Assembly: GCA_963802145.1 (NCBI GenBank)
Contig: CAWDHN010000012.1
Coordinates: 291,567-355,566, forward strand
From: an uncultured Rikenellaceae bacterium
Lineage (GTDB): Bacteria; Bacteroidota; Bacteroidia; Bacteroidales; VadinHA17
Length of the DNA stretch: 64,000 nt
Direction: 5' to 3'
The translations under genes and the position numbers were made by a program. The notes beneath the pieces were generated by a model. The model was not told the origin of the DNA. It made no database searches and was given only the letters and a program-made list of their open reading frames with translations. Shown here in pieces: positions 1 through 64,000 of this stretch. Position 1 is the first letter of the stretch, and each line of letters begins with the position of its first letter.

Positions 1-3000
1 CCTCTCCGTCTCCCTTAAGGAAAACCCCGATGCTTCCGTCGTTTCTGGGGGTTACCACCTCAACATTAAACAAATTGCCTGCCGCAAGAATATCCTGATG
101 CCCGTCGCCGTCAAAATCATCGATGATCATATCATTTACAGATGATAACTGGGCCTCAACCGGCAATTTACGCATGGCAAACTCACCATTTCCCATGTTT
201 TCAAAATAGCAGCTGGCAAAGGTCTGGGCTTGCAGGTGAAGAGATTCTTTCAGCACCTCCTTTGTATAGACATCCGAAATCGTTGCTTCGGCGAAGCTTT
301 TAACCGTGGGGAACCTGAGGCTGAGCCCCGGATTCTGGGTCAGAAAACATGATCTGGTTCTCACCGGATATTGTTTGTTCCCCTGGTAATAGCTAAGTGC
401 TATATCTGATTTACCGTCCTGGTCAAAATCTGCAGCATAGACATCAAAAGTTTTTTCGGCACTTGCCTTATACCTGAAGTTTAATCCAAGGTTACCTGCA
501 ACCAGGTCAATGTCGCCGTCTTTATCGAAATCGGCACCCTCAATGCTGAACCACCAGCCTTTGGTCCCGGCTATCTCAGTCCTGCTGAATTTCCCGTTGC
601 TGTTTCTATAATAGCAAACGGGCATCCATTCCCCTGCCACGATCAGATCGGGCCATGAATCATTGTCAATATCAGCACATAAGGCATCTGTGATCATTCC
701 TGCTTTGCCAAGCTCAGGTGCAACTTTATCGGTAACATCCTCAAATTTCACAATCCCTTTTTCCGATTTGTTTTCGAGAATGTAGCTTTGAGCCGGGAAG
801 GGATATTGTCGTGGCACCTGTCTTCCGCCCACGAACAAATCCATGTCACCGTCTCTGTCAAAATCAAATGCCTTAACGCATGACCCGCTTGAAGTGGTTA
901 CCGGCAAAGCATTTTCATCCGTGATGAAGTTGCCCTTGCCATCATTGATGTAAAGCTGGTCCTGGTATTCTTTTGAACCTTCCGGAAATTCATAGCCACC
1001 GCTTACCACGTACAGATCGGGATCCCCGTCGTTGTCAGCATCAAACAGCAGGGAGCCCGTTTCTTCAAGCCTGTTGCCTTCTTTTTCCCAGGGTCCCTGT
1101 TGAACGCTGAATGTTCCATCAATGCCCTGAATGAATAATTGACCAGCGCTGTTGGATGCGTTTCCGACATAGAAATCTTCGAGCTGATCGCTGTTGACAT
1201 CTCCCACCGTAATGCCGGGACCGGTCATAGATAGTTTGTGAGGCAGAAGGGGCTGGTAATCGAAGTCGATAAAGCTATTCTCCTTATGGCTGAATCCGGG
1301 TTGTACCTGGTCAGTAATTTCCCGGAACAGTCTTTCCCTGGCAGCCGGAACTGACGGGGACATCGTTGCATCGGTGTAATGCAGCGTCAGCTTTTGATTG
1401 GTACTTACCTGCGTAAGGATTTGTACCTTCCCGTCGGGCCATTTTACACACAGGGAGTCTATCTTCTCATGACCGGCAAGGCCAAAATAGAGTATTGGTT
1501 CCACAGAAGACTGATACCCCCTTGACAGGGTCAGCTCTGCCATTTGCATTTTCCCATCATTCCATATGGTAACTCTTGAGCCTATTCCCATCATGTTTTT
1601 CGGAGTTCCTTCAAAATCAATTTTCAGGTAATTGCCCATCTGTTTTTCACGGGCAACATTTCTGTAAACCAGGGCTTCCCCGTCAACATCGTTAACGATA
1701 AGATCGAGGTCTCCGTCATTATCCAGATCGGCACAGGCAACGCTGTTTGAATAGCTTTCTTCCTTTATTCCCCATTCCCTGCCCCGATTCGAGAAAGTGA
1801 GGTCTCCGTTATTTTTATACAGGTAATTTACAAGTGGTTCATAAGGCATTTGCCGGACCCATTTCAATAACTCGCTATTGTTTACTTCCTTGTCAAAATA
1901 GGTTGATTCGTTCATTTTGTTGAAGTAATCAATATTATTGATATCCCTTCGGATGCCGTTAGTTATATACAGATCTTTCCATCCGTCAAGGTCAAAATCG
2001 GCAAACAGCGAAGCCCAGCTCCAGTCGGTTGATGTCACACCTGCAATCCATGCAGTATTGGTGAAGAATGGCAGGCCGTTATCCCTGATTCCCCTGTTCA
2101 GTTGCAGTGTACTGTACCGGTACTGATGGTGAAGTCCCTCCCTGATCATATCATCAAAATCTTCCCGGCTCATGCTGCTCATGTTTTCCTTGGCTCTCTG
2201 ATTATCTTCAGGAGCCATGTCAATTTGCATGACATCAGGCAGACCGTCATTATTATAGTCTGCAATATCATTTCCCATGCCGTAAAACGAGGTCTGGCCA
2301 ACTACATCTTTTGTCCTGTCGGTAAATGTACCATCGCCGTTATTGAAGAAATAGAAGTCCGGGCTGGTGAAATCATTTGAAATATAAAGGTCGTCATATC
2401 CGTCCTGGTTCAGGTCGCTGACCGTTGCGCTCAACGACAGGCCAAAAGTCAACAGACCTGCTTCAACCGTGACATCCGTATATGTGGCATCTCCGTTGTT
2501 TCTGTATAAATGTCCAGATTCATCCAGTCTGGCATTGTTCATCATTTGCCGGTAAAAGAATGGAGGCGCCTTGAACTGGGTGATAGGGTAATTTGCAACG
2601 TACAAATCGAGATCCCCGTCCTTATCGTAGTCGAAGAATGTTGTCTGTGAGCTTTTCCCGTTATCATCAATGCCATATCTGGCTGCTTCTTCCCTGAACA
2701 GGGGTATCCCTCCGGCATTGTTTCCCTGGTTTACAAACAGCAGGTTCCTGCAATTGTCATCTATTCCGGAAACACTCACATAAATGTCGGGCAGTCCGTC
2801 CTCATTTATATCACATATGGTTGAACCCAGCATCCAGCGGTTGTCGCCACCTGTGCCGGATATTTCGGTAACGTCTTTAAACTTCAGATTTCCCATATTG
2901 AGATACAGGCGGTTGCTGACCATGTTACCTGTAAAATAGATATCCGTCAGGCTGTCGTTATTGAAGTCTCCAACGGAGACTCCGCCACCCATATACATGT

Positions 3001-3205
3001 AGGGGTAAAGAAAATAGTTAAAAGTATCGGTTTCCGTAAGCGTATTCCTGAAAGTAATATTTGTTTCCCGGGAGGATAATTTAGTGAAGAGACGATCTTC
3101 CCCGGTTTTTCCGGGATTGCATGAGATACAGCTGGCAAGAACAGCAACCAATGCAACTATGGGATAAACTCTTTTACCGTACTCAAGTACCAAAAGCTTA
3201 ATCAT
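1..3205 (-). CDS. FG-GAP/VCBS-repeat, ASPIC/UnbV-type (CRTAC1-family) lipoprotein; the 3' end runs off the window
   Basis: Absent from the ORF track because it has no in-window stop. Hand translation from the ATG at 3205 gives MIKLLVLEYGKRVYPIVALVAVLASCISCNPGK (lipoprotein-like signal). Repeated FG-GAP Ca-binding-type motifs follow: GDFNNDSLTDIY, CDINEDGLPDIY, FDYDKDGDLDLY, SDLNQDGYDDLY, ADYNNDGLPDV, ADFDLDGWKDLY. The same frame is still open at nt 2-133 (DMIIDDFDGDGHQDILAAGNLFNVEVVTPRNDGS). No listed ORF terminates in this frame, which fits one continuous frame of about 1068 codons. Confidence 0.8.
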   Translation of the reverse strand, partial: MIKLLVLEYGKRVYPIVALVAVLASCISCNPGKTGEDRLFTKLSSRETNITFRNTLTETDTFNYFLYPYMYMGGGVSVGDFNNDSLTDIYFTGNMVSNRLYLNMGNLKFKDVTEISGTGGDNRWMLGSTICDINEDGLPDIYVSVSGIDDNCRNLLFVNQGNNAGGIPLFREEAARYGIDDNGKSSQTTFFDYDKDGDLDLYVANYPITQFKAPPFFYRQMMNNARLDESGHLYRNNGDATYTDVTVEAGLLTFGLSLSATVSDLNQDGYDDLYISNDFTSPDFYFFNNGDGTFTDRTKDVVGQTSFYGMGNDIADYNNDGLPDVMQIDMAPEDNQRAKENMSSMSREDFDDMIREGLHHQYRYSTLQLNRGIRDNGLPFFTNTAWIAGVTSTDWSWASLFADFDLDGWKDLYITNGIRRDINNIDYFNKMNESTYFDKEVNNSELLKWVRQMPYEPLVNYLYKNNGDLTFSNRGREWGIKEESYSNSVACADLDNDGDLDLIVNDVDGEALVYRNVAREKQMGNYLKIDFEGTPKNMMGIGSRVTIWNDGKMQMAELTLSRGYQSSVEPILYFGLAGHEKIDSLCVKWPDGKVQILTQVSTNQKLTLHYTDATMSPSVPAARERLFREITDQVQPGFSHKENSFIDFDYQPLLPHKLSMTGPGITVGDVNSDQLEDFYVGNASNSAGQLFIQGIDGTFSVQQGPWEKEGNRLEETGSLLFDADNDGDPDLYVVSGGYEFPEGSKEYQDQLYINDGKGNFITDENALPVTTSSGSCVKAFDFDRDGDMDLFVGGRQVPRQYPFPAQSYILENKSEKGIVKFEDVTDKVAPELGKAGMITDALCADIDNDSWPDLIVAGEWMPVCYYRNSNGKFSRTEIAGTKGWWFSIEGADFDKDGDIDLVAGNLGLNFRYKASAEKTFDVYAADFDQDGKSDIALSYYQGNKQYPVRTRSCFLTQNPGLSLRFPTVKSFAEATISDVYTKEVLKESLHLQAQTFASCYFENMGNGEFAMRKLPVEAQLSSVNDMIIDDFDGDGHQDILAAGNLFNVEVVTPRNDGSIGVFLKGDGE

Positions 3206-3252
3206 AAGGTTGAAATTATAAGCAAGAAGGGCTGAATGTACATAATTTAACC

Positions 3253-3286
3253 AAAAAAATGGTCCTGTTTTGCAGGACCATTTTTT
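3253..3286 (-). terminator. Rho-independent terminator hairpin between the SusD-like gene and the FG-GAP/ASPIC gene
   Basis: Perfect 9-bp inverted repeat atggtcctg (3259-3267) / caggaccat (3273-3281) with a 5-nt loop. It is flanked by A7 (3253-3259) and a T-run (3281-3286), so it reads as stem plus U-run on either strand. Confidence 0.6.
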
Positions 3287-3309
3287 CAAATCATAACATT
3301 TGATATGTT

Positions 3310-4938
3310 TTACCAACCCGGATTCTGATCTGTCTGCTCAATATTAGGGTTAACATCGATTTCCTTCTGAGGAATAGGCCAGAGATAATGTTTGGCGGGA
3401 TTGAAAACCAAAGCAGCCTGGTCGGCCTTGGGAGTAGTGGGCTTGCATTCGTTCTGGATGAAGTCGGCAAGTCTGCCCCATCTTACAAGGTCTCCGTAGC
3501 GAACCTGTTCACCGCATAATTCAACCTTGCGTTCATGTTCCAGAGCAACCATGAACTGAGCCAGATTGGAAACCGGATATGAGGTATTCATTGCGGCTGT
3601 GCCATATAACGGAAGATTAACATCTGCTCTTGCCCTTACCTGGTTCATTAATGCGACAGCGGCTGTAAGGCTTCCACCCGGGCGGTTAGCTTCTGCTTCG
3701 GCCTTCATCAGCAATACATCGGCATACCTGATAACCTTCATGTTGATGCCTGACTGGTTTCCGGCAACAGCTCCTTCAGTAGCAGCCTTGTAGTAGTTCT
3801 GGTATTTTCTCCAGCCTCTTCTCTGGTAAAAATCGATCTGATTCCCGTCCTTATCAAGTACGGTAACCGGATCAACTGTAATGGTCATTGTATTGTTATT
3901 ATACAGATCACCAGTCTGGTAAGCGCAATAACCGCGCCTCGGATCGATTTTTGACCCATTGTCGGCGGCAGTTTCGAATTCGTTCCACAGATCTTCTGAG
4001 ACGAATACGTTGAACCAGTTTAAGCAACCATATTCCTGTGCCCTGAAAGTAGATTCGTTTTTACCTTCGTCCGTTCTGTCAGAATTCCACTGCTGGGAAT
4101 AACCGGCTTCGATGTTAAACTGGACTTCGAAGAGCGATTCCGGACCATTTTCGGTTTCTTCCATGAAATTCCTGAAATATTCAGGTTCGAGTGAATAGCC
4201 GGTAATATTATTAAAGGCTTCCAGAGCTCCCGAGTAGTTTTCCTGATACAACCGTGCTTTGCCCAGCAGCGCCCATGCGGCTCCTGAGGTAACCCTTCCG
4301 GGTTCTTCAGCAGCTTTGGAGAGACATTTTGCAGCAGCGTCTGCACAGTCGGCTTCTATCTGAGCCCAGACAGCTTCTTTGGGCGATTTGGCAAGACCAT
4401 CTTTCTCTGCGGGATCAGTTCCCAGATAGAGGGGAATATCACCATATCTGGTAACCAGGTTGAAATAATATAACGCCCTGAGGAATTTTGCCTCACCGAT
4501 ATACTTATCTCTTGTGGCCGCAGGTAAAATACTGGTGGGGATATTATCAGTCATTGCCTGCTCATTGTTGATTACAAAATTGGCTTTGTTGATGCCCCTG
4601 TAGCAAGAACTCCAGTAAGCTTCCATCAAACCATGATTCGGACCGAATGAGAAATTCAGCCACTCTCGTTTATCGGCCTCCTGCTGTGAGTTACATGTAT
4701 TTTCATGAGCCATGTTTTCACTGCTGTACCACATGCCACGGTTGTACATACCTGTTGTCTGCAAGCTTCCGTAAACAGCATTCACAGCTGACTGCACCTG
4801 GGAAGGAGTAGTAAAATAGGTGTCAGGTGAAAGTTGGTTCGGATTCGTAAGTTCCAGTTTATTTGCATCACAGGAGAAAAACAGAACCAACGCACTTAAA
4901 ATCAGTGCAGGAGTAAAATATTTTATAAATCTTTTCAT
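3310..4938 (-). CDS. susD: SusD/RagB-family nutrient-binding outer-membrane lipoprotein
   Basis: 542 aa with a lipoprotein signal (ALVLFFSCD). Helical SusD-like sequence (KFLRALYYFNLVTRYGDIPL, ADVLLMKAEA). It starts 19 nt downstream of the SusC-like gene, the canonical pairing. Confidence 0.88.
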   Translation of the reverse strand: MKRFIKYFTPALILSALVLFFSCDANKLELTNPNQLSPDTYFTTPSQVQSAVNAVYGSLQTTGMYNRGMWYSSENMAHENTCNSQQEADKREWLNFSFGPNHGLMEAYWSSCYRGINKANFVINNEQAMTDNIPTSILPAATRDKYIGEAKFLRALYYFNLVTRYGDIPLYLGTDPAEKDGLAKSPKEAVWAQIEADCADAAAKCLSKAAEEPGRVTSGAAWALLGKARLYQENYSGALEAFNNITGYSLEPEYFRNFMEETENGPESLFEVQFNIEAGYSQQWNSDRTDEGKNESTFRAQEYGCLNWFNVFVSEDLWNEFETAADNGSKIDPRRGYCAYQTGDLYNNNTMTITVDPVTVLDKDGNQIDFYQRRGWRKYQNYYKAATEGAVAGNQSGINMKVIRYADVLLMKAEAEANRPGGSLTAAVALMNQVRARADVNLPLYGTAAMNTSYPVSNLAQFMVALEHERKVELCGEQVRYGDLVRWGRLADFIQNECKPTTPKADQAALVFNPAKHYLWPIPQKEIDVNPNIEQTDQNPGW

Positions 4939-4957
4939 AATAATTCTGTTTTATAGG

Positions 4958-7900
4958 TTAGAATGTTATTTGGAAACCACCAATAACTGATTTTGGTATA
5001 GGATAATTACCTACATCAATTCCATTGGAATAGTTGGTTGTAGATGTCTGAGGAGCCCCAATTAGTCCTAATGTAGTTCCACTTATACCGGCGTTATATC
5101 TGCCAACCTCAGGATCCAAACCGGAGTAGTTTGTTACAGTAATCATGTTCTGTGCACTGATATAAACCCTGAACCTGGTAAGTTTGTTTTTCGTCAGATT
5201 TGCTGGTATGTTATAACCAAGCGTTATGTTTTTCAGTTTTGTATAGGCACCATCCTCGACAAAACGGTCGGATGCTTCGACGTTTACAGAAACATCACCG
5301 GCCCTTGGAATGGTATTTGATGGATTATCGGGTGTCCATCTGTCAAGAACCTCAACACCGGCATTGAATAACCTGGGCATACCCTGCAGGTCGTAGATGT
5401 TGGTGTTATAAAGCTTGTTGCCATAGACACCGCTGATGAAGATATTCAGGTCAAAGCCTTTGTATGAAGCATTGAGGTCAAGACCAACTGTGGCTTTGGG
5501 GAAGGGGTTACCGATATTCGTTCTGTCATCCACGGTGATTTTGCCATCACCATTGGTGTCTGAAATACGGAAGTCACCTGCGGTTGAAGAATAAAGAGCT
5601 TTCTGCGTACCTCCCATATAGGTATTGGCTTCATCAGCTGTCTGGAAGATACCGTCGAAATCCCATCCGTAGAAGAAGAAAGCTTGTTCTCCTACCTGGC
5701 ATCTGTTCAGGTCTTCACCTTCAAAACCAAATCCTGAAATATAGGTGGCACCACCAAGTGATTTGACTTCATTCTTGAAAGTACCAAGGTTTAAACTGGC
5801 CGACCATTGAAATTCTCCTTCAAAATCGTTGTATCCCAGCTGCAATTCAAACCCGCTTGTTTCCATGGAGCCTGCATTCTTGCTGATCGTGCCCCTGAAG
5901 TCACCCGTGGAGAGGGTCAGTGGAACCTGCATCAGAAGGTCATCGCTCGCGTTCATATAATATTCGGCCGACAAGGTAAACTGGTTATTGAATAAACCCA
6001 GATCCAATCCGATGTTGGTCATGGTTGTTTCCTCCCATTTCAGATCGGGATTTGCGGCACCACCGGGGGTAGTTCCAACGACAGGCAAATCGTCTATTAC
6101 ATAATACATATTTGAGGTAAGCGAAGAAGAATAGGCATAATCAGGGATCTTGTCATTACCTGCCATACCCCAGCTTGCTCTGAGTTTTAAGTTGTTGATA
6201 GCAGAAACGTTGCTCATGAAAGCTTCCCTGGCAATGTTCCAGCCCACTGAAACCGAGGGGAAGGTACCCCATCTGTTGTTGGCACCAAACCTTGAAGAAG
6301 CATCAGTTCTGATTGAAGCCGAAAACAGGTACTTCCCGTCATAATTATAGTTTAATCTGCCCAGGTAACTAATTCTGTAATAATTAAATGACGATGAGCT
6401 TAATGAAGCACTGGAGGAACTCAATTCCTGAATCTCGTTTGTAATATTGTTCTGTGAACTGGCATTCTGCACCTTTGAGAGAACATCGCTGTATTCAGTC
6501 AGTGCCAAAGCCTCAAAATTATGTTTATCAGCAACTGTAAGACCATAATTCAGGCTGTTTGTAAATATCAGTGCACTGTAGTTGGCCTGGTTTTTCGTAA
6601 TGGTGGCAAAAGTTGCCTGGTGAGTAGCGCCACCCAGGTTATCATCATTAAATGTGGGGGCGAACTGTTCGTCACGTAAGCTTTGACCTTCAATACCGAC
6701 ATTGGACCTGAATTTAAGGCCTTTAACAATATCCAGTTCACCGTAGATATTACCCAGGATGGTCACTGAATTCCGTACGCGGCTGTTCAGTTCCATGATT
6801 CTGACGGGGTTTTCAGCATCCTGTCCGTCGATGGAGGTCGTCGGACCCTGATATCCGCCCAGGTTGTTTTCATTGTAAACCGGCAGATAGGGGGCCATTT
6901 TAATGGCATGTTCCAGAAGGGAACGTCCGCCGTTATCAGCCAGAGGATCCTGTGAGCCGTATGTTAAGCTGAAGTTCTCCCCGATTTTCAGAATGCCCTT
7001 TTTAAAATCACTGTTGGCCCTGAAGTTGTATCTTTCCATACCGGTATAGATAACAATACCCCTTTGATTCTGATATCCGGTTGACAACCTGAAGGTACTG
7101 TTTTCATTACCCCCGGAGAGAGAAAGGTCATAATTCTGCATTGGACCAGTCTGATATATCTCTTCCTGCCAATCGGTTTCACCGCCTTCAGGCCGGCTCG
7201 GACCTATACCGGCCAAACGATCTGCATATGTAGGATTTACATAGACCGTAGGTGTGGTAAATGCCCCACCTGTGGCATATTCCCGATATTCCGCAGCATC
7301 CAGCAAATCATATCTTTTCGTTGTGTACTGAACCCCGAAATAGCTCTCGAAATCAACTGTAACCTTACCGGCCTGGCCTTTCTTGGTGGTGATCAGTATA
7401 ACGCCGTTCGACCCCAGTGAACCATAAATAGCAGCTGTGGAGGCGTCTTTCAGAACTTCAATTCTTTCAATGTCGGAAGGATTGAGGTTATTGATGGTGG
7501 TTGACACAACGCCGTCAATAACGTACAGGGGATTAGCGTCGTTAACCGTACTTATACCCCTGACCCTGACTGTAGCTGCAACACCCGGAGAACCATTGCT
7601 GATAACTACCAGGCCAGCTGCACGTCCCTGCAATGCCTGGTCAAAGTTTCCCACAGGCACTGCGTTAAGTTTTTCGGATGAAACCGATGATATGGCACCG
7701 GTCACATCGGCCCTTCTCTGAGTACCATATCCTACAACAACAATTTCACCTAAAGCAAGTGATTCTGTCTGAAGGGTCACATTCAGAACCGAGCTGGTTC
7801 CGACAGGTACCTCCTGCGTTGTGAATCCAATAAAGCTGATAACAAGTGTTCCTCCGGGCGAGGGAACATTTATGGTAAACTTACCATCGTTATCTGTCAG

Positions 7901-8059
7901 TACTCCTATCTGGGTGCCTTTCACGACAACGTTGGCACTTGCAACAGGTTGCTGCTTGTCGTCAAGCACAGTTCCGGTTACAGTTCTCTGCGCATATATG
8001 CCAGCGGCACTGCAGACAGAGAATAAAAGCAACAGGATGACTTTAAGTAGTTTTTTCAT
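4958..8059 (-). CDS. susC: SusC/RagA-family TonB-dependent outer-membrane receptor
   Basis: 1033 aa with a signal peptide. It has a carboxypeptidase-regulatory-like N-domain (TVTGTVLDDKQQPVASANVVVKGT), a plug region (VVVGYGTQRRADVTGAIS; RVRGISTVNDANPLYVIDGV) and a beta-barrel ending in a terminal Phe (GGFQITF). There is no N-terminal STN/anti-sigma extension. Confidence 0.93.
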   Translation of the reverse strand: MKKLLKVILLLLFSVCSAAGIYAQRTVTGTVLDDKQQPVASANVVVKGTQIGVLTDNDGKFTINVPSPGGTLVISFIGFTTQEVPVGTSSVLNVTLQTESLALGEIVVVGYGTQRRADVTGAISSVSSEKLNAVPVGNFDQALQGRAAGLVVISNGSPGVAATVRVRGISTVNDANPLYVIDGVVSTTINNLNPSDIERIEVLKDASTAAIYGSLGSNGVILITTKKGQAGKVTVDFESYFGVQYTTKRYDLLDAAEYREYATGGAFTTPTVYVNPTYADRLAGIGPSRPEGGETDWQEEIYQTGPMQNYDLSLSGGNENSTFRLSTGYQNQRGIVIYTGMERYNFRANSDFKKGILKIGENFSLTYGSQDPLADNGGRSLLEHAIKMAPYLPVYNENNLGGYQGPTTSIDGQDAENPVRIMELNSRVRNSVTILGNIYGELDIVKGLKFRSNVGIEGQSLRDEQFAPTFNDDNLGGATHQATFATITKNQANYSALIFTNSLNYGLTVADKHNFEALALTEYSDVLSKVQNASSQNNITNEIQELSSSSASLSSSSFNYYRISYLGRLNYNYDGKYLFSASIRTDASSRFGANNRWGTFPSVSVGWNIAREAFMSNVSAINNLKLRASWGMAGNDKIPDYAYSSSLTSNMYYVIDDLPVVGTTPGGAANPDLKWEETTMTNIGLDLGLFNNQFTLSAEYYMNASDDLLMQVPLTLSTGDFRGTISKNAGSMETSGFELQLGYNDFEGEFQWSASLNLGTFKNEVKSLGGATYISGFGFEGEDLNRCQVGEQAFFFYGWDFDGIFQTADEANTYMGGTQKALYSSTAGDFRISDTNGDGKITVDDRTNIGNPFPKATVGLDLNASYKGFDLNIFISGVYGNKLYNTNIYDLQGMPRLFNAGVEVLDRWTPDNPSNTIPRAGDVSVNVEASDRFVEDGAYTKLKNITLGYNIPANLTKNKLTRFRVYISAQNMITVTNYSGLDPEVGRYNAGISGTTLGLIGAPQTSTTNYSNGIDVGNYPIPKSVIGGFQITF

Positions 8060-8515
8060 GCCTAATTCGGGTTAGATTATAGTTTAAAAGAATACTTGAA
8101 ACTCGTGTTCGGGGTGGCTTGTAAAATTCTGTCAGGGTTGTTCATTATATATAGGTGCAATTTGCAATACCAGATCAAGAATAAGTGTAAATAGAACACT
8201 AAAACACAAATATAAACAAATTAAAATAACATTAAAACAATTTTTAATATTTTTTTACGAAAAATTAAAAAAAATATATTGCCTGCCCCGTAACTGCCTT
8301 AAAAACTCAAACAACCTGTCCTGTTCGGCCAGGGAGGCACACAAAGTCCATGAACCTTATATAACAGGATATCAGTGGCTAACAGGGGTCTCAATGTAAA
8401 TAATCTACTTCTCCTGGAGATACCTTACCTTTCGGGTGGGAGTACGATTTTGCGATTAAAAACTTGTTAAAAAGGACCGGAAATTGCTATATTGCCAAAA
8501 AGTTACTCTAAATCA

Positions 8516-9193
8516 ATGAAGATCCTGATTGTCGAGGATGAGACCAAGGTGGCGTCATTTATTAAAAGAGGCCTTGAGGAGAACCATTATGAGGTTGATC
8601 TGGCTTACGACAGCGAGTTTGCTGAAAAACTTGCCATACAGTATAAATATAATCTCTTCATCCTTGATGTCATCATTCCCGGTACCGGAGGCCTTAAATT
8701 ATGCAAAAAGTTCAAGACGGACTTTCCGGATGTCCCGGTTCTTATGCTCACCGCCCTGGGAACCACTGATGACAAGCTCGCCGGTTTTGACGCCGGAGCC
8801 AATGATTACCTCGTAAAGCCATTTGAATTCCGGGAATTGCTTGCGAGAGTGAAAGTTCTTCTGAAAACATCCGGTCCGGCACGTGAAACATCCGACACTC
8901 TCAGGTTTGACGACCTTGAACTTGACCTTGACAGGAAAGCGGTTCGGAGGGGAAACAAATATATCAGTTTGACAGCCAAGGAGTTCTCCCTTCTCGAATA
9001 TTTCATGAGAAATGCAGGCAGGGTACTTTCAAGAAATGATATTGCCGAAAAGGTATGGAATGCCAGTTTCGATTTCAGCACAAATGTTGTGGATGTTTAT
9101 GTCAATTTCCTGCGGAAGAAAATTGATAAGGGACATAATAAAAAACTGATCCAGACCAAGGTGGGTTTCGGTTATATTTTCGGAGACCGATAG
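8516..9193 (+). CDS. OmpR/PhoB-family response regulator
   Basis: Receiver domain (MKILIVEDE, FILDVIIPG, LMLTALG, DDYLVKPF) plus a winged-helix output domain (LTAKEFSLLEYFMRNAGRVLSR, VDVYVNFLRKKID). The track ORF starts at TTG 8492. The in-frame ATG at 8516 gives the canonical MKILIVEDE N-terminus. Confidence 0.9.
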   Translation: MKILIVEDETKVASFIKRGLEENHYEVDLAYDSEFAEKLAIQYKYNLFILDVIIPGTGGLKLCKKFKTDFPDVPVLMLTALGTTDDKLAGFDAGANDYLVKPFEFRELLARVKVLLKTSGPARETSDTLRFDDLELDLDRKAVRRGNKYISLTAKEFSLLEYFMRNAGRVLSRNDIAEKVWNASFDFSTNVVDVYVNFLRKKIDKGHNKKLIQTKVGFGYIFGDR

Positions 9194-9212
9194 GATAAGA
9201 ATTCAGGCCAGA

Positions 9213-10589
9213 ATGCAGATAAGAACCCGGTTGACGCTTCAGTTTCTCCTGCTGGGAGGATTGATAATGCTGATTGCTTCGCTTGCCATTTACTATTTTT
9301 CGGCTAACCTCAGGAGGAACGACTTTAACCATCTCCTTAAATCGAGGACCGAAAGCGTAGCAAGGCTTGTGCTCGACAGCTATGAATACAATACAAACCT
9401 TATCCTGAGGAGTGGGTCCGGAAACCCTGACAGACTCCTGGGTGAAAAATTCCTGATTGTCACCCTGGACACGAATATTCTGTTCACAAACGACAAAAAC
9501 TGGAAATTAGAAGAAATCAATACCATCATCGGGCAGGTAAGAGCCGGCAAGGATGTGTTTTATAGGGACTATCCCTATGATATCCTGGGGACGACGCATA
9601 ATGCAGGATCATCCGAATTTGTCGTAATTGGTGCAGCTATCGACAATGACGGCCAATTGCACCTGAAAAAACTGAGAATCATTCTCATGGTGGTTTGCCT
9701 TACCAGCCTTGTCTCATTCTTTTTCGCGGGGTGGTTCTTTTCGGGGAAAGCCCTTAAACCAATCTCAAAGGTGGTGAAGAAGGTCGAGGATATATCAATA
9801 ACCAGTCTGAACTTAAGAGTTCCCGAAGGCAATGGCACTGACGAGATCGGAAGGCTGGCCAAAACCTTCAATAAAATGCTCGGGCGTCTTGAGACATCAT
9901 TTGGCATGCAGAAGAGTTTTATTGCAAATGCATCGCATGAGCTCCGAACACCTCTTACCTCAATCAACGGACAGATTGAGGTCCTGATGATGGAGGACCG
10001 GACAACGGAAGACTATAAAAATACACTTGGCTCAGTACTCGAAGACATCAAATCACTTATCTCCCTCTCAAACAGATTGATCCTGATTGCCAGGACCGCC
10101 TCGGAAGGCCCGACTGGTTATAATAATAAAATCAGTATGGACGAGATCATCTGGCAGGCCCTTGAAGAGATGAAAAGATACAATCCCTCCTATAATATTG
10201 ATATTTCACTTGATGATTCTGTTACCGATTCTGAAAAGTTAACAGTCGCCGGAGATGAATACCTTCTTAAAACAGCAGTTTCCAACCTGATCGAAAATGC
10301 ATGCAAATATTCTTCGGACCATTCTGTCAATATCGCGATCGGATGTGAGGAGCAGTATGTAAAGGTGATTTTCGAAGACAAGGGTATCGGCATACATGAG
10401 GAAGATATACAGAAAATCATTGAGCCTTTTTACAGAGGTACAAATACCGCAGGAATTCCGGGAACGGGCATTGGCCTGTCACTTGTGGATCAGATCATTA
10501 AAAACCATAACGGAACAATCAGCATCAACTCAAAGCCAGGCGAGGGTACACGGATTACCCTCCTGCTTCCGGCACTCTCATCAGATTAA
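9213..10589 (+). CDS. Sensor histidine kinase (two TM segments, HAMP, HisKA, HATPase_c)
   Basis: Two TM helices flank a periplasmic segment of about 130 aa. H-box ANASHELRTPLTSI; N/G boxes NLIENACKYS, FEDKGIGI, GTGIGLSLV. It starts 19 nt after the response regulator. Confidence 0.9.
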   Translation: MQIRTRLTLQFLLLGGLIMLIASLAIYYFSANLRRNDFNHLLKSRTESVARLVLDSYEYNTNLILRSGSGNPDRLLGEKFLIVTLDTNILFTNDKNWKLEEINTIIGQVRAGKDVFYRDYPYDILGTTHNAGSSEFVVIGAAIDNDGQLHLKKLRIILMVVCLTSLVSFFFAGWFFSGKALKPISKVVKKVEDISITSLNLRVPEGNGTDEIGRLAKTFNKMLGRLETSFGMQKSFIANASHELRTPLTSINGQIEVLMMEDRTTEDYKNTLGSVLEDIKSLISLSNRLILIARTASEGPTGYNNKISMDEIIWQALEEMKRYNPSYNIDISLDDSVTDSEKLTVAGDEYLLKTAVSNLIENACKYSSDHSVNIAIGCEEQYVKVIFEDKGIGIHEEDIQKIIEPFYRGTNTAGIPGTGIGLSLVDQIIKNHNGTISINSKPGEGTRITLLLPALSSD

Positions 10590-10739
10590 ATTTTTTTTAA
10601 TTTTATTTTAATTGCGGTTTAATTTCAGCCTGATAAATTTAGGCTGGTTAATCTCTTCGGTAAACAGGTTAGACAGTACTTGCTTGAACATTATTTGTAT
10701 GCATTCTATATATCTGGAACCCTTTAACTCAGACCTGTT

Positions 10740-12410
10740 ATGCGAAAAAATCCCTTTTGCACCCTTGTATTAATATTTCTGTTGTTATTCGCCGGCTGCC
10801 GTCAGGGGAGCAACCCGGCCTCAGGACCGGGGAAGAAATCCGGGACTCCAATTACAGCCGCAACTGATGATTTCTACCAGGAGACAAGTCAGGAGGCAGG
10901 ACTCGATTTTGTTCACTCCATCGGCGATGACGACCTCACCAATATTATCCAGTCAGACGGCGGAGGCGCTGCCTTTTTCGACTTTGACCAGGATGGCTTC
11001 ATAGATATTTATGTGTGCAGCGGTACATGGCTTGAAGGATTCAGCAAGAGCGAAAAGCCATCTGAAATGCCCGGGAATCGCCTTTACAGGAACAGGGGCA
11101 ACGGATCATTTGAAGATGTTACGAAGAAGGCAGGTGCCAGCGGGCCATGGTACACCATGGGAGTGGTAGCCGGTGATTTCAACAATGACGGCTACCCTGA
11201 TCTTTTTCTCAGCAATTACGGAGCTAATGTCCTGCTGAGGAATGACCGCAACGGAACATTCACTGATGTAACAAAAAAAGCAAATGTTGCCGGCGGGAAT
11301 GAGTGCAGCGTCGGTGCCGCATGGGCGGATTATGACAATGACAGCTTTCTCGATCTCTATGTGGGCAATTATCTTGCCTTTGATCCGGATTACAAGTATT
11401 ACTATGCACCTGACGGATTTCCGGGACCAATGGCCTACGATGCCCAGAAGGATGTCCTTTACCATAACAACGGCGACGGTACCTTTGAAGATGTAACTGA
11501 GAAAATGGGAATCAGGGACATTGACGGAAGGGCAATGGGAGTCGGTGCAGCTGATTATGACGATGACGGGTTCATCGATATCTTCGTTGCCAACGATCAC
11601 ACATTGAACTATCTGTGGCACAACGATGGCGGCAAGGGATTTACAGATAAGGGAACCATGTCGGGAACCGGCTTCAGTCAGGGTGGAGAAGCCACCGTAA
11701 GCATGTCAGTCGACTTTGCCGATTATAATAACGACGGACTGCTTGACCTGTTTGTTTCGGATGACACCTATTGCTCCCTTTATGAGAATCTGGGCAACGG
11801 GGTATTCTCTGACAGGGGAGTCTCATCTAATATCTCAATGCAGGCTGCACAGTTCGTAGGATGGTCGTCTTCGTTCATGGATTTTGATAATGACGGTGAT
11901 CAGGACATATTCAAAACCAACGGCGCACTGAAACATCTGTATGGCCAGGAAGATCAGATTTTTGAAAATCAGGGGAACGGATTATTCAAGGATATTTCTC
12001 TGGAGCTCGGCAGGTATTTCAGCGAGGAACATGTTGGAAGAGGTGCATGCATCGGGGATTACGACAATGATGGCGATCTCGATATCTTCATAGTCAATCT
12101 TAACAGCAGGGCAGTTTTTCTCAGGAATAACAAGGGGAATCAGAACAACTGGCTTATGCTTGGACTGGAAGGTACTGTAAGCAACAGGGAAGGGATAGGG
12201 GCAAGGGTGAAGATAACATCCGGAGGCAAGACACAGATAGCACAGAGAAAAACAACCACCGGCTACCTTTCCCAGAATGATCCGAGAATTCATTTCGGCC
12301 TGGCAGGCAATAATATGGTCGAAAGGATCGAGATAAAATGGCCCTCGGGAAAGGTACAGATCCTTGAAAATGTAAAAGCCAACCAGATACTCGAAGTAAA
12401 GGAACCTTAA
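10740..12410 (+). CDS. CRTAC1-family FG-GAP/VCBS-repeat lipoprotein with a C-terminal ASPIC/UnbV domain
   Basis: Lipobox (LLLFAGC). Repeated FDFDQDGFIDIY, GDFNNDGYPDLF, ADYDNDSFLDLY, ADYDDDGFIDIF, ADYNNDGLLDLF, MDFDNDGDQDIF, GDYDNDGDLDIF. UnbV/ASPIC-type C-terminus (GIGARVKITSGGKTQIAQRKTTTGYLSQNDPRIHFGL..IEIKWPSG). Confidence 0.85.
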   Translation: MRKNPFCTLVLIFLLLFAGCRQGSNPASGPGKKSGTPITAATDDFYQETSQEAGLDFVHSIGDDDLTNIIQSDGGGAAFFDFDQDGFIDIYVCSGTWLEGFSKSEKPSEMPGNRLYRNRGNGSFEDVTKKAGASGPWYTMGVVAGDFNNDGYPDLFLSNYGANVLLRNDRNGTFTDVTKKANVAGGNECSVGAAWADYDNDSFLDLYVGNYLAFDPDYKYYYAPDGFPGPMAYDAQKDVLYHNNGDGTFEDVTEKMGIRDIDGRAMGVGAADYDDDGFIDIFVANDHTLNYLWHNDGGKGFTDKGTMSGTGFSQGGEATVSMSVDFADYNNDGLLDLFVSDDTYCSLYENLGNGVFSDRGVSSNISMQAAQFVGWSSSFMDFDNDGDQDIFKTNGALKHLYGQEDQIFENQGNGLFKDISLELGRYFSEEHVGRGACIGDYDNDGDLDIFIVNLNSRAVFLRNNKGNQNNWLMLGLEGTVSNREGIGARVKITSGGKTQIAQRKTTTGYLSQNDPRIHFGLAGNNMVERIEIKWPSGKVQILENVKANQILEVKEP

Positions 12411-12425
12411 AGCCACTGGCCCTCT

Positions 12426-13856
12426 ATGATTAAGCGGATACTCATTTTGAGTGAAATTATTTTGGTGGGGCTGGCTTGTACGATAAGTATATCGTGCGGT
12501 AAACATGCCTCAGATGATAATAAACTGATCCTTACGGAAGCTCCCGGAAATGTAAACCCGCCTGATTATTCAGGCGGGGCATCATGGCGTAATTTGCCCG
12601 GTGCAAGGATCAGTTCAATCGATTTAAAAAGATCCGGTTCACAAAAAACACTGACAGGGGATTTTTATTCAGCCTGCTTCCCTGAAATTTCTTATGACGG
12701 AAAGTTCATGCTCTTTACAGGTCAGCATAATGAAAGTGATCCATGGCAGATATGGGAAATGAACCTGAAGACTCTTAAATACAGGCAGGTTACTTCAGGC
12801 ACGGAAGATTGTGCTGACCCCGTCTATCTGCCGGGTGAGCGAATTGTATTCAGCAGACTGACTGTCAATGATACGGTTAAGTCGGCACGCTGCCTTTATA
12901 CCTGCAATGCCGATGGCTCGGACCTCACACAGATAACATTCAGCCCTGATGACAATCTTGCCACAACGGTATTAAAAGATGGCCGCCTGCTTACAGTCAG
13001 ACACAGGTTACTGCCGGATCAGGGAGGACCAATGCTGGCAGTTATGCGACCTGACGGCACAAAAGCTGAAAAGTTCTACTCTGGTCCGGGAAATAACATA
13101 CACCTGAACCGCGCACATGAAACTGATGATGGCACTGTCATATTTGCTGAATCGTACGGTGAAAGCCCTGCCAGATACAGACTGGTTTCAATACTATATA
13201 ACAGACCATTGCATTCAAGAACTGACCTGACATCATCGGTCCCCGGGGATTTTTATAATGTACTTCCGCTCAGGCCCGACAAATATCTTGTCTCCTACCG
13301 TAAATCAGATTCAGATCGTTTTGCGCTTTATGAGTTTAATCCTGAAAAGGGATCACTCGGACCGGAAGTCTTTATTGAAAATGATTATCACATACTTGAT
13401 ATCGTCAGCGTCAAACCGCATGAGAGACCAAAAAAACTTCCAAGCGAAGTGGATGTGCAGGTGAAAACAGGGTTGCTTTTATGCCAGGATATTAACTTCA
13501 AGGATCCTTTTCTTCCGGAGAATTCCTCCTTAATGAAAAAAGCCCTGAAGATTGAGGTGCTGGGCGTTGATACAACCTATGGAGTAGTAGATGTGGAAAA
13601 CGACGGTTCATTTCAGCTGAAAGTGATGGCAGATAAGCCTTTCCGTATACGAACACTTGATAAGGACGGCAATGTTGTCGGCGGTCCGGGTTCATGGTTA
13701 TGGTTGCGACCGAATGAACGGCGGGGATGTATAGGATGCCACGAGAATCCTGAGCTGGCTCCTGAAAACATAGTGTCACTTGCAGTTAAAAAATCACCTG
13801 TTATAATACCTGTTCATATAACAGATGTCAAAGAGAAGATTGTTGAACTTGAATAG
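12426..13856 (+). CDS. Exported lipoprotein with a TolB/PD40-like beta-propeller region and one C-terminal haem c motif (CXXCH); resembles hydrazine-synthase-alpha middle-domain proteins
   Basis: Lipoprotein signal (LACTISISCGK). PD40-like segments (PEISYDGKFMLFTG, YTCNADGSDLTQITFSP, MRPDGTKAEKF). Single CXXCH, CIGCH, at nt 13728-13742 in the context WLWLRPNERRGCIGCHENPELAPE. The HzsA-middle-domain resemblance is from memory of that family, not from a search. Confidence 0.55.
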   Translation: MIKRILILSEIILVGLACTISISCGKHASDDNKLILTEAPGNVNPPDYSGGASWRNLPGARISSIDLKRSGSQKTLTGDFYSACFPEISYDGKFMLFTGQHNESDPWQIWEMNLKTLKYRQVTSGTEDCADPVYLPGERIVFSRLTVNDTVKSARCLYTCNADGSDLTQITFSPDDNLATTVLKDGRLLTVRHRLLPDQGGPMLAVMRPDGTKAEKFYSGPGNNIHLNRAHETDDGTVIFAESYGESPARYRLVSILYNRPLHSRTDLTSSVPGDFYNVLPLRPDKYLVSYRKSDSDRFALYEFNPEKGSLGPEVFIENDYHILDIVSVKPHERPKKLPSEVDVQVKTGLLLCQDINFKDPFLPENSSLMKKALKIEVLGVDTTYGVVDVENDGSFQLKVMADKPFRIRTLDKDGNVVGGPGSWLWLRPNERRGCIGCHENPELAPENIVSLAVKKSPVIIPVHITDVKEKIVELE

Positions 13857-13857
13857 T

Positions 13858-15903
13858 ATGGGAAGATTCGTAAAAATTATTATACCTGCGGCAATCCTTG
13901 TTATTCTTGGTTTTGTAATCTATAAGCCTTATCACAGGTGGGCCAGGGAACATGTCAATAATCTGACTGCTACAACTGACCACCCGCTGAAATGCGCATC
14001 GTGCCACCTTTATATTCAAAAAACAGGGCCTGTTTCAAAGATTGTCAATGCGAAATACTATTCGCCGTTTAATCTGGCATCGTCACCTGATGGAAAATTC
14101 CTTTATGTGGTTGCAGAGGAAGGCGATGCATTGCTGGTTGTAAACACTGAAAAGAACAAAGTCACGAAGGAGATTAAGGTAGGTGTCCGTCCGCACACAG
14201 TTGTCGTGAGCAGCGACGGGAAGACTGCCTATGTAAGCAACCAGTGGTCAGATAATGTGTCGGTAATTGATCTTGAAGAATACATCGTCACAGAGACACT
14301 TAAGACGGGGGGAGGACCGGCCGGCCTTACCCTCAGCGCTGACGGGAATTGGCTTTATGCAGCCAATTCATTTTCATCCGACCTGTCAATAATCGACCTT
14401 GCTTCAGGTGTTGAGCGGAACAGGCTGCTTACAGGGAATAATCCCACCGGAGTACAATTAAGTCCTGATGGAAACCTGGTGATGGTCACCAGCCGCCGGA
14501 CACTTGGGTTACCATATGGGGATTCTTTAAGGTGCGAGCTTACGGTGGTGAATGACAAAAAGCAGAGGGTTGCTGAACGCCTCGATATTAAACAGGCCTA
14601 TATGATGGAGAATATTGCCTTTACTCCTTCGGGCGACCTGGCAATAATTCCCCTTATAAGGCCTAAAAACAATGTCCCGACACTGCAGATCGAAAGAGGA
14701 TGGATGATGACAAACGGTATAGGGATCATTGAACAGAAACCTCCGGGAAGGACCATACAGTTGCTTCTTGACGAACCCAATGCCTATTATGCCGATCCCT
14801 TTGATATTGAAATAACTCCGGACGGGAAAAAAGCTTTTGTTTCACATGCGGGGGTCGATCGTATATCTGTAATTGATATAGACGCAATACGGAAACTTAT
14901 TTCTGAGTCGGACGACAGGATGCTTACTGCATATTCCAACTACCTGGGCATAAGCAGCAGAATAGTTCTCAGACGTATTCCCACGGGAGCAAACCCCAAG
15001 GGAATGGCCTTGTCACCAGATGGGAACAAGCTTTATGTTGCTGAGCATCTTGAGGACAGAATAGCCGTAATCAGCACTGAAAGCCTTGAGACAATCGGTA
15101 ACATACCCCTCGGCGGACCACGCAGGATAACAGTAGCCCGTGAAGGCCGCCGTCTGCTCAACAATGCCGGAGGCACATTCCAGAATCAGTATTCATGTTA
15201 TACATGTCATCCTGATGTACATGAAGACGGGCTGGTCTACAACATGGCATCGAAAGATATGGGTCGCAATGTGACAAATACGCAATCGCTCAGAAACATC
15301 GGGGAGACTCCTCCTTATAAATGGAACGGGAAAAACCAGAGTATCTACAAGCAGGACGGAATGCGATTTTCGACAGTTCTTACAAGAACCGAGGCTTTCA
15401 GTTATAAGGAACTTGACGCTCTTACGGCATACGTAATGGCAGGAATACCCAATCCGCCAAATCTGCAATACAATCCTGATGGAGAACTTACTGATTCTCA
15501 AAGACGCGGTAAGGAGATTTTTGAAAGAACACATGATTTCAACGGAGTAGAAATACCGGTTTTCAACCGCTGTGTCACCTGCCATCCTGCTCCCTTTTAT
15601 ACCAATAAGAAAATGGTGGATGTCGGCACCCTTGCGGCCAGTGACGATTCAATCTTTTTTGACACGCCGCATCTTAACAATATAGTCTATTCGCCGCCTT
15701 ACCTTCATGATGGCCGTGCTGCTACCCTCGAAGAGATATGGACCATCTATGGGAAAACCGAAGAACATGGGGCGGTCAATGACCTCACAAAAACCAATCT
15801 TAACGATCTGGTGGAATATCTGAAATCTCTCAGGGATGAGGAGTATGATAAAAAACCCGCTTCAATAAACCAGGCCTCTTTTGCTCAAAAAAAGGTGAAA
15901 TAA
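13858..15903 (+). CDS. Membrane-anchored tri-haem protein: N-terminal CXXCH, YVTN-type beta-propeller, and a C-terminal di-haem cytochrome c peroxidase/MauG-like domain
   Basis: N-terminal TM helix (FVKIIIPAAILVILGFVIY). CXXCH motifs: CASCH 13993-14007, CYTCH 15196-15210, CVTCH 15571-15585. YVTN-like repeats (SPDGKFLYVVAEEGDALLVVN, SSDGKTAYVSNQWSDNVSVID, SADGNWLYAANSFSSDLSIID, SPDGNKLYVAEHLEDRIAVIS). CCP signature context (TPHLNNIVYSPPYLHDGRAATLEEIW). I prefer the ATG at 13858, 1 nt after the upstream stop, over the track start at 13825. Confidence 0.75.
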   Translation: MGRFVKIIIPAAILVILGFVIYKPYHRWAREHVNNLTATTDHPLKCASCHLYIQKTGPVSKIVNAKYYSPFNLASSPDGKFLYVVAEEGDALLVVNTEKNKVTKEIKVGVRPHTVVVSSDGKTAYVSNQWSDNVSVIDLEEYIVTETLKTGGGPAGLTLSADGNWLYAANSFSSDLSIIDLASGVERNRLLTGNNPTGVQLSPDGNLVMVTSRRTLGLPYGDSLRCELTVVNDKKQRVAERLDIKQAYMMENIAFTPSGDLAIIPLIRPKNNVPTLQIERGWMMTNGIGIIEQKPPGRTIQLLLDEPNAYYADPFDIEITPDGKKAFVSHAGVDRISVIDIDAIRKLISESDDRMLTAYSNYLGISSRIVLRRIPTGANPKGMALSPDGNKLYVAEHLEDRIAVISTESLETIGNIPLGGPRRITVAREGRRLLNNAGGTFQNQYSCYTCHPDVHEDGLVYNMASKDMGRNVTNTQSLRNIGETPPYKWNGKNQSIYKQDGMRFSTVLTRTEAFSYKELDALTAYVMAGIPNPPNLQYNPDGELTDSQRRGKEIFERTHDFNGVEIPVFNRCVTCHPAPFYTNKKMVDVGTLAASDDSIFFDTPHLNNIVYSPPYLHDGRAATLEEIWTIYGKTEEHGAVNDLTKTNLNDLVEYLKSLRDEEYDKKPASINQASFAQKKVK

Positions 15904-15915
15904 AATCATAAAAAA

Positions 15916-17109
15916 ATGTCTCACAAATATTTAATTAAGTACTCAGCTTTTACAATCATCCTGGCAGCAATTGTACTGGCTGGCATAATGCTTTTAAAAA
16001 GAGCGGATAAATCTGAAAAGCCGGTGAAGAGTGAACATATGTCCGTTTCAGGTACCTATACAAACAGTTCAGACAAAGATCTTCCGGGCAGTTCGGGTTT
16101 TATAAAAGAAGCAAAGGAAATGCCTGTCTATGGCAACTGGCGTAACTTCACAACAAAAGACGGACTGCTTTCCGATCATGCCTATACGGTGCGCATCATC
16201 GGAGACAGCGTGCTTGTTGGCACTCACGAGGGTCTTGCAGTCTACTCCGGGGGGAAATGGCGTAATTATACCACTAATGACGGATTGGCTCATAATGGTG
16301 TGGTGTCAATCGATTACAGCAAACTGACAGGCGATATCTGGATTGGAACCCTGGGGGGCCTGAACCGTTGGTCATCCGGTAAATTTGAAACTTTCAACCA
16401 GTTTAACAGCGGCATGCCTAACGATCTGGTCTATTGCGTTTATTGTGACGGGAAAGACGTGTGGGTTGCAACCGGAGGCGGAGCAGGACATTATGACACC
16501 TTTACAAGGGTGTGGGAAATATTCACTGAACAGAATGCCCCGATGCATGAGCCCTGGACCTATGGCGTTTCAACCGGCGATGGCAAGGCATTTATCGCTG
16601 CCTGGGGAGGAGGAGTGATAGAGTATAATATGGCAACCAGGCACTTCAGGGATTATGTCGACCCTGACGGCTTTATGGAAATAGATCTTCAGCCTGATGA
16701 TGGTATTATCCACGACATTACCACAGCTACAGCTTATGCAGAGGGTATCCTGTGGGTTTCAACTTACTTCGGGATGAGCCGGTATGACGGCAAAAACTGG
16801 AAGGGCTATTTTGATCACGACAGCGGCCTGGCAAGCAATTTTATCAACTTCCTCAGGGCTGAAGGCCGGAAGGTATTTGTTTGCAGCGATAACGGATTAA
16901 GCAGCACAGACGGGACCACATGGGTTACATATAAAAAGGACGATAACAGTGAAAACGGGAAGGCCATAATTACAAACGGAACAGAAAAAAAGGAGATCCC
17001 CTTATCACCTTCAATAGCACACAATTTTATTATCGGCGTGGATGCCGATGAAAATTACCTGTGGGTTGCTACCTCAAAAGGGGTCAGCCGTGGAGAACTT
17101 ATGAGATAA
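15916..17109 (+). CDS. Membrane-anchored beta-propeller protein with two-component-regulator propeller (Reg_prop) repeats and no kinase or output domain
   Basis: N-terminal TM helix (AFTIILAAIVLAGIMLL). Repeats of the Reg_prop type (TTKDGLLSDHAYTVRI..VLVGTHEGLAVY; TTNDGLAHNGVVSIDY..IWIGTLGGLNRW; SGMPNDLVYCVYCDGKDVWVATGGG). Confidence 0.65.
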   Translation: MSHKYLIKYSAFTIILAAIVLAGIMLLKRADKSEKPVKSEHMSVSGTYTNSSDKDLPGSSGFIKEAKEMPVYGNWRNFTTKDGLLSDHAYTVRIIGDSVLVGTHEGLAVYSGGKWRNYTTNDGLAHNGVVSIDYSKLTGDIWIGTLGGLNRWSSGKFETFNQFNSGMPNDLVYCVYCDGKDVWVATGGGAGHYDTFTRVWEIFTEQNAPMHEPWTYGVSTGDGKAFIAAWGGGVIEYNMATRHFRDYVDPDGFMEIDLQPDDGIIHDITTATAYAEGILWVSTYFGMSRYDGKNWKGYFDHDSGLASNFINFLRAEGRKVFVCSDNGLSSTDGTTWVTYKKDDNSENGKAIITNGTEKKEIPLSPSIAHNFIIGVDADENYLWVATSKGVSRGELMR

Positions 17110-17156
17110 ATAGAGATGACTATAACAGAAACAAAATTAAAATCACAATAACTGAT

Positions 17157-17732
17157 ATGGAGAACAGGCAGCTACTTATAGATCCGTCAAGAATCACGGA
17201 TGGAGAACGGGAAGAAATGATAAAATTAGGGATACTTTCTGAAGATAACCGTATACGTGAATACATATATCCTGAGCTTCACAGGGAGCGCCCGCCGATT
17301 GAGAAACATGTGGTTCATGCCCCGCAGGTTCTTAATGAGGCTTATAATTATCAAAAACCATCCTCCTTCTCCAGGGCATTAAGGCTTGAATTCGGAGGCT
17401 ATAAGATCTTGCTTATATCTGGCACTGCCAGTGTTAATGAAGAGGGCAAAGCCGAACACATCGGTGATTTCAAAGCACAGGCCTGGAGGACTTACAGGAA
17501 TATCACCACCCTGTTGTCTGCTGAGGATATGACGTGGCATGATGTAGTAAGGACCACCAACTATCTGAGGGACATTGAACGTGACTATGAGGAGTTTAAT
17601 AAGATCCGGACTTCCTTCTTCCGATGGCTGAATCTTGACCCGCTGCCTGCCAGCACCGGAATCCAGGCAAGGCTTTGCTGGGAAACCCTCCTTGTGGAGA
17701 TCGAGGCTTATGCAGTTTGTAAAATCAAATAA
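17157..17732 (+). CDS. YjgF/RidA-fold (endoribonuclease L-PSP superfamily) protein with an N-terminal extension of about 70 aa; no signal peptide
   Basis: Core ILLISGTASVNEEGKAEHIGDFKAQAWRTYRNITTLLSAEDMTWHDVVRTTNYLRDI...STGIQARL...LVEIEAYA. The SGTAS motif (canonical RidA has SGQ) is what I recall from the chorismatase (FkbO/Hyg5/XanB2) branch, which is unverified. I prefer the ATG at 17157 (MENRQLL). The track start at 17061 overlaps the upstream gene. Confidence 0.65.
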   Translation: MENRQLLIDPSRITDGEREEMIKLGILSEDNRIREYIYPELHRERPPIEKHVVHAPQVLNEAYNYQKPSSFSRALRLEFGGYKILLISGTASVNEEGKAEHIGDFKAQAWRTYRNITTLLSAEDMTWHDVVRTTNYLRDIERDYEEFNKIRTSFFRWLNLDPLPASTGIQARLCWETLLVEIEAYAVCKIK

Positions 17733-17742
17733 TTTACCTTAT

Positions 17743-19065
17743 ATGAAGCATCATAACAGGCTTTTACTTATTGCCCTCCTTTTTGCCATTCAGCCGCTTT
17801 CATGTCTGACAGGGCAGGAGAAACCCGCTAACTATGGGAACATCCCGGATGAACTGGTTGCTTATGATAAATACATGAAAGCCTATAAGTATCATTTTCT
17901 GACGCCTACACAGTTTTATGGCGCAGGACGTGAAATTCCTCCTCCTGCGAATCTGGAAGAGGTCAGAATTGGTTTCCTTGGGCCATTGGAAGGATCACCT
18001 ATCGTATCGCTTGGAAAGCAGATGCTCCAGGGTTCCCAGCTTGCAATTGAAGAAGCCAATAAAAAAGGAGGCTACAATGGCATACCTTACAGGCTGATGA
18101 TCCACACTGACGTAGGCTTGTGGGGTGCTGCTGCCAACGAAGTTGTCAAAATGGATGATGAGAAGGTCTGGGCCTGGCTCGGTACGATCGATGATAACAA
18201 TTCACATGTGGCAATCAGGGCCACCCTGAAACTGGAGATTCCCAACATGAATACAGGGGATCCGGATCCCACGTTTACTGAAACCAACATCCCGTGGGTT
18301 GTACGTGTAATCCCTGATGACCGGCAAAGCGGCTATGTCCTGGTTGACCGGATTTACAGAACCGACAAGCACTCACGTGTGGCGGTAATGAGAGCAAACA
18401 ACCGTTACGGCCGGGTCGGGATCCTTCATTTCAGCCGCTCAGCCACCCGTCTCGGATTCCCGGTTATAATTGAAGAACGTTTCAGTGACGGGGAGACGGA
18501 TTTTAAGGAACGTCTTGAAAGGATAAAGAAGATTTCACCAGATGCCATCGTAATCTGGGGAAATGCTAAGGAATCCGCACTTATTCTCAGGCAGATTCGG
18601 GAACTTGGCATGAAACAGCCTGTTTATGGTTCTGACAGGATGGTCAATCCCGAATTCCTGGAGATAGCAGGTAAGCTGGCTGATGGTGTAGTGACCACCT
18701 GTCAGTATAACCCTGACTCGGATAATCCCAAATTGAAGGCATTTAAGTCCAGCTATATCAAAAGGTTTGGTCAGGAACCTGATGTTTTTGCCGCCCACGC
18801 TTATGACGGCATGAATATTCTCATTGCAGCCATTGAGAAGGCCGGATTGAACCGGGTATTAATACGTGATGTGCTGACTGATCTGAAAACCTTCCAGGGG
18901 TATCAGGGGGTCACCGGTGTAATGAATTTTGACGCAACCTGGAATAACGTCAGACCTATTTTCCTGGCTGAGTGCGTTAACGGCAAATTCAAATTTTCGC
19001 CCGCTCCTCCTTTTGATAAAGGCGACCAGATATATAAGAAACCTAAAACAGGATATCAATATTAA
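17743..19065 (+). CDS. Periplasmic substrate-binding protein, LivK/Peripla_BP_6 type (orphan: no permease or ATPase nearby)
   Basis: Signal peptide ([21 protein letters not shown]). Type I SBP features ([75 protein letters not shown]). I prefer the ATG at 17743. Confidence 0.78.
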
Positions 19066-19076
19066 CACATTTAGAA

Positions 19077-19955
19077 ATGGAGTCAGATAATTACAACGAT
19101 CCTGCAGTGATCGGAGGATGTTCAGTTCACGTCAGGGTGGACAGAAAGTCAAAACCTGATCCGACAATTGTTGATGTAAAGGGAATAAAGTTCGGATCTG
19201 CAGAGGTTGTCATTATTGCCGGACCCTGTTCGGTTGAAAGCCGCGAACAAATGATGGAGACAGCTAAGGCTGTCAGGTCAGCAGGAGGAGTGATTTTAAG
19301 GGGAGGTGCCTTCAAACCCCGTTCGTCTCCCTATAATTTCCAGGGACTGGGAGAGGAAGGACTGAAATTGCTTCAGGAGACCAGAAGTGAAACAGGGTTG
19401 CCAATTGTCACAGAAGTTATGGATACCCGGATGGTTGAACTGGTTGCCGGATATGCTGATATGCTGCAGATAGGCTCACGGAATATGCAGAACTATCCAT
19501 TGCTGAAGGAGGTCGGGATGCTCCGCAAACCGGTATTGCTGAAACGCGGAATGATGGCAACAATAGAGGAGTTTTTGCTGGCTGCAGAATACATTCTTAA
19601 CCAGGGAAACGAACAGGTAATCCTGTGCGAAAGGGGGATACGCACTTTTGAAACCGCCACCAGAAATACCCTTGATCTTGGCGCTGTGCCTATGCTTAAG
19701 CATCTGAGCCATCTTCCGGTGATTGTTGATCCGAGTCACGGAACCGGACACCGGTGGATGGTGCCTTCAATGGCCAAAGCAGCTGTTGCTGCCGGAGCCG
19801 ACGGACTCATAATGGAAGTACATTATAAACCCCATGAGGCCCTGTGCGACGGACATCAATCGCTGAGCCCCGATGAATTTACACTTCTGATGACTGATCT
19901 GAGGAAGATTGCACAAGCTGTCGGCAGGGATATTTATCCTCATGAGATTAAGTAA
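19077..19955 (+). CDS. 3-deoxy-7-phosphoheptulonate (DAHP) synthase, type I-beta
   Basis: [152 protein letters not shown]. This is the I-beta DAHPS pattern, not the KdsA pattern. Confidence 0.88.
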
Positions 19956-21069
19956 GGCCATCTGTCAGGCATGCCTGATTGCAACGGTTATAATTTTCGC
20001 TTCAGGGATAGCTTTTGCCCAGGATTCCTCACATCCGGGACAATCTGTCAAAATCGGATTGCTTATACAGGATAGCAGCTGGACTTCAGCAGTTCATGGA
20101 GCTGAGCTTGCCATCAGTGATGCAAACAGAAACGGCAGCTCAAACGGCAGTATGTTTCAGCTTGTTGTCAGGTCAATGGAAGGCCCGTGGGGAACCGGAT
20201 CAAAACAGGCGGTCAGCCTTATTTTTGAAGAGAGAGTGGGGGCTCTTGTTGGCATTCATGACGGACGAAATGCCCACCTGGTTGAACAGGCGGCCACAAA
20301 ATCGCAGGTGGTTTTCCTTTCGGCATGGCCTGGTGACCCTACCCTGTCGCAGGCATTCGTTCCCTGGTTCTTTAACTGTGTCCCGAATGACAACCAGCAG
20401 GCAGCTGCAATATTTAAAGAAATATATGAAATAAGGAGATATCGGAATATAGTTGTTGTTCATGATAAGGAATACGATTCCGAGAAGAGCTTTTCCAGCT
20501 TCATTAATATCATCAAAACGTCAGGAAAACCTGAACCGTTGCAATTCAATACTGAAGATTATGACCAGAAGACAGATGCTCTGGCTGATAAAATAGGCGA
20601 TTCAGATGCGGACTGTCTTATACTCTTTTGCGGGCCTCCGGTTTCATTAGAATTAACCAGGCAAATAAAAAAGAAAAATTATCTCCTTCCGGTTTTTGGT
20701 CCGATAGCCCTGCTGAATGAGAATATACTTTCATCCGGGGAATTGAAGGAGTTCGACAATGTGTTTTCAGTTCCTGCAGATAAATGGCCGGATGCGGAAA
20801 ACCGGAAATTCAGGAGGGAATTCGAAACAAAATATGGATACGTGCCAGGAATGGTTGCTACATATTCATATGACTGCGTGAGAGTACTTATTGAGGCTAT
20901 AAATCAATCAGGAAATTCCGATCGCGAGATGATACAGAATTCTCTGAAGAATATCCGCTTCAACGGTTTAACCGGGCCAGTTCAGTTTGATGATAAAGGC
21001 AACAGAATGGGAAAATTCGAAATGATGAAAACAAGGAACGGCCTTCCCGTCACCTTCAAAACTGATTAA
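19942..21069 (+). CDS. Second periplasmic substrate-binding protein, LivK/Peripla_BP_6 type (orphan)
   Basis: Signal peptide ([27 protein letters not shown]). SBP features ([52 protein letters not shown]). The ATG at 19942 overlaps the DAHPS stop by 14 nt. Confidence 0.72.
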
Positions 21070-21092
21070 GTTTAATTTGCTAATTTGGTGGC

Positions 21093-24000
21093 ATGAAAAA
21101 GTATTGTCTCTTTGTAGTGACCACTCTCCTCATCACATTATTTACGGGATGCAGGAACAGTGGTGAAAAATCCACGCAAAAATCGACGGATCTGATTACA
21201 GCCAGAACACTTGGGCTGGCATATCTTGAGGAGTTTAAGCTGGAAGAGGCTGAAAAGGAATTCCTGAAGTTCATTGATCTGGCCCCCGATGATAAGTTTG
21301 GCTATGCAAATCTCGGTCTTACTTACTTAAGGATGGCTAATTATCCGGATGCAGAAAAAGCACTCGCCAAAGCAATAAAGATCGATCCCAAAGATCCGGA
21401 TGTCAGGCTTATCCTGGCCACTGTATATAAAATGAACAATGAGCGTGAAAAGGCTATTAAAGAACTGTTAAGTGCACTTGAGTTTGCTCCTGATCATAAA
21501 AAAATACTTTACGAGATTTCCGAGTTGTATTCCACCCAGCCTGACGAAGATTCATGGAAACAACGCGAGAACTATATTGAAATACTTGTCCGGAATGCAC
21601 CCGATAATCTTGTCCCGCGCCTCAACCTTACAGATATCCTCATCAGGAAAGGTGAATTCGATAAGGCAGTTGAGCAGATGGAGATAATCAATAAGCAGTT
21701 TCCGGAATTCCCCAGGGAGGCTGTTGAATACTTTGACAAGACGCTCTCCTTACTGAGAAAAAAGGATAGGGAAAATGCAATTATCCAGTTTACTATTTTT
21801 CATAATTATCTGAAAGTTACCCCCCCTTACCAGGCCGGGATCATGGATCTGAAGGGCCCCGGAGGATCCCTTATCGGATTTCCGGTCATAACTTTCGACA
21901 GACGGGGTCCTTCATCCGGTAATGAAGAAAACAGGTCGCTGCTCGATATTATCAGATTTACCAATGTGGCTGCGGGAGCCGGTCTGGACATAATTCCGCG
22001 AACCGAAGAGGGTACCAATGCGGAATTCAGGTTTTCGTCCCACGTCGTAACATGCGATTATGACGGCGACGGAGATATTGATATCTATGCCGGCAGCTAT
22101 GATCCGGCATCCTCATCATATAAGCATTTTTTGCTCAGAAACGACATGGGCAAATATGCTGATGTGACCCGGGAAGCAGGCCTGAATCATTCCGGAATTG
22201 AAGCATCTGCAGCTTTTGCCGACTTTGATAATGACGGTTTCCCCGATCTGTTTGTTATGAAGGAGGGGGGCGACATGCTCTACAGAAATACAGGAAAGGG
22301 CACCTTTGAAGATATAACAGCCAGATCAAAGGCAGGCAGCAGGACCGGGGGTAAAAAGGCTCTTTTCTTCGATATGGATCACGACGGTGATCTGGATCTT
22401 TTTGAGATACTTCCGCAGTCGAATCTCTATCTGAGAAATAATTCAGACGGGACATTTGAGGATCAGTCTGCAAAACTTGGCCCGCAGACCGCAGGAATTA
22501 TTTCCACAGCCGCAGCTTTCGGAGATTTTGATGATGACGAGGATATCGACTTCATTGTTGTCAGTAAAAACTCAGATGTCTGCCTGTATTCAAATCAGAG
22601 ACAGGGCGTTTTCAGGGATATTGCTGCCGAAAGCGGACTGAAAGGGTATGAAGGAGCCGGGGCGGTTGCTGTAGGTGATTATAATAACGACGGATATCTT
22701 GACCTCTTTATCGGTTCTCTCACCGGAGAAAATCATGCGCTGTTAAGGAACCTGCGAAACGGCACTTTTGAGAAGGAGAAGAATAATTCAGAAATGCTCC
22801 GGTCACTTGAAAAGGTAAATGTCTTCGATGCTTCATTCATAGATTTCAATAATGACGGATTCCTGGATATTCTCGCGGCAGGAGAAGCACAGGGGATGGA
22901 TGGTCGCGGGATCAATCTCATTTACAATGACGGAAAAGGAAATTTCAGGAATGTTTCAGAATTATTGCCGTCTGAAGTAAAATCAGGAAAACAGACAGCA
23001 ATTTTCGATTATAACGATGACGGTGACCTCGATGCGCTGATTGCCGGAATAAATGGCGGAGTTGCCCTGCTAAGGAATGACGGCGGGAATAACAACCATT
23101 TTATAACAATGAAGCTGGTGGGACTGAGAGCAGGCAGCGCAAAAAATAACTACTTCGGCATCGGAGCGAAAGTCGAAATGCGTGCCGGCGATCTCTATGA
23201 AACAATGGTTGTAACCAATCCCAATATCCACTTTGGGATAGGCAGCAATTCGAGAGCCGATATCATCAGGATCAGATGGACTAACGGAGTGCCTCAGAAC
23301 ATTTTCATGCCGGTATCAGACCAGTCACTGGTAGAGCAGCAGACCCTCAAGGGTTCATGTCCTTTCCTCTATGGATGGAACGGGGAGGAATATGTTTTTG
23401 TGAAGGATATCTTATGGAGAAGCGCTCTCGGGATGCCGACCGGAATAATGGGCGGCACCACCTCATATGCCTTTGCTGATGCCTCGGATGATTATCTGAA
23501 AATTCCGGGCGAGATGCTGAAGCAGAACAATGGGAATTATATTATCCAGGTCACATCCGAACTCTGGGAAACCATTTACATTGACGAACTTGAACTTGTT
23601 GCAGTGGACCACCCCGATTCACTTGATATATTTGTTCCTGAACAATTTGGTCCTCCTCCCTTCCCGGGACCGAAAATCCTTACCGTTAAAGAGAAACATG
23701 CACCGGTATCAGCCGTGGATTCGGAAGGGAATGACGTGCTTTCCTTTATATCCCGGAAAGATGACATCTATCTTGCAGGTTTCAAACCGGGCAAATACCA
23801 GGGAATAACTGAAATGAGGGACCTTATAATTGATCCCGGGCAAATTGATGTGTCAGGAAGATTTTATCTTTTTATGAATGGATGGATCTTCCCGACCGAT
23901 GCAAGCATAAACGTGGCAATATCACAATCAGATGACATCAAAGTGACTCCTCCTTTAATCCAGGTTTTGAATAAAAAGGGTGAGTGGGTGACAGTGACCG

Positions 24001-24665
24001 GCAGTGTTGGGTTTCCGATGGGGAAAGATAAAACCGTAATAGCCGATCTTTCGGGCAAATTCCTGTCAGAAGACCACCGGGTAAGGATCAGGACAAATAT
24101 GGAAATATACTGGGACCAGATCTTTTTCGCTGAAGATCTGCCCGATGCTCCTGTTGTAAATAATGCTCTCAGTCCTTCATCTGCTGATCTTCACTTCAGG
24201 GGATTCTCTGAGCCATTCAGAAAAGGAAGCCGTTACGGACCTCACTGGTTCGATTATTCTGTTGTTGAAAAGGGACCGAAATGGAGAGACCTGACAGGAA
24301 ATTATACGCGGTTCGGTGATGTCCTGCCACTTCTGTCAGAGTCGGATAACAAATATATTATAACAAATGCCGGCGATGAGACTACTGTAAGCTTCTCTGC
24401 TGCGGAATTACCTCCCTTACCGGAAGGATGGAAGCGGGACTTCCTTATCCGAAGCGTCGGATGGGTTAAAGACGGAGACCTGAACACCGCTTTCGGCAGC
24501 ACGGTTCTGCCTCTGCCGTTCCATGGAATGAAAAGCTACCCTCCGTCAGAAAGCGATACTTACCCGGATACTCCTGATTTGCAGAAATATAACCGGGAGT
24601 ATAATACAAGGGTGGTAACAGCGGATGAATATTTAAATGCGTTAAGAGTAAATGATAAAAAATAG
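21093..24665 (+). CDS. Large lipoprotein: TPR repeats, FG-GAP/VCBS repeats, an ASPIC/UnbV domain and a C-terminal region of about 480 aa with unknown function (CRTAC1 family)
   Basis: Lipobox (LFTGC). TPR-like N-terminus (YANLGLTYLRMANYPDAEKALAKAIKIDPKD). FG-GAP motifs (CDYDGDGDIDIY, ADFDNDGFPDLF, FDMDHDGDLDLF, GDFDDDEDIDFI, GDYNNDGYLDLF, IDFNNDGFLDIL, FDYNDDGDLDAL). UnbV-type segment (GIGAKVEMRAGDLYETMVV..IRIRWTNG). Confidence 0.85.
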   Translation: MKKYCLFVVTTLLITLFTGCRNSGEKSTQKSTDLITARTLGLAYLEEFKLEEAEKEFLKFIDLAPDDKFGYANLGLTYLRMANYPDAEKALAKAIKIDPKDPDVRLILATVYKMNNEREKAIKELLSALEFAPDHKKILYEISELYSTQPDEDSWKQRENYIEILVRNAPDNLVPRLNLTDILIRKGEFDKAVEQMEIINKQFPEFPREAVEYFDKTLSLLRKKDRENAIIQFTIFHNYLKVTPPYQAGIMDLKGPGGSLIGFPVITFDRRGPSSGNEENRSLLDIIRFTNVAAGAGLDIIPRTEEGTNAEFRFSSHVVTCDYDGDGDIDIYAGSYDPASSSYKHFLLRNDMGKYADVTREAGLNHSGIEASAAFADFDNDGFPDLFVMKEGGDMLYRNTGKGTFEDITARSKAGSRTGGKKALFFDMDHDGDLDLFEILPQSNLYLRNNSDGTFEDQSAKLGPQTAGIISTAAAFGDFDDDEDIDFIVVSKNSDVCLYSNQRQGVFRDIAAESGLKGYEGAGAVAVGDYNNDGYLDLFIGSLTGENHALLRNLRNGTFEKEKNNSEMLRSLEKVNVFDASFIDFNNDGFLDILAAGEAQGMDGRGINLIYNDGKGNFRNVSELLPSEVKSGKQTAIFDYNDDGDLDALIAGINGGVALLRNDGGNNNHFITMKLVGLRAGSAKNNYFGIGAKVEMRAGDLYETMVVTNPNIHFGIGSNSRADIIRIRWTNGVPQNIFMPVSDQSLVEQQTLKGSCPFLYGWNGEEYVFVKDILWRSALGMPTGIMGGTTSYAFADASDDYLKIPGEMLKQNNGNYIIQVTSELWETIYIDELELVAVDHPDSLDIFVPEQFGPPPFPGPKILTVKEKHAPVSAVDSEGNDVLSFISRKDDIYLAGFKPGKYQGITEMRDLIIDPGQIDVSGRFYLFMNGWIFPTDASINVAISQSDDIKVTPPLIQVLNKKGEWVTVTGSVGFPMGKDKTVIADLSGKFLSEDHRVRIRTNMEIYWDQIFFAEDLPDAPVVNNALSPSSADLHFRGFSEPFRKGSRYGPHWFDYSVVEKGPKWRDLTGNYTRFGDVLPLLSESDNKYIITNAGDETTVSFSAAELPPLPEGWKRDFLIRSVGWVKDGDLNTAFGSTVLPLPFHGMKSYPPSESDTYPDTPDLQKYNREYNTRVVTADEYLNALRVNDKK

Positions 24666-26349
24666 CTTTGCGAACTCTGCGACTTTGTTGCGGACTTTCA
24701 GGTTAAAATGGATCTTCTGTATCAGCCTGGTATTTGTCTCTTATTCCATGACAGCCCAGAAGCGGGTAATCAGATTCACTGATGTCACAAAACGGTCCGG
24801 CATAGATTTCATATATACATTCGGAGATCTCTCCTATAAAAACATTATTGAAAGCAGCGGGTCTGGAATCACAGTATTCGATTACAACAACGACAATCTG
24901 ATGGATCTGTTCATGATGAACGGAACCTGGCTTGAAGGCATATCTGATCCGGACGGGAAGAAATTCATCAACACTCCCGACAGGCTCTACAGAAACAATG
25001 GCAACGGAACATTTACCGAGGTCGCTGAAAAGGCAGGAGTCAATGATACCAACTGGAGCATGGCTGCCGGAGCAATAGATTATGATAATGACGGAGACCA
25101 GGATCTCTACCTGCTTAATTATGGTCCGAATGTTTTCTTCAGGAATAATGGCAACGGAACATTTACTGACATTACAAAGCTTACAGGCCTCCGTGGTCCG
25201 GACAAGTTAAACGGATTTGTAAAATGGAGCATCGGAGTCTCCTTCTGGGACTATAACCTCGACGGCAGGCTTGACGCCATGGTCGGGAATTTCCTCGCGT
25301 TCGATCCGGATTACTTTACACCCACGACCCCCGATCTGATGCCTCAACCATCAGAATATAAAGGTCAGGCTTCGATGCTGTATGAACAACAGCCTGACGG
25401 AACATTCAAAGATGTCACCGAAAAGAACGGATTGTATTATCCCGATTCAAAATGCATGGGCCTTACTGTATTTGATTATGATGATGACGGGGACCTTGAT
25501 ATTTTTCAGGCCAATGATCACCATCTGAACTACATGTTCAGGAACGATAATGGTGTCTACAGGGAGGTTGGCGTTGAAATAGGCGTGGCTGCCAACAGCC
25601 ATGGCATAGGGACCGGTTCAATGCATGGAACAATAGGTGATGTTGACGGTGACGGATTAATTGACATCCTTGTCGTTGATCTTTCATACGGAGCCCTTTA
25701 CAGGAACAAAGGCAATGGATTCTTTGAAGACATTACCGCATCAAGCGGTATCCAGGTGCCTCTGGCAGGGAAGGGAGGTTGGGCTTCCGCCTTCATTGAT
25801 TTTGACAATGACGGTGACCTCGATATAGTATCGGCAAACGGCACGGCAGAGGAGCTCATTCTGCAATACCCGCTCCTGCTTGAGAATGACGGGAAAGGAC
25901 ATTTCAGGGATACGGGAAAGGAGTATGGAGAATATTTCAGAACGAAACGTTCGGGCAGGGGACTTGCCGTGTGGGATTATGATAATGACGGAGATATGGA
26001 TATCATTGTATCGCATGTCGATCTTAACGGAACTGCAGCGCTTCTCCGAAACGACGGAGGGAATTCGAATCACTGGCTTGGCCTTACATTGAAAGGCAGC
26101 AAGGGACCGGCCTCAGCAATAGCCGCCAAGGTGGTCGCAACAGCCGGGGGGAAGAGACAGGTACTTGTCAATCAATGGACAACAGGCTATCTGAGCAATA
26201 ATGATCCCAGGCTGCATATAGGGCTGGGAAGTGCAAAATCAATCGATACTCTTGAAATATTCTGGACAGGAGGCAAGAAAGAGGTTTTTTACAATGTACC
26301 TGCTGACAGATATATTACAATAATGGAAGGAAAGGGAATTTTAAAGTAA
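24652..26349 (+). CDS. CRTAC1-family FG-GAP/VCBS-repeat protein with an ASPIC/UnbV C-terminus
   Basis: Signal-like N-terminus. Motifs FDYNNDNLMDLF, IDYDNDGDQDLY, WDYNLDGRLDAM, FDYDDDGDLDIF, GDVDGDGLIDIL, IDFDNDGDLDIV, WDYDNDGDMDII. C-terminus AAKVVATAGGKRQVLVNQWTTGYLSNNDPRLHIGL..LEIFWTGG. It overlaps the upstream gene by 14 nt. Confidence 0.85.
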   Translation: MIKNSFANSATLLRTFRLKWIFCISLVFVSYSMTAQKRVIRFTDVTKRSGIDFIYTFGDLSYKNIIESSGSGITVFDYNNDNLMDLFMMNGTWLEGISDPDGKKFINTPDRLYRNNGNGTFTEVAEKAGVNDTNWSMAAGAIDYDNDGDQDLYLLNYGPNVFFRNNGNGTFTDITKLTGLRGPDKLNGFVKWSIGVSFWDYNLDGRLDAMVGNFLAFDPDYFTPTTPDLMPQPSEYKGQASMLYEQQPDGTFKDVTEKNGLYYPDSKCMGLTVFDYDDDGDLDIFQANDHHLNYMFRNDNGVYREVGVEIGVAANSHGIGTGSMHGTIGDVDGDGLIDILVVDLSYGALYRNKGNGFFEDITASSGIQVPLAGKGGWASAFIDFDNDGDLDIVSANGTAEELILQYPLLLENDGKGHFRDTGKEYGEYFRTKRSGRGLAVWDYDNDGDMDIIVSHVDLNGTAALLRNDGGNSNHWLGLTLKGSKGPASAIAAKVVATAGGKRQVLVNQWTTGYLSNNDPRLHIGLGSAKSIDTLEIFWTGGKKEVFYNVPADRYITIMEGKGILK

Positions 26350-26361
26350 AACCCATAAAGT

Positions 26362-27690
26362 ATGAATAATCAATACATAAACAAGGTGGTCGATCTGACC
26401 AATCCAGCAAAGAATACAATTTATAACATGACGCATGAGGAAGCCGTTGAAGCTGTCAGGTCAGGAAACACAGAAGCGGTCAGGAAGATAGATGGTCAGT
26501 TTTCACTTGTCTCCGTCGATGGGAAAACTATCCGGATGGCAAGGTCTATTGGCCGTCCGATCCGTTATTTCATCGCTAAAGTACCGGCCGGACCACAACT
26601 GGTGATTGCCGAACGGATTGATGTCATTTACGAGTATCTTAAGCAGGAAGGTCTTGATCACCAGTTCCATCCCTCTTATACAAGGATGGCCCCTGCGCAC
26701 TATATAACAAAAATAGAACTCCTGGGCTGTCCCGATCCCAACCCGGTATATGAAAGGTTCTTTAAACCGGAGAGAAACAAATACTCTTCTTCAGATATTT
26801 CCCGGTTAGGTGAACTTTACATAAGAACACTTTATAATGAAATAAAGAAATGGCTGAGGTTCCGTGCCAGTGCCGGACCCGTTGGCATTACCTTTTCAGC
26901 CGGAGTTGACAGCGGGGCTCTTTTCCTCCTGACTTACCAGGCTCTCAGGGAACTTGGCGAAAGCCCGTCGAGGCTTAAAGCCTTTACACTTAGTATCGAC
27001 GGAGGGGGCGAGGATCTGGCACAGGCCAGGAAATTCCTCGATGACCTGGATCTGGGATTTTTCCTTGAAGTAATTGAAGCAGATTATTCAAGTCTCGACT
27101 GGAAGAAAACCGTAAAAGTTGTTGAGGATTACAAACCTCTTGACATACAGTCAGCTACAATGAACATGGCGCTTTTGCGAGGCATACGTTCCCGGTATCC
27201 GGACTGGAAATATATGATTGACGGCGACGGTGGGAATGAAAACCTGAAGGATTATCCCATCGAAGAGAATCCGGAACTTACGATCCGGAGTGTGCTGAAC
27301 AACCTGATGCTTTACCATGAAGGATGGGGAGTCGATTCAATAAAACACTCACTCACCTACTCCGGAGGACTCAGCAGGGGATTTATGAGGACATATACCA
27401 CAGGCGAAAGCCTTGGCTTTGAATCTTTCAGTCCCTATACGTTGCCAAATGTAATTGAAGTCTCGGAAGGCATTCCATTCATAGATATCACTGACTGGGA
27501 TCATAATAAGCTGTATGATCTTAAGGGACAGATTGTTTCTGACGGAGTGAAAGCAGTCACGGGAATGGCCATGCCTGTATTTCCCAAGAGGCGTTTTCAG
27601 CATGGGGCAGCTTCGGGAGATGCCTTCAGAAACCATTTTCCTGAAAAGGAGATAGCCTACCGGAAAGAGTTTCTTTCACAATATGAATGA
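26362..27690 (+). CDS. Asparagine-synthetase-B-like PP-loop ATP-dependent amidoligase lacking the N-terminal Cys nucleophile
   Basis: PP-loop-like SAGVDS at nt 26896-26913 (GITFSAGVDSGALFLLT). The N-terminal region resembles a degenerate AsnB glutaminase fold (IDGQFSLVSVDGKTIRMARSIGRPIRYF). The protein starts MNNQY, so it has no Cys2. No signal peptide. Confidence 0.55.
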   Translation: MNNQYINKVVDLTNPAKNTIYNMTHEEAVEAVRSGNTEAVRKIDGQFSLVSVDGKTIRMARSIGRPIRYFIAKVPAGPQLVIAERIDVIYEYLKQEGLDHQFHPSYTRMAPAHYITKIELLGCPDPNPVYERFFKPERNKYSSSDISRLGELYIRTLYNEIKKWLRFRASAGPVGITFSAGVDSGALFLLTYQALRELGESPSRLKAFTLSIDGGGEDLAQARKFLDDLDLGFFLEVIEADYSSLDWKKTVKVVEDYKPLDIQSATMNMALLRGIRSRYPDWKYMIDGDGGNENLKDYPIEENPELTIRSVLNNLMLYHEGWGVDSIKHSLTYSGGLSRGFMRTYTTGESLGFESFSPYTLPNVIEVSEGIPFIDITDWDHNKLYDLKGQIVSDGVKAVTGMAMPVFPKRRFQHGAASGDAFRNHFPEKEIAYRKEFLSQYE

Positions 27691-28630
27691 CGATCCCGGG
27701 TTCGTTATCGATGACCGGTGGATATTGTCCATACGGGGGGAGAAGAACGCCGTTGACCCGCGCAAACCATATGCATGGCTGGTTGAGAAAGAACGCACCG
27801 CGTCAGGAATAATAGAGGATACAGCGATTATTTTTCTCACAAACAGGGAATGTCCGTTCCGTTGCCTGATGTGTGATCTGTGGAAAAACACCACCGATGA
27901 TTCTGTGCCGGGAGGGGCTATCCCTGAGCAGATTGAATGGGCTTTAAAACAACTGCCTGCAGCAAGGAACCTTAAACTATATAACAGCGGAAGCTTTTTT
28001 GATGAGAGAGCCATACCTGCAGAGGATTATAAAAGCATTGCATCACTTGTCAGCGATTTTGAGACAGTTATTGTAGAAAGCCATCCCAGGCTGATCAATG
28101 AAAAATGTCTGAATTTCAGAAAAATGCTTAAACCTGATTTACAGGTTGCTCTTGGTCTCGAAACCGTACATGCCGGGGTGCTCAGGAAACTCAATAAACA
28201 AATGACCCCGGAGGATTTCAGTAAAGCGGTCAGTTATCTTAAGCAGCATGACATACTGTCAAGGGCGTTTATTCTGCTGAGACCTCCCTTCCTTTCGGAA
28301 TCAGAAGGCATCTTCTGGGCAGAAAGGTCAATCGATTTTGCCTTCAGTGCCGGAGTGGAATGCTGCACGGTTATTCCTGTGCGGGCAGGTAACGGGGCAA
28401 TGGATCTGTTAATGGAAAAAAACTGCTTTGAACAGCCAGATATCCGCTCCCTGGAAACAGTCCTGGAATATGGTATCAGGCTCAATGCAGGTCGTGTTTT
28501 TGCAGATGTGTGGGATTTGGAAATGTTTTCCGGTTGTAAGAAATGTCTCGATGAAAGGACCAACCGGTTAATTGCCTTAAATCTGAACCAGGAAATAACC
28601 GGTCCGGTAAGATGTACATGCAGCTCGTAA
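27683..28630 (+). CDS. Radical SAM enzyme
   Basis: CX3CX2C at nt 27851-27874 (NRECPFRCLMCDLW). TIM-barrel-type continuation (LKLYNSGSFFD, VIVESHP, LGLETVHAGVLRKLNK). It overlaps the AsnB-like gene by 8 nt. I cannot assign a subfamily by eye. Confidence 0.8.
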   Translation: MNDDPGFVIDDRWILSIRGEKNAVDPRKPYAWLVEKERTASGIIEDTAIIFLTNRECPFRCLMCDLWKNTTDDSVPGGAIPEQIEWALKQLPAARNLKLYNSGSFFDERAIPAEDYKSIASLVSDFETVIVESHPRLINEKCLNFRKMLKPDLQVALGLETVHAGVLRKLNKQMTPEDFSKAVSYLKQHDILSRAFILLRPPFLSESEGIFWAERSIDFAFSAGVECCTVIPVRAGNGAMDLLMEKNCFEQPDIRSLETVLEYGIRLNAGRVFADVWDLEMFSGCKKCLDERTNRLIALNLNQEITGPVRCTCSS

Positions 28631-28642
28631 TGGCGAGAACAA

Positions 28643-31612
28643 CTATTGGCTCATGTCACCTCTGAAAAAGCTTTCCGGCGGCCCCAGATAGGATGGTTTT
28701 GCTCCTCCCGTATTAATTACGATCTTTTCAAGGACAATGCCCGGATCGATCATCCATATCTTAAGGGTGTGATATCCGGCTTCGCTGACTGAGAGGTCTG
28801 CCTTTACATACCTGGTGTTGTCCATCACGGTCTTTTCCCACTCCCTGTTTCCGTTCTGCGCGTTGAACTCTTTCGGCACGACAGTGATAACCTGAGGAGT
28901 CTCATCATCGAATGATATGCCTATTCTGAAATCCCTGTCAGGAAGAAAATTCAGGGAAGGGGCGACGTGCAGCAGGGTTTGAAACTTACCGGTCGAGAAA
29001 AGATACATCTGATATTCGAGACAGGGAGAATCCATGCCAGGTATTGCCGGTGGCGCATCTGTCACAGCTGTTGCGCGCATGGCTGAAAGAGTGCGGCCAT
29101 AATCTTCGATCAGTTCCCAGTATCTGTCTACTCTGTTTATCAGAGCCGTATAATGTTCTGCTTCGATGGAGACGTATCCTTCGGCCTCAACAAATCCCTT
29201 CAGGGTGGCAACCTGCGGTACGGCAGGATTGAATGCCGAAAGGGCTACAGTAACCTCGCTGCCGGCGCCGCTCACCTTTATGGCGCCCTGATGAGTGCCA
29301 TAGGTAAGCAAACCCCAGTCTATCCCTATGTTGATACGATGCTCTCCCGAAACAGAACCTGTGTGATTACTTATTATTATCCAGGGATTATCCGTGGTCA
29401 CTGAGAACTCAAATGTCTCCGTGCCTCTGTTAAACACCTCTATATAACGTTCCTGCCTGTTGAATACATCAAACGGGGGCAGGGCAGGAGGCGTAATCTC
29501 TCCCGGCCACGATTTGTCGGAGCCCTCGACGGCCACACCCATTGAGGAGGTCTGAGGCACTTCGATACGGCTGAGTTTTATTGCCCTCAGGCTGTTGAAG
29601 GGAGGGTCAGCCCAGTTAGTGTATCCCAGGTGAGCCTGGTCCATGAAGTGCTTCCATTTTCCTCCGGCGAAAGAGCGGTTGTAGTATCCCATCAGGGCAG
29701 TGTCAGCCTGAAACAGAGCCTCTGTTCTTTCGGCCATCTCATTGGTCATCGATCTTGCCTGCGATGCATAGAGCGCATTCTTTCCGGCTGTGACATACAG
29801 CTCATTGACCAGTGCGCTGGCTTTTACCGGGAAGAGAACCAGGTCATAGAAAGCGTCATGCACCTCTTCCGGAAGCTCCTTTTGTATCTCTTCGGCCCTG
29901 GCGGCCAGAGCATTATACTCATTGACTATCCACTCCGCCTCTCGGTAGTCCGTAAGGCTGTATGTAAAGGGGCTGAGCAGCTCAGGCTTGCGGCGTCCGT
30001 TGAATTTTGTGTACAGTGATATGATGCCGGCAATCTCAACGGCATGGTCAGGTCCGAACTCACGGGCGCACCATTGTGAAGTATATTCCCGCAGGTCTTT
30101 GCTGCCATGTGCCTCAGTGTCCCGGGCGAGAGAGAGAAAATATTCCATCGGGAATTCATAGCCCTTGAAGTGCCCGACATTTACGATCCATATCCTGTCG
30201 GCTCCGTATTGTTTTGCAAGCGACAACTGGTCCCATATTTTCGGGATAGGATTTGTATTTATCCACTGGTAGCTGCGGGGTCCGCCGTGGTAGTCGAAGT
30301 GGTAGTAAACACCTGCCCCGCCGCTGCGCAGGCGCTCATCAGCTGAAGGCAGCCTTCTTACGTTACCCCAGTTATCCTCCGCCCACAACAGGGTTACGTC
30401 ATCAGGCACCCGCAAACCTGCATTGTAGTAATCCTGCACCTCCTTATAGAGGCACCACAGCTGAGGCACTTTTGTCACATCGGGATTAATCTCTTCAGAT
30501 ATAAGCCGGCGCTGGATGTCAACTATCTTTTCAAGTTTGGCTATATTGGCTTCGGGTCCTCCCGGTCCCATCTCAGTGTCGTCGGCACCGCGCAGTCCAA
30601 TTGTGATAATGCTTTCATAGTTCTTGTTCCGTCTGATTCCATCACGCCAGAATTTTACAAGGGTGTCAGCATGGCTGGTCCAGCTCCAGCTGCCAAGGGT
30701 CTTCTGATACCGGCGGTCCCACTCTTTCTGTGCCCTCAGCATCGGCTCCTGATGGCTGTTGCCCATGACGATTCCATACTCATCGGCCAACCTGGCATTA
30801 AGGGTGTCATCCTCGTTAAAGGCATTGTTCCACATTGCCGGCCAGAGGTAATTCGCCTTCAGCCTGAGCAGCACCTCGAAGATTCTCGCATAGAACTCGC
30901 TGCCGTAGTTGGCCACACCCGGGGGTACTGGCGGATTAACAGAAGGTGTCACCTCACCGTATGTGTGCTGAACCCACCTCGTCAGCGCAGGGTATTCATC
31001 ATTCAGAAATATACCCCTGTATCTGACCGAAGGTTCACCGGATACAAGGCGGCCGGGGTTAATGTAAAGCTCATCGGTTTTCCGGACCGGCACGCCAGCC
31101 CACCAGTACCACGGTGAGACTCCGATCTGTTTTGATATTTCATATATACCGAAAATTGTTCCCCGCTTGTCGCTCCCCGCGATGACCAGGGCTTTCCTAA
31201 CACCCGGGAATGGCCTGTCGACAGTTTCAATGAGATATGACTCCCATTTGCCGTTTATTTCGCTTACATCAATCCTCCCTTTTCTTATGAGCCTGTCGAT
31301 CAGCTGACTCCTGCCAATCGTACCGGCCACTATCAGCATATCAGAACGCGGAGCTTTTGCACTTGCCCCGAGTGTCGGCTTTGTCCCCGTGACACGGTAA
31401 AGGTCACTCTGCAGATCAGTGACTGCTCTTATGACTCCGGGCCAGTCATCGGGGCTTACGCTGAGCGGAGCACACAGACCGGGAGAGGCAAGGGTCAGTG
31501 ACCCTTCACTTCTGACCGTGGTGACTGCCGGGGTCTCAACAGCTTCCTGGCCGCTTGCCGGCATGCCGGAAAAGGGAATGATCAGAAGTAATGATGCAAC
31601 TACCTTATACAT
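28643..31612 (-). CDS. GH115-family xylan alpha-glucuronidase
   Basis: 989 aa with a signal peptide. Motifs I associate with GH115: AGSDKRGTIFGIYEISKQIGVSPWYWWAGVPV, YRGIFLNDE, LKANYLWPAMW. Confidence 0.78.
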   Translation of the reverse strand: MYKVVASLLLIIPFSGMPASGQEAVETPAVTTVRSEGSLTLASPGLCAPLSVSPDDWPGVIRAVTDLQSDLYRVTGTKPTLGASAKAPRSDMLIVAGTIGRSQLIDRLIRKGRIDVSEINGKWESYLIETVDRPFPGVRKALVIAGSDKRGTIFGIYEISKQIGVSPWYWWAGVPVRKTDELYINPGRLVSGEPSVRYRGIFLNDEYPALTRWVQHTYGEVTPSVNPPVPPGVANYGSEFYARIFEVLLRLKANYLWPAMWNNAFNEDDTLNARLADEYGIVMGNSHQEPMLRAQKEWDRRYQKTLGSWSWTSHADTLVKFWRDGIRRNKNYESIITIGLRGADDTEMGPGGPEANIAKLEKIVDIQRRLISEEINPDVTKVPQLWCLYKEVQDYYNAGLRVPDDVTLLWAEDNWGNVRRLPSADERLRSGGAGVYYHFDYHGGPRSYQWINTNPIPKIWDQLSLAKQYGADRIWIVNVGHFKGYEFPMEYFLSLARDTEAHGSKDLREYTSQWCAREFGPDHAVEIAGIISLYTKFNGRRKPELLSPFTYSLTDYREAEWIVNEYNALAARAEEIQKELPEEVHDAFYDLVLFPVKASALVNELYVTAGKNALYASQARSMTNEMAERTEALFQADTALMGYYNRSFAGGKWKHFMDQAHLGYTNWADPPFNSLRAIKLSRIEVPQTSSMGVAVEGSDKSWPGEITPPALPPFDVFNRQERYIEVFNRGTETFEFSVTTDNPWIIISNHTGSVSGEHRINIGIDWGLLTYGTHQGAIKVSGAGSEVTVALSAFNPAVPQVATLKGFVEAEGYVSIEAEHYTALINRVDRYWELIEDYGRTLSAMRATAVTDAPPAIPGMDSPCLEYQMYLFSTGKFQTLLHVAPSLNFLPDRDFRIGISFDDETPQVITVVPKEFNAQNGNREWEKTVMDNTRYVKADLSVSEAGYHTLKIWMIDPGIVLEKIVINTGGAKPSYLGPPESFFRGDMSQ

Positions 31613-31635
31613 TTCAGATGGGTTGGTTTAATGCT

Positions 31636-33015
31636 TCATATTTCAAGAACGACTGTTGTTACGGACTTCGCTTTAAGAATGATATTCTGATCGGAACTGA
31701 CCGGCTCAATCTCCTTGTAAGACGAAACCGCATCGGTTTGCCAGGCACGGATTGATTTTACGGTCTTGCCGATAACCTCGAAATCATACCAGGCTTCGTC
31801 TGCATTTGGATTAACCGCCACAACGGTGATCTTTTTTCCCGAAGGATCGATGAAGGCAGACATCGGCATAAAGGGTGAAAGGACACTGATACGGACATAT
31901 CCCCTGTCAATCTCTTTTGAGAAGTGTTTCATCATATAATAGAAGGGAGTGAGAGAGTAGGCCCCTGAAGTGCTTAATTTGATCATCGCCTCCTGGCTGT
32001 CGTTGTGCCAGGCCATCAGCCAGTACAGATAACCTGATGCATTTGCCTCATTGATGTTCTGGATTATGAACCATGCTGTGTTGAGCCACGTAAAGTTGGA
32101 GTACTCAGTCATGATGCAGGGCTTGTTTCCGTAACTGTCACGGATCATGTTGAGGTTCTCCTTGGTCTGTGAAACAGGCGTTGACGCTGAAAAATTATAT
32201 GTATGATAAGCATAGGCAGCCAGTTGAGGCTTGTTCTTTACCGGGTCTGAGAAGAGGGCGAAGGTATTTCCTCCCAGCTTGCTGCTGTAGCCTATGTTCT
32301 CAGCCTCGGGCCCGAGCATTTTCGGCGGATCCGGCCTTGTGCTGATCTTGTTATAGACAGCGTCAAAGGCATTTGCAAATCCCGCGAACTCACCTGTCTC
32401 AGTGGGGCGCCATTCACATGTCTCCCAGTCGGGAGTGACCCATGCCGGTTCATTCTGGATGCTTATATAATCAGGCTTGAAGGAGAGATGCTCAAGCACA
32501 TCATTCCAGTATTCGGCGAAAGCCTCGTACATGAAAGCTCCGTTCTCCTTCTTCAGGGTCCCTTCGCGCAGGTTATTATTGCTTTTCAATGAAGAAGGGG
32601 GTGTCCAGGAACTTACCATAATACCGATCCCGGGGTTTAGCTGCCTGGCGATGGTACTGAGCTCATTGGTGACTGTAAAGAGTGTTTTGATTGAGGTGTT
32701 CTCCATCACATCAGTTGACTTGACGGCGGGATACCCCATCGGATAATAGTTATTCTTGAACCGGATCATGTCAGTGCCAAGATCTTCGAAAAGGAGCTGG
32801 CATATCTGGTTCTTCTGAGGGCTGGTGATGATCCTGTCAGAGTACCATGTCAGTGACCCTCCGAAGCCTATCATCTCCTGGTAGGTCACTGACGGATCAA
32901 TGAAGGCATTGGTAATGACAGGTTCAATTTCAGGCTCAGGGGGCCCGGGATCCTTGCACGACTGGCCCAGCACCATAAGACCGGTAATAATTACCAGGGA
33001 AAGAATACTTCTCAT
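31636..33015 (-). CDS. GH30-family glycoside hydrolase (glucuronoxylanase/xylosidase-like)
   Basis: Lipoprotein-type signal (VLGQSC). IGFGGSLTWY, YISIQNEPAW (acid/base Glu context), CIMTEYS (nucleophile context), and a C-terminal beta-sandwich-like tail. The subfamily is not resolvable by eye. Confidence 0.6.
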   Translation of the reverse strand: MRSILSLVIITGLMVLGQSCKDPGPPEPEIEPVITNAFIDPSVTYQEMIGFGGSLTWYSDRIITSPQKNQICQLLFEDLGTDMIRFKNNYYPMGYPAVKSTDVMENTSIKTLFTVTNELSTIARQLNPGIGIMVSSWTPPSSLKSNNNLREGTLKKENGAFMYEAFAEYWNDVLEHLSFKPDYISIQNEPAWVTPDWETCEWRPTETGEFAGFANAFDAVYNKISTRPDPPKMLGPEAENIGYSSKLGGNTFALFSDPVKNKPQLAAYAYHTYNFSASTPVSQTKENLNMIRDSYGNKPCIMTEYSNFTWLNTAWFIIQNINEANASGYLYWLMAWHNDSQEAMIKLSTSGAYSLTPFYYMMKHFSKEIDRGYVRISVLSPFMPMSAFIDPSGKKITVVAVNPNADEAWYDFEVIGKTVKSIRAWQTDAVSSYKEIEPVSSDQNIILKAKSVTTVVLEI

Positions 33016-33087
33016 TGAGTTGAAATTTAATCAGTTACTCTGTATAATCTTCCTGTGGCGACAGACATAATGGCACATGTGCCGGGA

Positions 33088-35361
33088 TTATACGACAGTT
33101 AGTATCGTCTTCTGAAGGTCTGCATCACGTGACGAGGAACCTGTCATGATCTCAAATGAGCCCGGTTCAACCACAAATTTCATATCGATATTATGAAATG
33201 CCAGCTTATCCGGGGTTATATCAAATGACACCTTCCGTGTTTCACCGGGCTTGAGTGAGATGCGGGCGAACCCGCGCAACTCCTTCACGGGCCTGGTCAC
33301 GGTACTTACCACATCCCTTATGTAGAGCTGCACTATCTCATCTCCCTGAATCTTCCCGGCATTTTTCACCTCTACGGTTACCCTGGCTGTCTCACCTTTT
33401 TTAATTGTTTTTTTCTTCAGTACAGGTGGTCCGTATGTGAACCTTGTATAGCTCAGGCCATAACCGAAAGAAAAGAGCGGTTTGACATCCTGTGATATGT
33501 AGTCCTGCCACTGTGCGCTGGGTTTATGGTTGTAATACATAGGCAGCTGCCCGGCCGACTTGGGGAAAGTGATGGTCAGTTTTCCTGAGGGATTGACCTC
33601 TCCGAAGATGATGTCGGCAGCAGCAGTGCCGGTCTCCTGTCCCATGTACCAGCCTTCAAGGATAGCAGGCACTTTCTCCGCAAGAGTATTGATGGAGAGC
33701 GGACGACCATTCATCAGGTAGAGCACCACGGGTTTGCCGAGGGCTGTGATGGCATCCGCCAGTTCCCCCTGCTCGCCGAAGAGATCCAGTGTCATGTTAT
33801 CCCCGATATGGTTCTGTGCCCATGCCTCGCGGCAGAGATGTTCATTCTCACCAAGGGCGAGGATGACAAGGTCAGCTCCGGAGGCCACCCTGACGGCCTC
33901 CCTGATGAGCTTCAGGTTTTCATCACGTGATGCAAACTTGATCTCGTCATATTTCCAGTTAAAGTAACTCACAGTGGTGTTGATGGTCAGTCTGCATCCC
34001 TGTGCGAAGAGCACCTCTGTGCCGTTGCCGGCCCTGGCTCTGATGCCGTCAATGAGGCTCACTTTTTCATAAGGTTCACCGGAGTAGCCTCCGAACCACA
34101 GATCCTTTGCACATGGCCCTATGACTGCAATCTTTTTGTATTTGCCCTTCTTCAGAGGCAGCAAGCCGTCGTTCTTAAGCAGTACGACAGATTCATGAGC
34201 TGCCTTCAATGCTGTTTTCTTGTGCATCAGTGATTTGCTTACACTGATGGCCTGCTTCTCATCGACGTAGGGATTTTCGAAGAGTCCCAGGTTGAACTTG
34301 AAAGTCAGCACCTGCTCCACGGCTTTGTCGATATCTTCTCTCTTTATCTTCTTCTTTCTGAGAAGCTCCGGCAGAACCCTGTACATATTGGCCTGCGGGA
34401 ATTCATACTGTACGCCGCAGTTGAACGCTGTCATTGCAGCCTCGGTGGCATCATTGCAGACGAAGTGCTTGTTGAACAGATGGTCCACGCCATAGTAATC
34501 AGATACCACCATCCCCTTGTAGCCCCACTCCCCGCGAAGGAGATCCTGCAGCAGCCACCTGTTGGCATGCGAAGGTACGCCGTCAACCTCGTTGTATGAG
34601 GGCATGACCGACACTGGCTTTGCATGGTCGATGCACATCTTAAATGGAGGCATATGGTAATCACGCAGCACCCTCATGGAGTAGTTGGCCGGACCCTGGT
34701 TCAGTCCGCCTTCTGACTCCCCGTGACCTACAAGATGTTTGAGTGTGGCGGCAACATTATCCTTGCCCACCTTACCCGTATCTCCTCCCTGCAGTCCTTT
34801 CACAGCTGCTATCGAAAGCATGCCGTTGAGGTAGGGATCTTCGCCATATGTCTCTTCCGTTCTTCCCCAGCGAGGATCACGGCAAACGTCAATGACAGGG
34901 GTGAGGGCATGATGTGTGCCCCTTGAGCGCATCTCATGAGCGACGATGCCGTAAACCTTCTCAAAAAGGAGGGTATCCCATGAACATGCAAGCCCGATAG
35001 CCTGTGGGAAGACAGTGGCTTCCGGCCGCATCATGCCGTGCTGACCCTCATCGACAAAGACGGCAGGAATTCCCAGCCTTGTCTCATCGACAAGGTATTT
35101 CTGGATCTTGTTGCGCATCCTGACTGTCTCCTTTATTCCAAAGGGGGCCGGGTGTACCGAATTACATCCCTTGCCGAAAATCTCCTTCATCTTTGCCGGA
35201 TCGTCGAAGATCTCCGGCTTGAAATCCTCCACGCCACCGTTCCACAGCCCCATGAGCTGAGCCGTCTTCTCTTCAATTGTCATCCTGCCCAGAAGGTCCT
35301 GCACTCTCTTGCTGACAGGCAACGCGGCATCTTTATATGGTAATGTAACTTTTGGTTTCAT
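33088..35361 (-). CDS. GH3-family beta-glucosidase/beta-xylosidase
   Basis: 757 aa. LGIPAVFVDEGQHG, TPVIDVCRDPRWGRTEETYGEDP, KHLVGHGESEGG, GMVVSDYYG (nucleophile Asp context), and a C-terminal fibronectin-III-like domain (VTVEVKNAGKIQGDEIVQLY). Confidence 0.9.
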   Translation of the reverse strand: MKPKVTLPYKDAALPVSKRVQDLLGRMTIEEKTAQLMGLWNGGVEDFKPEIFDDPAKMKEIFGKGCNSVHPAPFGIKETVRMRNKIQKYLVDETRLGIPAVFVDEGQHGMMRPEATVFPQAIGLACSWDTLLFEKVYGIVAHEMRSRGTHHALTPVIDVCRDPRWGRTEETYGEDPYLNGMLSIAAVKGLQGGDTGKVGKDNVAATLKHLVGHGESEGGLNQGPANYSMRVLRDYHMPPFKMCIDHAKPVSVMPSYNEVDGVPSHANRWLLQDLLRGEWGYKGMVVSDYYGVDHLFNKHFVCNDATEAAMTAFNCGVQYEFPQANMYRVLPELLRKKKIKREDIDKAVEQVLTFKFNLGLFENPYVDEKQAISVSKSLMHKKTALKAAHESVVLLKNDGLLPLKKGKYKKIAVIGPCAKDLWFGGYSGEPYEKVSLIDGIRARAGNGTEVLFAQGCRLTINTTVSYFNWKYDEIKFASRDENLKLIREAVRVASGADLVILALGENEHLCREAWAQNHIGDNMTLDLFGEQGELADAITALGKPVVLYLMNGRPLSINTLAEKVPAILEGWYMGQETGTAAADIIFGEVNPSGKLTITFPKSAGQLPMYYNHKPSAQWQDYISQDVKPLFSFGYGLSYTRFTYGPPVLKKKTIKKGETARVTVEVKNAGKIQGDEIVQLYIRDVVSTVTRPVKELRGFARISLKPGETRKVSFDITPDKLAFHNIDMKFVVEPGSFEIMTGSSSRDADLQKTILTVV

Positions 35362-35382
35362 GGTCTATTAAGTATTATCTGG

Positions 35383-36504
35383 TTATTTGATTTTTTTTGC
35401 TTCTTCAATGACGGCATAGTAGGAGGGTTTGGGCTGATAGTTGCGGTCAAACAGAAGAGGATAGTTGGTGCGCCCCGGTATTGGCCAGTTGTTTTTCCAT
35501 GAGTAACCGTCATGAACGCCCCAGAAGGTGACCCTGCTGACGTTCTCCCTGTGCTTCAGCAGAAGCCTGAAGAGTCCTGCATAACGGTCAGTGAGCATAG
35601 TCTGGACAGAATCGGGCAGGCCGGCAACATACGGATTAAGCGAATCTTTGTATTCAGCCATCTTTGATATTTCTGCACCGTAAAGCCATGCAGGGGTTGG
35701 CAGGACATTTATCTCCATCTCGGTGATCATAACCGTCATCCCGAGAGCGGCATATTCGACTATGCTCTCCTCAACCACCTGAAAGTCCGGCGAGTCGAGA
35801 TGCCAGTGACCCTGGATGCCGACACCGTCTATACGGATCCCTTTGTCCTGAAGTTTTTTGACAAGAGCTATAACCCCTTCTCTCTTGGCTCTTTCCTCAT
35901 TGTTGTAATCATTGTAGTAGAGCTCTGCGTCCGGATCTGCCTCATGTGCAAATTCAAATGCCTTTTCGATATAGTCTTCACCTATTATCTCAAGCCATTT
36001 TGTCTTCCGCATGGAACCGTCCTCATCCACTGCTTCATTCACAACGTCCCAGCCTTTAATCTGACCCTTGTAGTGTCCGACGACAGTGAAAATATGATCC
36101 TTCAGTCTTTCGAGAAGGGCGTCCCGAGTCAGAGGATTGCCCAGCGAATCCTGAAAAACCCATGCGGGTGTCTGTGAATGCCATACCAGGCAGTGTCCGA
36201 TGACAGCTATGCCGTGTTTCTGAGAGAATGACACAATGCTGTCAGCCATTTTGAATTCATACCTGCCCGGCTCAGGGTTTATTCTTTCCCATTTCATCTC
36301 ATTCTCAGGAGTGATTGAACTGAAATGAGTGGCAATAAAGGGCAGAACCTTTTCATCTTCACCCATTACCTGACGGTAATTCATTGCTGTGCCTATGAGG
36401 AAGTCGCCCTCAAAGGCATCTTTCAGACCCTGTTCCTCTTTCCTGCATGATGATGCAACGACCATCATAAGTATCAGTACTGCGGTAATAAATCTGTTTT
36501 TCAT
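35383..36504 (-). CDS. GH10 endo-1,4-beta-xylanase
   Basis: Lipoprotein signal (VVASSC). HCLVWHSQTP, WDVVNEAVDEDG (acid/base), YYNDYN, ITEMEINV (nucleophile), VTFWGVHDGYSW. Confidence 0.9.
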   Translation of the reverse strand: MKNRFITAVLILMMVVASSCRKEEQGLKDAFEGDFLIGTAMNYRQVMGEDEKVLPFIATHFSSITPENEMKWERINPEPGRYEFKMADSIVSFSQKHGIAVIGHCLVWHSQTPAWVFQDSLGNPLTRDALLERLKDHIFTVVGHYKGQIKGWDVVNEAVDEDGSMRKTKWLEIIGEDYIEKAFEFAHEADPDAELYYNDYNNEERAKREGVIALVKKLQDKGIRIDGVGIQGHWHLDSPDFQVVEESIVEYAALGMTVMITEMEINVLPTPAWLYGAEISKMAEYKDSLNPYVAGLPDSVQTMLTDRYAGLFRLLLKHRENVSRVTFWGVHDGYSWKNNWPIPGRTNYPLLFDRNYQPKPSYYAVIEEAKKIK

Positions 36505-36519
36505 ATTACGGGTTCTGTT

Positions 36520-37980
36520 TTATTGATTAGCTACTGCCTTGCGTCTTGATGCCAGCTCATCCTGCATTTGATCTTCGGTTTTCTTGCCTATGGCATAGAT
36601 AAAGAGTGCTATAACACAGATAATAATAGTTATGGCAGGATAAATACTCACTGTGAGCCTTATACCCATCAGAGCGGAGGGTGTCTGTTCCGCATTTGGC
36701 ACGTATCCGTATCCCTTGAGCAGCCAGCCGGCCAGTGCACCTCCTACCGCCAGACCCACTTTAAGGCCGACAACAATGGCGGCAAATGTTATTCCCGTGG
36801 CGCGCCTGTTGTTCTTCCACTCGCCATAATCAGCCACATCGGCCATCATAGCCCATGGCAGAGGCATTGTCACCCCCCATGAGAAGTTGAAGAGAACAGA
36901 CAGGATAAATGTAAGCATCACCGCGGAAGGAGGAATGACGAAGAACAGCGCTGCCGCAACTGCTGCAACCGCCAGCCAGGTACGGAACACATTCCTCTTG
37001 CCGAATCTCTTCGCCAGTGCGCTTGAAAGAGCTATACCGGCAATTGCCGTCAGCTGGCTGATGATGTTTATAACGCTGAAGGTGTTGTCTGCAAAACTGG
37101 CACCGGCATTTGTCATTCCCAGGCTATTCAGCAATCCGAAGAGCACCTTGTCGACATTGACGAGGAACCCTCTCATGCTTTCCGGATCAAGATAATACCT
37201 GAAATAATATAGGAGGATGCTGTTGCGCATCGCAAGGAAGATGAACATGAAGAGGAAAACGATGAACATCAGCACAAACTGACGGTTATGGACGAGGTCC
37301 AGCAGATCCTGTTTCAGTGAAGACTTCTGCTGTGGCGGAGGCTTAATCCTCTCTTTGGTCGTAAGGAAGGTAATCAGGAAGAATATCACCGCCAGGGCCG
37401 CGAAGATGCCCATGGTGATCTGATACCCCTTGCTGCTGCTCCCCTGTCCGAAGTGGTTGACCATGGGCAGGGTGAAGCCCTGTATGGCTATTGTGGCCAG
37501 TGTGACGACAACGAACCGGAAAGATGAGAGGCTCGCGCGCTCTTTCATGTTGCCCGTTATGACGCCGCTGAGCGCTGAGTAGGGGTTATTGTTTGCAGAA
37601 TAGATTGTCAGGAGAAGGAAATAGGTGATGTAGGCATACAGCAGTTTCCCTGACTCGCTCAGTTCAGGCGTCTTGAAGGCCAGATAGCCCAGTACGCCGA
37701 AAGGCAGGGCGGTCCAGAGTATCCATGGCCTGAACTTGCCCCAGCGGGTGTTGGTACGGTCTGCCAGTGCCCCGAAGACAGGGTCGCAGACAGCGCCCCA
37801 TAGACGCGCTATGAGAAAGAGGGTGGCTGCGGAACCGGCCGAAAGGCCAAAGGTGTCAGTGTAAAAGCTGAGCTGCAGCAGCATCATAGTCTGAAAAATG
37901 AAGTTGGCTGCACCGTCACCAAGGCTGTAGCCAATCTTCTCCTTAACCGATAATTTTCCTGTTTCCGGTTGCATAATCAT
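36520..37980 (-). CDS. Glycoside-pentoside-hexuronide (GPH) family cation symporter, probable xyloside/oligosaccharide importer
   Basis: 486 aa and about 12 TM segments. GPH N-terminal signature (KIGYSLGDGAANFIFQ, GALADRTNTRWGKFRPWILW). Confidence 0.85.
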   Translation of the reverse strand: MIMQPETGKLSVKEKIGYSLGDGAANFIFQTMMLLQLSFYTDTFGLSAGSAATLFLIARLWGAVCDPVFGALADRTNTRWGKFRPWILWTALPFGVLGYLAFKTPELSESGKLLYAYITYFLLLTIYSANNNPYSALSGVITGNMKERASLSSFRFVVVTLATIAIQGFTLPMVNHFGQGSSSKGYQITMGIFAALAVIFFLITFLTTKERIKPPPQQKSSLKQDLLDLVHNRQFVLMFIVFLFMFIFLAMRNSILLYYFRYYLDPESMRGFLVNVDKVLFGLLNSLGMTNAGASFADNTFSVINIISQLTAIAGIALSSALAKRFGKRNVFRTWLAVAAVAAALFFVIPPSAVMLTFILSVLFNFSWGVTMPLPWAMMADVADYGEWKNNRRATGITFAAIVVGLKVGLAVGGALAGWLLKGYGYVPNAEQTPSALMGIRLTVSIYPAITIIICVIALFIYAIGKKTEDQMQDELASRRKAVANQ

Positions 37981-38086
37981 TTAATTATAAGAGGTTTATT
38001 ATTGTACACAAGCTGCGCATTCCATTGCAGGCAACGTCCATGAACAGTTTTAAGCGTAAATAAAAGTATGCAATAAGATTTAAATG

Positions 38087-38100
38087 TGCAACCGATTGCA
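38087..38100. promoter_or_regulatory. Candidate LacI-family operator
   Basis: TGCAACCGATTGCA fits the generic LacI/GalR/CcpA operator pattern TGnAAnCGnTTnCA, with perfect TGCAA/TTGCA arms. It lies in the divergent intergenic region between the GPH-GH10-GH3-GH30-GH115 operon and the LacI gene. Confidence 0.5.
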
Positions 38101-38156
38101 AAAAATATTTGATTTTGTTTCAATTATTTATGTTTTATTACTTATTTTGAAGAATT

Positions 38157-39206
38157 ATGGCCGGAATGAAGAAAAAAGCCGAGGTCACCATTTATGACAT
38201 CTCCAAGGCGCTGAATATTTCAGCCTCAACAGTCTCCCGCGGCCTGAACAACAATCCGCAGGTACGCAAAGAGCTTCGGAAAAAGATCCTGCATAAAGCC
38301 CAGGAGATGGGTTATCAGCATAATAAGTTCGCTGCAAACCTCAGGCAAAAGAGAACCAGGACCATAGGCGTGGTAATACCCAGGATAGACAGCCACTTCA
38401 TGTCGTCAGTCATCTCGGGAATGGAAAAGGTGGCAAACCACTCCGGTTACCAGCTGCTGATAAGCCAGAGTGAGGAGTCGGCCTCCCTCGAGGAGGTAAA
38501 TATCCAGGCACTCTTTAACAGCCGTGTAGACGGATTTCTTATTTCACTCTCTTATGAGACAAAGAACATAGATTCCTTCCAGAATATCTTCCGGAAAGAT
38601 ATTCCTATTGTCTTCTTTGACAGAGTCTTTGAGTGCGGCAACTGTGTAAGCGTGGTCATTGATAATTTTAAGGCCGGCTATGAGGCGACAAAGCATCTTA
38701 TTGATCAGGGCTGCAGAAAGATAATTCATGTGGGGGGAAGCATGAACCGCAATGTGTACAGCGACAGGTTCCGGGGATTCAGGCAGGCCCTTGCCGAACA
38801 TTCCCTGGAGTTTAACGATAACTCCCACATTATTACTGACCTTATGGACAGCTCGGGTGAAGTGATAATCAGGAGGCTGATCAGCAGGGGATCGATGCCC
38901 GACGGCATCTTCACGGCAAATGACACCTCGGCCGTGTCAATAATATGCGAGCTGAAAAGGAAAGGCTACCGTATTCCCGACGATGTGGCTGTTGTGGGGT
39001 TCAATGACGATCCGGTATCACGTATTATAGAGCCCAACCTGACGACGGTCCATTACCCGGGAAGGGCTATGGGTGATGTGGCAGCATCAACAATGATCCG
39101 GATACTTGAAGGAACCCAGTTTGAAAAAGTCAACTCTATTATACTCAGCCATGAACTTATTATCAGACAGTCGTCGCTGAAATCCGTTAATATGTCAGAA
39201 GCATGA
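38157..39206 (+). CDS. LacI-family transcriptional regulator
   Basis: N-terminal HTH (TIYDISKALNISASTVSRGLNN) plus a periplasmic-binding-protein-like sugar-binding core (DGFLISLSY, VVGFNDDP). Confidence 0.9.
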   Translation: MAGMKKKAEVTIYDISKALNISASTVSRGLNNNPQVRKELRKKILHKAQEMGYQHNKFAANLRQKRTRTIGVVIPRIDSHFMSSVISGMEKVANHSGYQLLISQSEESASLEEVNIQALFNSRVDGFLISLSYETKNIDSFQNIFRKDIPIVFFDRVFECGNCVSVVIDNFKAGYEATKHLIDQGCRKIIHVGGSMNRNVYSDRFRGFRQALAEHSLEFNDNSHIITDLMDSSGEVIIRRLISRGSMPDGIFTANDTSAVSIICELKRKGYRIPDDVAVVGFNDDPVSRIIEPNLTTVHYPGRAMGDVAASTMIRILEGTQFEKVNSIILSHELIIRQSSLKSVNMSEA

Positions 39207-41359
39207 GAGGAAGGGGCGTAATGGTAGTGTTATTATTGCTGCTCGGCTCCGTGATGCCTGCCAGCGGCGATGACGGATACCGGCTGTGGCTGAAATATGA
39301 TCAGATCAGCGACAAAGCCTATCTTAAGGAATGCGGCAAAGCACTGAACAGTGTGATGGTCACGGGAGACTCCCCGGTAATGAGGGCTGCCCGTGAGGAG
39401 CTTCTCGCCGGCCTGGCTGGCATGACAGGCCGCGATATAGCTGATGTGAAAAGTATAACCCGCGGGGGCACAGTTGTGGCAGGTACCTTTGAATCGTCAC
39501 CCCTGATCGCCGCCCTGCTGCCGGATGTACTGCCGGGAACGACGGGCGAGGAGGGTTATCTCATCAGGTCAGTCACGCAAAAAGGAAAAAGGATCATCGT
39601 GATAGCCTCGGAGGGCGACAGGGGAGTGCTCTACGGCACTTTTCACCTTCTGCGGCTCGTCAGCATGAGGGTTTCCCTGAAGGATCTGTCGGTCACGGAG
39701 AAGCCTGCCGTTGCACTCAGGCTCCTGAACCACTGGGACAATCTTGACCGGACCGTAGAGCGCGGTTATGCCGGCTTCTCAATATGGAACTGGCACCTGC
39801 TTCCTGATTATATATCACCACTGTATAAGGATTATGCCAGGGCCAATGCCTCGATTGGGATCAACGGAGCCGTTATCACCAACGTCAACGCCAATGCACT
39901 GGTGCTTACAGAACCTTATCTCCGCAAGGTGGCAGCGATCGCTGATGTGATGCGCCCCTACGGGATAAAAATTTACCTCACCGCCCGCTTCAGCGCCCCG
40001 TCAGAGGCAGGCGGACTGAGCACTTCTGACCCTCTTGACCCGGGGGTCGTCAGATGGTGGAGAGACAAGGCGGCTGAGATTTATTCTCTCATTCCCGACT
40101 TCGGCGGGTTTCTTGTCAAGGCAAACTCCGAGGGTCAGCCAGGCCCGCAGAACTATGGCCGGACACACGCCGACGGAGCGAACATGCTTGCTGATGCCGT
40201 CGCACCATTTGGGGGAGTGGTCATGTGGCGAGCCTTTGTTTATGACAACAATGTGCCGGTTGACAGGGCAAAACAGGCATACAACGAGTTTGTGCCTCTC
40301 GACGGCAGCTTCAGAAGCAATGTGCTGGTGCAGGTCAAGAACGGACCTGTGGATTTCCAGCCCCGCGAGCCATTTCATCCGCTGTTTGGCTCCATGCCAT
40401 CAACGCCTCTGATGATGGAGTTCCAGATAACCCAGGAATACCTTGGATGTGCCACTCACCTCGTCTTTCTTGCCCCGCTCTTTGAAGAGTGTCTAAGGAG
40501 TGACACTTACGCCCGCGGAGAGGGTTCGGCTGTCTCTGACGTGATTGACGGGTCACTTTACGGACACAGCCTTACCGGCATGGCCGGGGTGGCTAACATA
40601 GGTACGGAGAGAAACTGGACCGGACATCTCTTCGGACAGGCGAACTGGTACGCCTTCGGGCGCCTGGCCTGGGCGCCTGCACTCACCTCCGCCACCATAG
40701 CAGATGAATGGATCAGGATGACAATCAGTCATGATCCTGAGGTAGTGGAAGGCATCAGCAGCATGATGCTTTCATCGCGCGAGACGGCTGTAAATTACAT
40801 GACACCGCTTGGCCTCCACCATATCATGGCCGAAGGGCACCACTGGGGCCCAGGACCATGGGTTGACCGGGGGCGGCCCGACTGGACCTCGGTCTATTAC
40901 CACCGTGCTGACACGGCCGGGATCGGATTTGACCGTTCAGAAAATGGCAGCAACGCAGTTGGCCAGTACTTCCCGCCGCTGAATGAAATCTTCAATGACC
41001 CGCAGCAATGCCCTGAAAACCTGCTGCTATGGTTCCATCACCTTCCGTGGCACCACCCGATGAAGTCGGGGAGAACGCTGTGGGATGAGATGTGCATCCT
41101 GTACCAGCAGGGTGTCACCGGGGCAGAGGCTTACGTTACATACTGGGAGACCCTCAGCGGGAGGATCGATGACGAACAGTTCGGGCATGTGAGACAGTTG
41201 CTTAAGATACAGGCGCAGGAGGCACGATGGTGGAAGGATGCCTGCCTGCTCTATTTCCAGACTTACTCCCGCAGACCCTTCCCGGAAGGGGTGGAGAAGC
41301 CTGAACATGATCTCGATTATTACAGGGGGTTGAAATTTTATTATGTCCCGGGCATATGA
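39203..41359 (+). CDS. aguA: GH67 alpha-glucuronidase
   Basis: 718 aa. N-terminus DDGYRLWLKYD, RLLNHWDNLDRTVERGYAGFSIWNW, GFLVKANSEGQPGP, EFQITQEYLG. It overlaps the lacI-family stop by 4 nt. Confidence 0.88.
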   Translation: MRGRGVMVVLLLLLGSVMPASGDDGYRLWLKYDQISDKAYLKECGKALNSVMVTGDSPVMRAAREELLAGLAGMTGRDIADVKSITRGGTVVAGTFESSPLIAALLPDVLPGTTGEEGYLIRSVTQKGKRIIVIASEGDRGVLYGTFHLLRLVSMRVSLKDLSVTEKPAVALRLLNHWDNLDRTVERGYAGFSIWNWHLLPDYISPLYKDYARANASIGINGAVITNVNANALVLTEPYLRKVAAIADVMRPYGIKIYLTARFSAPSEAGGLSTSDPLDPGVVRWWRDKAAEIYSLIPDFGGFLVKANSEGQPGPQNYGRTHADGANMLADAVAPFGGVVMWRAFVYDNNVPVDRAKQAYNEFVPLDGSFRSNVLVQVKNGPVDFQPREPFHPLFGSMPSTPLMMEFQITQEYLGCATHLVFLAPLFEECLRSDTYARGEGSAVSDVIDGSLYGHSLTGMAGVANIGTERNWTGHLFGQANWYAFGRLAWAPALTSATIADEWIRMTISHDPEVVEGISSMMLSSRETAVNYMTPLGLHHIMAEGHHWGPGPWVDRGRPDWTSVYYHRADTAGIGFDRSENGSNAVGQYFPPLNEIFNDPQQCPENLLLWFHHLPWHHPMKSGRTLWDEMCILYQQGVTGAEAYVTYWETLSGRIDDEQFGHVRQLLKIQAQEARWWKDACLLYFQTYSRRPFPEGVEKPEHDLDYYRGLKFYYVPGI

Positions 41360-41389
41360 GCATCGGTATAAATCATCAGATGAGACTAT

Positions 41390-42424
41390 ATGAATGACAA
41401 ACACTGGGAGACCCTTCTGAGGGTCATCGACGGGGAGGTCCTGAAAGAAAAACCTGTGGGATTTATTATTGACAGCCCATGGCTGCCGGGCTGGCACGGA
41501 ACAACGATCCTTGACTATTTTACAGACCCCGGAATATGGTTTGATGCAAATGTCAGTGCCGGAAAGACCTTTCCTGAGGTGCTCTTCCTGCCGGGGTACT
41601 GGTCAGAATACGGGATGTGCACTGAACCGTCGGCCTTCGGAACAAAGCTGGTGTGGACCGTGAATGACTTCCCGCATCCGGTCAAGCTGCCCCTGACAGC
41701 TGAGGCGATCTCAACCCTGGCGAAGCCCAACGTGGAAACAGACGGTCTACTGCCCTTCGTGATAAGAAGGATGGCCAGGTATGAGGACAAACTGAAGGAA
41801 AACGGATGTCATTACAGGTTCGCCACGAGCCGGGGACCGTTGAACATCGCCTCTTTCCTCTTCGGAACCACTGATTTCATGCTGGCGCTGGCAATCACTC
41901 CGGATGAGGCACAGAAGGCTCTGACTGTGATCACCGATTTTGTGATCGACTGGCTGTCACTGCAGTATGAGAAATTCCCGGGTATCGATGGTGTATTTCT
42001 CCTTGACGATATCGTCGGGTTCCTGGGACAGCCCGATTTCGAGACCTTTGTTCTGCCGCACCTGAAGAGAGTCTATCACACATTCAACCCTAAGGTGGGC
42101 TTCTTCCACAACGACGCACCGGGATTAATAACCGCCGCTTACCTGAAGGAGATAGGCATCAACCTGTTCAACTTCAGCTTCAGTCACCCCATAGATGAGA
42201 TGAGGAGGCTCGCCGGCGACAGTGTAACCCTGCTCGGCAACCTGCCTCCGAGGGATGTGCTTGCCATGGGCACACCGGCCGATGTCGAAGCCGGAGTAAT
42301 CAGCATGATGCGTTCAGTATCTGACGGGAAAAGGATCATCTGGTCATGCGGAGGAGGCATGCCGCCGGATGCTTCTACAGAAAATTTACGTACATTTATC
42401 ACGACAGTGAGAAATTATTCGTAA
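41390..42424 (+). CDS. Uroporphyrinogen-decarboxylase (URO-D/MtaA-like) family protein of unknown role
   Basis: 344 aa with no signal peptide. URO-D-like layout (PVGFIIDSPWLPGW, TEPSAFGTKLVW, VFLLDDIVGFLG, LLGNLPPRDVLAMGTPADVEA). This is the weakest family call in the xylan locus. Confidence 0.55.
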   Translation: MNDKHWETLLRVIDGEVLKEKPVGFIIDSPWLPGWHGTTILDYFTDPGIWFDANVSAGKTFPEVLFLPGYWSEYGMCTEPSAFGTKLVWTVNDFPHPVKLPLTAEAISTLAKPNVETDGLLPFVIRRMARYEDKLKENGCHYRFATSRGPLNIASFLFGTTDFMLALAITPDEAQKALTVITDFVIDWLSLQYEKFPGIDGVFLLDDIVGFLGQPDFETFVLPHLKRVYHTFNPKVGFFHNDAPGLITAAYLKEIGINLFNFSFSHPIDEMRRLAGDSVTLLGNLPPRDVLAMGTPADVEAGVISMMRSVSDGKRIIWSCGGGMPPDASTENLRTFITTVRNYS

Positions 42425-42436
42425 AAAAAGAACCTT

Positions 42437-43924
42437 ATGCTATTACTGGGTATTGACCTCGGCAGCTCGTCGGTAAAGGTCTCCGTAGTTGACGGAGTGA
42501 CTGGCAGGGCTATATCATCCGCCTCCCATCCACCCTCCGAAATGGAGATATCCGCCCCCGTGCCCGGGTGGGCTGAACAGGACCCAGGGGTATGGTGGAA
42601 GAACTTTACTCTCGCTCTGGGGGCATGCCTTAAAAAACTGGGGCCGAAGAGCAAAGACATCGGTGCAATAGGTATTGCCTACCAGATGCACGGACTGGTT
42701 ACCGTTGACAGCAACAGGAAAGTATTGCGCCCTTCCATCATATGGTGTGACAGCAGGGCTGTGGAGATCGGAGAAAGGGCTTTCGAGAAGATGGGTAAGG
42801 ACTTCTGCCTGCATCATCTTCTCAACTCCCCAGGCAACTTCACAGCATCGAAGCTGGCATGGGTCCGGGAGAATGAACCAGGCCTCTTTAAGCGCATTTA
42901 CAAGATCATGCTTCCGGGCGATTATCTTGCCATGAGGCTTACAGATGAGATCAGGACCTCATATACAGGACTCTCGGAGGGTATCTTCTGGGATTTCATA
43001 AGGAATGAGATCTCCGAAGAGATACTTGATTATTACGGAATAGCTCCGGAGCTCCTGGCTGAACCCCTGGAGTCATTCTCAGTGCAGGGCCAGCTTACCC
43101 CGGCCATGGCGGAGGAGCTCGGACTGCCGGCAGGAATACCGGTCTCGTACAGGGCAGGAGACCAGCCCAACAATGCACTTTCACTCAATGTGATGCAACC
43201 GGGTGAGGTGGCAACCACCGCCGGCACCTCCGGCGTGATCTACGGAGTCACTGACATAACGCAGTTCGACCCGCAGTCGCGCATAAACACCTTCCTTCAT
43301 GTCAACCATACTGAACGTGCCCCCCGCCTCGGTGTCCTTCTCTGCATAAACGGCACTGGCATACTGAACTCGTGGCTCAAGAGAAATACAGGGACCGGAC
43401 TGTCATACCCTGAAATGAATGACCTGGCTGCCGCCGTGGAGCCCGGCAGCGAAGGACTGACCATCCTTCCCTTTGGCAACGGTGCGGAACGTATGTTCCA
43501 GAACAGAGATATCGAAGCCTCGGTGCAGGGACTGAACTTCAACATTCACCGCCAGGGCCATCTCTACCGTGCGGCACAGGAGTCAATAGCATACTCCTTC
43601 CGCTTCGGCCTCGAGATAATGAAGGAGACAGGCATAAACCCATCGGTCATCAGGGCAGGCGAGTCAAACATGTTCCTGAGCAGGGTCTTCAGAGGTATTC
43701 TCTCCAGCCTCACATCGACGGTAATTACCCTCTACAATACCGACGGTTCGATAGGCGCGGCACTCGGCGCGGGGATAGGCTGCGGTTATTACAAGTCGGA
43801 GGAGGAGGCCTTCAACGGACTGGAGATAACGGGAACGAATGAACCGGACAGCAAACTGGCCCGGATCTACGATGAAAAGTACATGGAGTGGCTTGATTTA
43901 CTGGAAGATAAGTTATATAAATAA
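42437..43924 (+). CDS. xylB: Xylulokinase (FGGY carbohydrate kinase)
   Basis: [55 protein letters not shown]. Located directly upstream of xylA. Confidence 0.85.
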
Positions 43925-43935
43925 ACATTAATACT

Positions 43936-45255
43936 ATGGTAAAAAAGAGTAAAAGTGAGGTCTTCCCGGGCATCGGGAAAATCAAGTATGAAGGCAGGGA
44001 TTCGAAAAACCCGCTTGCATTCAAATGGTATGATCCCGAAGCTAAGGTGGGAGGCAAAAAGATGAAGGACCTACTGCGGTTTGCAATTGCATACTGGCAC
44101 TCATTCTGCGGCGACGGCGCTGACACCTTCGGGGCCAAGACAAGGGATTTCCCGTATGACGGGCTGGAGGGCGACGAGAGGATCAAAGTCAAGCTTGACA
44201 TGGCCTTCGAGTTCTTTGACAAGATAGGAGCTCCTTACTATTGCTTCCACGATACTGACCTGGTCGGAGACGGCTCTGTCTTCGAGATTGAAAAACGGCT
44301 TGAGAAGTTCGTCCCGGTAATAAAGGCAAGGCAGAAGGAGACCGGCATGAAGCTGCTGTGGGGTACAGCTAACCTGTTCAGCAATCCCCGTTATATGAAC
44401 GGCGCTGCCACCAATCCCGATTTCAACGTCTTAACCAATGCTGCCGTGCAGCTGAAGAACGCCATTGATGCAACCATCGCACTCGGCGGGCAGGGTTATG
44501 TATTCTGGGGCGGACGCGAAGGCTATCTGTCGCTGCATAACACAGACATGAAACGTGAGCTTGAACACCTGGCCATGATGCTGACCCTGGCGCGCGACTA
44601 CGGACGGAAAAAAGGGTTCAGGGGGACCTTCTACATCGAGCCCAAGCCGATGGAGCCCACCAAGCACCAGTATGATTTCGATGCTGCAACTGTCATCGGG
44701 TTTCTCCGCCACTACGGTCTTGACAAGGACTTCAAGCTCAATGTGGAGGTCAACCATGCCACTCTTGCCGGACATTCGTTCCAGCATGACCTGCAGACGG
44801 CAGCTGACGCCGACATGCTTGGCAGCATAGATGCCAACAGGGGCGATTACCAGAACGGATGGGATACCGATGAGTTCCCGACGAACATCAATGAGATCAC
44901 GGAAGCCATGCTCGTCATTCTGCAGGCCGGAGGCTTCAGGACCGGAGGCATCAATTTCGATGCCCATGTGAGACGCAACTCAACCGATCCCGAAGATCTC
45001 TTCATAGCACATATCAACGGCATGGATACTTTTGCCAGAGGACTGGTGATAGCTGACCGGATCCTGAAGGAGTCTGATTATCTCAAGCTGCGCAAGGCAA
45101 GGTATGCTTCGTTTGACAAGGGTAACGGGGCCCTCTATGAGAAGGGCAAGCTTACTATTGAAGACCTTCATGCACTGGCCTCGAAGGCTGGCGAGCCGAA
45201 GAAGATCAGCGGCAGGCAGGAGCTCTATGAGCAGCTGATCAACATGTACATCTGA
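43936..45255 (+). CDS. xylA: Xylose isomerase
   Basis: 439 aa. [62 protein letters not shown]. Confidence 0.95.
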
Positions 45256-45262
45256 TATTCAG

Positions 45263-46684
45263 ATGGCCCTTTTCACTCCCGTGCGCCGGTGGCAGCCTGC
45301 TTTTCGTCCGTTCAGGAGGCTGCCTGCCGGGGGGCGGTTGCTTGCATTTACCGAAAGGGTGGTCAAGGGACCGCTCTTCGGATGCAGGATGTGCGGTAAC
45401 TGCCTCCTGCAGGAGACAGCTTTCATCTGTCACATGGAGTGCCCCAAGGGAATAAGAAACGGTCCCTGCGGCGGAGTGAACAACGGTTACTGTTATGTCG
45501 ACCCCACCAGGCGATGTGCATGGCACCTTATCTATGAGCGGTCACGGAGAATGCATCGTGAACAGAGGCTGCTTGAGGTGCTTCCGCCGGTAGACTGGGA
45601 CAGGGCGGGCACAGAGACCTGGGGTGAGGTGGTGAGAAAGGTGAGGGAGACCGGACTGCGCAATATCATTCTCCCCTCAGGAAGAAAAGGCAGGAGTGCG
45701 GGCGCTGTCCTCGAGGAGAAGGTCTTCAGACCGATACGGCAACCCGACTGGTGGAAGGGTGATTCGGAATACCACCCTCCGGCTGTCACGGAGCCGCAGT
45801 CGCGCCTTGAGAGTGAGCTCCGCAGCGGCAGGTTCGTCATCACCGCCGAGGTACAGCCGCCGCTCACCGCGGCCACGGCCAGGCTTGAAGAGAAGATCAG
45901 CCTGGTCAAGCCTTATGTTACCGCAATAAACTTCACCGACGGCTCATCAGCCATACCAAGGATGTCAAGCGCCGCCTGCTCAGCCGTGGCCGCATCACTG
46001 GGCGCTGAGCCGGTGATGCAGATCTCTGCGCGCGACAATAACCGCAACAGCCTGCAGTCACAGGCCATCGGGGCCAACGCCCTCGGGGTGCATAACATCC
46101 TGTGTCTCTCCGGCGACAGCCCCCGCGTGGGACCGCAACCAAGAGGGAACCTGAACATCATCGACATCGATTCGGTGCAGATGCTATGGATCCTGAGACG
46201 GATGAGGGATGAAGGCATCTATCTCGACGGAAGGGAGATAAAGAACAGACCCGGGCTCTTCCTGGGTGCGGCCGCATCTCCTTTTGCCCAGGATCCTGCG
46301 ATGCAGGTCATCCGCAACAGGAAGAAGATCAATGCAGGGGCACAGTTCCTGCAGACAAACCTGGTCTTTGACCCTGACAGTCTTGACCCGTGGCTGGAAC
46401 TCCTCTATAAGGAGGGGCTGCTTGACAAGGTATACATACTTGTGGGCATAAGCCCGCTCAGGACAATGAACCTGGCACTCTATCTCAATAAAAACATACC
46501 GGGAGTGACCATCCCGGATGCCGTAATGAAGAGGCTTGCCGGTGCCGGAGAGAGGTTCGCCGAAGAGAGCATCGCCATAACCGCCGGGAATATTCGGCGT
46601 CTCAGAGACAAACCCGGGGTGAGCGGCGTTCACATCATGCCTCTTGGCTGGGAGGCAGCGGTGCCGCTGCTCCTTCACCAGTAG
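45263..46684 (+). CDS. Fusion of an MTHFR_C (MetV-like Cys-rich) domain to a MetF-type methylenetetrahydrofolate reductase domain
   Basis: N-terminus GPLFGCRMCGNCLLQETAFICHMECPKGIRNGPCGG (MetV/MTHFR_C pattern). A MetF-like TIM barrel follows (FVITAEVQPP, VTAINFTDG, MQISARD, NILCLSGD, AGAQFLQTNLVFD, VYILVGISPL). It starts 7 nt after the xylA stop. Confidence 0.78.
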   Translation: MALFTPVRRWQPAFRPFRRLPAGGRLLAFTERVVKGPLFGCRMCGNCLLQETAFICHMECPKGIRNGPCGGVNNGYCYVDPTRRCAWHLIYERSRRMHREQRLLEVLPPVDWDRAGTETWGEVVRKVRETGLRNIILPSGRKGRSAGAVLEEKVFRPIRQPDWWKGDSEYHPPAVTEPQSRLESELRSGRFVITAEVQPPLTAATARLEEKISLVKPYVTAINFTDGSSAIPRMSSAACSAVAASLGAEPVMQISARDNNRNSLQSQAIGANALGVHNILCLSGDSPRVGPQPRGNLNIIDIDSVQMLWILRRMRDEGIYLDGREIKNRPGLFLGAAASPFAQDPAMQVIRNRKKINAGAQFLQTNLVFDPDSLDPWLELLYKEGLLDKVYILVGISPLRTMNLALYLNKNIPGVTIPDAVMKRLAGAGERFAEESIAITAGNIRRLRDKPGVSGVHIMPLGWEAAVPLLLHQ

Positions 46685-46822
46685 TGTCAGACAATCACCC
46701 CGGAGAGACTGAAGCGCTGCTCCGGCTGAATTTGTCAATGCCCTGTCCAGGGACCAGAGCGAGGAGGAGGTCAGCAGGAGATCCAGGGGTAAGGAGAGTT
46801 GAGGCATTGATCTCCTGTAAAC

Positions 46823-46849
46823 AAAAAAGACCCTCCTGACGGAAGGCCT
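46823..46849 (-). terminator. Rho-independent terminator for the PpiD-like gene
   Basis: The minus-strand RNA reads AGGCCUUC-CGUCAG-GAGGGUCU: an 8-bp stem including two G-U pairs, with a 6-nt loop, followed by U6. The stem is poorer on the plus strand. Confidence 0.55.
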
Positions 46850-46876
46850 TTTTATTATTTATGTGATTTTCGGTTA

Positions 46877-48997
46877 CTAGTAGAACTTATACCTCAAATC
46901 TTCCACCTCTTTCTTGTCGCGGATGGCCTGGTATGCCTCATAGGAGGCCCGTATCTGGTAGTTGGAATTCAGTCTCTCACGCACCATGGCCAGCTCTTCA
47001 GCCACTGACGGGGTGGCAGTATTTACCACGAACAGATAGACGCCGTTGTTACCTTCCACGGGTTTTGAGAGAACGCCGGTTCCTGATGTCGATGCGGCAG
47101 AGATGAGGCCGGGCTCTATTCCTGCTCCCGGTATTGAATATGACCTGAAGTTGATGCCGCTTGCATCCTGTACTGTCGTATTGTAATGAGAAGCGATGTC
47201 ATAAATTGTTTTCCCCTCGGCGGCCAGCTTCATCATCTCTGCAGAGATGATCTCCGCCTTCTTCTTCTTGGCCAGGATGAACTTTATGTCGGAAGTAACA
47301 TCCTCCAACGGAGCCGGTCCCTCTTCCTGCACCCTGGTGCAGTAGGCCACCACATACATATTCGGAAGCTCAAACACTGCCTGGCTGCTGTTGTCAAGAA
47401 CAATGGCTCCCTGCTTGCTGTTCTGGAAGAGTGCCATAACCAGCCCTCTTCCCTGCTCGAGTCCCGGAAGCTCTTTCTGATCAGGTGTGACATTCATGGC
47501 CAGTTTCTTGTTCAGGTTGCCTTCCGCCACTGCCTTGTTGAACTTCTCATAGGTGTCATTGGTGCCGGCAAACTGTGATGCCTCGGCATAGATGCGCTGG
47601 TTGGTGGCATTGCTCGGAATCACCAGCCGGTCAACGATACCGATATCATATTTTTTTACCCTGCGGCTCTGGTCAAGTATATTGATAATATGGAGCCCGA
47701 ATGTGGTCTCAACCGTCACCAGGTCACCCTTTTTGCCACTGAAGCATGCGTTATTGAAAGGAACGATCATCATACCCTCGCTGAACCATCCGAGATCACC
47801 CCCAACCTGAGCTGACCCCTGGTCGTCGGAGTTGGCCATTGCCAGGACCTCGAAGTCAATACCTGACCTGACAAGCCTGATCAGACTGTCTGCCTCAACC
47901 CTGGCCTGGGCCATGGTTCTGCCGGCGTTGGGAGAAAGGAGTATGTGGGCAGCCCTGACTGAGTCAGGACGCTCGGCGATGTCAACTATTCGTGCCAGCT
48001 TATAATGGCCGTTTTCAAAATAAGGTCCTGCCACAACTGACCTGTCACCTGACTCAGCCAGCCCGCGAAGGTTCTCGGGAAGGGCTGAGAGTGTACTGTA
48101 AAAGCCTGTGTGACGCGTGTCGGCCGTGAGGTTGATGTACTGGACGATGTCTGTTGCGGCAGCAAAGTTCTCCTTCTCATTGGTAGCCCATGTCTCAGTC
48201 TCTTTCATGTCCGATTCCGAGGGAGCGATGTCAAATACCATGTATTCCATGTCTCTCTGGGCAGTACGCTTGAAGTTATCCTTATGGCTTTCATAATAGT
48301 CCTTTATCTCAGCCTGGCTCACCGTTATTGTGCTGTCAGGCACCGCGGCGAAGTTGCGTGCGATGAAGCTGAAACTGACAGTGTTGGCTGCCAGGCTGGC
48401 TTCATATTCCGACTGTTTGCCGGTCACGTACAACCCCTTTGACATGAGATTCACAAGCTTTGTGTTCAGCCTGTCATTGATGATCTGGTCCTCAAAGAAG
48501 AGCCAGTATCTTTTGGTGGCCTCATCTGTCTCAGTGGCCTTCAGGAAATTGACCAGGAACGATTGGTTGAACGCACCGGTGGCGGGGTCCGTGAAAAGCT
48601 GCCTCACTATCGGATGAGGGTTATCCCCGAAAACGAGCATCTCCACCTCATCAGGACTGACTCCCAGTCCGGTTTTCCTGTAAGTCTTGTCCATCAGCTT
48701 TTCGGAAAGCATCTGCTGCCATACCTGCTCCCTGACGCTCTGCATCATCTCTTCATTGACCTCATTGGTGCCGGTCATTTTGTAAATATCCACAAGGTCC
48801 TGCACCCTTAATTCAAAATCCTGGTATGAGACGCTCTCGCCGTCAATGCGGGCAAGCTCGTAATATTTATCTGCCTTACGGCGCTGTGAATTATTGTTAC
48901 CGAAAAAATCGCTTACAACAAAGAGAAGCAGTGAAACTCCGATCACACCCGCTACAAGTGGTCCCGCCTTCTCTCTTAAAGTCTGAAGTATTGCCAT
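46877..48997 (-). CDS. ppiD: PpiD-like periplasmic chaperone/peptidyl-prolyl isomerase
   Basis: 706 aa. N-terminal membrane anchor (LVAGVIGVSLLLFVVSDFF), SurA_N-like region, and a parvulin rotamase domain (VRAAHILL, GGDLGWFSEGMMIVPFNNACF, FGLHIINI). Confidence 0.8.
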   Translation of the reverse strand: MAILQTLREKAGPLVAGVIGVSLLLFVVSDFFGNNNSQRRKADKYYELARIDGESVSYQDFELRVQDLVDIYKMTGTNEVNEEMMQSVREQVWQQMLSEKLMDKTYRKTGLGVSPDEVEMLVFGDNPHPIVRQLFTDPATGAFNQSFLVNFLKATETDEATKRYWLFFEDQIINDRLNTKLVNLMSKGLYVTGKQSEYEASLAANTVSFSFIARNFAAVPDSTITVSQAEIKDYYESHKDNFKRTAQRDMEYMVFDIAPSESDMKETETWATNEKENFAAATDIVQYINLTADTRHTGFYSTLSALPENLRGLAESGDRSVVAGPYFENGHYKLARIVDIAERPDSVRAAHILLSPNAGRTMAQARVEADSLIRLVRSGIDFEVLAMANSDDQGSAQVGGDLGWFSEGMMIVPFNNACFSGKKGDLVTVETTFGLHIINILDQSRRVKKYDIGIVDRLVIPSNATNQRIYAEASQFAGTNDTYEKFNKAVAEGNLNKKLAMNVTPDQKELPGLEQGRGLVMALFQNSKQGAIVLDNSSQAVFELPNMYVVAYCTRVQEEGPAPLEDVTSDIKFILAKKKKAEIISAEMMKLAAEGKTIYDIASHYNTTVQDASGINFRSYSIPGAGIEPGLISAASTSGTGVLSKPVEGNNGVYLFVVNTATPSVAEELAMVRERLNSNYQIRASYEAYQAIRDKKEVEDLRYKFY

Positions 48998-49185
48998 CTG
49001 AAAACTAGTTAAATAATTGAATTTACCTCTTGAAAAATACAGGCGACAAATATAACAAAATTCAGTTAAACAAAAGGATGGGGTCTCTTCTCATTTAATA
49101 AACTGTCCGTGAAATATGATAATTCTCATGTTTACTATATATCTTGCAGTCAGATAATATATTGTGACTCTAAAAATATAAAGGT

Positions 49186-50817
49186 ATGTCAAGAAACCTG
49201 AGAGGACTGTCTGCCAGGAAGGGTGTGGCGGACGGTCTGTATGACGAGGTTGTCAGGGCTGCGGGCACCGGGGAAGCGTCCACGGACGAGAGGCTTATTT
49301 CAGTGGCCGGGGACTTTATGACAGGCCATGCCGCCGTTTTGGGAACCAGCTCTTTCTATGATTTTCTGAGGAAGGATCACCTTGGTAAGAAGGTCTTCGT
49401 ATGTGATGGCACGGCCTGTCTTACATCGGGAAGGCAGGAGGGTCTCAGACGCAGCCTGGCGGAAAACTACGCCGATCATGAGATTGGGGTTGTGACCTGC
49501 CTGGGCCACTGCCACTCCAACGATGCCTTCATGGTCAACGGTGAGATACGCGTCTCCGGCGGTGATGGCACCCCCCCTGCGATGCGGACCGGCTCCAATG
49601 CTGACAGGCCTGCCCTGCTGGTGCCCACCGGTGATCTGAAGGAATACTATTCTCTTGCGGAAAAATGGCGTTCCGATACCGGATCCGCCCTGAAGGAGCT
49701 GGAGCTGTCGGGCCTCAGGGGGCGCGGCGGTGCCGGGTTCCCGTACCATCTGAAGGTCAGGTCGTCACGTGACGCCAGGGCTGACCGCAAGTACATTGTG
49801 TGCAATGCTGACGAGGGTGACCCCGGAGCCTTCTCTGACAAGTGGCTCCTTGAGGAGCGCCCTCACTCCGTCCTCTTCGGGATGCTTATGACTGGCATAA
49901 TCACCGGGGCCGACACAGGGGTGGTGTATATCAGGGGTGAATATCCCCTTGCCGTGAGAAAAACGAGGGAGGCCGTAAGGCAGCTTGAAGAAGCCGGCAT
50001 CACTGAGGGCTCCTCCGGCGAGGCATCGTTCAGCTTCCGCTTTCATGTGGTGGAAGGATCGGGAGCATATATCTGCGGAGAGGAGACCTCGCTGCTCAAC
50101 TCCCTTGAGGGACTGAGGCCCGAGGTGCGTACCCGTCCGCCCTTTCCTGCAGTATATGGCCTCTTTGGAATGCCCACGGTGCTGAGCAATGTTGAGACAT
50201 TCGCAAACATACATTATATATTAAAGGAAAGCGGCAGCGTCTATGCCGCCCTCGGCACGGAGAAGTCGCCCGGCACCAAGCTGGTGTCACTCGACGGCGC
50301 CTTTAACAGGCCCGGACTGCTCGAGGTGAGGATGGGCACACCGCTCAGGACGGTGATAGACGAGATGGGAGGAGGAACACGATACCCCGTCAAGGCGTTC
50401 CAGATAGGGGGACCGCTGGGAGGACTGGTGCCGGCAACAAAGGTCGGTGACCTGACCCTCGATTTTGAGTCGTTCAGCAGGGAGGGGTTCCTGCTGGGCC
50501 ATGCCGGAATTGTATCAGTGCCGGTCGACTTTCCCGTCATTAAACTGCTGGAGCATCTCTTTGAGTTTACCAAAAAGGAGTCATGCGGGAAATGCTTCCC
50601 ATGCCGTATCGGGTCGGTACGCGGCCATGAACTTCTGAGTGAAGCGGCAGAGAAGGGTGAAAAGATCGACAGGCAGCTCTTTGACGATCTCCTGGAGACG
50701 ATGCAGCTTGGATCGCTCTGCGCCCTGGGTGGGGGATTGCCGCTGCCGGTAAGAAATGCGTTGCAGTGGTTCAGCGATGAACTTGAAGGTTACTTCACAT
50801 CAAAGGAGGCAAAGTGA
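49186..50817 (+). CDS. NAD-dependent formate dehydrogenase beta-type subunit (NuoE-like 2Fe-2S domain fused to a NuoF-like FMN/NAD/4Fe-4S domain)
   Basis: Thioredoxin-like 2Fe-2S cysteines (VCDGTACL..CLGHCH). NuoF signatures (GLRGRGGAGFPYHLK, YIVCNADEGDPGAF, YICGEETSLLNSLEG). 4Fe-4S motif (ESCGKCFPCRIG..SLCALG). Confidence 0.85.
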   Translation: MSRNLRGLSARKGVADGLYDEVVRAAGTGEASTDERLISVAGDFMTGHAAVLGTSSFYDFLRKDHLGKKVFVCDGTACLTSGRQEGLRRSLAENYADHEIGVVTCLGHCHSNDAFMVNGEIRVSGGDGTPPAMRTGSNADRPALLVPTGDLKEYYSLAEKWRSDTGSALKELELSGLRGRGGAGFPYHLKVRSSRDARADRKYIVCNADEGDPGAFSDKWLLEERPHSVLFGMLMTGIITGADTGVVYIRGEYPLAVRKTREAVRQLEEAGITEGSSGEASFSFRFHVVEGSGAYICGEETSLLNSLEGLRPEVRTRPPFPAVYGLFGMPTVLSNVETFANIHYILKESGSVYAALGTEKSPGTKLVSLDGAFNRPGLLEVRMGTPLRTVIDEMGGGTRYPVKAFQIGGPLGGLVPATKVGDLTLDFESFSREGFLLGHAGIVSVPVDFPVIKLLEHLFEFTKKESCGKCFPCRIGSVRGHELLSEAAEKGEKIDRQLFDDLLETMQLGSLCALGGGLPLPVRNALQWFSDELEGYFTSKEAK

Positions 50818-53565
50818 TGGAAAACACAGCATATATCGATAACAAGCCATACCCGGTGGTTGCGGGTGAGACAATACTTGAGTTTGTACGGAGGATCAGG
50901 GGCCGGGAGGTCATCCCCACGCTATGCCAGGCTGATAACCTTGAAAACTACGGGTCATGCAGGATCTGCTCCGTAGAGGTGGCTCTGAAGGAGGATGGTC
51001 CCGGCAGGGTGATGGCATCATGCCATACGCCGGTGGCACCGGGATACTATATCTACCCCTCCACGGAAAAAATCAGGAGGCTGAGACGGAATATCCTCGA
51101 GCTCGTCCTCTCGGAATACCCGGCTGACAAGCTCAGGCCGGACCCCGGCATGCTCCCGACGGAGTTTCAGGAGGTGGTGGCCGCCGCCGGCACTCCCGAG
51201 GTGAGATACCCCCGTTCGGTTGCTCAATATGAGAACGACAGGAGCCATCCATATATATGGTCCGACCTCACGGAATGCATTAAATGCTACAGGTGCGTCA
51301 GGGCCTGTGATGAGTTGCAGGCAGAGCACGTGCTGGGAATAAATGGCAGGGGCCATGAGAGCCGCATAATCAAGGGCTTTGACCGCTCTTTCCGCGAATC
51401 GCCGTGCGTTTCATGCGGCGCATGCGTTCAGACCTGTCCCACCAATGCCCTGTCAGACAGGTATTCGACGAAGACACTCGCTGCAGACAGCATTGTACGG
51501 ACCACATGTACCTATTGCGGCGTGGGATGCAACCTGGAGGTCAAGGTGATCGACGGCCGGGTGAGGGGTATCCAGGCCCCGCTTGACGGTGCAACAAACA
51601 GAGGTCATACCTGCGTCAAGGGGAGGTTCGCATTTGAATTCTATAACCATCCTGAAAGACTGCGCTCACCCCTGGTAAGGAAGAACGGGATACTCACGGA
51701 GGTGACATGGGATGAAGCGTATGACTATACGGCACAGGAGGTTCAGGGAGATAAAGGAGAAGCACGGACCGGATGCCCTGGCGGGGATCTCCTCGGCACG
51801 ATGCACCAATGAAGAGAACTACCTGATGCAGAAGTTTTTCAGGATCGTGATCGGGACAAACAACATCGACGGCTGCGCGCGGGTATGCCATGCGCCCACG
51901 GCGATGGGCATGCAGTGGGCCTACGGCACAGGTGCGGCAACCAATTCAATCGACGAGTTATATAAGACCGGCTGCATACTGATTATCGGAGCCAACCCGT
52001 CGGCGGCACACCCTGTCACCGGGGCGCGCATAAGGGCGCTGGTTGAGTCAGGGATACCACTTATCGTTATTGACCCCCTGAAGATCGAACTCGCCAGGCT
52101 GGCAAAATACCATCTGCAGATCAACCCGGGCACCAACGTTGCTGTACTGAACATGTTCGCTTACTATATCCTCACCGAAGGTCTCCTTGACGAGGAGTTC
52201 ATCAAGTCGCGTACCGAGGGGTGGGAGGAGTTCAGGCGATACCTGCAGGCACTTGATCTGGATGACCTTGAAAGGGTGTGCGGCGTAGACCGTGAGCTGG
52301 TGAGGGCTGCTGCCACAGAGTACGGCACGGCACATGCGGCAATGGAGTTTCATGGCCTGGGTGTGACGGAACACTGGCAGGCCACCAAGGCGATAACACT
52401 CATCTCGAATATTGCCATGATGACCGGCAATATAGGCAGGGAGGGAGCCGGCGTTAACCCGCTGCGCGGACAGAATAATGTGCAGGGAGCAGCAGACATG
52501 GGCGTACAGCCACACCAGGGAGCAGGTTACCTTGATGTCACTGATCCGGCAAACATAGCAACCTATAATGCCTATTACGGGGCAGAGCATCCATCCGTGC
52601 CGGGTTACAGGATCCCGGAGATGTTCGCTGCCGCCGGCAGGGGAGACCTGAAGGCTCTGTGGATCATGGGAGAGGATATAGTGCAGACTGACCCTAACAC
52701 CTGTCATGTGAAGAGCTCTCTCCAGGAGCTTGATTTCCTTGTGGTACAGGAGCTTTTCATGACCGAGACGGCCCGGATAGCAGACGTGATATTCCCTGCA
52801 TCGTCGTTCCTTGAGAAGGAGGGGACCTTCACCAACGGTGAGCGCCGGATACAGAAAGTCCAGAAGGTGGTGGAGCCGCTCGCGGGAACCAAACCCGACG
52901 GGCAGATAGTGGTTGACATGATGAACCGTATGGGATACCGGCAGGAGGGATATTCGGCAGATGTAATACTTAAGGAGATAGCAGGCATCGTGCCATTCTT
53001 CAGGGGAGTGAAATGGGATGAGCTGGGCGATAACGGCAAACAGTGGCCTGTCAGGGAAGACGGCACAGACACGAAGATACTACACACTGAGACATTCAAG
53101 AGGGGCAGGGGAAAATTCCATTCATGGGACTTTGACCTTTCGCCGGAGCTCAATGAGAATGCCGGAGTTTACCCTTATATACTAACGACGGGCAGGATCC
53201 TGGAGCATTACAACAGCGGAACAATGACCCGGCGTACCCCGAACAGAGAGCTCGTCACGGAAGACATACTGTTCGTGCATCCGCATGATGCCGGGCTGAA
53301 GGGACTGGTGAGCGGCGACTTTGCAAGGATCTTCTCGGCACGCGGCCTCACCACCATGAAGGTGAAGGTGACTGATGTCGTCAAGCCGGGGGTGATCTAT
53401 ACCACATTCCACTTCCCCGAGGCGGCAATCAACTACCTCACCAGCGGCGTGGGTGATGAGTACACCCTTACTCCCGAGTACAAGGTTGTCGCAGTCGATT
53501 TTGAGAAATCATTATACGGCATATTCAATCGCGCTGAATGCCGTACTGACCTGAAAAATGAATAA
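50814..53565 (+). pseudogene. fdhA: Formate dehydrogenase alpha subunit (2Fe-2S, 4Fe-4S clusters, molybdopterin domains), interrupted by a +1 frameshift near 51735-51741
   Basis: ORFs 50814-51812 and 51712-53565 are the N- and C-parts of one protein. The first carries CQADNLENYGSCRICSV, CIKCYRCVRAC, CVSCGACVQTCP and TCTYCGVGC, and ends ..VTWDEAYDYTAQ before running into out-of-frame sequence. The second frame continues RFREIKEKHGPDALAGISSARCTNEENYLMQKFFR, GCARVCHAPT (Cys, not Sec), then the molybdopterin and C-terminal barrel domains. Removing one nucleotide in caGGagg (about 51738) restores ..DYTAQRFREIKEKHG... The start is GTG 50814 or ATG 50817, the latter sharing one base (50817) with the fdhB-type stop TGA (50815-50817). 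Confidence 0.8.
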
Positions 53566-53688
53566 ATATTGAATGTACCCCCTCAAAAAAGGGGGGTTGA
53601 TATCCAAAAAACATATAAAAGTCAAAAAATACCTCAAAAAATAGGGGGTGTATTCTAAAATGATCTATTTTTACAAAAAAAACAGATC

Positions 53689-55878
53689 ATGGCAGAATTA
53701 CGTTTCAGTGCATTGAAGGAACTCTTCTCAAGAGATACGGTTGAGGTATCAGTACCCAGGGAGACAGTCTCCTCCTATTTTTCAGAGAATGTTTTTGACA
53801 AGGTAAAGATGGAGCGCTATCTGAGCCGGGAGGCTTACAGGGCGGTGATGACGGCGATAGATGAAGGCACTCCCATAAACAGGCAGATAGCAGACCAGGT
53901 GGCAACCGGAATGCAGGCCTGGTCGATGGAGCATGGTGTAACACATTTCACTCACTGGTTCCATCCCCTGACAGACGCCACAGCCGAAAAGCATGATTCT
54001 TTTGTGGGCAGGGGAGAGCGCGGAGCGATCATCGAGATTTTCTCAGGCGAGGTGCTGGTGCAGCAGGAGCCCGATGCCTCAAGCTTCCCCAGCGGCGGAA
54101 TCAGGAACACCTTCGAAGCAAGAGGATATACCGCATGGGACGTATCGTCACCGGCATTCATCGTTGGCAATACCCTCTGTATCCCTACAGTCTTTGTCTC
54201 CTACACCGGTGAGGCTCTCGACTACAAGACGCCGCTGCTGAGGTCCCTGGCTGCACTCGACCATGCTGCCACTGAGGTCTGTCATCTCTTTGACAAGGAT
54301 GTCAAAAAGGTCATTGCAACACTTGGATGGGAGCAGGAATATTTCCTTATCGACGAGGCTCTCTACTACGCTCGTCCTGACCTCATGCTTGCCGACCGGA
54401 CGCTCATGGGGCATCCCTCGTCGAAGGACCAGCAGCTCTCCGACCACTACTTCGGGTCTATCCCGGAAAGGGTGAAGGCCTTCATGAAGGAGTTCGAGTA
54501 TGAAGCATACAAGCTTGGCATACCGGTAAAGACACGACACAATGAGGTTGCACCAAACCAGTTCGAGTGTGCACCGGTATATGAGGAGGCCAATCTTGCC
54601 GTTGACCATAACCAGCTTATCATGGATGTGATGCGCAGGGTGGCGCGGAGGCATAAGTTCAGGGTGCTTTTCCATGAGAAGCCTTTCGCGGAGGTCAACG
54701 GATCAGGCAAGCACAGCAACTGGTCGATGGCAACAGACACAGGTGTCAACCTGCTGTCACCGGGCAAGAACCCGAAGACGAACATGCAGTTCCTCACCTT
54801 CCTGGTGAATGTGGTGAAGGCAGTGAATGACAACCAGGAACTGCTGAGAGCCAGCGTCACCAATGAGAACAACTCATACAGGCTTGGCGGACATGAAGCA
54901 CCTCCCTCAATCATCTCAGTCTTCCTTGGAAGTTATCTCTCCGAAATCCTTGACAACATAGCAAGCAAGGTGAAGGACAAGAAGATGACCCCTCAGGAAA
55001 AAACAGAGATCAAGCTTGGCCTTGGCAAGATACCGGGGATCTTCCTTGACAACACCGACCGCAACCGCACTTCGCCATTTGCCTTCACCGGCAACAGGTT
55101 TGAGTTCAGGGCCGTGGGGTCATCAGCCAACTGCAGCTCCGCCATGATCGTTCTGAATGCGGCAGTGGCCCGACAGCTGAAGGTCTTCACCAGCGAGGTG
55201 AATGCCCTGGTTGACAAGGGAAACAAGAAGGATGATGCAATATTCCAGGTTCTTAAGAAGTGTATCATAGCTTCAAAAAGGATCAGGTTTGAGGGTGACG
55301 GATACAGCGAAGAGTGGCACCGTGAGGCAGCCAGGAGAGGACTCTCCTCCGAGTCGAGCGTGCCAAAGACCCTGAAGTCATATGTCACTGCCTTTTCACG
55401 CGAGACACTCGTTGGCACAGGGGTGCTGAGCGACCGCGAGCTGGAGAGCAGGGTAGAGGTGGAACTGGAAAAATTTACCAAGAAGCTGCAGATCGAATCC
55501 CGGGTACTTGGTGATCTGGCAATCAATCATATCGTCCCTACTGCCGTAAACTACATGACTTCACTGGTCGATAATGTCAGAGGGTTGCGTGAGATATTTG
55601 ACGACAATGAATACATGAGGCTGGCCGGTGCGCGCAAGGAGCTTATTGTCACCATCTCTGATCATATTTCCATGATAAAGAAACTTGTTGCCGAGATGAT
55701 TGAAGAGCGGAGAAAGGCCAATTTAATCGATGACCTTTACAAAAAGTCACTTGCCTACGAGAGCAAGGTAAAGCCCTATCTGGATGAGATCAGGACCCAT
55801 ATCGACAAGCTCGAGCTGGTGGTTGACAACGAATTGTGGCCCCTGCCCAAGTATCGTGAGCTTCTTTTTACGAGGTAA
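53689..55878 (+). CDS. glnN: Glutamine synthetase type III
   Basis: 729 aa, the typical GSIII length. HFTHWFHPLT, SSFPSGGIR, GWEQEYFLID, RHNEVAPNQFE, LFHEKPFAEVNGSGKHSNWS, NRTSPFAFTGNRFEFRAVGSS. Confidence 0.92.
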   Translation: MAELRFSALKELFSRDTVEVSVPRETVSSYFSENVFDKVKMERYLSREAYRAVMTAIDEGTPINRQIADQVATGMQAWSMEHGVTHFTHWFHPLTDATAEKHDSFVGRGERGAIIEIFSGEVLVQQEPDASSFPSGGIRNTFEARGYTAWDVSSPAFIVGNTLCIPTVFVSYTGEALDYKTPLLRSLAALDHAATEVCHLFDKDVKKVIATLGWEQEYFLIDEALYYARPDLMLADRTLMGHPSSKDQQLSDHYFGSIPERVKAFMKEFEYEAYKLGIPVKTRHNEVAPNQFECAPVYEEANLAVDHNQLIMDVMRRVARRHKFRVLFHEKPFAEVNGSGKHSNWSMATDTGVNLLSPGKNPKTNMQFLTFLVNVVKAVNDNQELLRASVTNENNSYRLGGHEAPPSIISVFLGSYLSEILDNIASKVKDKKMTPQEKTEIKLGLGKIPGIFLDNTDRNRTSPFAFTGNRFEFRAVGSSANCSSAMIVLNAAVARQLKVFTSEVNALVDKGNKKDDAIFQVLKKCIIASKRIRFEGDGYSEEWHREAARRGLSSESSVPKTLKSYVTAFSRETLVGTGVLSDRELESRVEVELEKFTKKLQIESRVLGDLAINHIVPTAVNYMTSLVDNVRGLREIFDDNEYMRLAGARKELIVTISDHISMIKKLVAEMIEERRKANLIDDLYKKSLAYESKVKPYLDEIRTHIDKLELVVDNELWPLPKYRELLFTR

Positions 55879-55907
55879 TGATTTGTCATAAATTTTGAGG
55901 TTTATGG

Positions 55908-55935
55908 TGCCCTCCTCCGGGAGGGCATTATTTTT
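55908..55935 (+). terminator. Rho-independent terminator after glnN
   Basis: Perfect 8-bp stem tgccctcc (55908-55915) / ggagggca (55920-55927) with a 4-nt loop, followed by ttattttt. Confidence 0.7.
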
Positions 55936-56026
55936 GCTGTAAGCTCTGCGGTAAGGTAATTATTGGAATGGTGGTACGTTAACATTAATAACAATCATTA
56001 CTTTTGCATAAATTAAGGTATTCAGC

Positions 56027-58003
56027 ATGAATAAACTGTTAATCCTCATATTCTCACTGATCGTATTACTTCCTGCTGCTCTCAGCGCGCAGAAACAAAA
56101 AACGGAGCGTGCTTATTCAGCCTATGAGGCAGGCAGTTACTATGAAGCCATAGACCTCTTCAAGGATGTCTACTCGAAGACGCGTGATAAGCAGGTAAAG
56201 GCTGAGATGGTGTTCATGGTATCAGAATGCTACCGCCTGATCAATGATCCCAAGAATGCCGAGTTGTGGTACAAGAGAGCCGTGAAGTCGGCATTCCCCA
56301 AACCGGAGGCTCAGTACTGGCTTGCCGAGAGTACCAAGAAGCTGGGCCGTTATCCGCAGGCTATCGAGGAGTTCAGAAAATACCGGCAGCTTGTCCCTGG
56401 TGACCCGCGTACCGAACAGCAGATAAGAGCCTGTGAGCTGGCCATGGAATGGCAGGCCTCTCCTGAATCATACAATGTTGAAGAGCTGAAAGATGTCAAC
56501 TCCAGGGACTCTGACTTCAGTCCCTCCTTCGGCCGCGATGACTATGGCCTCTTGTGGTTCACCTCATCGCGTGACGACGCCCAGGGCAATAAGGAGCACG
56601 GAGCCACCGGACAGAGTTTTACTGATATATTCGAGACCCGGCTTGACAAGAAGGGCAAGTGGAGCACCCCCGTGCCGGTTGATTACCTGAACAGTGAGTT
56701 TGAAGACGGTACCCCTTCGTTCTCCTCTGATTTCACCGAAGTATATTTCACCCGCTGTGAGGCAGGCAAGCGCGAGAAAAAGGGATGTGTGATAATGTAT
56801 TCGTCACGCGAGGGCACGCGCTGGTCAGAACCGCAAAAGCTGGAATTGCTTGCAGACTCGCTGGTAGCTGCTCACCCAGCCCTCTCTCCAGACGGACAGA
56901 CACTCTATTTTGTCTCCGATATTCCAGGCGGACTGGGTGGAAAAGACATTTACAGGGCCAGCCGCACCTCTCCGGGCAGCCCGTGGTCACGCCCAGAGAA
57001 CCTCGGAACGGACATCAACACAAGGGGTAATGAGCTCTTTCCCTTCGTCCGTCATGACGGAACCCTCTATTTTGCGTCTGACGGTCACATAGGCATGGGA
57101 GGACTTGACCTGTTCAGGGCGGTACCACAGTCGGGCAGCGGATGGATAGTTCAGAATATGAGACCACCGATAAACAGCCCGTCGGACGACTTCGGCATCA
57201 CCTTCGAACGGGATGCCGAGAAGGGCATCTTCAGCTCATCACGCAAGGGCAGAGGTGTTGATGACATGTATACCTTCGAGATGCCTCCGCTGCTGTTCAG
57301 CATAACGGGCCTCGTCAAGGATGAAAAAAGCGGACAGCCCGTCCAGGGCGCCACCGTTCAGCTCATTGCCAGTGACGGCGCCAACATGCAGACTGAGACA
57401 GGCAATGCCGGCGACTTTAAATTCAGCCTGAGGCCGGAAGTTGATTATATCTTCCTGGCATCCAGGAAGGGATTCCTGAACGGGAAAGAGAAAGAGACAA
57501 CCAGGGGGCAGGACAAGAGCCGCGAATTCATGGCTACCATCCTGCTGACACCGATTGACAGACCCATCGAGCTGCCGAATATCTTCTACGACTTCGGCAA
57601 GTGGGACCTGCGTCCGGAATCGATGGTCTCGCTTGACAAGCTGGTGGAGACACTGAATGACAACCCGAACGTGACCATCGAGCTGATGTCGCACACCGAC
57701 TCGCGTGACACGGAGGAGTTTAACCTCGATCTTTCCCAGAAGAGGGCACAGTCGGTTGTTGACTACCTTATCGGCAAAGGAATCGCCGCTGACAGGCTGA
57801 CAGCCAGGGGATACGGTGAGACCAGCCCGAAGATTGTGGATGCGGCAATCATGCAGGACGCACCCTTCCTGCGCTCCGGAGCCACACTCAGCGAGCAATA
57901 CATCAATTCTCTCGCCAGCGACGAACAGAAGGAGATAGCCCACCAGATCAACCGCCGCACTGAGTTCAGGGTCATGAGAACTGACTATGTTCCCGCACAA
58001 TAG
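56027..58003 (+). CDS. OmpA-family outer-membrane/peptidoglycan-associated protein (TPR, PD40-like repeats, carboxypeptidase-regulatory-like domain, OmpA C-terminal domain)
   Basis: Signal peptide. TPR-like N-terminus. PD40-like segments (PALSPDGQTLYFVSD, VRHDGTLYFASDG). OmpA_C domain (NIFYDFGKWDLRPES, LMSHTDSRDT, LSQKRAQSVVDYL, NRRTEFRV). Confidence 0.85.
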   Translation: MNKLLILIFSLIVLLPAALSAQKQKTERAYSAYEAGSYYEAIDLFKDVYSKTRDKQVKAEMVFMVSECYRLINDPKNAELWYKRAVKSAFPKPEAQYWLAESTKKLGRYPQAIEEFRKYRQLVPGDPRTEQQIRACELAMEWQASPESYNVEELKDVNSRDSDFSPSFGRDDYGLLWFTSSRDDAQGNKEHGATGQSFTDIFETRLDKKGKWSTPVPVDYLNSEFEDGTPSFSSDFTEVYFTRCEAGKREKKGCVIMYSSREGTRWSEPQKLELLADSLVAAHPALSPDGQTLYFVSDIPGGLGGKDIYRASRTSPGSPWSRPENLGTDINTRGNELFPFVRHDGTLYFASDGHIGMGGLDLFRAVPQSGSGWIVQNMRPPINSPSDDFGITFERDAEKGIFSSSRKGRGVDDMYTFEMPPLLFSITGLVKDEKSGQPVQGATVQLIASDGANMQTETGNAGDFKFSLRPEVDYIFLASRKGFLNGKEKETTRGQDKSREFMATILLTPIDRPIELPNIFYDFGKWDLRPESMVSLDKLVETLNDNPNVTIELMSHTDSRDTEEFNLDLSQKRAQSVVDYLIGKGIAADRLTARGYGETSPKIVDAAIMQDAPFLRSGATLSEQYINSLASDEQKEIAHQINRRTEFRVMRTDYVPAQ

Positions 58004-58030
58004 CAGCGGAGGAAGATCTTCATAACCATC

Positions 58031-59200
58031 ATGACTGACAGGTCACGTTACGCAAAAAGAGGTGTCTCATCCGGCAAGGAGGAGGTGCACGCCGCCATCA
58101 GCAGTGTTGATAAGGGACTCTTCCCTCGGGCATTCTGCCGGATCAATCCGGATTTGCTGGGCGGAGACCCCGCGTGGTGCAATATCATGCATGCTGACGG
58201 CGCAGGTACCAAGTCATCACTGGCATATGTATACTGGAAGGAGACGGGAGACATATCCGTATGGAAGGGTATAGCCCAGGATGCCGTGGTGATGAACCTC
58301 GATGACCTACTCTGCGTCGGGGTAACGGATAACATCCTCCTGTCATCTACCATTGGAAGGAATAAAAACCTTATCCCCGGCGAGGTTGTCAAAGCCCTCA
58401 TTGAGGGTACCGAAGAGTTCCTCAGCCGGATGAGGGATGAGGGGATAGGAATATGGTCCACCGGAGGAGAGACGGCTGATGTGGGCGACCTGGTCAGGAG
58501 TGTCATTGTCGATTCCACGGTCACTGCCCGCATGCGGAGAGCCGATGTCATTGACAATGCGAATATCAGGCCGGGTGATGTGATCGTAGGGCTGGCCTCC
58601 TTCGGCCGGACAAGCTACGAGAAGAGTTATAACGGAGGCATGGGCAGCAACGGGCTCACCTCGGCACGGCATGATGTCTTTCATAAATATCTGGCAGCAC
58701 TTTATCCTGAGAGTTTTGACCCGGCTGTGCCAGGATCACTGGTTTATTCCGGCAGCATGAAGCTCACTGACCCGACATCTGTGCCGGGCGTGAATGCCGG
58801 GATGCTGGTACTGTCACCAACACGCACCTACGCCCCGGTGATAAGAAAGGTGCTTGAGGCGATGAGACCTGCCGTGCACGGTATGGTGCACTGCTCCGGA
58901 GGAGGGCAGACCAAGGTCCTTCACTTCATTGACAGGATGCACGTCATCAAGGACAACCTCTTCCCCGTTCCTCCGCTGTTCGATCTCATCCAGAAGAGCT
59001 CCGGCACACCCTGGGAGGAGATGTACCGTGTCTTCAACATGGGTCACCGTATGGAACTGTATGTTGATGAAGCGGATGCTGCGGCAATCATTGAAATTGC
59101 CTCCGGTTTTAATCTTGAAGCACAGATCATCGGTCGTTGCGAATCTTCCCCTTCCGCTAAACTTACAATACGAAGCGGGGTTGGGGAATTCCGCTACTAG
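58031..59200 (+). CDS. purM: Phosphoribosylformylglycinamidine cyclo-ligase (AIR synthase), Bacteroidota long form
   Basis: 389 aa. YAKRGVSSGKEEVHAAI, IMHADGAGTKSSLAYVYWKETGD, DDLLCVG, STGGETADVGDLVR. Closely resembles the Bacteroides PurM as I recall it. Confidence 0.85.
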   Translation: MTDRSRYAKRGVSSGKEEVHAAISSVDKGLFPRAFCRINPDLLGGDPAWCNIMHADGAGTKSSLAYVYWKETGDISVWKGIAQDAVVMNLDDLLCVGVTDNILLSSTIGRNKNLIPGEVVKALIEGTEEFLSRMRDEGIGIWSTGGETADVGDLVRSVIVDSTVTARMRRADVIDNANIRPGDVIVGLASFGRTSYEKSYNGGMGSNGLTSARHDVFHKYLAALYPESFDPAVPGSLVYSGSMKLTDPTSVPGVNAGMLVLSPTRTYAPVIRKVLEAMRPAVHGMVHCSGGGQTKVLHFIDRMHVIKDNLFPVPPLFDLIQKSSGTPWEEMYRVFNMGHRMELYVDEADAAAIIEIASGFNLEAQIIGRCESSPSAKLTIRSGVGEFRY

Positions 59201-59283
59201 TCCTCAGTCTTCAGTCTTCAGTCTTCAGTCCTCAGTCAATCAGCATGTTACGACTGGTGACTGCCGATTGCCGACTGCCGACT
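59199..59283. repeat. Heptad-periodic interrupted hairpin element, copy 1
   Basis: Left arm 59199-59237 is (AGTCYTC)x5.5. The loop is about 59238-59249 (aatcagcatgtt). Right arm 59250-59283 is (CGACTGS-like)x5. Each heptad offers CAGTC/GACTG pairing (5 bp) separated by 2-nt mismatches. It starts at the purM stop codon. Confidence 0.85.
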
Positions 59284-59404
59284 TATCCTCCCCTGCAATC
59301 TGGCTGCTCGCGGCCATGACCCACTGGGTCATTGCTCTCCGCTCGCCCCTCTATTGACTATTGCCTTAGAATAATTACCTTTGCAGCCTGAAATTTGGCA
59401 AGTA

Positions 59405-60490
59405 ATGGCAAATAATCTTATTCTTGAAAGGCTCCTGGGAGTGAAGAAGCGCTTTGTCGAAGTCGGCGAACAGCTGAACTCACCTGAAGTGATGTCTGAC
59501 ATGAAACGTTATATCAGGCTGAACAAGGAGTACAAGGAGCTTAAGCCCGTGGTGGAGTCTTATGAGAGATACAAGAGCGCTATTGACAACCTCGAGAGCG
59601 CAAGGGCGCTGCTGGCAACAGAGAAGGACGAGGAGATGCGCGATATGGCAAAGGCAGAGATAGATCAGCTTGTCAACGCCATCCCCGACATGGAGGAGGA
59701 GATCAGGTATCTGCTGCTGCCGGCCGACCCGGAGGACGACAAGAATGCAGTGATAGAAATACGTGCCGGCACCGGAGGCGATGAGGCCAGCATATTCGCC
59801 GGGGACCTCTTCAGAATGTATTCCAAGTACATTGAAGCGCGGGGTTGGAAGCTTGACCTGAACTATTTCACCGAAGGCACTGCAGGCGGTTACAAGGAGA
59901 TAGTCTTTGCCGTCCTGGGCGATGGCGTATACGGGATAATGAAATATGAATCGGGTGTGCACCGTGTTCAGAGGGTACCCCAGACCGAGACCCAGGGACG
60001 CATACACACCTCCGCCGCCACCGTGGCCGTGCTGCCCGAGGCAGGCGAGTTTGACATTGAGGTGCGCAGTGAGGATATCCGGAAGGATACTTACTGTTCT
60101 TCAGGACCGGGCGGACAGAGCGTAAACACCACCTATTCAGCAATAAGGCTGACACATGTACCAACAGGCATCGTTGTTACATGCCAGGATGAGAAGTCGC
60201 AGATCAAGAACCTCGAGAAGGCGATGAAGGAGCTGCGCACGCGTCTTTATAACCTCGAGTACCAGAAGTACCTCGATGAGATCTCGCAGAAGCGCAAGAC
60301 GATGGTCTCCACAGGCGACCGGTCGGCCAAGATAAGAACCTACAACTATCCCCAGGGAAGGGTGACCGACCACCGCGTAAACGTGACCATCTATAACCTG
60401 CCGGTGGTGCTCGACGGTAACATCCAGGAACTGCTCGACAAACTGCAGATGGCAGAGAATGCCGAGCGTCTGAAGGCAAGCGATTATTAA
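59405..60490 (+). CDS. prfA: Peptide chain release factor 1
   Basis: GGQ motif ([11 protein letters not shown]). RF1-type codon-recognition region ([23 protein letters not shown]). I prefer the ATG at 59405 ([10 protein letters not shown]) over the TTG at 59381. Confidence 0.95.
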
Positions 60491-60500
60491 TAACCCCCTT

Positions 60501-61328
60501 ATGCTCTCAAAAGAAATCTTTCAGCACATACTGGAAAAAAAGTCCTTCCTCTGTGTGGGGCTTGATCCTGAAATATCCAGACTGCCTGCTTGCATTGCCG
60601 GTGCAGATGATCCCATATTTGAGTTCAACAGGCGGATAATCGATGCCACTCATAAATATACCGTGGCATACAAACCCAACTTTGCCTTTTATGAGTCTTA
60701 TGGTCCCAGGGGGATGGCGGCACTTGACAAGACTGCGAGATATATTAACAAGCTGGATACCAATATATTCATCATCGCTGACGCAAAGCGTGGCGACATT
60801 GGCAACACGTCGAAGATGTATGCCAGGGCAGTTTTCGGCGAGATGCCGTTTGATGCCGTCACTGTAGCTCCTTATATGGGAGAGGATTCAATAACGCCAT
60901 TCCTTTCGTACCCCGGAAAATGGGCGGTAATCCTGGCCCTCACCTCCAACAGGGGCGCCGATGACTTTCAGTACCACACCGACAAGGGTCAGAGGCTGTT
61001 TGAGAGGGTGCTTACAATAACCCAGAGATGGGGAACCCCGGACAATATGATGTATGTTGTCGGAGCCACCCGTGCGGAGATGCTCGCCGATATCCGCAAG
61101 ATAGTTCCGGATCACTTCCTCCTGGTGCCGGGAGTTGGCGCGCAGGGCGGCAGCCTGGAGGAGGTAGCCCGTTACGGCATGAACAAAACCTGCGGATTGC
61201 TTGTGAATTCCTCACGCGGGATCATCTACGCTGACAGTACCGAACGGTTTGCGGAAGTCGCCGGGCAGAAGGCCCGCGAGATGCAGGAGGAGATGGCGGT
61301 CTACCTGGCAGAGAGGTTCAAAATCTGA
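60501..61328 (+). CDS. pyrF: Orotidine-5'-phosphate decarboxylase (type 2, long form)
   Basis: 275 aa. [52 protein letters not shown]. Confidence 0.9.
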
Positions 61329-61338
61329 AGGTCTATAA

Positions 61339-61481
61339 AGTCCTCAGTCTTCAGTCTTCAGTCTTCAGTCTTCAGTCCACAGTCTTCAGTCCTCAGTCTT
61401 CAGTCTCAGTTAATCAATTAGTTACGACTGCCGACTGCCGACTGCCGACTGGTTTTGACTGCCGGCTGCTGACTGCCGACT
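61339..61481. repeat. Heptad-periodic interrupted hairpin element, copy 2 (longer)
   Basis: Left arm 61339-61409 has about 10 heptads of AGTCYTC. The loop is about 61410-61424 (ttaatcaattagtta). Right arm 61425-61481 has about 8 heptads of CGACTGC-like sequence. The architecture and the loop-flanking sequence (..cagtc..aatca..gttacgactg..) match copy 1. The right arm and loop overlap the last 20 codons, including the stop codon, of the minus-strand MFS ORF. Confidence 0.85.
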
Positions 61482-62723
61482 AACCTCCACCGCCACCATC
61501 CTTCTTATCGGAGGAATCAGAAGAAATGCAGCGATGCCCAGTGAGGCAATACCGCTGCCCGAGATGATGAAGGCGTTTCCTATCCCTATCGTGTCAGCAA
61601 TATACCCTGTTGCCAGAAGTCCGATCATGGAGGGGAGCAGAGTCACGCTCGAATAAAGGGAGAATACCCTTCCCAGAGCTGCCGGTTCAACCATTGTCTG
61701 CAACACAACCGTGAATGAACCTGAATAGAGCGTCATCGTGATACCCCCTATGGCAGTGATTCCCGCGAAAATGGCGAAACCTGACGGAGGCAGCAGTCCG
61801 GAAAAGATAAAAGTGAGGCCCAGGATCAGGTAGGTCATATTGATGAGAACAACCTTGTAGTTATTAAGACGTCGGTGACCGATTATCGCACCTCCGATGA
61901 GCATTCCTATTCCCCAGGCTATCTCGACAATGCTCATCATGTATGTTGTGCCGCTGAAGTGGTCAAGTGTCATCAGCGGGAAGAGCGCTGCAACAGGCAT
62001 TATAAAGAACATGGCTGAAAGGGCCAGGATGAAGAGCCACAGCAATCCCGGCTTGCTGTATATCTCCCTCAGTCCCTCCATCAGTTCCCTGACAAGATGC
62101 GGTTTGGCAGATTCGGCTCTCTCCGGGTCGGGGATGTGAACCATAAGCAGTGTTGTAACCGCAATAAGTGCCCCGGCGACGTCAATCAGCAGGATCCACT
62201 GGAGCTCGAAGAGGCTTATCAGCAAGGCAGCCAGGGCAGGGCTGGCTATAGTGCTGACCGACTGTATCATGTTGTTGATCCCTGCTATCCGCATCAGCTT
62301 GTCCTGCGGAGCAAGCAGGGGCACCGAAGCCTGCATGGCGGGGACATGGAATGCCATCCCGGCAGAGCGCATCATCAGAAGAAGGTAAACATAGAAGATC
62401 TTCGGTTCTGTAATCCAGAAAAGCGAGGCAAGCACCAGGGTGCACAGTGCAATGAAGAGATCTGCGAATATCATTGTCCGCTTGCGGTTCCAGCGGTCGA
62501 CAAACACACCGGTGAATAGTCCCAGCACCATCTGCGGCAGGAGGGATGCTATGGTGGCATAGGCCAGTACCTCAGCCGACCTGGTCTCAACGCTCAGCCA
62601 GAATATGACGGCATAAGCCACCACATAGCTGCTCAGTGTCGAGAACAGCTGACCGGTGAAGATTATTGCAAATACCTTTTTCCAGTCAGACATGCTGCTT
62701 TTCAATTTATATCGCACTGTCAA
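61422..62723 (-). CDS. MFS transporter (efflux-type, 12 TM)
   Basis: 433 aa and highly hydrophobic. MFS loop motif (GVFVDRWNRKRTM). The C-terminal tail VSRQSAAGSQNQSAVGSRQS is encoded by the heptad repeat. Confidence 0.78.
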   Translation of the reverse strand: MTVRYKLKSSMSDWKKVFAIIFTGQLFSTLSSYVVAYAVIFWLSVETRSAEVLAYATIASLLPQMVLGLFTGVFVDRWNRKRTMIFADLFIALCTLVLASLFWITEPKIFYVYLLLMMRSAGMAFHVPAMQASVPLLAPQDKLMRIAGINNMIQSVSTIASPALAALLISLFELQWILLIDVAGALIAVTTLLMVHIPDPERAESAKPHLVRELMEGLREIYSKPGLLWLFILALSAMFFIMPVAALFPLMTLDHFSGTTYMMSIVEIAWGIGMLIGGAIIGHRRLNNYKVVLINMTYLILGLTFIFSGLLPPSGFAIFAGITAIGGITMTLYSGSFTVVLQTMVEPAALGRVFSLYSSVTLLPSMIGLLATGYIADTIGIGNAFIISGSGIASLGIAAFLLIPPIRRMVAVEVSRQSAAGSQNQSAVGSRQS

Positions 62724-62851
62724 TGCAAATAAGAGAACACAAATATAGTCTCTTTTGTTCCCGGCAGGTCAGGCTGCGCTGCAAAGCAGCAATATCAAAT
62801 CCGTCGTTCCGGCCTCCGGATTTCGCATTTTTTTTCGATAATTCGGGGTAA

Positions 62852-63889
62852 TTAACGGGAAATGACTGACTGAAGTGATCTGATCTCCAGTTCATCAAGC
62901 AACCTGTATATATAATAATAGCCATCACCCCCCCTGTAACAATTTTCCATCTTGTTCTTTACTGTTGCGTCATCAGGGGTTTCAAAAACCATTATCTGAA
63001 TAGCTGAGCGAGGCAGGTTCATGTTCCAGTATTCGGGAGAAGACCGCATTACAGGAGTTCCGTTTTTAACCGGAACAATTCTGTAAACACTCTCAGGATT
63101 ACCGAAATAGGCATAACTATCCTTCTCCTCTTCCGTAAAGCCGGACAATTCTTTGTTCAGCATGGGTACAAATACATCTGACTGACTCTTATCGGGCACA
63201 CATTTCCAGTAATTGATCAGAAGCCGGTATGCTTCACGGATGGTCACCTGTTCCCAGTAGGGAGGCCGGTCAGGGTTATATATGACATAAGTGTCACCGT
63301 AACGGTCTATGCCCGGTGTGATAGTCTCCCTGATACCCGGCTGGTAAAAGAGCTCATTCACCTCAACGACAGCACTTCTCATCGCCTCTTCGCTGAAGTC
63401 CTGATTTGTCGGATTATATGCATTGCTGAAATCAGACTCATTGAACCCGTTGTCGCGGTACTTGTCAGTCATGTTAATCTCCATCCTCCATTGCGGAGGT
63501 TCAATAATCCATTGCGCCTCCTTCCCCTTGTAAAGGCTCCATGTGCGAAGGTAAAAGGTGAGTGTCGAAGGCACTCCGAATCCATATTTCGAGCTGTAAC
63601 GGCCCGCACCGAGGTCGCAATCTGCATCAAAGCCTTTTATCTCCTTCAGTACCGGGCACTGCCGGAAAATATGCACAAGCTCTTCAAGCTCATTCATTGC
63701 TGCCTCCGCCTCAGAAGCACTGAAATTGCTCTCCTTCCCGTAAAGATCCATTGACAGCCCATTGAGAATCCCCTGCCTGATCCTGAATGTCCCGGGCTTT
63801 TCAGTGAGAAGAACTTTGTCCTGGGCCCTGACAGGCTGAATAAGAACAACCAGCAGGATGACAAAAACGGTTCGGCTGATACTGCTCAT
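62852..63889 (-). CDS. Secreted hypothetical protein
   Basis: 345 aa with a Sec signal peptide (VFVILLVVLIQPVRAQ). I recognise no family. The start ATG overlaps the stop of an upstream partial ORF (ATGA). Confidence 0.45.
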   Translation of the reverse strand: MSSISRTVFVILLVVLIQPVRAQDKVLLTEKPGTFRIRQGILNGLSMDLYGKESNFSASEAEAAMNELEELVHIFRQCPVLKEIKGFDADCDLGAGRYSSKYGFGVPSTLTFYLRTWSLYKGKEAQWIIEPPQWRMEINMTDKYRDNGFNESDFSNAYNPTNQDFSEEAMRSAVVEVNELFYQPGIRETITPGIDRYGDTYVIYNPDRPPYWEQVTIREAYRLLINYWKCVPDKSQSDVFVPMLNKELSGFTEEEKDSYAYFGNPESVYRIVPVKNGTPVMRSSPEYWNMNLPRSAIQIMVFETPDDATVKNKMENCYRGGDGYYYIYRLLDELEIRSLQSVISR

Positions 63890-64000
63890 TTCCCAATCTC
63901 ATTTGCAAGGTTGCGTATATCTGTCATCCCGAAGGCCAATTCAAACCGCCGGTTGTCGCAACCGCTTCCGCTCCCTTTCTTCCAGTAATCCCTGCATTCT
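63886..64000 (-). CDS. C-terminal fragment of an unidentified ORF entering from the right edge
   Basis: Hand translation of the minus strand gives ..ECRDYWKKGSGSGCDNRRFELAFGMTDIRNLANEIGK-stop with no internal stop. The TGA at 63886-63888 overlaps the ATG of the next gene (ATGA). The fragment is too short to identify. Confidence 0.3.
   Translation of the reverse strand, partial: ECRDYWKKGSGSGCDNRRFELAFGMTDIRNLANEIGK

Follow-up and report, generated by a model that had tools for sequence, protein, structure and literature searches.

The twelve co-directional genes g1 to g12 (Table 1) in the window, i.e. the whole stretch of 64,000 nucleotides analysed here, consist of an eight-gene module (g1 to g8) that persists across very distant lineages and a separable add-on (g9 to g12). 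The best explanation of the locus, to which we assign a probability of about 0.5, is a conserved operon of clade III homologues of hydrazine synthase (HZS) that would not serve anammox and would work by a two-site haem mechanism.

All twelve ORFs of the initial annotation were recovered from the window sequence at the same coordinates, with junctions that overlap by at most 14 nt and are at most 47 nt wide. The overlaps comprise 14 nt between g7 and g8 (19942-19955) and between g9 and g10 (24652-24665), and 8 nt between g11 and g12 (27683-27690); the internal starts chosen in that annotation at 13858, 17157, 17743 and 19942 are matched by independent gene calls on contig L001 (99.6% identical). 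A crude hydropathy check found an N-terminal hydrophobic segment in g1 to g4, g6 and g8 to g10 and none in g5, g7, g11 and g12, in agreement with the proposed division into eight and four products. The family calls are likewise backed by Pfam and NCBIfam, which assign FG-GAP_3 plus UnbV_ASPIC (three genes), Reg_prop, Ribonuc_L-PSP, Peripla_BP_6 (two genes) and DAHP_synth_1, with weak matches only for Asn_synthase (g11) and Radical_SAM (g12). An exporter for a cytoplasmic product is not encoded in the cluster.

Table 1. Coordinates of the genes and haem-subunit motifs in the 64,000-nt window.
Feature	Position	Strand	Basis or remark
FG-GAP/VCBS + UnbV_ASPIC (CRTAC1-type) large lipoprotein	2..3190	-	final gene of divergent SusC-SusD unit; runs off window start
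SusD-family outer-membrane lipoprotein	3310..4938	-	Pfam SusD_RagB 3e-32 and SusD-like_3
SusC/RagA TonB-dependent transporter	4958..8059	-	TIGR04056 857 bits (cut-off 368); Plug and CarboxypepD_reg domains
OmpR-family response regulator	8492..9193	+	best NCBIfam: CopR/SilR and HprR types, all below cut-off
HAMP/HisKA sensor histidine kinase	9213..10589	+	best NCBIfam: CopS/SilS type, full length, below cut-off
Twelve-gene cluster	10740-28630	+	ORFs g1-g12, all co-directional
g1, CRTAC1-type FG-GAP propeller + UnbV_ASPIC lipoprotein	10740..12410	+	Pfam; lipobox LFAGC
g2, HZS-alpha-like, mono-haem c lipoprotein	12426..13856	+	TolB-like propeller and HZS_alpha middle domain
g2 haem motif CIGCH, residues 435-439	13728..13742	+	aligned with haem-alphaI motif of HZS alpha
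g3, fused HZS-beta-gamma-like subunit	13858..15903	+	NCBIfam, PDB sequence and fold matches
g3 extra N-terminal haem motif CASCH, residues 46-50	13993..14007	+	directly after membrane anchor; in 75/77 orthologues
g3 haem motif CYTCH, residues 447-451	15196..15210	+	corresponds to HZS haem gammaI; kept in 77/77 orthologues
g3 W489 to D500	15322..15357	+	HZS gamma alignment, offset 39
g3 haem motif CVTCH, residues 572-576	15571..15585	+	corresponds to HZS haem gammaII
g4, membrane-anchored beta-propeller	15916..17109	+	weak Reg_prop similarity (Pfam)
g5, cytoplasmic YjgF/Rid-superfamily protein	17157..17732	+	Pfam and NCBIfam
g6, exported LivJ/K-type (Peripla_BP_6) solute-binding protein (SBP)	17743..19065	+	Pfam
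g7, type I-beta DAHP synthase, catalytic barrel only	19077..19955	+	NCBIfam
g8, second, more divergent exported Peripla_BP_6 SBP	19942..21069	+	Pfam
g9, TPR + FG-GAP + UnbV_ASPIC lipoprotein	21093..24665	+	domain search; first add-on gene
g10, CRTAC1-type FG-GAP + UnbV_ASPIC exported protein	24652..26349	+	Pfam
g11, cytoplasmic AsnB-like PP-loop enzyme	26362..27690	+	weak Pfam and TIGR01536 matches
g12, radical SAM enzyme, TIGR01210 (RaSEA-like) group	27683..28630	+	TIGR01210 113 bits (cut-off 212); CPFRCLMC motif

A neighbourhood search clearly documents that the co-occurrence of these genes is not restricted to the present genome: at least 577 matched stretches in a species-representative genome collection encode a relative of g3. 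In the set of 41 species-level genome loci whose 10-kb flanks are complete, 39 to 41 carry g1 (40), g2, g4 (41), g6 (41) and g8 (40), while g10 is found in 35, g7 in 34, g9 in 32 and g5 in 31. Bacteroidales, Flavobacteriaceae, Cytophagales and MAGs of Gemmatimonadota and Chlorobiota share the same gene order and strand; the Flavobacteriaceae carriers are Maribacter arenosus, M. polysiphoniae DSM 23514 and Lutimonas saemankumensis, so that cultured strains of both genera harbour the cluster. A distant high-GC clade from soil, peat and sediment, in which g3 is 39-41% identical, contains the operon g2-g1-g3-g4-g5-g7-g6-SBP flanked by opposite-strand genes, and this arrangement is complete in 35 to 37 of 39 loci (g4, 37; g7, 35; second SBP, 36). 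The CRTAC1-type g1, a conserved partner of the HZS-like subunits, lies upstream in 40 of 44 distant-clade loci. The arrangement is far beyond chance. The alternative that a housekeeping DAHP synthase and a RidA protein are merely embedded among unrelated exported proteins might appeal to the facts that each family is common singly and that no known pathway links them, but it is effectively refuted by the synteny, which extends across phyla down to 39% anchor identity, with a single opposite-strand match among 618 cluster-gene matches in the full-flank loci. This conservation of order and strand agrees with the proposed operon-like organisation, and the twelve genes are probably co-transcribed as a single conserved unit of this Bacteroidales genome.

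The add-on genes have a distribution of their own. g10, g11 and g12 were relocated together upstream of g1 in four loci (L054, L056, L069 and L081), two further loci (L089 and L090) harbour g9 to g12 without the remaining cluster genes, and g12 adjoins g11 in every case found. Accordingly, the genes for the AsnB-like and radical SAM enzymes lie outside the cluster core and travel with the CRTAC1 paralogues g9 and g10. The C-terminal region of g9 (about 440 aa) has no domain assignment. g11 retains the FSAGVDSG motif and lacks the N-terminal Cys nucleophile; its orthologues are 72-82% identical, and a sequence search did not find a relative in the PDB. The best explanation of the locus gives no role to the three or four CRTAC1-type proteins.

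Sequence and fold comparisons identify g2 and g3 as distant homologues of HZS alpha and of a fused HZS beta-gamma, respectively. HZS subunits are the best matches of both proteins in NCBIfam, in the PDB sequence search and in Foldseek searches with AF2 models. For g2 these are PF18582 (4.9e-18), NF052339 (83 bits; cut-off 800) and 5c2v_A (2.5e-18 by sequence; 1.1e-19 and TMq 0.66 by fold, with TolB as runner-up at 2e-10). The equivalents for g3 are NF052342 (231 bits; cut-off 1250), 5c2v_B (4.8e-49) and 5c2v_C (4.9e-16), and 5c2v_B is the first fold match (6.6e-34, TMt 0.89) of a model whose C-terminal half is of low confidence; CCP_MauG also scores above the Pfam cut-off. The Foldseek runner-up is 9-11 orders of magnitude weaker than 5c2v for both proteins. 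The initial annotation, which described g2 as a mono-haem propeller lipoprotein and g3 as a tri-haem propeller-CCP fusion, had not recognised their relationship to HZS. In g3, an N-terminal membrane anchor with the extra haem precedes a 7-bladed YVTN propeller, which is followed by a di-haem domain of CCP/MauG type.

The comparison with HZS also reveals what is missing. The alignment of g2 with 5c2v_A stops at the CIGCH motif, i.e. the haem-alphaII C-terminal domain is absent, and the residue at H+4 is Glu443 instead of the Tyr of HZS alpha; C435, G437, C438 and H439 are present in 64/64 orthologues and E443 in 62/64. The CYTCH motif of g3 is aligned with C102-xx-C105-H106 of HZS gamma, and the invariant H637 with its "HG". 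Trp489 (77/77 orthologues; see also PMC12758564) occupies the position of gamma-His144, as in CCP/MauG, whereas the column of gamma-Cys165 contains Asp500 (Asp in 70/77; Cys in seven orthologues from Cytophagales, Gemmatimonadota and three other loci). On the basis of these sequences the g2/g3 pair is not a hydrazine synthase or anammox enzyme, because it lacks the residues by which hydrazine synthesis is defined. No CxxCH protein other than g2 and g3 is encoded in the 64,000-nt window, which therefore contains neither HDH nor HAO. A genuine hydrazine synthase with anammox-type N-N bond formation in Bacteroidota is hence very improbable. It would account for the side-by-side homologues of all three subunits, but the NCBIfam scores of g2 and g3 are far below their cut-offs, and isolates of the aerobic marine heterotrophs Maribacter and Lutimonas carry the cluster. 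Such an activity has been proposed for divergent HzsA proteins of cold-seep MAGs from ten phyla including Bacteroidota, which were argued to be functional (PMC11828985).

Hagglund et al. (2025) described a clade III of HZS homologues and also judged that it is not hydrazine synthase (PMC12758564). Its core of CRTAC1, alpha-like and beta-gamma-like subunits and two SBPs was published without a function; a single extra haem motif in the beta-gamma-like subunit is a trait of this clade, and a CRTAC1 partner was noted for clades I to III (PMC12758564). All five published traits are found in the cluster, which by its layout matches clade III. Divergent "hzsA" genes of Bacteroidota, which probably belong to the g2 family, are reported to be transcribed in cold-seep sediments (PMC11828985). 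The earlier statement that no described pathway combines these families holds only in part, because the core itself had been described in 2025.

The di-haem domain of g3 could alternatively oxidise a residue of a partner (alpha-like, CRTAC1 or SBP) into a cofactor in a MauG-like maturation, with g11 and g12 adding a second modification. Weak matches of g3 to MbnH, MauG and SAM_quin_mod (NCBIfam), BthA (6e1c) and the beta subunit of quinohaemoprotein amine dehydrogenase point in this direction, as do the Trp relay typical of MauG/CCP and the radical SAM enzyme of the Bacteroidota version. We nevertheless consider this improbable: g3 is far more closely related to HZS than to MauG, the tight junctions of g1 to g12 leave no room for a small precursor ORF, and g11 and g12 are cytoplasmic proteins that the minimal module lacks and that fall into none of the known families of peptide-modifying enzymes.

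Within the module, conservation is highest for g5, whose median identity is 79% among Bacteroidota and 66% among the distant-clade loci. It has a conserved N-terminal extension of 80 aa and lacks the catalytic Arg of RidA ("PLPAS" in place of "PAR"). A profile built from its orthologues likewise matches the chorismatases 5ag3 (1e-7) and FkbO (4bps, 1.7e-6), the alignment with FkbO spanning a conserved stretch N-terminal of the Rid core, but the match to RidA proteins is better (1e-12) and g5 has half the length of a chorismatase. The assignment of g7 is supported by TIGR01361 (401 bits; cut-off 268) and NF006421 (454; 335). In secondary metabolism it is common for a pathway-specific DAHP synthase to be encoded beside enzymes that use chorismate. 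The identity of g5 and g7 (55%) in the distant clade exceeds that of the haem subunits (30-39%), which argues that both are integral to the module. They are not strictly required in cis, since the Maribacter and Lutimonas loci lack g7 and one Bacteroidales sub-clade lacks g5. g6 and g8 are orphan binding proteins without a cognate permease or ATPase; their nearest solved relatives are amino-acid-binding LivJ/K-type proteins, and they might just as well work for the histidine kinase or for a transporter encoded elsewhere.

The domain search recovered the annotated OmpR/histidine kinase pair upstream of g1, and an OmpR-type regulator is located there in 20 of the 41 full-flank loci. This pair is relevant for a possible but rather unlikely scenario of envelope stress defence, in which the CCP/HZS-like complex reduces periplasmic H2O2, NO or hydroxylamine once switched on by the upstream CopRS/HprRS-like system, and the DAHP synthase and Rid-like protein replace damage-prone housekeeping enzymes in times of stress rather than supplying a substrate. 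Work by Sobota, Gu and Imlay from 2014 reportedly found that H2O2 and superoxide poison the DAHP synthases of E. coli. The gamma-like domain is a member of the CCP/MauG peroxidase superfamily in which the relay Trp is retained, the best matches of regulator and kinase are heavy-metal and peroxide types, and haem gammaI of HZS binds NO (PMC12607021). However, the regulator matches all remain below cut-off, and DAHP synthase and g5 persist in Flavobacteriaceae and the distant clade, which lack the two-component system next to the module. A second haem subunit, two SBPs, an extra propeller and CRTAC1 partners would moreover be superfluous for a simple detoxifying peroxidase.

The absence of SusC/D holds only within the twelve genes, because the opposite strand directly upstream (1-8059) encodes a SusC/SusD pair and a fourth large FG-GAP/UnbV protein (open frame >1060 aa; FG-GAP_3 1.3e-71, UnbV_ASPIC 2e-21), a unit that is divergent from the regulator genes. 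The locus might thus be a SusC/SusD-linked acquisition system (a PUL without glycosidases). An imported polymer, either non-carbohydrate or recalcitrant, would be bound by the CRTAC1-type FG-GAP proteins and oxidatively cleaved or modified by the haem complex, and the SBPs would capture the amino or aromatic acids that are released. Four CRTAC1-type proteins, three of them lipoproteins, and a SusC-like gene at the equivalent place in 14 of the 41 full-flank loci are consistent with this reading. We regard it as unlikely: SusC adjacency is weak evidence since these genes are very common in Bacteroidales, SusC/D are absent from the inspected Flavobacteriaceae, Cytophagales and Gemmatimonadota and from four high-GC loci, and the cytoplasmic DAHP synthase is left unexplained.

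Returning to the clade III operon, our best guess is that its product is a membrane-anchored two-site haem oxidoreductase for a small amino or aromatic acid. The following mechanism, read from homology and gene linkage, is tentative when taken on its own. The alpha-like and beta-gamma-like subunits would form a complex in which a propeller bridges two haem active sites, as in HZS. The gamma-like site, a CCP/MauG-type haem pair with Trp489 as putative electron relay, may activate a small oxidant (H2O2, NO or hydroxylamine), and the N-terminal haem of g3 would feed or drain electrons at the membrane. The tethered g6 and g8 might present the second substrate, a small amino or aromatic acid, to the alpha-like haem, while g7 and the chorismate-fold g5 would raise the cytoplasmic supply of an aromatic precursor or co-substrate, the operon including this supply being switched on by the upstream two-component system. 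The term "envelope redox machine" of the initial annotation fits an HZS-homologous haem complex anchored in the membrane reasonably well. Its proposed small aromatic-derived molecule from cytoplasmic enzymes gains real, though indirect, support from the DAHP synthase and YjgF-fold protein, which stay in the minimal module even at 30-40% identity of the haem subunits.

The g1 to g8 module including g4, g5 and g7, the separable g9 to g12 and the cultured Maribacter and Lutimonas carriers are new findings of this study, and g2 resembles the divergent "hzsA" genes taken as anammox markers in metagenome surveys.

[quoted passage not shown] For g2, the Pfam match (hydrazine synthase alpha middle domain, 4.9e-18), the best NCBIfam family (NF052339, HZS alpha) and the best PDB sequence match (5c2v_A, 2.5e-18) agree, and a Foldseek search with the AF2 model (mean pLDDT 73) placed 5c2v_A (1.1e-19, TMq 0.66) before the runner-up TolB (2e-10). 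Residues 68-407 of g3 match HZS beta (5c2v_B, 4.8e-49 by sequence) and residues 421-680 match HZS gamma (5c2v_C, about 1e-16), which identifies the protein as a beta-gamma fusion; a membrane anchor and an additional haem motif (CASCH) lie N-terminal of the fused parts. The top Foldseek match of g3 is likewise 5c2v_B (6.6e-34, TMt 0.89), with the runner-up eleven orders of magnitude behind, and pertains to the propeller alone, because the AF2 model is unusable past residue 420 (pLDDT < 50). The C-terminal domain of g3 scores 35.8 bits against PF03150 (CCP_MauG; cut-off 25.6), carries a conserved PY(L/F/M)HDG stretch and contains C447xxCH, C572xxCH and the inter-haem Trp W489, all of which are invariant. 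The profile check with Pfam and NCBIfam reproduced the family assignments of the initial annotation, which had overlooked the HZS homology of both haem proteins that the Pfam, NCBIfam, PDB-sequence and Foldseek searches all return. The resemblance to the HZS of Kuenenia stuttgartiensis (5C2V) comprises the propeller with a haem middle domain, the seven-bladed YVTN propeller and the CCP-like di-haem domain, and the subunit genes of anammox HZS are adjacent, as are g2 and g3. In contrast to HZS, g3 has a membrane anchor as well as an additional haem near the membrane, and the alpha-like gene stands ahead of the beta-gamma-like gene, which is the reverse of the anammox order. The accessory genes also differ, and the hosts are not anammox bacteria.

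Judged by its sequence, the g2-g3 pair is not a hydrazine synthase. The NCBIfam scores lie between roughly one tenth and one third of the respective equivalog cut-offs (alpha 83 of 800 bits, beta-gamma fusion 231 of 1250, beta 209 of 560, gamma 74 of 625). The g2 protein comprises 476 aa compared with 782 in the HZS alpha chain, and a counterpart of the HZS alpha residues past about 575 is absent. HZS has four haems, one of which is the bis-His haem alphaII of the C-terminal alpha domain, whereas g2 ends 37 residues after its sole CxxCH motif and therefore lacks the haem-alphaII domain. The iron ligand of haem alphaI in HZS, Tyr591 at position +4 from the motif His, is replaced by Glu443 in g2, a residue shared by 62 of the 64 orthologues; in the published alignment, clades I-III have a two-residue gap at this point (PMC12758564). 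The position of HZS gamma-His144 near haem gammaI is taken by Trp489 of g3 (invariant, 77/77 orthologues), and gamma-Cys165, which provides a third covalent haem link in HZS, corresponds on the basis of the family alignment to Asp500. This column is Asp in 70 and Cys in 7 of the 77 orthologues, with Cys also in the majority of the distant representatives, which suggests that the extra covalent link was lost within clade III; the Cys-to-Asp change in the lineage of Bacteroidales and Flavobacteriales is a new observation of the present study. The Cys loci are L075, L079-L082, L086 and L087, among them Cytophagales and Gemmatimonadota loci, and Asp is found throughout the Bacteroidales and Flavobacteriales lineage. 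Companions of the hydrazine dehydrogenase or HAO-type octahaem kind are absent from the 64-kb window, in which g2 and g3 are the only CxxCH proteins. With the homology to the HZS subunits on one side and these differences on the other, we regard true hydrazine synthesis as highly improbable.

To our knowledge, hydrazine synthase was long believed to have no relatives. Hagglund et al. (2025) searched for such relatives and divided the alpha-like and beta-gamma-like genes that are co-localised into four clades; they concluded that conservation does not extend to the residues required for hydrazine synthesis, and proposed no function (PMC12758564). Proteins of Maribacter arenosus and Bacteroidales are present in the hit tables of that study, and hzsA-like and fused hzsBC-like genes of Phycisphaerae MAGs led to the guess of a broader enzyme family (PMC10732223). 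Clade III is characterised by a CRTAC1 gene 5' of the alpha-like gene, an alpha-like protein without haem alphaII and without the last ~100 residues, a fused beta-gamma-like gene that follows the alpha-like gene and encodes a single additional haem motif, and two substrate-binding-protein genes downstream (PMC12758564). The window exhibits all five traits: g1-g2-g3 retain the order CRTAC1, alpha-like and fused beta-gamma-like; g2 is shortened and devoid of haem alphaII; g3 has exactly one additional haem motif (CASCH, residues 46-50) besides the two C-terminal ones; and the downstream binding proteins are g6 and g8, both of the Peripla_BP_6 type. The core of the cluster is not unprecedented and belongs to this recently described family of HZS homologues. 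The previous study does not mention the propeller g4, the YjgF-fold protein g5, the DAHP synthase g7, the add-on genes g9-g12, the two-component system or the SusC/D neighbour, nor does it report that the clade with the order alpha-CRTAC1-beta-gamma also possesses g4, g5, g7 and both binding proteins (PMC12758564).

The twelve plus-strand ORFs and the tight, operon-like junctions of the initial annotation were all recovered, and the internal starts chosen for g3, g5, g6 and g8 equal those called independently on a metagenome contig of 99.6% identity (L001). The proposed division into exported and cytoplasmic products agrees with a crude hydropathy scan, which detected a hydrophobic N-terminal segment in eight products (g1-g4, g6, g8-g10) and in none of the other four (g5, g7, g11, g12). 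The g3 family comprises 2711 90%-identity clusters at E <= 1e-10 (among 8000 candidates scored), and relatives are encoded in at least 577 matched stretches of a species-representative genome collection. The best 80 loci originate mainly from Bacteroidales and Rikenellaceae MAGs and include the cultured Flavobacteriaceae Maribacter arenosus, M. polysiphoniae DSM 23514 and Lutimonas saemankumensis, as well as Cytophagales, Cyclobacteriaceae, one Chlorobiota MAG and two Gemmatimonadota MAGs. Comparison of the window proteins with these 80 loci by tblastn revealed a conspicuous conservation of gene order and strand. Among the 41 loci with full flanks, g4 and g6 are always present, followed by g1 and g8 (40 each), g2 (39), g10 (35), g7 (34), g9 (32) and g5 (31), and a single one of 618 cluster-gene matches is located on the opposite strand. 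The Maribacter and Lutimonas loci are devoid of g7, and one Bacteroidales sub-clade is devoid of g5. We consider it very probable that the cluster genes form a functional unit, and a chance adjacency of genes found together in these proportions is hardly credible. Tandem duplicates were observed for the DAHP synthase (two copies in L041), for g1 (two copies each in L004 and L016) and for g8 (two matches in L008). EamA, acyl-CoA synthetase, sulfatase and FTHFS ORFs that flank the module in other phyla were rejected as members since they are not conserved.

A scan of metagenome contigs, for which representatives sharing just 39-41% identity with g3 were used, recovered a high-GC (58-61%) clade from soil, peat and sediment. 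The gene order is alpha-like, CRTAC1, beta-gamma-like, g4-like propeller, g5-like, DAHP synthase and two substrate-binding proteins, and in four loci inspected the operon is flanked on both sides by genes of the opposite strand. Where enough downstream sequence is available (39 loci), g4 was found in 37, g5 in 36, g7 in 35 and the two binding proteins in 36 cases; g1 and g2 are present in 40-41 of the 44 loci with enough upstream sequence. The cytoplasmic proteins are the best conserved ones, with median identities of 66% for g5 and 55% for g7 compared with 30% for g2 and 39% for g3. This conservation over large distances indicates that the minimal self-contained module consists of the eight genes g1-g8, with the DAHP synthase and the YjgF-fold protein as integral components. 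An eight-gene module with a putative built-in aromatic-supply arm that is common to deeply divergent clades is added by the present study, as is the separable add-on of CRTAC1, AsnB-like and radical SAM genes.

The genes g9-g12 represent a separable block. They follow g8 in the window-type arrangement, g10-g11-g12 are located upstream of g1 in L054, L056, L069 and L081, g11-g12 precede g1 in L047 behind a more distant FG-GAP gene, and the complete block g9-g10-g11-g12 stands alone in L089 and L090. No g9-g12 genes were found beside the module in the high-GC clade. A DDE transposase gene is located directly upstream of the stand-alone block of L089 (1887-3056), which fits with an add-on that is mobile or was recently separated from g1-g8. 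In every case the genes g11 and g12 either overlap or lie end to end, and they accompany the CRTAC1 paralogues, not the haem genes. The g11 product is an AsnB-like PP-loop protein with the N-terminus MNNQYIN, without the Cys2 nucleophile, and with a conserved PP-loop-like FSAGVDSG motif; it scores 32.8 bits against TIGR01536 (cut-off 267). The g12 product is a CxxxCxxC radical SAM protein, whose best match is the archaeosine enzyme RaSEA (TIGR01210, 113 versus 212 bits), with the difference that the ArcS partner of the RaSEA system is replaced by the AsnB-like g11. PDB sequence searches with g11 and g12 returned nothing significant, and nothing usable was retrieved from the literature on the function of bacterial UnbV/ASPIC or 'CRTAC1 family' proteins and on bacterial RaSEA homologues. 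A RiPP or lasso-peptide pathway was rejected for g11 and g12, because the tight junctions leave no space for a precursor ORF and neither a protease nor an RRE partner is encoded.

The assignment of g7 as a type I-beta DAHP synthase is based on scores above the cut-offs of both TIGR01361 (401 versus 267.75) and NF006421 (453.8 versus 335). The neighbouring g5 exhibits the YjgF/Rid fold with the sequence 'PLPAS' where RidA structures have the catalytic Arg of 'PAR' (Arg105 of RidA); Ser occupies this position in at least 90% of the orthologues and Ala in a few. Its score is 43.6 of the 106 bits of TIGR00004 (RidA) and 28.7 of the 325 bits of TIGR04444 (FkbO/Hyg5 chorismatase), and its length is 191 aa compared with about 340 in the two-domain chorismatases. 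A profile of g5 orthologues matches RidA proteins best (1e-12), followed by the chorismatases 5ag3 (1e-7) and FkbO (4bps, 1.7e-6), and the FkbO alignment covers a strongly conserved stretch N-terminal of the Rid core. The g5 protein is thus related to both the RidA and the chorismatase family and is a member of neither. The binding proteins g6 and g8 have the Peripla_BP_6 fold and are closest to amino-acid-binding proteins of the LivJ/K type; a cognate permease or ATPase is absent among the annotated genes of the twelve loci inspected in detail.

The genomic surroundings of the cluster are compiled in the table below.

Features in the 64,000-nt window (positions of the window; strand relative to the twelve-gene cluster)
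Feature	Position	Strand	Remarks
Fourth large FG-GAP/UnbV protein		opposite	upstream of cluster; truncated by window start
SusD protein	3310-4938	opposite	upstream neighbour
SusC/RagA transporter	4958-8059	opposite	upstream neighbour
OmpR-type regulator	8492-9193		ahead of cluster
HAMP histidine kinase	9213-10589		ahead of cluster
Twelve-gene cluster g1-g12	10740-28630	plus
g2, HZS-alpha homologue	12426-13856	plus	476 aa
g3, HZS-beta-gamma homologue	13858-15903	plus
Codon of g3 residue 500	15355-15357	plus	gamma-Cys165 column
Xylan or glucuronoxylan utilisation set	28643-41359	opposite	GH115, weak GH30-like, GH3, GH10, MFS sugar transporter, LacI, GH67
Genes after GH67 alpha-glucuronidase	41390-46684		URO-D-family, FGGY kinase, 439-aa protein without Pfam match, MTHFR-like with DUF5981
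Nuo51-like flavoprotein and molybdopterin oxidoreductase	49186-53565
Molybdopterin oxidoreductase, first ORF	50814-51812		overlaps second ORF, different frame
Molybdopterin oxidoreductase, second ORF	51712-53565		overlaps first ORF, different frame

The regulator and kinase pair had been correctly placed ahead of the cluster; its best NCBIfam scores are with the heavy-metal CopR/CopS and the peroxide HprR families, all below cut-off. These matches would agree with a role in stress defence against peroxide, NO or metal, with the DAHP synthase as a stress-proof replacement, a reading that we regard as unlikely. The initial statement that SusC/D is lacking holds within the cluster and had to be corrected for its surroundings, as a SusC/SusD unit is located directly upstream. 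With respect to a polysaccharide utilisation locus, SusC/SusD are adjacent and divergent, and no CAZyme is encoded inside the cluster; a SusC/D-linked acquisition of a non-carbohydrate polymer appears distinctly unlikely. The GH115, GH30, GH3, GH10 and GH67 genes were rejected as members of the system given their location on the other strand, their different G+C content and the lack of conservation beside the cluster. This separate xylan set has no SusC/D of its own and is unrelated to the haem cluster, and the genes 3' of g12 differ from those of the window in L007, L088, L089 and L090. That the genes following GH67 provide a methyl-transfer route for 4-O-methyl-glucuronate is pure speculation. 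The split molybdopterin oxidoreductase may reflect a frameshift, a sequencing error or a genuine two-part formate-dehydrogenase-like enzyme. In several Bacteroidales contigs (L007, L089, L090) the cluster is followed by a pseudouridine synthase and then by Sulf_transp and rhodanese genes; in L007 (11977-14662), genes for an Rrf2 regulator and for a COX1-family protein that is possibly NO-reductase-like lie in between. None of these neighbours is found in the window. An Rfam scan of the whole window detected no riboswitch or other RNA family, and a sigma-70 promoter and terminator scan, with a tool that does not cover Bacteroidota promoters, returned matches at about shuffle level that all lie within genes. 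The G+C content is 43-48% over the SusC/D unit and the twelve-gene cluster compared with 49-57% over the remaining window (1-28600 versus 28600-64000). Together with the 62-67% identity of the DAHP synthases in Gemmatimonadota cluster copies, this contrast hints at a horizontal movement of the whole module.

The occurrence of a DAHP synthase beside a chorismate-fold protein is a standard pattern of pathway-specific precursor supply, and the combination of g7 and g5 suggests an aromatic co-substrate or precursor. Across phyla, these cytoplasmic proteins are linked with a haem complex that is exported and with two binding proteins that have no transporter; we know of no pathway that explains this linkage, which points to a dedicated small-molecule co-substrate. 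By analogy with HZS, g2 and g3 would assemble into a complex anchored in the membrane, whose two haem active sites are bridged by the propeller. The gamma-like domain, in which the Trp relay of CCP/MauG is kept, probably activates H2O2, NO or hydroxylamine, and the extra N-terminal haem would connect this site to the membrane electron pool. His637 of g3 is invariant and aligned with the 'HG' motif of HZS gamma, so that two His residues may ligate the second haem, as they do in HZS gamma. The alpha-like site most plausibly receives its substrate from the binding proteins, and this second substrate would be a small amino or aromatic acid. The mechanism as a whole, consisting of a two-site haem complex, delivery by binding proteins and aromatic supply, is tentative, and we assign it a probability of roughly 0.3.

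The two CxxCH motifs, the PY(L/F/M)HDG stretch, the inter-haem Trp and the CCP_MauG match place the C-terminal domain of g3 in the di-haem CCP/MauG/MbnH/BthA superfamily, and a MauG-like protein maturation could be envisaged. Unlike the members of this superfamily, g3 carries its di-haem domain on the same chain as a propeller and has a second haem subunit as partner, and in contrast to MauG and MbnH systems no known substrate protein of either is encoded in the cluster; maturation is a very unlikely function. The accessory operon of PQQ-dependent alcohol catabolism (TIGR03866 YVTN propeller and TIGR03863 binding protein) also pairs a propeller with a binding protein of the LivK type; in quinohaemoprotein amine dehydrogenase, likewise a periplasmic redox system, a YVTN propeller is accompanied by a di-haem subunit and a maturase of the radical SAM type. 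These matches are weak in NCBIfam and Foldseek, with all scores far below cut-off, and the cluster differs by the absence of a PQQ or CTQ enzyme and of an ABC permease or ATPase.

In cold seeps, divergent HzsA proteins from ten phyla were counted as expanded anammox potential; 16 MAGs of Bacteroidota are among the sources, with a prevalence of Bacteroidales contigs, and transcription of the genes was reported (PMC11828985). We infer that these proteins belong to the same family as g2. If so, gene context and residue pattern would imply that anammox is overestimated by counts of 'hzsA' in sediment metagenomes. The locus presented here is a clear example of the large uncharacterised family from which HZS probably arose, and its presence in cultured Maribacter and Lutimonas strains makes the function of HZS homologues accessible to genetics and biochemistry. 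A more far-reaching scenario is that the eight-gene module represents a new, widespread periplasmic system and a free-living sister of HZS, which in its entirety, with chemistry, supply and ancestry included, is a long shot. The gamma-like haem would then reduce NO or hydroxylamine or activate peroxide, and the alpha-like haem would be the site of a coupled N-N, N-O or C-N bond chemistry. The latter haem would act on an aromatic amine or amino acid that is made by the dedicated arm of DAHP synthase and chorismate-fold protein and delivered by the dedicated binding proteins. Should this scenario be true, Bacteroidota, Gemmatimonadota and uncultured high-GC bacteria of soil, peat and sediment would carry a previously unknown nitrogen- or aromatic-transforming reaction, and the module would represent the ancestral activity behind the evolution of anammox.

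Follow-up and report, generated by a model that had tools for sequence, protein, structure and literature searches.

The two adjacent genes described here, A and BC, belong to an uncultured Bacteroidales bacterium and encode specific homologs of hydrazine synthase (HZS): protein A of its alpha subunit, and protein BC of a fusion of its beta and gamma subunits. The top NCBIfam matches for the pair are hydrazine_alpha, hydrazine_BC, hydrazine_beta, and hydrazine_gamma, and the top PDB matches, both by single sequence and by family profile, are chains A, B, and C of 5c2v, so that all three HZS modules are represented in two polypeptides, as the original prediction had it. The NCBIfam scores stay well under the equivalog cutoffs (82.9 versus 800 and 230.6 versus 1250), and every defining residue of HZS chemistry is absent. 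The alpha-like protein lacks Tyr591 and the haem alphaII domain, the beta-like part has Gln in place of Glu253, and the gamma-like part has Asp in place of Cys165 and Trp in place of His144. Because these catalytic residues are missing, a chemistry other than that of HZS is more likely, a view already taken in the original prediction. Domain searches of the window (the whole 64-kb stretch of DNA that was analyzed) returned no HDH, HAO, or NXR genes, in line with the earlier remark that nothing else in it looked anammox-like, and the system is not a cryptic form of anammox. We have good confidence in the identity of the pair as HZS-like, in its architecture, and in its not being HZS, a confidence that covers these points and no single chemistry. 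The pair is thus a true HZS relative, of a kind first described in 2025, in an operon conserved across hundreds of ordinary bacterial species.

Gene A (12426-13856) encodes an HzsA-like lipoprotein of 476 amino acids with one c-type haem motif, and its TAG stop codon (13854-13856) leaves a 1-nt gap before BC (13858-15903, 681 amino acids); positions are those of the window, and all features lie on the + strand. ATG 13858 is the preferred start of BC; with the alternative ATG at 13825 the gene would run into A. The haem motif of A, CIGCH (13728-13742), is the equivalent of the HZS haem alphaI site. BC contains three such motifs, an extra CASCH (13993-14007) beside the membrane anchor, followed by CYTCH (15196-15210) and CVTCH (15571-15585), which by alignment to 5c2v_C are the equivalents of the catalytic gammaI and the electron-transfer gammaII sites. 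Shuffles that preserve composition yield 0.003 CXXCH motifs for A, which has 1, and 0.0009 for BC, which has 3. The reading frames, their spacing, and all four motif positions had been predicted exactly to the base, and PPYLHDGRAATLEE begins at BC residue 613. The N-terminus of A carries a signal peptide with a hydrophobic stretch and a conserved lipobox (ISISC) ending in Cys24 (12495-12497), where S23 and C24 each reach 90% conservation or more in alignment A1. BC has one TM helix, which is N-terminal (residues ~5-23, 13870-13926; hydropathy 3.16, with an AF2 helix over residues 2-37). With A a lipoprotein and BC anchored by a TM helix, the two would therefore form a periplasmic complex.

Protein A begins with a TolB-like propeller (residues ~33-330) and continues into the HZS_alpha middle domain, where residues 384 to 440 (13575-13745) match PF18582 up to the haem motif and align to 5c2v_A 507-561. 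This match (E = 4.9e-18, 65.9 bits) exceeds the Pfam cutoff of 26.6, as the suspected link to the HzsA middle domain implied, and the motif W.W.RP.ERRGC.GCHE around the haem, on which that suspicion was founded, is indeed the family signature. A also matches 5c2v_A (phmmer 2.5e-18 in the PDB search; family profile 6.9e-58), and the same chain is the best Foldseek match to the AF2 model (TM 0.70). The haem alphaII domain is absent, since the CXXCH is trailed by only 37 residues, and the description of A as a propeller lipoprotein ending in a single CXXCH, with the C-terminal haem domain of alpha missing, agrees with the lipobox, propeller, and CIGCH found here. Those 37 conserved residues (ENPELAPEN...EKIVELE, 13743-13853) include P446 and N448, both invariant in 53 of 53 diverse relatives, and have low pLDDT in the model of the isolated monomer. 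They open with E-N-P-E where HZS has Y-G-S-Y; in the alignment of A relatives the CXXCH is not followed by a Tyr, and the rest of A is without a conserved His or Met. The haem motif itself is missing from 3 of the 53 diverse A-like proteins, indicating that the A haem is not universal in the wider family.

The order of elements in BC follows the original prediction of a TM anchor, a CXXCH, a YVTN propeller, and a di-haem domain. In the N-terminal module that contains CASCH, His32 is invariant (18/18) and His42 is found in 16 of 18 sequences, a pattern which suggests that this extra haem would be a bis-His electron-transfer haem. The HzsB-like seven-bladed YVTN beta-propeller (residues ~68-417, 14059-15108) matches 5c2v_B with an E value of 4.8e-49 (phmmer, PDB search), and its AF2 model, with pLDDT above 90, superimposes on the same chain with a Foldseek TM of 0.90 (rmsd 2.3, E = 5.8e-32). 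Inserted in the propeller is the loop RPKNNVPTLQIERG (residues 268-281, 14659-14700), the equivalent of the tunnel loop formed by HZS beta 245-260, in which alignment to 5c2v_B places Gln277 at the Mg-binding Glu253. Residues R268, P269, K270, N271, Q277, and G281 of this loop are invariant in 18 of 18 sequences across phyla; AF2 pLDDT falls below 50 over 272-281.

The remainder of BC is an HzsC-like di-haem domain of the CCP/MauG fold (residues ~421-660, 15118-15837). It matches 5c2v_C by phmmer (4.9e-16) and by family profile A6 (2.8e-31, 111.7 bits), a profile that gives 38 bits for the MbnH-type 6e1c and 27 to 30 bits for CCPs. NCBIfam models rank likewise (hydrazine_gamma 73.6 bits, MbnH 31.6, MauG 25.1), so that the question of how this domain groups, raised with the original prediction, is answered in favor of HzsC over ordinary peroxidases. 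The AF2 model of the domain is poor (pLDDT <50), and its pocket geometry is not readable from the model; the residues given here are placed by alignment. Trp489 (15322-15324), invariant in 18 of 18 sequences, occupies the site that is His144 in HZS gamma and the inter-haem Trp in CCP and MauG. Asp500 (15355-15357) falls by profile alignment at gamma Cys165, the third covalent haem link of HZS; 3 of 18 distant relatives have Cys at this position. His637 (15766-15768), in an HG motif that aligns with MHG of HzsC, is invariant (18/18) and is likely the distal ligand of the gammaII-like haem, which would make it a bis-His pair. Gln277, Trp489, Asp500, and His637 are each kept in 15 to 18 of the 18 sequences across phyla.

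Genomes of at least 577 species contain relatives of the pair, aerobic Maribacter and Lutimonas among them. In an automatic count, BC comes directly after A in 70 of 72 species-level loci; of the 2 misses, L062 is a coordinate artefact with BC present and L076 abuts a scaffolding N-run, and the pairing is accordingly conserved, a point that had been posed as a test of the original prediction. An FG-GAP gene immediately precedes A in 67 of 68 loci (again counted automatically, and L062, the miss, has one too), and RegP is directly downstream of BC in all 59 of 59. Gene order is kept from Bacteroidales through Flavobacteriaceae, Cytophagales, Rhodothermales, Gemmatimonadota, and one Chloroflexota bin.

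In its layout and in the residues described, rather than by tree placement, the pair matches the type called clade III by Hagglund et al. (Genome Biol Evol, December 2025, PMC12758564), HZS homologs to which no function was assigned. Clade III shares with the present locus an alpha-like gene directly before a fused beta-gamma-like gene, an FG-GAP/CRTAC1 gene before alpha, and two ABC-type binding-protein genes downstream, these being the only neighbors described there. It also shares an alpha without haem alphaII and the C-terminal ~100 amino acids, a beta-gamma with exactly one additional haem motif, Trp at gamma 144, and the loss of the beta-loop Glu and of alpha Tyr591. That study reports the Trp at gamma 144, as well as the same layout and substitutions, for clades I to III. 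New here are the neighbors RegP, RidA-like, DAHP synthase, TPR-FG-GAP, third FG-GAP, AsnS-like, and RaSEA-like radical-SAM, together with the tunnel loop's invariance and the finding that gamma 165 alternates between Asp and Cys. Likewise outside Brocadiia, an hzsA-like gene directly before a fused hzsBC-like gene has been described in MAGs of Phycisphaerae UBA1845 (FEMS Microbiol Lett 2023, PMC10732223), and the hypothesis of a wider HZS-like enzyme family with other substrates was put forward there. Genes of the hao, nxr, and ETM-like types are present in these MAGs too, which have been considered as potentially new anammox bacteria, whereas the Bacteroidales window lacks all three.

A and BC sit in a 12-gene operon (10740-28630) with intergenic gaps of −14 to +47 nt, where the roles of 9 of the 12 gene products are assigned from family names. 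The first gene encodes FG1 (10740-12410), a CRTAC1-like lipoprotein with seven FG-GAP repeats, UnbV_ASPIC, and a lipobox (FAGC20); it matches Pfam FG-GAP_3 (1e-56), UnbV_ASPIC (7.7e-24), and human CRTAC1 (PDB 9etn, 3.6e-22), is ~70% identical across Bacteroidota, and is the obligate upstream partner of A. Downstream of BC comes RegP (15916-17109), a periplasmic propeller with a membrane anchor that belongs to the "two-component regulator propeller" type (Pfam Reg_prop) and is similar to the BT4663 sensor domain (PDB 4a2l, 6.5e-18). SBP1 (17743-19065) is a LivK-type periplasmic binding protein (Peripla_BP_6, 2.7e-47) whose best PDB match is the amino-acid-binding 3td9 (4e-29), and no cognate permease or ATPase is encoded in the operon; SBP2 (19942-21069) is a second LivK-type binding protein. 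TPRFG (21093-24665), a lipoprotein of 1190 amino acids, combines TPR, FG-GAP, and UnbV_ASPIC with ~440 uncharacterized C-terminal residues, and FG2 (24652-26349) is the third CRTAC1-like FG-GAP/UnbV_ASPIC protein.

Among the remaining products, a cytoplasmic RidA/YjgF-family protein with an 80-residue N-terminal extension (17157-17732; Ribonuc_L-PSP 1.3e-15, TIGR00004, TIGR04444) is found in 48 of 83 loci at ~80% identity, and its similarity to chorismatase is weak. The Arg in its "IQARL" is presumably at the position of RidA Arg105, as judged by eye against the RidA motif. The cytoplasmic DAHP synthase (19077-19955) is of class I-beta, lacks a regulatory domain (NF006421, 453.8 bits, cutoff 335), and keeps its position in 46 loci, Gemmatimonadota included. 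An AsnS-like cytoplasmic PP-loop ATPase (26362-27690; FSAGVDSG; Asn_synthase 8.7e-09, TIGR01536) has no N-terminal Cys nucleophile and is ~72-76% identical across Bacteroidota (alignment A5). The product of the last gene (27683-28630) is a radical-SAM relative of the archaeosine enzyme RaSEA, with the cluster motif CPFRCLMC at residues 57-64 and 113 bits to TIGR01210, below the cutoff of 212. These last two genes are always attached to the locus, either after FG2 or directly before FG1.

A and BC would form the redox core of this operon as the two polypeptides of an HZS-like (alpha plus fused beta-gamma) haem complex, most likely a membrane-anchored periplasmic four-haem, two-site tunnel enzyme. 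The entry point for electrons would be the extra haem on the membrane anchor of BC, with His32 and His50 as its two ligands. The gammaII-like haem, also bis-His (His576/His637), would be next in line, and from there the invariant Trp489 would lead to the five-coordinate gammaI-like catalytic haem (His451); the pocket of this catalytic haem would be lined by Gln499, Asp500, Arg503, Arg510, and Glu512. We infer an interface and a tunnel between A and BC from homology and the conserved loop. With the invariant propeller loop RPKN..P..Q277 as its gate, this tunnel between the subunits could then carry a small intermediate to the haem of A. HZS haem alphaI is Tyr-ligated and not reducible; the A haem, whose ligand is an ordinary His and for which a conserved sixth ligand is lacking, should therefore be open and reducible, and the second site would therefore most likely carry out a redox step rather than the non-redox condensation that yields hydrazine. 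On these residues the enzyme is not a hydrazine synthase. A two-step reduction of a small NO- or hydroxylamine-type N-oxide to ammonium is possible but doubtful, a MauG/MbnH-like oxidative modification of a partner protein is less probable, and plain peroxide reduction less probable again, with the rest falling to chemistry not yet imagined. Domain searches of the operon and its flanks gave no pointer to the metabolism of N-oxides or peroxide. As obligate periplasmic partners, the two binding proteins of amino-acid type, RegP, the TPR protein, and the CRTAC1-like propellers would serve as scaffold or deliver substrate or cofactor. DAHP synthase and the RidA-like, AsnS-like ligase, and RaSEA-like radical-SAM proteins would make up a cytoplasmic module, whose probable task is to synthesize or recycle a small molecule derived from shikimate or an amino acid for use by the system.

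It is very unlikely that BC is an ordinary periplasmic CCP fused to a YVTN propeller, with A an unrelated TolB-like neighbor and a superficial likeness to HZS. BC does match PF03150 (35.8 bits, cutoff 25.6), Cytochrom_C, and YVTN/lactonase in Pfam, and public annotation labels such proteins "cytochrome c peroxidase" or "YVTN family beta-propeller protein". HZS chains nonetheless come first by wide margins for all three modules, the propeller fits 5c2v_B including the loop, the HZS_alpha domain of A is above its cutoff, and the two genes are paired in essentially every locus; the HzsC-biased profile scores, the profile match of A to 5c2v_A, and the pairing largely refute this reading. Real homology to three subunits in the same module order, together with the possibility raised in 2023 for the Phycisphaerae hzs-like genes (PMC10732223), could instead point to a functional hydrazine synthase outside Brocadiia, which would make the N-N bond of NO and ammonium nitrogen. 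This we consider extremely improbable given the substitutions and the distance from the equivalog cutoffs set out above, the lack of anammox genes in the window, and the range of carriers, and PMC12758564 concludes likewise. The HZS of Kuenenia stuttgartiensis (PDB 5C2V/5C2W; EC 1.7.2.7) shares with A-BC the alpha propeller and haem middle domain, the seven-bladed beta propeller with a PKN..P loop, the gamma di-haem CCP fold with an R..E..FS pocket motif and a second haem that is probably bis-His, a total of four haems, and a periplasm-equivalent location. It differs in having three polypeptides rather than two and the reverse gene order; A-BC lacks the alphaII haem domain and has as its fourth haem an N-terminal, membrane-anchored one. 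Tyr591, Cys303, Glu253, Cys165, Asp168, and His144 are all replaced in A-BC, which has no anammox partner genes and has an obligate CRTAC1-like partner that is absent from anammox HZS.

The MauG/MbnH-like possibility supposes that H2O2 or O2 converts the di-haem center of BC into a high-valent haem pair, which then oxidatively modifies a residue of a neighboring partner, most plausibly FG1 or A, into a cross-link, quinone, or kynurenine; the whole operon would then build an enzyme with a protein-derived cofactor. Trp489 is invariant at the inter-haem site, where a Trp is required for electron hopping in CCP and MauG, and 10 residues past it is Gln499, which would correspond to CCP Gln104 and MauG Gln103. 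PF03150 is above its cutoff, the operon includes a radical-SAM enzyme, and the CRTAC1-like gene is always adjacent, much as MauG and MbnH substrate genes adjoin the genes of their enzymes. BC further shares with the PF03150 proteins two CXXCH in a CCP fold, a PYLHDG motif, and a probable Ca-site Asn. Against this, its similarity to CCPs, MauG, and MbnH is just 25 to 38 bits compared with 112 to HzsC, the domain is fused to a propeller and partnered with an HzsA-like haem protein, and the second haem seems to be bis-His as in HZS, not His/Met or, as in MauG, His/Tyr. The invariant tunnel loop and the open haem of A would have no obvious use in a purely protein-modifying enzyme, and the operon holds no small precursor or light-subunit gene.

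Upstream of the operon are genes for an OmpR-type response regulator (8492-9193, with a likely true start at ATG 8516, MKILIVED), whose counterpart in locus L001 matches Pfam Response_reg and Trans_reg_C, and for a sensor histidine kinase with HAMP, HisKA, and HATPase_c domains (9213-10589). The response regulator gene precedes FG1 in about 27 of 83 loci, and the two genes are tied to the operon in a Bacteroidales subset only.

The gene pair under study consists of A (12426-13856, 476 aa), which encodes a lipoprotein resembling the alpha subunit of the anammox hydrazine synthase (HZS), and BC (13858-15903, 681 aa), which encodes a membrane-anchored protein resembling a fusion of the HZS beta and gamma subunits. 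The two open reading frames are co-directional and are separated by 1 nt, since the stop codon of A (TAG) occupies 13854-13856 and the start codon of BC (ATG) lies at 13858. An alternative BC start (ATG, 13825) would give a 32-nt overlap with A; on three independent public contigs, the gene calls begin BC at the equivalent of 13858. A has one CXXCH haem motif (CIGCH, 13728-13742) and BC has three, one of which is N-terminal (CASCH, 13993-14007; CYTCH, 15196-15210; CVTCH, 15571-15585), with chance expectations from shuffles of the same proteins of 0.003 for A and 0.0009 for BC. The N-terminus of A is a signal peptide with a conserved lipobox cysteine (Cys24), and that of BC is a single transmembrane helix. 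The original prediction had described this pair, its 1-nt spacing and its four CXXCH coordinates, and our check of reading frames and motifs confirmed it in every detail.

HZS alpha carries an N-terminal propeller followed by a haem-binding middle domain (Pfam PF18582), and A has both. The proposed relationship to the HzsA middle domain was borne out by a profile search, in which A scored 65.9 bits against PF18582 (gathering score 26.6), and the best NCBIfam model for A was hydrazine_alpha, with a score of 82.9 and an equivalog cutoff of 800. Compared with the alpha subunit in the crystal structure of Kuenenia HZS (5c2v_A), A aligned with an E-value of 2.5e-18 as a single sequence and 6.9e-58, in three segments, with a family profile built from 53 diverse relatives. 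The same chain was the top Foldseek match of an AF2 model of A (pLDDT 78; TM 0.70, E 4e-20), well above TolB.

The haem site of A differs from that of its HZS counterpart. In HZS, haem alphaI is ligated by Tyr591, while the histidine of its CXXCH motif (His587) turns instead to a Zn that it shares with Cys303. The sequence that follows the haem motif is CIGCH-ENPE in A and CSGCH-YG-S590-Y591 in HZS, no conserved Tyr was found at positions +1 to +9 after the motif in the 53 relatives, and the region of A aligned to alpha 303 contains no Cys. The profile alignment of A to 5c2v_A stops at the haem motif, and a 2-aa gap at the Ser590/Tyr591 point of HZS homologues has been reported (PMC12758564). 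A also has no conserved His or Met able to act as a sixth haem ligand. The bis-His haem alphaII domain is absent, as had been proposed, because only 37 residues follow the CXXCH and there is no second motif; at 476 aa the protein is far shorter than the 782-residue 5c2v_A chain. This 37-residue tail (13743-13853) is conserved to its terminal EKIVELE, with Pro446 and Asn448 invariant in 53/53 diverse relatives. It was modelled with low AF2 confidence in the monomer, and probably serves either to enfold the haem or as a docking element for BC. Three of the 53 A-like proteins (P0292, P0308, and P0358) lack the CXXCH and have F..WD as the aligned residues, indicating that haem-free variants of the alpha-like subunit exist.

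The top NCBIfam models for BC were hydrazine_BC (230.6, equivalog cutoff 1250), hydrazine_beta (208.7 versus 560), and hydrazine_gamma (73.6 versus 625). HZS beta forms a propeller of seven blades, one loop of which (beta 245-260) extends into the tunnel, and an equivalent propeller and loop were found in BC. The BC propeller matched 5c2v_B with an E-value of 4.8e-49, and its AF2 model (pLDDT >90) superposed on this chain with a TM of 0.90 and an rmsd of 2.3 Å. The tunnel-loop equivalent, RPKN..P..Q..G, was invariant in 18/18 sequences in a comparison spanning Bacteroidales, Flavobacteriaceae, Cytophagales, Gemmatimonadota, and one Chloroflexota bin. The Mg-binding Glu253 of HZS beta corresponds to Gln277 in BC, also invariant in all 18, assuming a chain-to-precursor offset of 34. 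In BC, the additional N-terminal haem follows closely on the transmembrane helix; His32 is invariant, and this membrane-proximal haem is probably bis-His.

The C-terminal part of BC is, by profile comparison, an HzsC-like di-haem domain of the CCP/MauG type. It matched 5c2v_C with an E-value of 4.9e-16 as a single sequence and 2.8e-31 (111.7 bits) with a profile, with both CXXCH motifs aligned, whereas the same profile gave 38 bits against the MbnH-type enzyme 6e1c and 27-30 bits against the CCPs 1iqc, 3o5c, and 6qkn. The domain was modelled poorly (AF2 pLDDT <50, from an input alignment of 120 relatives at >=68% identity) and Foldseek recovered the propeller only, so its assignment is drawn from sequence alone. 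Several HZS gamma residues are replaced in BC: Cys165, which forms the third covalent haem link, by Asp500; Asp168, which lies at the axial water of haem gammaI, by Phe504; and His144, which lies between the HZS haems, by Trp489, invariant in 18/18 sequences. The gammaI-like pocket shares Arg503, Arg510, Glu512, and an FS pair with HzsC, to which Gln499 and Asp500 are added. The second haem is ligated by His/Met in CCP and His/Tyr in MauG; in BC, the invariant His637 aligns with the MHG of HzsC where CCPs have their Met ligand, and may be the haem ligand.

There is no Cys in the stretch of BC aligned to gamma Cys165, and a Cys at the equivalent position was found in only 3 of the 18 sequences. 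All three are distantly related and come from MAGs, one of Gemmatimonadota and two of unclassified bacteria (loci L062, L067, and L083). In these, and likewise in a Cytophagales sequence (L070) in the alignment of BC di-haem relatives, KQDG becomes MQCG or RQCG, with Cys at the position of BC residue 500. A Cys at this position has been reported for clade I homologues only (PMC12758564).

That clade scheme comes from a study of December 2025 by Hagglund et al. in Genome Biol Evol, in which HZS homologues were sought in GTDB and RefSeq and co-localised alpha/beta-gamma pairs were sorted into clades I-IV (PMC12758564). Clade III has an FG-GAP/CRTAC1 gene, alpha, a fused beta-gamma gene, and then two ABC binding-protein genes; haem alphaII and the final ~100 residues are missing from its alpha, and its beta-gamma protein has one extra haem motif (PMC12758564). 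Clades I-III, in which there is a gap at Ser590/Tyr591, the loop Glu is lost, and His144 is replaced by Trp, were judged not to be hydrazine synthases, and no function was proposed (PMC12758564). Bacteroidota, including Maribacter, are among the matches listed in the supplementary tables (PMC12758564), and a wider family of HZS-like enzymes acting on other substrates was already suggested in a 2023 paper (PMC10732223).

Judged by its layout and haem motifs as the paper describes them, our locus appears to match clade III exactly. The alpha-like gene A lies immediately 5' of the fused gene BC; a CRTAC1-like FG-GAP gene (FG1, 10740-12410) stands before A and not between A and BC; two genes for LivK-type binding proteins (SBP1 and SBP2) lie downstream; and A has one CXXCH without alphaII while BC has three, including the extra N-terminal one. 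Because the clade III layout is published, this HZS-like kind is already known and our locus is a new example of it. The original prediction, which read the pair as HZS-like building blocks in a non-anammox setting where another chemistry is likelier, was correct in its interpretation, but the architecture can no longer be called new. To the published picture our analysis adds the complete operon of twelve genes, including a cytoplasmic module, and a regulator-type propeller (RegP) as a strict partner. At the residue level, it adds a tunnel loop that is invariant across phyla, Asp alternating with Cys at the position of Cys165, and a membrane-proximal haem that is probably bis-His. The carrier species, cultured aerobes among them, have also been counted.

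The operon spans 10740-28630 and contains twelve genes with intergenic gaps of -14 to +47 nt. It begins with FG1, a CRTAC1-like FG-GAP/UnbV_ASPIC lipoprotein matching human CRTAC1 (9etn, 3.6e-22), followed by A, BC, and RegP, a membrane-anchored propeller resembling the BT4663 sensor domain. The fifth gene encodes a cytoplasmic RidA-family protein and is followed by SBP1 (17743-19065), whose top PDB matches are amino-acid-binding proteins, a class I-beta DAHP synthase (453.8 bits, cutoff 335), and SBP2 (19942-21069). The last four genes encode a 1190-aa lipoprotein with TPR, FG-GAP, and UnbV_ASPIC domains (21093-24665), a further FG-GAP protein (FG2), an AsnS-like PP-loop enzyme in which the glutaminase cysteine is absent, and a radical-SAM enzyme with a CPFRCLMC motif that is related to the archaeosine enzyme RaSEA (113 bits, cutoff 212). 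The AsnS-like and radical-SAM proteins had no PDB matches. A role for these two enzymes in RiPP biosynthesis is unlikely, since no precursor-peptide gene was found in the operon gaps, which are too small to hold one. In the TPR-FG-GAP protein, the ~440 aa past UnbV_ASPIC (residues ~750-1190) match no Pfam family, yet they are 55-70% identical across loci. A literature search found nothing functional on bacterial CRTAC1/ASPIC/UnbV proteins, and a Bacteroidetes-type promoter motif, sought by eye 5' of FG1, could not be established.

Relatives of this system are widespread. A word-indexed search returned 2711 matches to the BC family at E <=1e-10, the best 120 of which were all Bacteroidales MAGs at >=68% identity, and an exhaustive search of 50%-identity representatives returned 372 clusters for A at E <=1e-30 and 1378 at <=1e-10, with most A-like representatives having the short form of 440-500 aa. 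When one genome per GTDB species was scanned, A relatives were found in at least 577 species genomes. The closest genomes among the matches listed are Bacteroidales/Rikenellaceae MAGs, and relatives also occur in anaerobic sediment Bacteroidales, in the cultured aerobic flavobacteria Maribacter polysiphoniae DSM 23514 and Lutimonas saemankumensis, and in Lutibacter, Prolixibacteraceae, Cytophagales, Rhodothermales, Gemmatimonadota, and one Chloroflexota bin. In this bin (L057), the protein identities are near-identical (62-79%), a hint of transfer or mis-binning.

Gene order is essentially fixed across the best 80 loci. BC directly follows A in 70 of the 72 loci with enough sequence, so that the pairing is indeed conserved elsewhere; the two misses are a counting artefact in L062, where BC is present, and a locus (L076) that abuts a scaffold N-run. 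The FG-GAP gene precedes A in 67/68 loci, the sole miss again being L062, where this gene is actually present, and a RegP-type gene follows BC in 59/59. When metagenomes were scanned with the AsnS-like protein as the seed, the only loci recovered were those in which SBP2 is followed by the TPR-FG-GAP, FG2, AsnS-like, and radical-SAM genes. In seven loci (L014, L046, L048, L051, L053, L059, and L070), the FG2, AsnS-like, and radical-SAM genes lie instead directly upstream of FG1, a rearrangement which shows that the operon linkage is functional and not a matter of chance inheritance. RidA (48/83 loci) and DAHP synthase (46/83) are present in most carriers, though not all. A is the least conserved member (35-55% identity), compared with 60-80% for FG1, BC, RidA, SBP1, and DAHP synthase. 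All-against-all clustering of the 83 loci showed SusCD and a two-component system as the only conserved flanking genes beyond the operon within 10 kb on either side, in a Bacteroidales subset. Divergently upstream of the operon, the Maribacter polysiphoniae locus (L039, 1393-7705) has MacAB-TolC-type efflux genes (OEP, HlyD, ABC, FtsX) and a LytTR two-component pair, which are probably unrelated because they were not seen in the other loci.

HZS combines NO, NH4+, and 3 electrons into N2H4, and has long been considered an orphan enzyme. The A/BC locus is among its nearest non-anammox relatives, and such relatives are common. A and BC are, on the evidence of their residues, not a hydrazine synthase. 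All hydrazine_* scores of both proteins fall far under the equivalog cutoffs, and the window belongs to Bacteroidales whereas HZS belongs to Brocadiia. The 64-kb window has no HDH, HAO-type octahaem, NXR, ETM, or nitrite reductase genes, in agreement with the original prediction that nothing else in it is anammox-like. A cryptic anammox metabolism can be rejected, given that Tyr591, alphaII, Glu253, Cys165, Asp168, and His144 are all missing, that the window has no anammox genes, and that some carriers are aerobic; hzs-like metagenome matches of this type must therefore not be counted as anammox potential. A chance fusion of a CCP to a propeller is likewise rejected by the HzsC score of 111.7 bits versus 27-30 for CCPs and by the pairing with A in 70/72 loci.

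A (one haem, lipoprotein) and BC (three haems, membrane-anchored) are all periplasmic and are homologous to a complex with tunnel-joined catalytic haems. By analogy with HZS, we infer an interface between A and BC and a tunnel. Electrons would pass from the membrane-proximal BC haem through the gammaII-like haem and Trp489 to the gammaI-like catalytic haem, and a small intermediate would then travel from the gammaI-like haem to the haem of A, which is open and His-ligated, by way of the tunnel that the loop gates. Haem alphaI of HZS is Tyr-ligated and irreducible even at -610 mV (PMC12607021), which fits a non-redox condensation, while the ordinary His-ligated haem of A should be redox-active. 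The second site of A/BC thus most likely performs a redox step.

For the chemistry as a whole, a two-step reduction of an NO- or hydroxylamine-type compound to ammonium is a tentative possibility. No conserved N-cycle gene was found within 10 kb either side in the 83 loci, nor any conserved transporter, permease, ATPase, extra cytochrome, or peroxide gene. BC matches the CCP/MauG/MbnH family PF03150 (35.8 bits, cutoff 25.6) and has its hallmark of two CXXCH motifs with an inter-haem Trp, and the nearest relatives of its di-haem domain are HzsC and not CCP, MauG, or MbnH. Oxidative modification of a partner, for which the obligate CRTAC1-like propeller would be one candidate, in the manner of MauG or MbnH seems rather unlikely, and peroxide reduction quite unlikely. 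The remaining probability falls to a chemistry that is none of these three. The cytoplasmic module of DAHP synthase, RidA-like, AsnS-like, and RaSEA-like proteins, together with two amino-acid-type binding proteins, suggests the involvement of a small molecule derived from an amino acid or from shikimate.

A more far-reaching reading, and a long shot, is that the operon represents a widespread, oxygen-independent HZS relative whose two-haem tunnel still serves nitrogen chemistry: it would either channel the reduction of NO, through hydroxylamine, to ammonium or form N-N or N-C bonds. If the former, hydrazine synthesis would have evolved from an ancestral reduction of NO by haem alphaI becoming non-reducible; if the latter, an amino-acid- or shikimate-derived molecule from the DAHP synthase, AsnS-like, and RaSEA-like module would be handled by the LivK-type binding proteins. 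Were this nitrogen-chemistry reading true, it would add a new nitrogen-cycle enzyme in common Bacteroidota and Gemmatimonadota, and would open the origin of anammox to experiment in cultured aerobes, Maribacter among them. Whatever its reaction, this conserved 12-gene periplasmic and cytoplasmic system is still without a name. With cultured carriers (M. polysiphoniae DSM 23514 and L. saemankumensis) and a full partner list defined for experiments, the function of a widespread HZS relative is now testable in cultured bacteria.

Beyond the operon, the window contains a xylan-utilisation block, a formate dehydrogenase, glutamine synthetase III, and housekeeping genes. Its G+C content rises from 0.44-0.46 over 1-28630 to 0.50-0.56 over 28643-64000, with the step exactly at the convergent gene ends 28630/28643. 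The lower-G+C block comprises SusCD, a two-component system, and the entire HZS-like operon, and could have been horizontally acquired. The alpha subunit of an NAD-type formate dehydrogenase, preceded by a NuoF-like gene (49186-50817), is split over two frames of the forward strand (50814-51812 and 51712-53565) with a 100-nt overlap. The first of these frames matches positions 1-82 of the TIGR01591 profile and the second positions 79-670; the split reflects a frameshift, an error in sequencing, or a gene that is truly in two parts, and not a selenocysteine stop. The glucuronoxylan-utilisation block (28643-46684) encodes GH115, XynC-like, GH3, and GH10 proteins, an MFS transporter, a LacI regulator, GH67, xylulokinase, and xylose isomerase. 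The GH67 alpha-glucuronidase gene is immediately followed by one for an MtaA/CmuA-like methyltransferase of the URO-D family (41390-42424), and the block also includes an MTHFR-like protein with DUF5981 (45263-46684); the two could make up a methyl-transfer pathway acting on the 4-O-methyl group in the side chains of glucuronoxylan.

Follow-up and report, generated by a model that had tools for sequence, protein, structure and literature searches.

What do an asparagine-synthetase (AsnB)-like enzyme devoid of a glutaminase cysteine and a radical SAM (rSAM) enzyme accomplish together, when their genes overlap at the end of an operon in an uncultured Rikenellaceae bacterium? The pair lies in a stretch of 64,000 nt (GCA_963802145.1, CAWDHN010000012.1, positions 291,567-355,566 of the forward strand), which we call the window. 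From the letters of this DNA, an initial annotation had likened the first protein to beta-lactam- or carbapenam-synthetase-type enzymes and noted an rSAM partner, the pair either tailoring the product of a 12-gene cluster or forming an independent module. Both ORFs, their 8-nt overlap and the number of genes in the cluster (10740-28630, all on the + strand and tightly packed) were confirmed in our analysis [Table 1]. The AsnB-like ORF starts with the ATG at 26362 and its product begins with MNNQY; its homologues are also 442 aa long. In frame with this ORF, 12 nt upstream, stands the stop codon of the preceding gene (TAA, 26347-26349), which excludes an earlier start that could supply Cys2, and the absence of this residue, as initially read, therefore holds.

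Table 1. Features of the gene pair and its cluster (positions in the window)
Feature	Position	Strand	Basis or remark
FG-GAP/ASPIC lipoprotein, first operon gene	10740..12410	+	Pfam; lipoprotein-type N-terminus
Hydrazine-synthase alpha-like gene	12426-13856	+	NF052339 1.3e-23, 82.9 bits vs cut-off 800; 1 CXXCH
Hydrazine-synthase beta-gamma-fusion-like gene	13825-15903	+	NF052342 3.3e-68, 230.5 bits vs cut-off 1250; 3 CXXCH
RidA/chorismatase-like (YjgF fold) protein	17061..17732	+	Pfam L-PSP 1.3e-15; weak FkbO_Hyg5-like_N match
Peripla_BP_6 substrate-binding proteins, two, flanking the DAHP synthase gene	17635-19065 and 19909-21069	+	Pfam
Type I-beta DAHP synthase, inside operon	19077..19955	+	NF006421 454 bits, above cut-off
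TPR + FG-GAP/ASPIC lipoprotein, 1190 aa	21093..24665	+	Pfam
Secreted FG-GAP/ASPIC-UnbV (CRTAC1-like) propeller protein, directly upstream of the pair	24652..26349	+	Pfam; 12-nt gap
AsnB-superfamily PP-loop enzyme, glutaminase-less, predicted adenylating	26362..27690	+	442 aa; Pfam, hhalign
PP-loop SAGVDS (S179-S184), ATP pyrophosphatase signature	26896..26913	+	Read from sequence
DGDGGNEN (D287-N294), counterpart of AsnB SGEGSDE (Mg/AMP site)	27220..27243	+	hhalign
K409 in KRRFQxG, aligned with conserved AsnB Lys K449	27586..27588	+	hhalign
8-nt overlap ATGAATGA	27683..27690	+	Gene 1 stop TGA 27688-27690, gene 2 start ATG 27683; translational coupling
Radical SAM enzyme, RaSEA (TIGR01210)-related subfamily	27683..28630	+	315 aa; NCBIfam, AlphaFold, Foldseek
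CX3CX2C (C57, C61, C64), predicted ligands of the SAM-binding [4Fe-4S] cluster	27851..27874	+	Sequence
C-terminal Cys motif C285-x2-C288 ... C311-x-C313	28535..28621	+	Homologue alignment

Family assignment of the two proteins

The assignment of both proteins was based on significant profile matches, beyond short motifs. The AsnB-like protein scores above the gathering score of Pfam PF00733 (Asn_synthase; 8.7e-9, 35.9 bits against 21), its residues 166-417 align to residues 222-458 of E. coli AsnB with 96.5% probability (hhalign), and it stays below the whole-protein equivalog cut-off of TIGR01536 (AsnB; 32.8 bits against 267.1). In this alignment, the PP-loop SAGVDS, confirmed where it had initially been noticed, matches SGGLDS of AsnB; S179, A180, G181, D183 and S184 do not vary among 39 homologues, and distant relatives carry the canonical SGGxDS at this site. 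G288, G290, G291 and E293 of the Mg/AMP-site counterpart are invariant across 17 diverse family members, and T266 and R272 align with T322 and R325 of AsnB. K409, aligned with the lysine that is common to all AsnB-type enzymes and is catalytic in AsnB, is invariant in the 39 close homologues and nearly so in the 17 diverse ones. By these alignments, the predicted adenylate-forming active site (PP-loop, T266, R272, DGDGGNEN and K409) is intact.

For the N-terminal region, the initial annotation had assumed a remnant of the AsnB N-domain, which could not be established: no GATase domain was detected at E <= 1 in 17 diverse family members, the collinear alignment of residues 20-158 with AsnB 94-221 is not significant (E = 0.3), and the AlphaFold model (pLDDT 55) is unreliable in this part and poor at residues 290-362. 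Structure prediction, which had been suggested as a means to inspect the glutaminase pocket, was run for both proteins, but the AsnB-like model is too poor for such inspection and, at residues 290-362, for mapping the Tyr-Glu dyad of lactam formation, whereas that of the rSAM protein is confident. Among the fold matches of the low-confidence model, ASNS was best, and ASNS, LarE and NadE matched as well as the carbapenam synthetase CarA (PDB 1q19; rank 35, TM 0.36). A family-specific invariant insert, YSGGLSRG (residues 333-340), is without counterpart in AsnB, and the family profile retrieves only 809 representatives among 1.8 billion, which is indicative that the family is a separate clade. 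More than 8000 homologues were found, with identities of 80-93% within Bacteroidales and of ~60% in Planctomycetota and Verrucomicrobiota. On these profiles and motifs, the product of the first gene is a truncated, divergent member of the asparagine-synthetase/PP-loop superfamily without glutaminase nucleophile or domain. It shares with AsnB and human ASNS (PF00733, TIGR01536) the homologous synthetase domain of ~250 residues, including the conserved PP-loop, Mg/AMP motif, T, R and K, whereas it has neither the N-terminal Cys nor a detectable Ntn glutaminase domain and is ~110 residues shorter.

The rSAM protein matches NCBIfam TIGR01210 (RaSEA) over residues 34-313 of its 315 (1.5e-32), with 113.1 bits against a cut-off of 212.15; archaeal RaSEA is its only specific relative, matches to MnmL/YtqA are weaker, and the homologue in a Blastocatellia locus (L084) scores 89.3 bits. 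Its match to Pfam PF04055 (24.6 bits) lies under the gathering score of 29.5, and many close homologues carry a precomputed PF04055 match. The CX3CX2C motif noted initially was found in its place and is invariant across phyla, as CP[FYL]RC[LV]MC. Near the C-terminus, an alignment of 8 sequences from 4 phyla shows C285, C288 and C311 without variation, and a fourth Cys is kept whose place moves by one position; this motif could form either a zinc ribbon or another Fe-S site. The AlphaFold model (pLDDT 90.5) is a confident TIM barrel, for which Foldseek gave probability 1.0 to MgmA (top), Elp3, PFL-AE, MiaB and LipA at TM values of about 0.5. No B12 domain was found in Pfam and NCBIfam searches, which argues against the cobalamin-dependent type. 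Motif, predicted fold and TIGR01210 match support membership of the radical SAM superfamily and, judged by its profile relatives, the protein is an enzyme of a RaSEA-related branch. Judged by scores and defining features, neither protein qualifies as AsnB, as a beta-lactam/carbapenam synthetase or as RaSEA.

Conservation and genomic neighbourhood

We then compared 80 related genomic loci. The rSAM gene lies downstream of the AsnB-like gene on the same strand in 74 of them; the two genes overlap in 65 of these 74, and the identical 8-nt overlap recurs in 57. In Planctomycetota, Verrucomicrobiota, Acidobacteriota and Armatimonadota, it survives at identities as low as about 28-40%, and even L087, with an rSAM protein of only 28% identity and an AsnB-like protein from a remote branch of its family, has the pair. 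The pairing is not due to chance; both genes are co-translated, and lineages of at least five phyla have inherited them as a unit. Of 600 candidate stretches from GTDB species-representative genomes, at least 591 encode a close relative; more than 8000 protein clusters were found, and cultured carriers of the pair include Maribacter arenosus, M. luteus, Aquisphaera insulae and Maioricimonas sp. The initial annotation knew the pairing from no described pathway, and we likewise found no description of it in the searchable literature.

Outside Bacteroidia, the pair usually stands in a self-contained three-gene operon, the third gene of which encodes a flavoprotein of ~510 aa; such operons were found with unrelated flanks in ten loci (L072, L074, L077, L079, L084, L085 and L087-L090). 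Weak similarity links the flavoprotein to QhpG, halogenases, CmlS, LodB/GoxB and geranylgeranyl reductases. In Bacteroidia, the pair ends an operon with hydrazine-synthase homologues, FG-GAP/ASPIC proteins, substrate-binding proteins, DAHP synthase and a RidA/chorismatase-like protein. Of the two roles initially considered, an independent module fits best, given the self-contained operons in several phyla; yet in Bacteroidia the pair is tightly tied to the 12-gene cluster.

The most constant neighbour is the FG-GAP protein: its gene immediately precedes the pair, on the same strand, in 46 of 65 loci, and in 68 of 80 such a gene is found no more than 10 kb away. It also occurs in Limisphaerales (L077), Blastocatellia (L084) and Aquisphaera (L086), and FG-GAP/ASPIC neighbours were seen in four phyla. 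The lipoprotein combining TPR and FG-GAP/ASPIC is present in 40 of 80 loci, with an equivalent of 1180 aa upstream of the pair in the Aquisphaera locus. Substrate-binding proteins together with ABC importers accompany the AsnB-like gene in L082, L084 and L086; no ABC permease was found in the window. DAHP synthase occurs in 25 of 80 loci, a RidA fusion stands directly upstream of the pair in L084, and a 409-aa chorismatase-like protein is encoded directly downstream of it in L032 and within 10 kb in L023, L033, L041 and L045. These links to RidA, chorismatase and DAHP synthase are found mainly in Bacteroidota and are absent from many three-gene operons. As for the genes at 12426-15903, their profile scores far below the cut-offs mark them as homologues of hydrazine synthase (HZS), not as hydrazine synthase itself; the beta-gamma-like protein has a MauG-like di-heme part. 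Their arrangement matches the 'clade III' cluster (PMC12758564), and neither radical SAM nor asparagine synthase turned up in a term search of that paper.

Proposed function and rival explanations

We propose that the two proteins form a complex, as an uncharacterised cytoplasmic module, in which a carboxylate would be adenylated, a C-N bond would be made without glutamine, and radical chemistry would then act on the same substrate, probably a small molecule; we give this reading a probability of about one half. Every chemical step in it is inferred from homology. The AsnB-like enzyme would adenylate the carboxylate with ATP, yielding AMP and PPi, and would join it to a nitrogen that does not come from glutamine but could be supplied by free ammonia, by an amine, by an amino acid or by an amine within the molecule itself. 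The rSAM partner probably complexes with it, like RaSEA with ArcS, and its 5'-deoxyadenosyl radical would take a hydrogen from the same substrate. In archaeosine synthesis of Euryarchaeota, ArcS-RaSEA attaches lysine as a nitrogen carrier; ArcS is active only when complexed with RaSEA, and holo-RaSEA converts the adduct, preQ0-Lys, to the final product, archaeosine (PMC11298593). By this analogy, an amide with an amino-acid nitrogen donor would be formed, followed by radical C-N cleavage and imine hydrolysis, a last step which would give the recurrent RidA-type neighbour a use. The type of radical reaction may, however, differ from that of RaSEA because the relationship is distant (113 bits against 212). 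Both systems combine a C-N-bond-forming enzyme with a TIGR01210-type rSAM protein, here from translationally coupled genes; the present system differs in its rSAM score below the equivalog cut-off, its bacterial hosts and its constant AsnB-like partner. ArcS is a TGT/PUA-type enzyme acting on a nitrile, whereas the partner here is a PP-loop enzyme that would adenylate a carboxylate, and the window's cluster holds no ArcS- or TGT-like gene, nor any other tRNA-related gene or domain. An ATP-dependent C-N-bond-forming enzyme also goes with a radical SAM enzyme in QueC-QueE (7-deazaguanine) and in EpmA-EpmB-EpmC (EF-P beta-lysylation), where Epm adds a hydroxylase; their likeness to the pair would be in working logic only, and the components are not homologous.

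As the substrate, we favour a small carboxylic acid of primary metabolism, possibly derived from chorismate or an aromatic amino acid, over a ribosomal peptide, because of the DAHP synthase and RidA/chorismatase-like proteins in Bacteroidota, the QhpG/halogenase-like flavin monooxygenase elsewhere, and the lack of a conserved precursor gene. QhpG, LodB and GoxB modify protein tryptophan and the MNIO encoded in L084 is a peptide maturase, both of which point away from a small molecule to a peptide or protein; the ~60% identity seen between phyla is likewise compatible with a macromolecular housekeeping target. The product, or an imported substrate, would be tied functionally to the secreted FG-GAP/ASPIC propellers and the substrate-binding proteins/ABC importers and, in Bacteroidia, also to the hydrazine-synthase homologues. 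A bolder and unlikely extension would make the pair and the flavoprotein an unrecognised, widespread pathway of glutamine-free nitrogen installation: an amino-acid nitrogen donor would be ligated to a chorismate- or aromatic-amino-acid-derived carboxylate, the RaSEA-type rSAM enzyme would cut off the donor's carbon skeleton, yielding a new cofactor or ligand, of amide or quinone type, for the FG-GAP/ASPIC propellers and the hydrazine-synthase-like heme proteins.

Modification of a protein or peptide is a doubtful though credible alternative. A carboxylate of the chain would be amidated, cyclised or ligated by the AsnB-like enzyme (cf. lasso cyclases, TsrC, ScdTA, PesC), and the rSAM enzyme and flavoprotein would modify the same chain; this could be an FG-GAP or heme protein that is modified ahead of its secretion, or else a conserved protein of the cell. 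Peptide modification by AS-like enzymes is well established, and about 300 RiPP-associated ones are uncharacterised; some act alongside oxidative enzymes such as MNIOs, and the nitrile synthetase PesC accepts L-glutamine or ammonia (PMC13060819). They resemble the present enzyme in ATP-driven carboxylate activation, which is predicted here, within biosynthetic operons. The MauG-like di-heme part, the top rSAM fold match (MgmA, a protein glutamine methylase) and the match to the protein activase PFL-AE are in line with such a role, and so is L084, where the three-gene operon is immediately followed by a gene for a BufB/ApyH-like MNIO and a neighbour with a weak NHLP-type match. This MNIO was seen in one locus only, however, and although the flavoprotein's best named relatives include the protein-tryptophan hydroxylation proteins QhpG, LodB and GoxB, these matches are far below cut-offs and are common to halogenases and geranylgeranyl reductases. 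No conserved small ORF accompanies the pair or the three-gene operons (9 loci), the 12-nt gap and the overlap leave no room for one in the window, and inspection of the neighbours in the window gave no precursor peptide, RRE, leader peptidase or exporter; we also found no reported link of RiPP AS-like enzymes to a RaSEA-type rSAM protein. Modification of a nucleoside in tRNA or another nucleic acid, by a PP-loop ATPase and an rSAM enzyme of the RaSEA/Elp3/MnmL clade with the flavoprotein as a third step, is quite unlikely. Many PP-loop enzymes act on tRNA, Elp3 and MiaB rank among the best rSAM fold matches beside the specific kinship to RaSEA, and the three-gene operon is self-contained and highly conserved amid variable flanks. 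Against this, peptide- and small-molecule-acting rSAM enzymes score equally in fold matching, both proteins are acidic (pI 5.9 and 5.2) with no PUA, THUMP or TRAM RNA-binding domain found in either, an ArcS or TGT partner is missing, and the pair recurs in operons with secreted FG-GAP proteins and importers.

The chemistry to which the initial annotation pointed, formation of an ATP-driven intramolecular lactam in a small natural product that the rSAM enzyme would tailor, is very unlikely. Beta-lactam synthetase (beta-LS) and CarA likewise form amides without glutamine via an acyl-adenylate, a step predicted for the AsnB-like protein as well, and the missing glutaminase nucleophile, the alignment of K409 with the catalytic Lys region and the presence of CarA among the fold matches agree with the analogy; in carbapenem clusters such as that of thienamycin, a CarA-type enzyme occurs with rSAM enzymes. 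Beta-LS and CarA, however, have the full two-domain AsnB architecture of ~500 aa, whereas the AsnB-like protein is about 60-110 residues shorter, with a much shorter N-terminal region, and neither its sequence (phmmer) nor the family profile matches any PDB chain at E <= 10, those of beta-LS and CarA included. The neighbours (FG-GAP, heme, substrate-binding, DAHPS and RidA proteins) include no clavam or carbapenem pathway genes (no CarB/CarC, CEAS, NRPS or PKS), the rSAM protein is not of the cobalamin-dependent type, and a specialised antibiotic cluster would not be expected to keep ~60% identity over five phyla while its flanks change, so that the analogy is unsupported. Intramolecular amide formation by the AsnB-like enzyme, in itself, is no more than conceivable. 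Nitrogen capture appears extremely improbable: a periplasmic HZS-like complex would make a reactive nitrogen species (hydroxylamine or hydrazine-like), which would be bound by the substrate-binding proteins, imported, trapped on a carboxylate by the AsnB-like enzyme as a hydroxamate or hydrazide, and then processed by the rSAM enzyme. The operon of the Bacteroidia pair, with its HZS alpha-like and beta-gamma-like heme proteins and two substrate-binding proteins, would suit this scheme, as would the need of the AsnB-like enzyme for a nitrogen source other than glutamine. It is opposed by the low HZS similarity, by the window's lack of an ABC permease, and by the wide occurrence of the pair and the three-gene operon in loci without HZS-like genes in the 8-10 kb flanks examined; moreover, low-similarity hzs-like genes of KSB1 genomes are considered unlikely to encode hydrazine synthase (PMC10732223).

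Implications

Although both superfamilies are well studied, neither this AsnB-like clade nor its pairing with the rSAM enzyme has a characterised member. The chemistry of the pair, once worked out, would be a new reaction type for the asparagine-synthetase-like and RaSEA-like families, and the existence of cultured carriers makes its function experimentally testable. In essence, the pair would provide a first functional handle on the bacterial CRTAC1-like FG-GAP/ASPIC proteins and on the non-anammox homologues of hydrazine synthase (discussed in PMC12758564).

The AsnB-like and radical SAM gene pair

From our analysis of the window and its relatives, the two genes form a conserved unit in which a predicted acyl-adenylate-forming PP-loop enzyme without a glutamine-derived nitrogen supply is translationally coupled to a radical SAM (rSAM) protein related to RaSEA. 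The preceding gene ends in a TAA (26347-26349) that is in frame with the AsnB-like ORF, whose start is the first ATG beyond it, so no upstream start can supply a Cys2; this rules out a wrong start or an overlooked nucleophile and bears out the initial annotation, which had described an enzyme without Cys2. Its homologues are likewise 442 aa. The positions that it gave for the PP-loop and for the CX3CX2C motif were confirmed in the sequence, as were the 8-nt overlap of the two genes (common stretch ATGAATGA) and the place of the pair at the end of the 12-gene cluster, a dense plus-strand run. Convergent with this run, 12 nt past its end, lies the GH115 gene of a xylan-utilisation set; as just one of 80 related loci has GH115 after the pair, the set is probably unrelated to it.

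Features of the window and of related loci (window coordinates unless a locus is named)
Feature	Coordinates	Strand	Remarks
SusD	3310-4938	-	
SusC-like TonB-dependent receptor	4958-8059	-	
OmpR-type response regulator and HAMP histidine kinase	8492-10589		divergent from SusC/SusD; immediately before the 12-gene operon
12-gene cluster	10740-28630	+	includes FG-GAP lipoproteins, TPR-FG-GAP protein, Reg_prop protein, RidA/chorismatase-like protein, two Peripla_BP_6 substrate-binding proteins
Hydrazine-synthase alpha-like and beta-gamma-fusion-like genes	12426-15903		alpha-like, 1 CXXCH; beta-gamma-like, 3 CXXCH, propeller and MauG-like di-heme part
RidA-like ORF	17061-17732		start uncertain (GTG); 49-nt overlap with preceding gene; ~100-aa domain-free N-terminal extension
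ORF with substrate-binding domain	17635-19065		start uncertain (TTG); 98-nt overlap with RidA-like ORF; domain from residue 109 only
DAHP synthase	19077-19955		stand-alone type I-beta, no chorismate-mutase domain; between the two substrate-binding-protein genes
AsnB-like ORF	26362-27690	+	442 aa
PP-loop SAGVDS	26896-26913		
rSAM ORF	27683-28630	+	315 aa
CX3CX2C motif	27851-27874		
Xylan-utilisation set	28643-37980	-	GH115, XynC-like protein (459 aa), GH3, GH10, MFS sugar transporter; convergent with the rSAM gene
Weakly RnfD-like membrane protein, about 290 aa	L084:2536-3426, L086:8086-8952, L067:6102-6908		after FG-GAP/ASPIC gene
MNIO gene and 289-aa gene	L084:11921-13671		
S58 peptidase, URO-D-family and creatininase-family genes	L046:12297-15251		after the pair

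Pairing was counted in the best 80 loci of GTDB species representatives, a sample biased to close (Bacteroidota) relatives, and the rSAM gene was found downstream of the AsnB-like gene on the same strand in 74 of the 80. The two genes overlap in 65 of these 74 loci (by the identical 8 nt in 57), which rules out chance adjacency and establishes the pairing as conserved. Among the six exceptions, one locus is cut by a contig end (L059), one has an AsnB-like match spanning only residues 1-392 of 442 (L031), and four (L069, L075, L078, L080) have no rSAM gene within the locus sequence examined. Distant groups keep the pairing too: Blastocatellia (L084), Chthonomonadaceae (L085), Aquisphaera (L086) and Thermoanaerobaculia (L087), the last with an rSAM protein of only 28% identity, and likewise Balneolaceae (L088, L089) and Pirellulaceae (L090). 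Two very distant AsnB-like relatives, one in a Berkelbacteria genome and one among typically archaeal genes, have no rSAM neighbour.

The AsnB-like family is abundant (>8000 clusters) and compact: its profile gave 809 matches at E <= 1e-3 among 1.84 billion representatives, so canonical asparagine synthetases lie outside the profile's reach. Identity is 80-93% within Bacteroidales and about 60% to Planctomycetota and Verrucomicrobiota, and a metagenome scan with the most distant subfamily gave only five weak, uninformative matches (28-31% identity). The searchable literature (pairing, bacterial RaSEA homologues, TIGR01210) held no published description of the pair, nor any described counterpart of such a combination.

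Relation of the two proteins to known families

In the AsnB-like protein Pfam recognises only Asn_synthase (residues 170-304; 8.7e-9, exceeding the gathering score) and NCBIfam only the AsnB family TIGR01536 (33 bits; cut-off 267); no PDB chain at E <= 10 was matched by the sequence or by a 39-member family profile. With a profile of 17 diverse members, hhalign aligned residues 166-417 to E. coli AsnB 222-458 with 96.5% probability. The PP-loop falls on AsnB SGGLDS, T266 and R272 on T322 and R325, DGDGGNEN (287-294) on SGEGSDE, and K409, within KRRFQHG, on the conserved AsnB lysine. Judged by these alignments, the adenylate-forming machinery is intact, and the protein is predicted to work like an AsnB-type adenylating amide synthetase. 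A near-invariant, family-specific segment (about residues 296-343, including YSGGLSRG) has no counterpart in AsnB. The N-terminal 165 residues contain no GATase domain by Pfam in any of the 17 family members; the AsnB N-domain remnant proposed for them is plausible, as hhalign against AsnB 1-230 placed them collinear with AsnB 94-221, but this match is non-significant (E = 0.3). The AlphaFold model, built from a 39-sequence alignment, has a mean pLDDT of 55 and is good for the PP-loop core only, its N-terminal region and pocket being too poor for inspection; a fold search with this low-confidence model returned generic PP-loop enzymes only (ASNS, LarE, NadE, TtuA, CarA).

The protein is therefore not an AsnB, since the nucleophile, the glutaminase domain and a cut-off score are all missing. 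The likeness to beta-lactam and carbapenam synthetases drawn in the initial annotation is not supported either: there is no sequence match to beta-LS or CarA, and the architecture and context differ, so the protein is neither of these.

The rSAM protein is closest to TIGR01210, the RaSEA family (1.5e-32, residues 34-313, 113 bits against an NCBIfam cut-off of 212), and its MnmL/YtqA match in NCBIfam is far weaker. CP[FYL]RC[LV]MC is invariant across phyla, and a CX2C...CX1-2C motif at the C-terminus is conserved as well; neither Pfam nor NCBIfam detected a cobalamin or SPASM domain, and neither the sequence nor the family profile had a relevant PDB match. Its AlphaFold model (pLDDT 90.5) resembles rSAM barrels generally (MgmA, Elp3, PFL-AE, CysS, MiaB, LipA) at a TM of about 0.5, with no specific neighbour. 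At the level of sequence families it is a RaSEA-related radical SAM enzyme and not RaSEA itself, given the sub-cut-off score, the absence of ArcS and the bacterial hosts. Many bacterial homologues carry the JGI label 'archaeosine synthase beta-subunit', which is an over-annotation, as they score under the RaSEA cut-off and ArcS is missing.

Gene neighbourhoods within and outside Bacteroidia

In Bacteroidia the 12-gene cluster is conserved as a whole, in two arrangements. An FG-GAP/ASPIC (CRTAC1-like) gene immediately precedes the pair in 46 of 65 loci and lies within 10 kb of it in 68 of 80. Most other products of the cluster have signal or lipoprotein N-termini; the AsnB-like and rSAM proteins, both acidic, have no signal peptide. 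The alpha-like and beta-gamma-like genes, which encode heme proteins, are hydrazine-synthase (HZS) homologues, both far below family cut-offs, and the cluster matches the neighbourhood of non-anammox 'clade III' HZS homologues, which comprises an FG-GAP gene, alpha, beta-gamma and two substrate-binding proteins (PMC12758564); neither radical SAM nor asparagine synthase came up in a term search of that paper. The DAHP synthase is genuine, and its position is kept in 25 of 80 loci, the gene being missing from the Maribacter versions. A 409-aa chorismatase-like protein is encoded downstream of the pair in L032 and within 10 kb of it in L023, L033, L041 and L045. SusC/SusD genes likewise flank the pair in L035, L046 and L049; in L012 it is followed by a TonB receptor and by genes for a regulator and a kinase. 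As a whole, the region at 3310-10589 may be a single regulated uptake locus. In the Bacteroidales variant at L046, L035 and L049, SusC, SusD and a 1108-aa FG-GAP/ASPIC protein come before the pair, and the S58 (DmpA-type) peptidase, URO-D-family and creatininase-family amidohydrolase genes after it may point to the breakdown of a nitrogenous compound.

Beyond Bacteroidia the pair usually belongs to a three-gene operon of AsnB-like, rSAM and flavoprotein (495-533 aa) genes, with flanks unrelated between loci; the flavoprotein gene is absent from the Bacteroidia loci and the window. Weak similarity links the flavoprotein to QhpG (80 bits; cut-off 240), to the halogenase CmlS, to LodB/GoxB and to geranylgeranyl reductases. 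FG-GAP/ASPIC neighbours recur in Limisphaerales (L077), L084 and L086, and in the latter two loci an NMT1-type ABC importer and the RnfD-like membrane protein accompany them. The latter has no homologue in the window; it is 63% identical between the acidobacterium (L084) and the planctomycete (L086) and 52-58% identical to the Bacteroidota copy, an unusually high cross-phylum identity, like that of the pair itself, which suggests horizontal movement of the system. RidA-type proteins recur beside the pair: the 409-aa chorismatase-like protein of L032 is one, and in L084 a RidA fusion lies directly upstream. Directly after the three-gene operon of L084, and at this locus only, is a gene for an MNIO peptide maturase (DUF692; BufB/ApyH/HvfB-like), then the 289-aa gene, whose product has a weak NHLP-type match at its N-terminus. 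NAD-salvage genes (L088, L089) and alternative complex III genes (L079) beside the operon were rejected as pathway members, being unrelated neighbours not conserved at other loci. No riboswitch or RNA element was found upstream of the pair or the three-gene operon, except a tRNA in L088.

Proposed function and substrate

Lysine is attached to preQ0 by ArcS, which is active only in complex with RaSEA, and the adduct is turned into archaeosine by holo-RaSEA (PMC11298593). No other relative of the rSAM protein is characterised, and because RaSEA works in this manner, the AsnB-like and rSAM proteins may share a substrate, probably within a complex. Transposing this logic, we hypothesise that the PP-loop enzyme could adenylate a carboxylate and join an amine donor to it, the rSAM protein could then cleave the donor, and the recurrent RidA-type protein would hydrolyse the imine by-product.

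As substrate we favour a small acid of primary metabolism, possibly chorismate-derived, over a protein or peptide target, the main rival. Around nine loci we found no conserved precursor peptide or small ORF, only antisense shadows of high-GC genes, and a classical RiPP layout was rejected on this ground. The lack of a conserved precursor gene and the self-contained operon argue for the small acid, as do the DAHP synthase and chorismatase-like protein in Bacteroidota clusters and the resemblance of the flavoprotein to an aromatic hydroxylase. In essence, the enzyme pair is genuine, widespread and strongly conserved, a variant within known superfamilies, and it merits experimental study.
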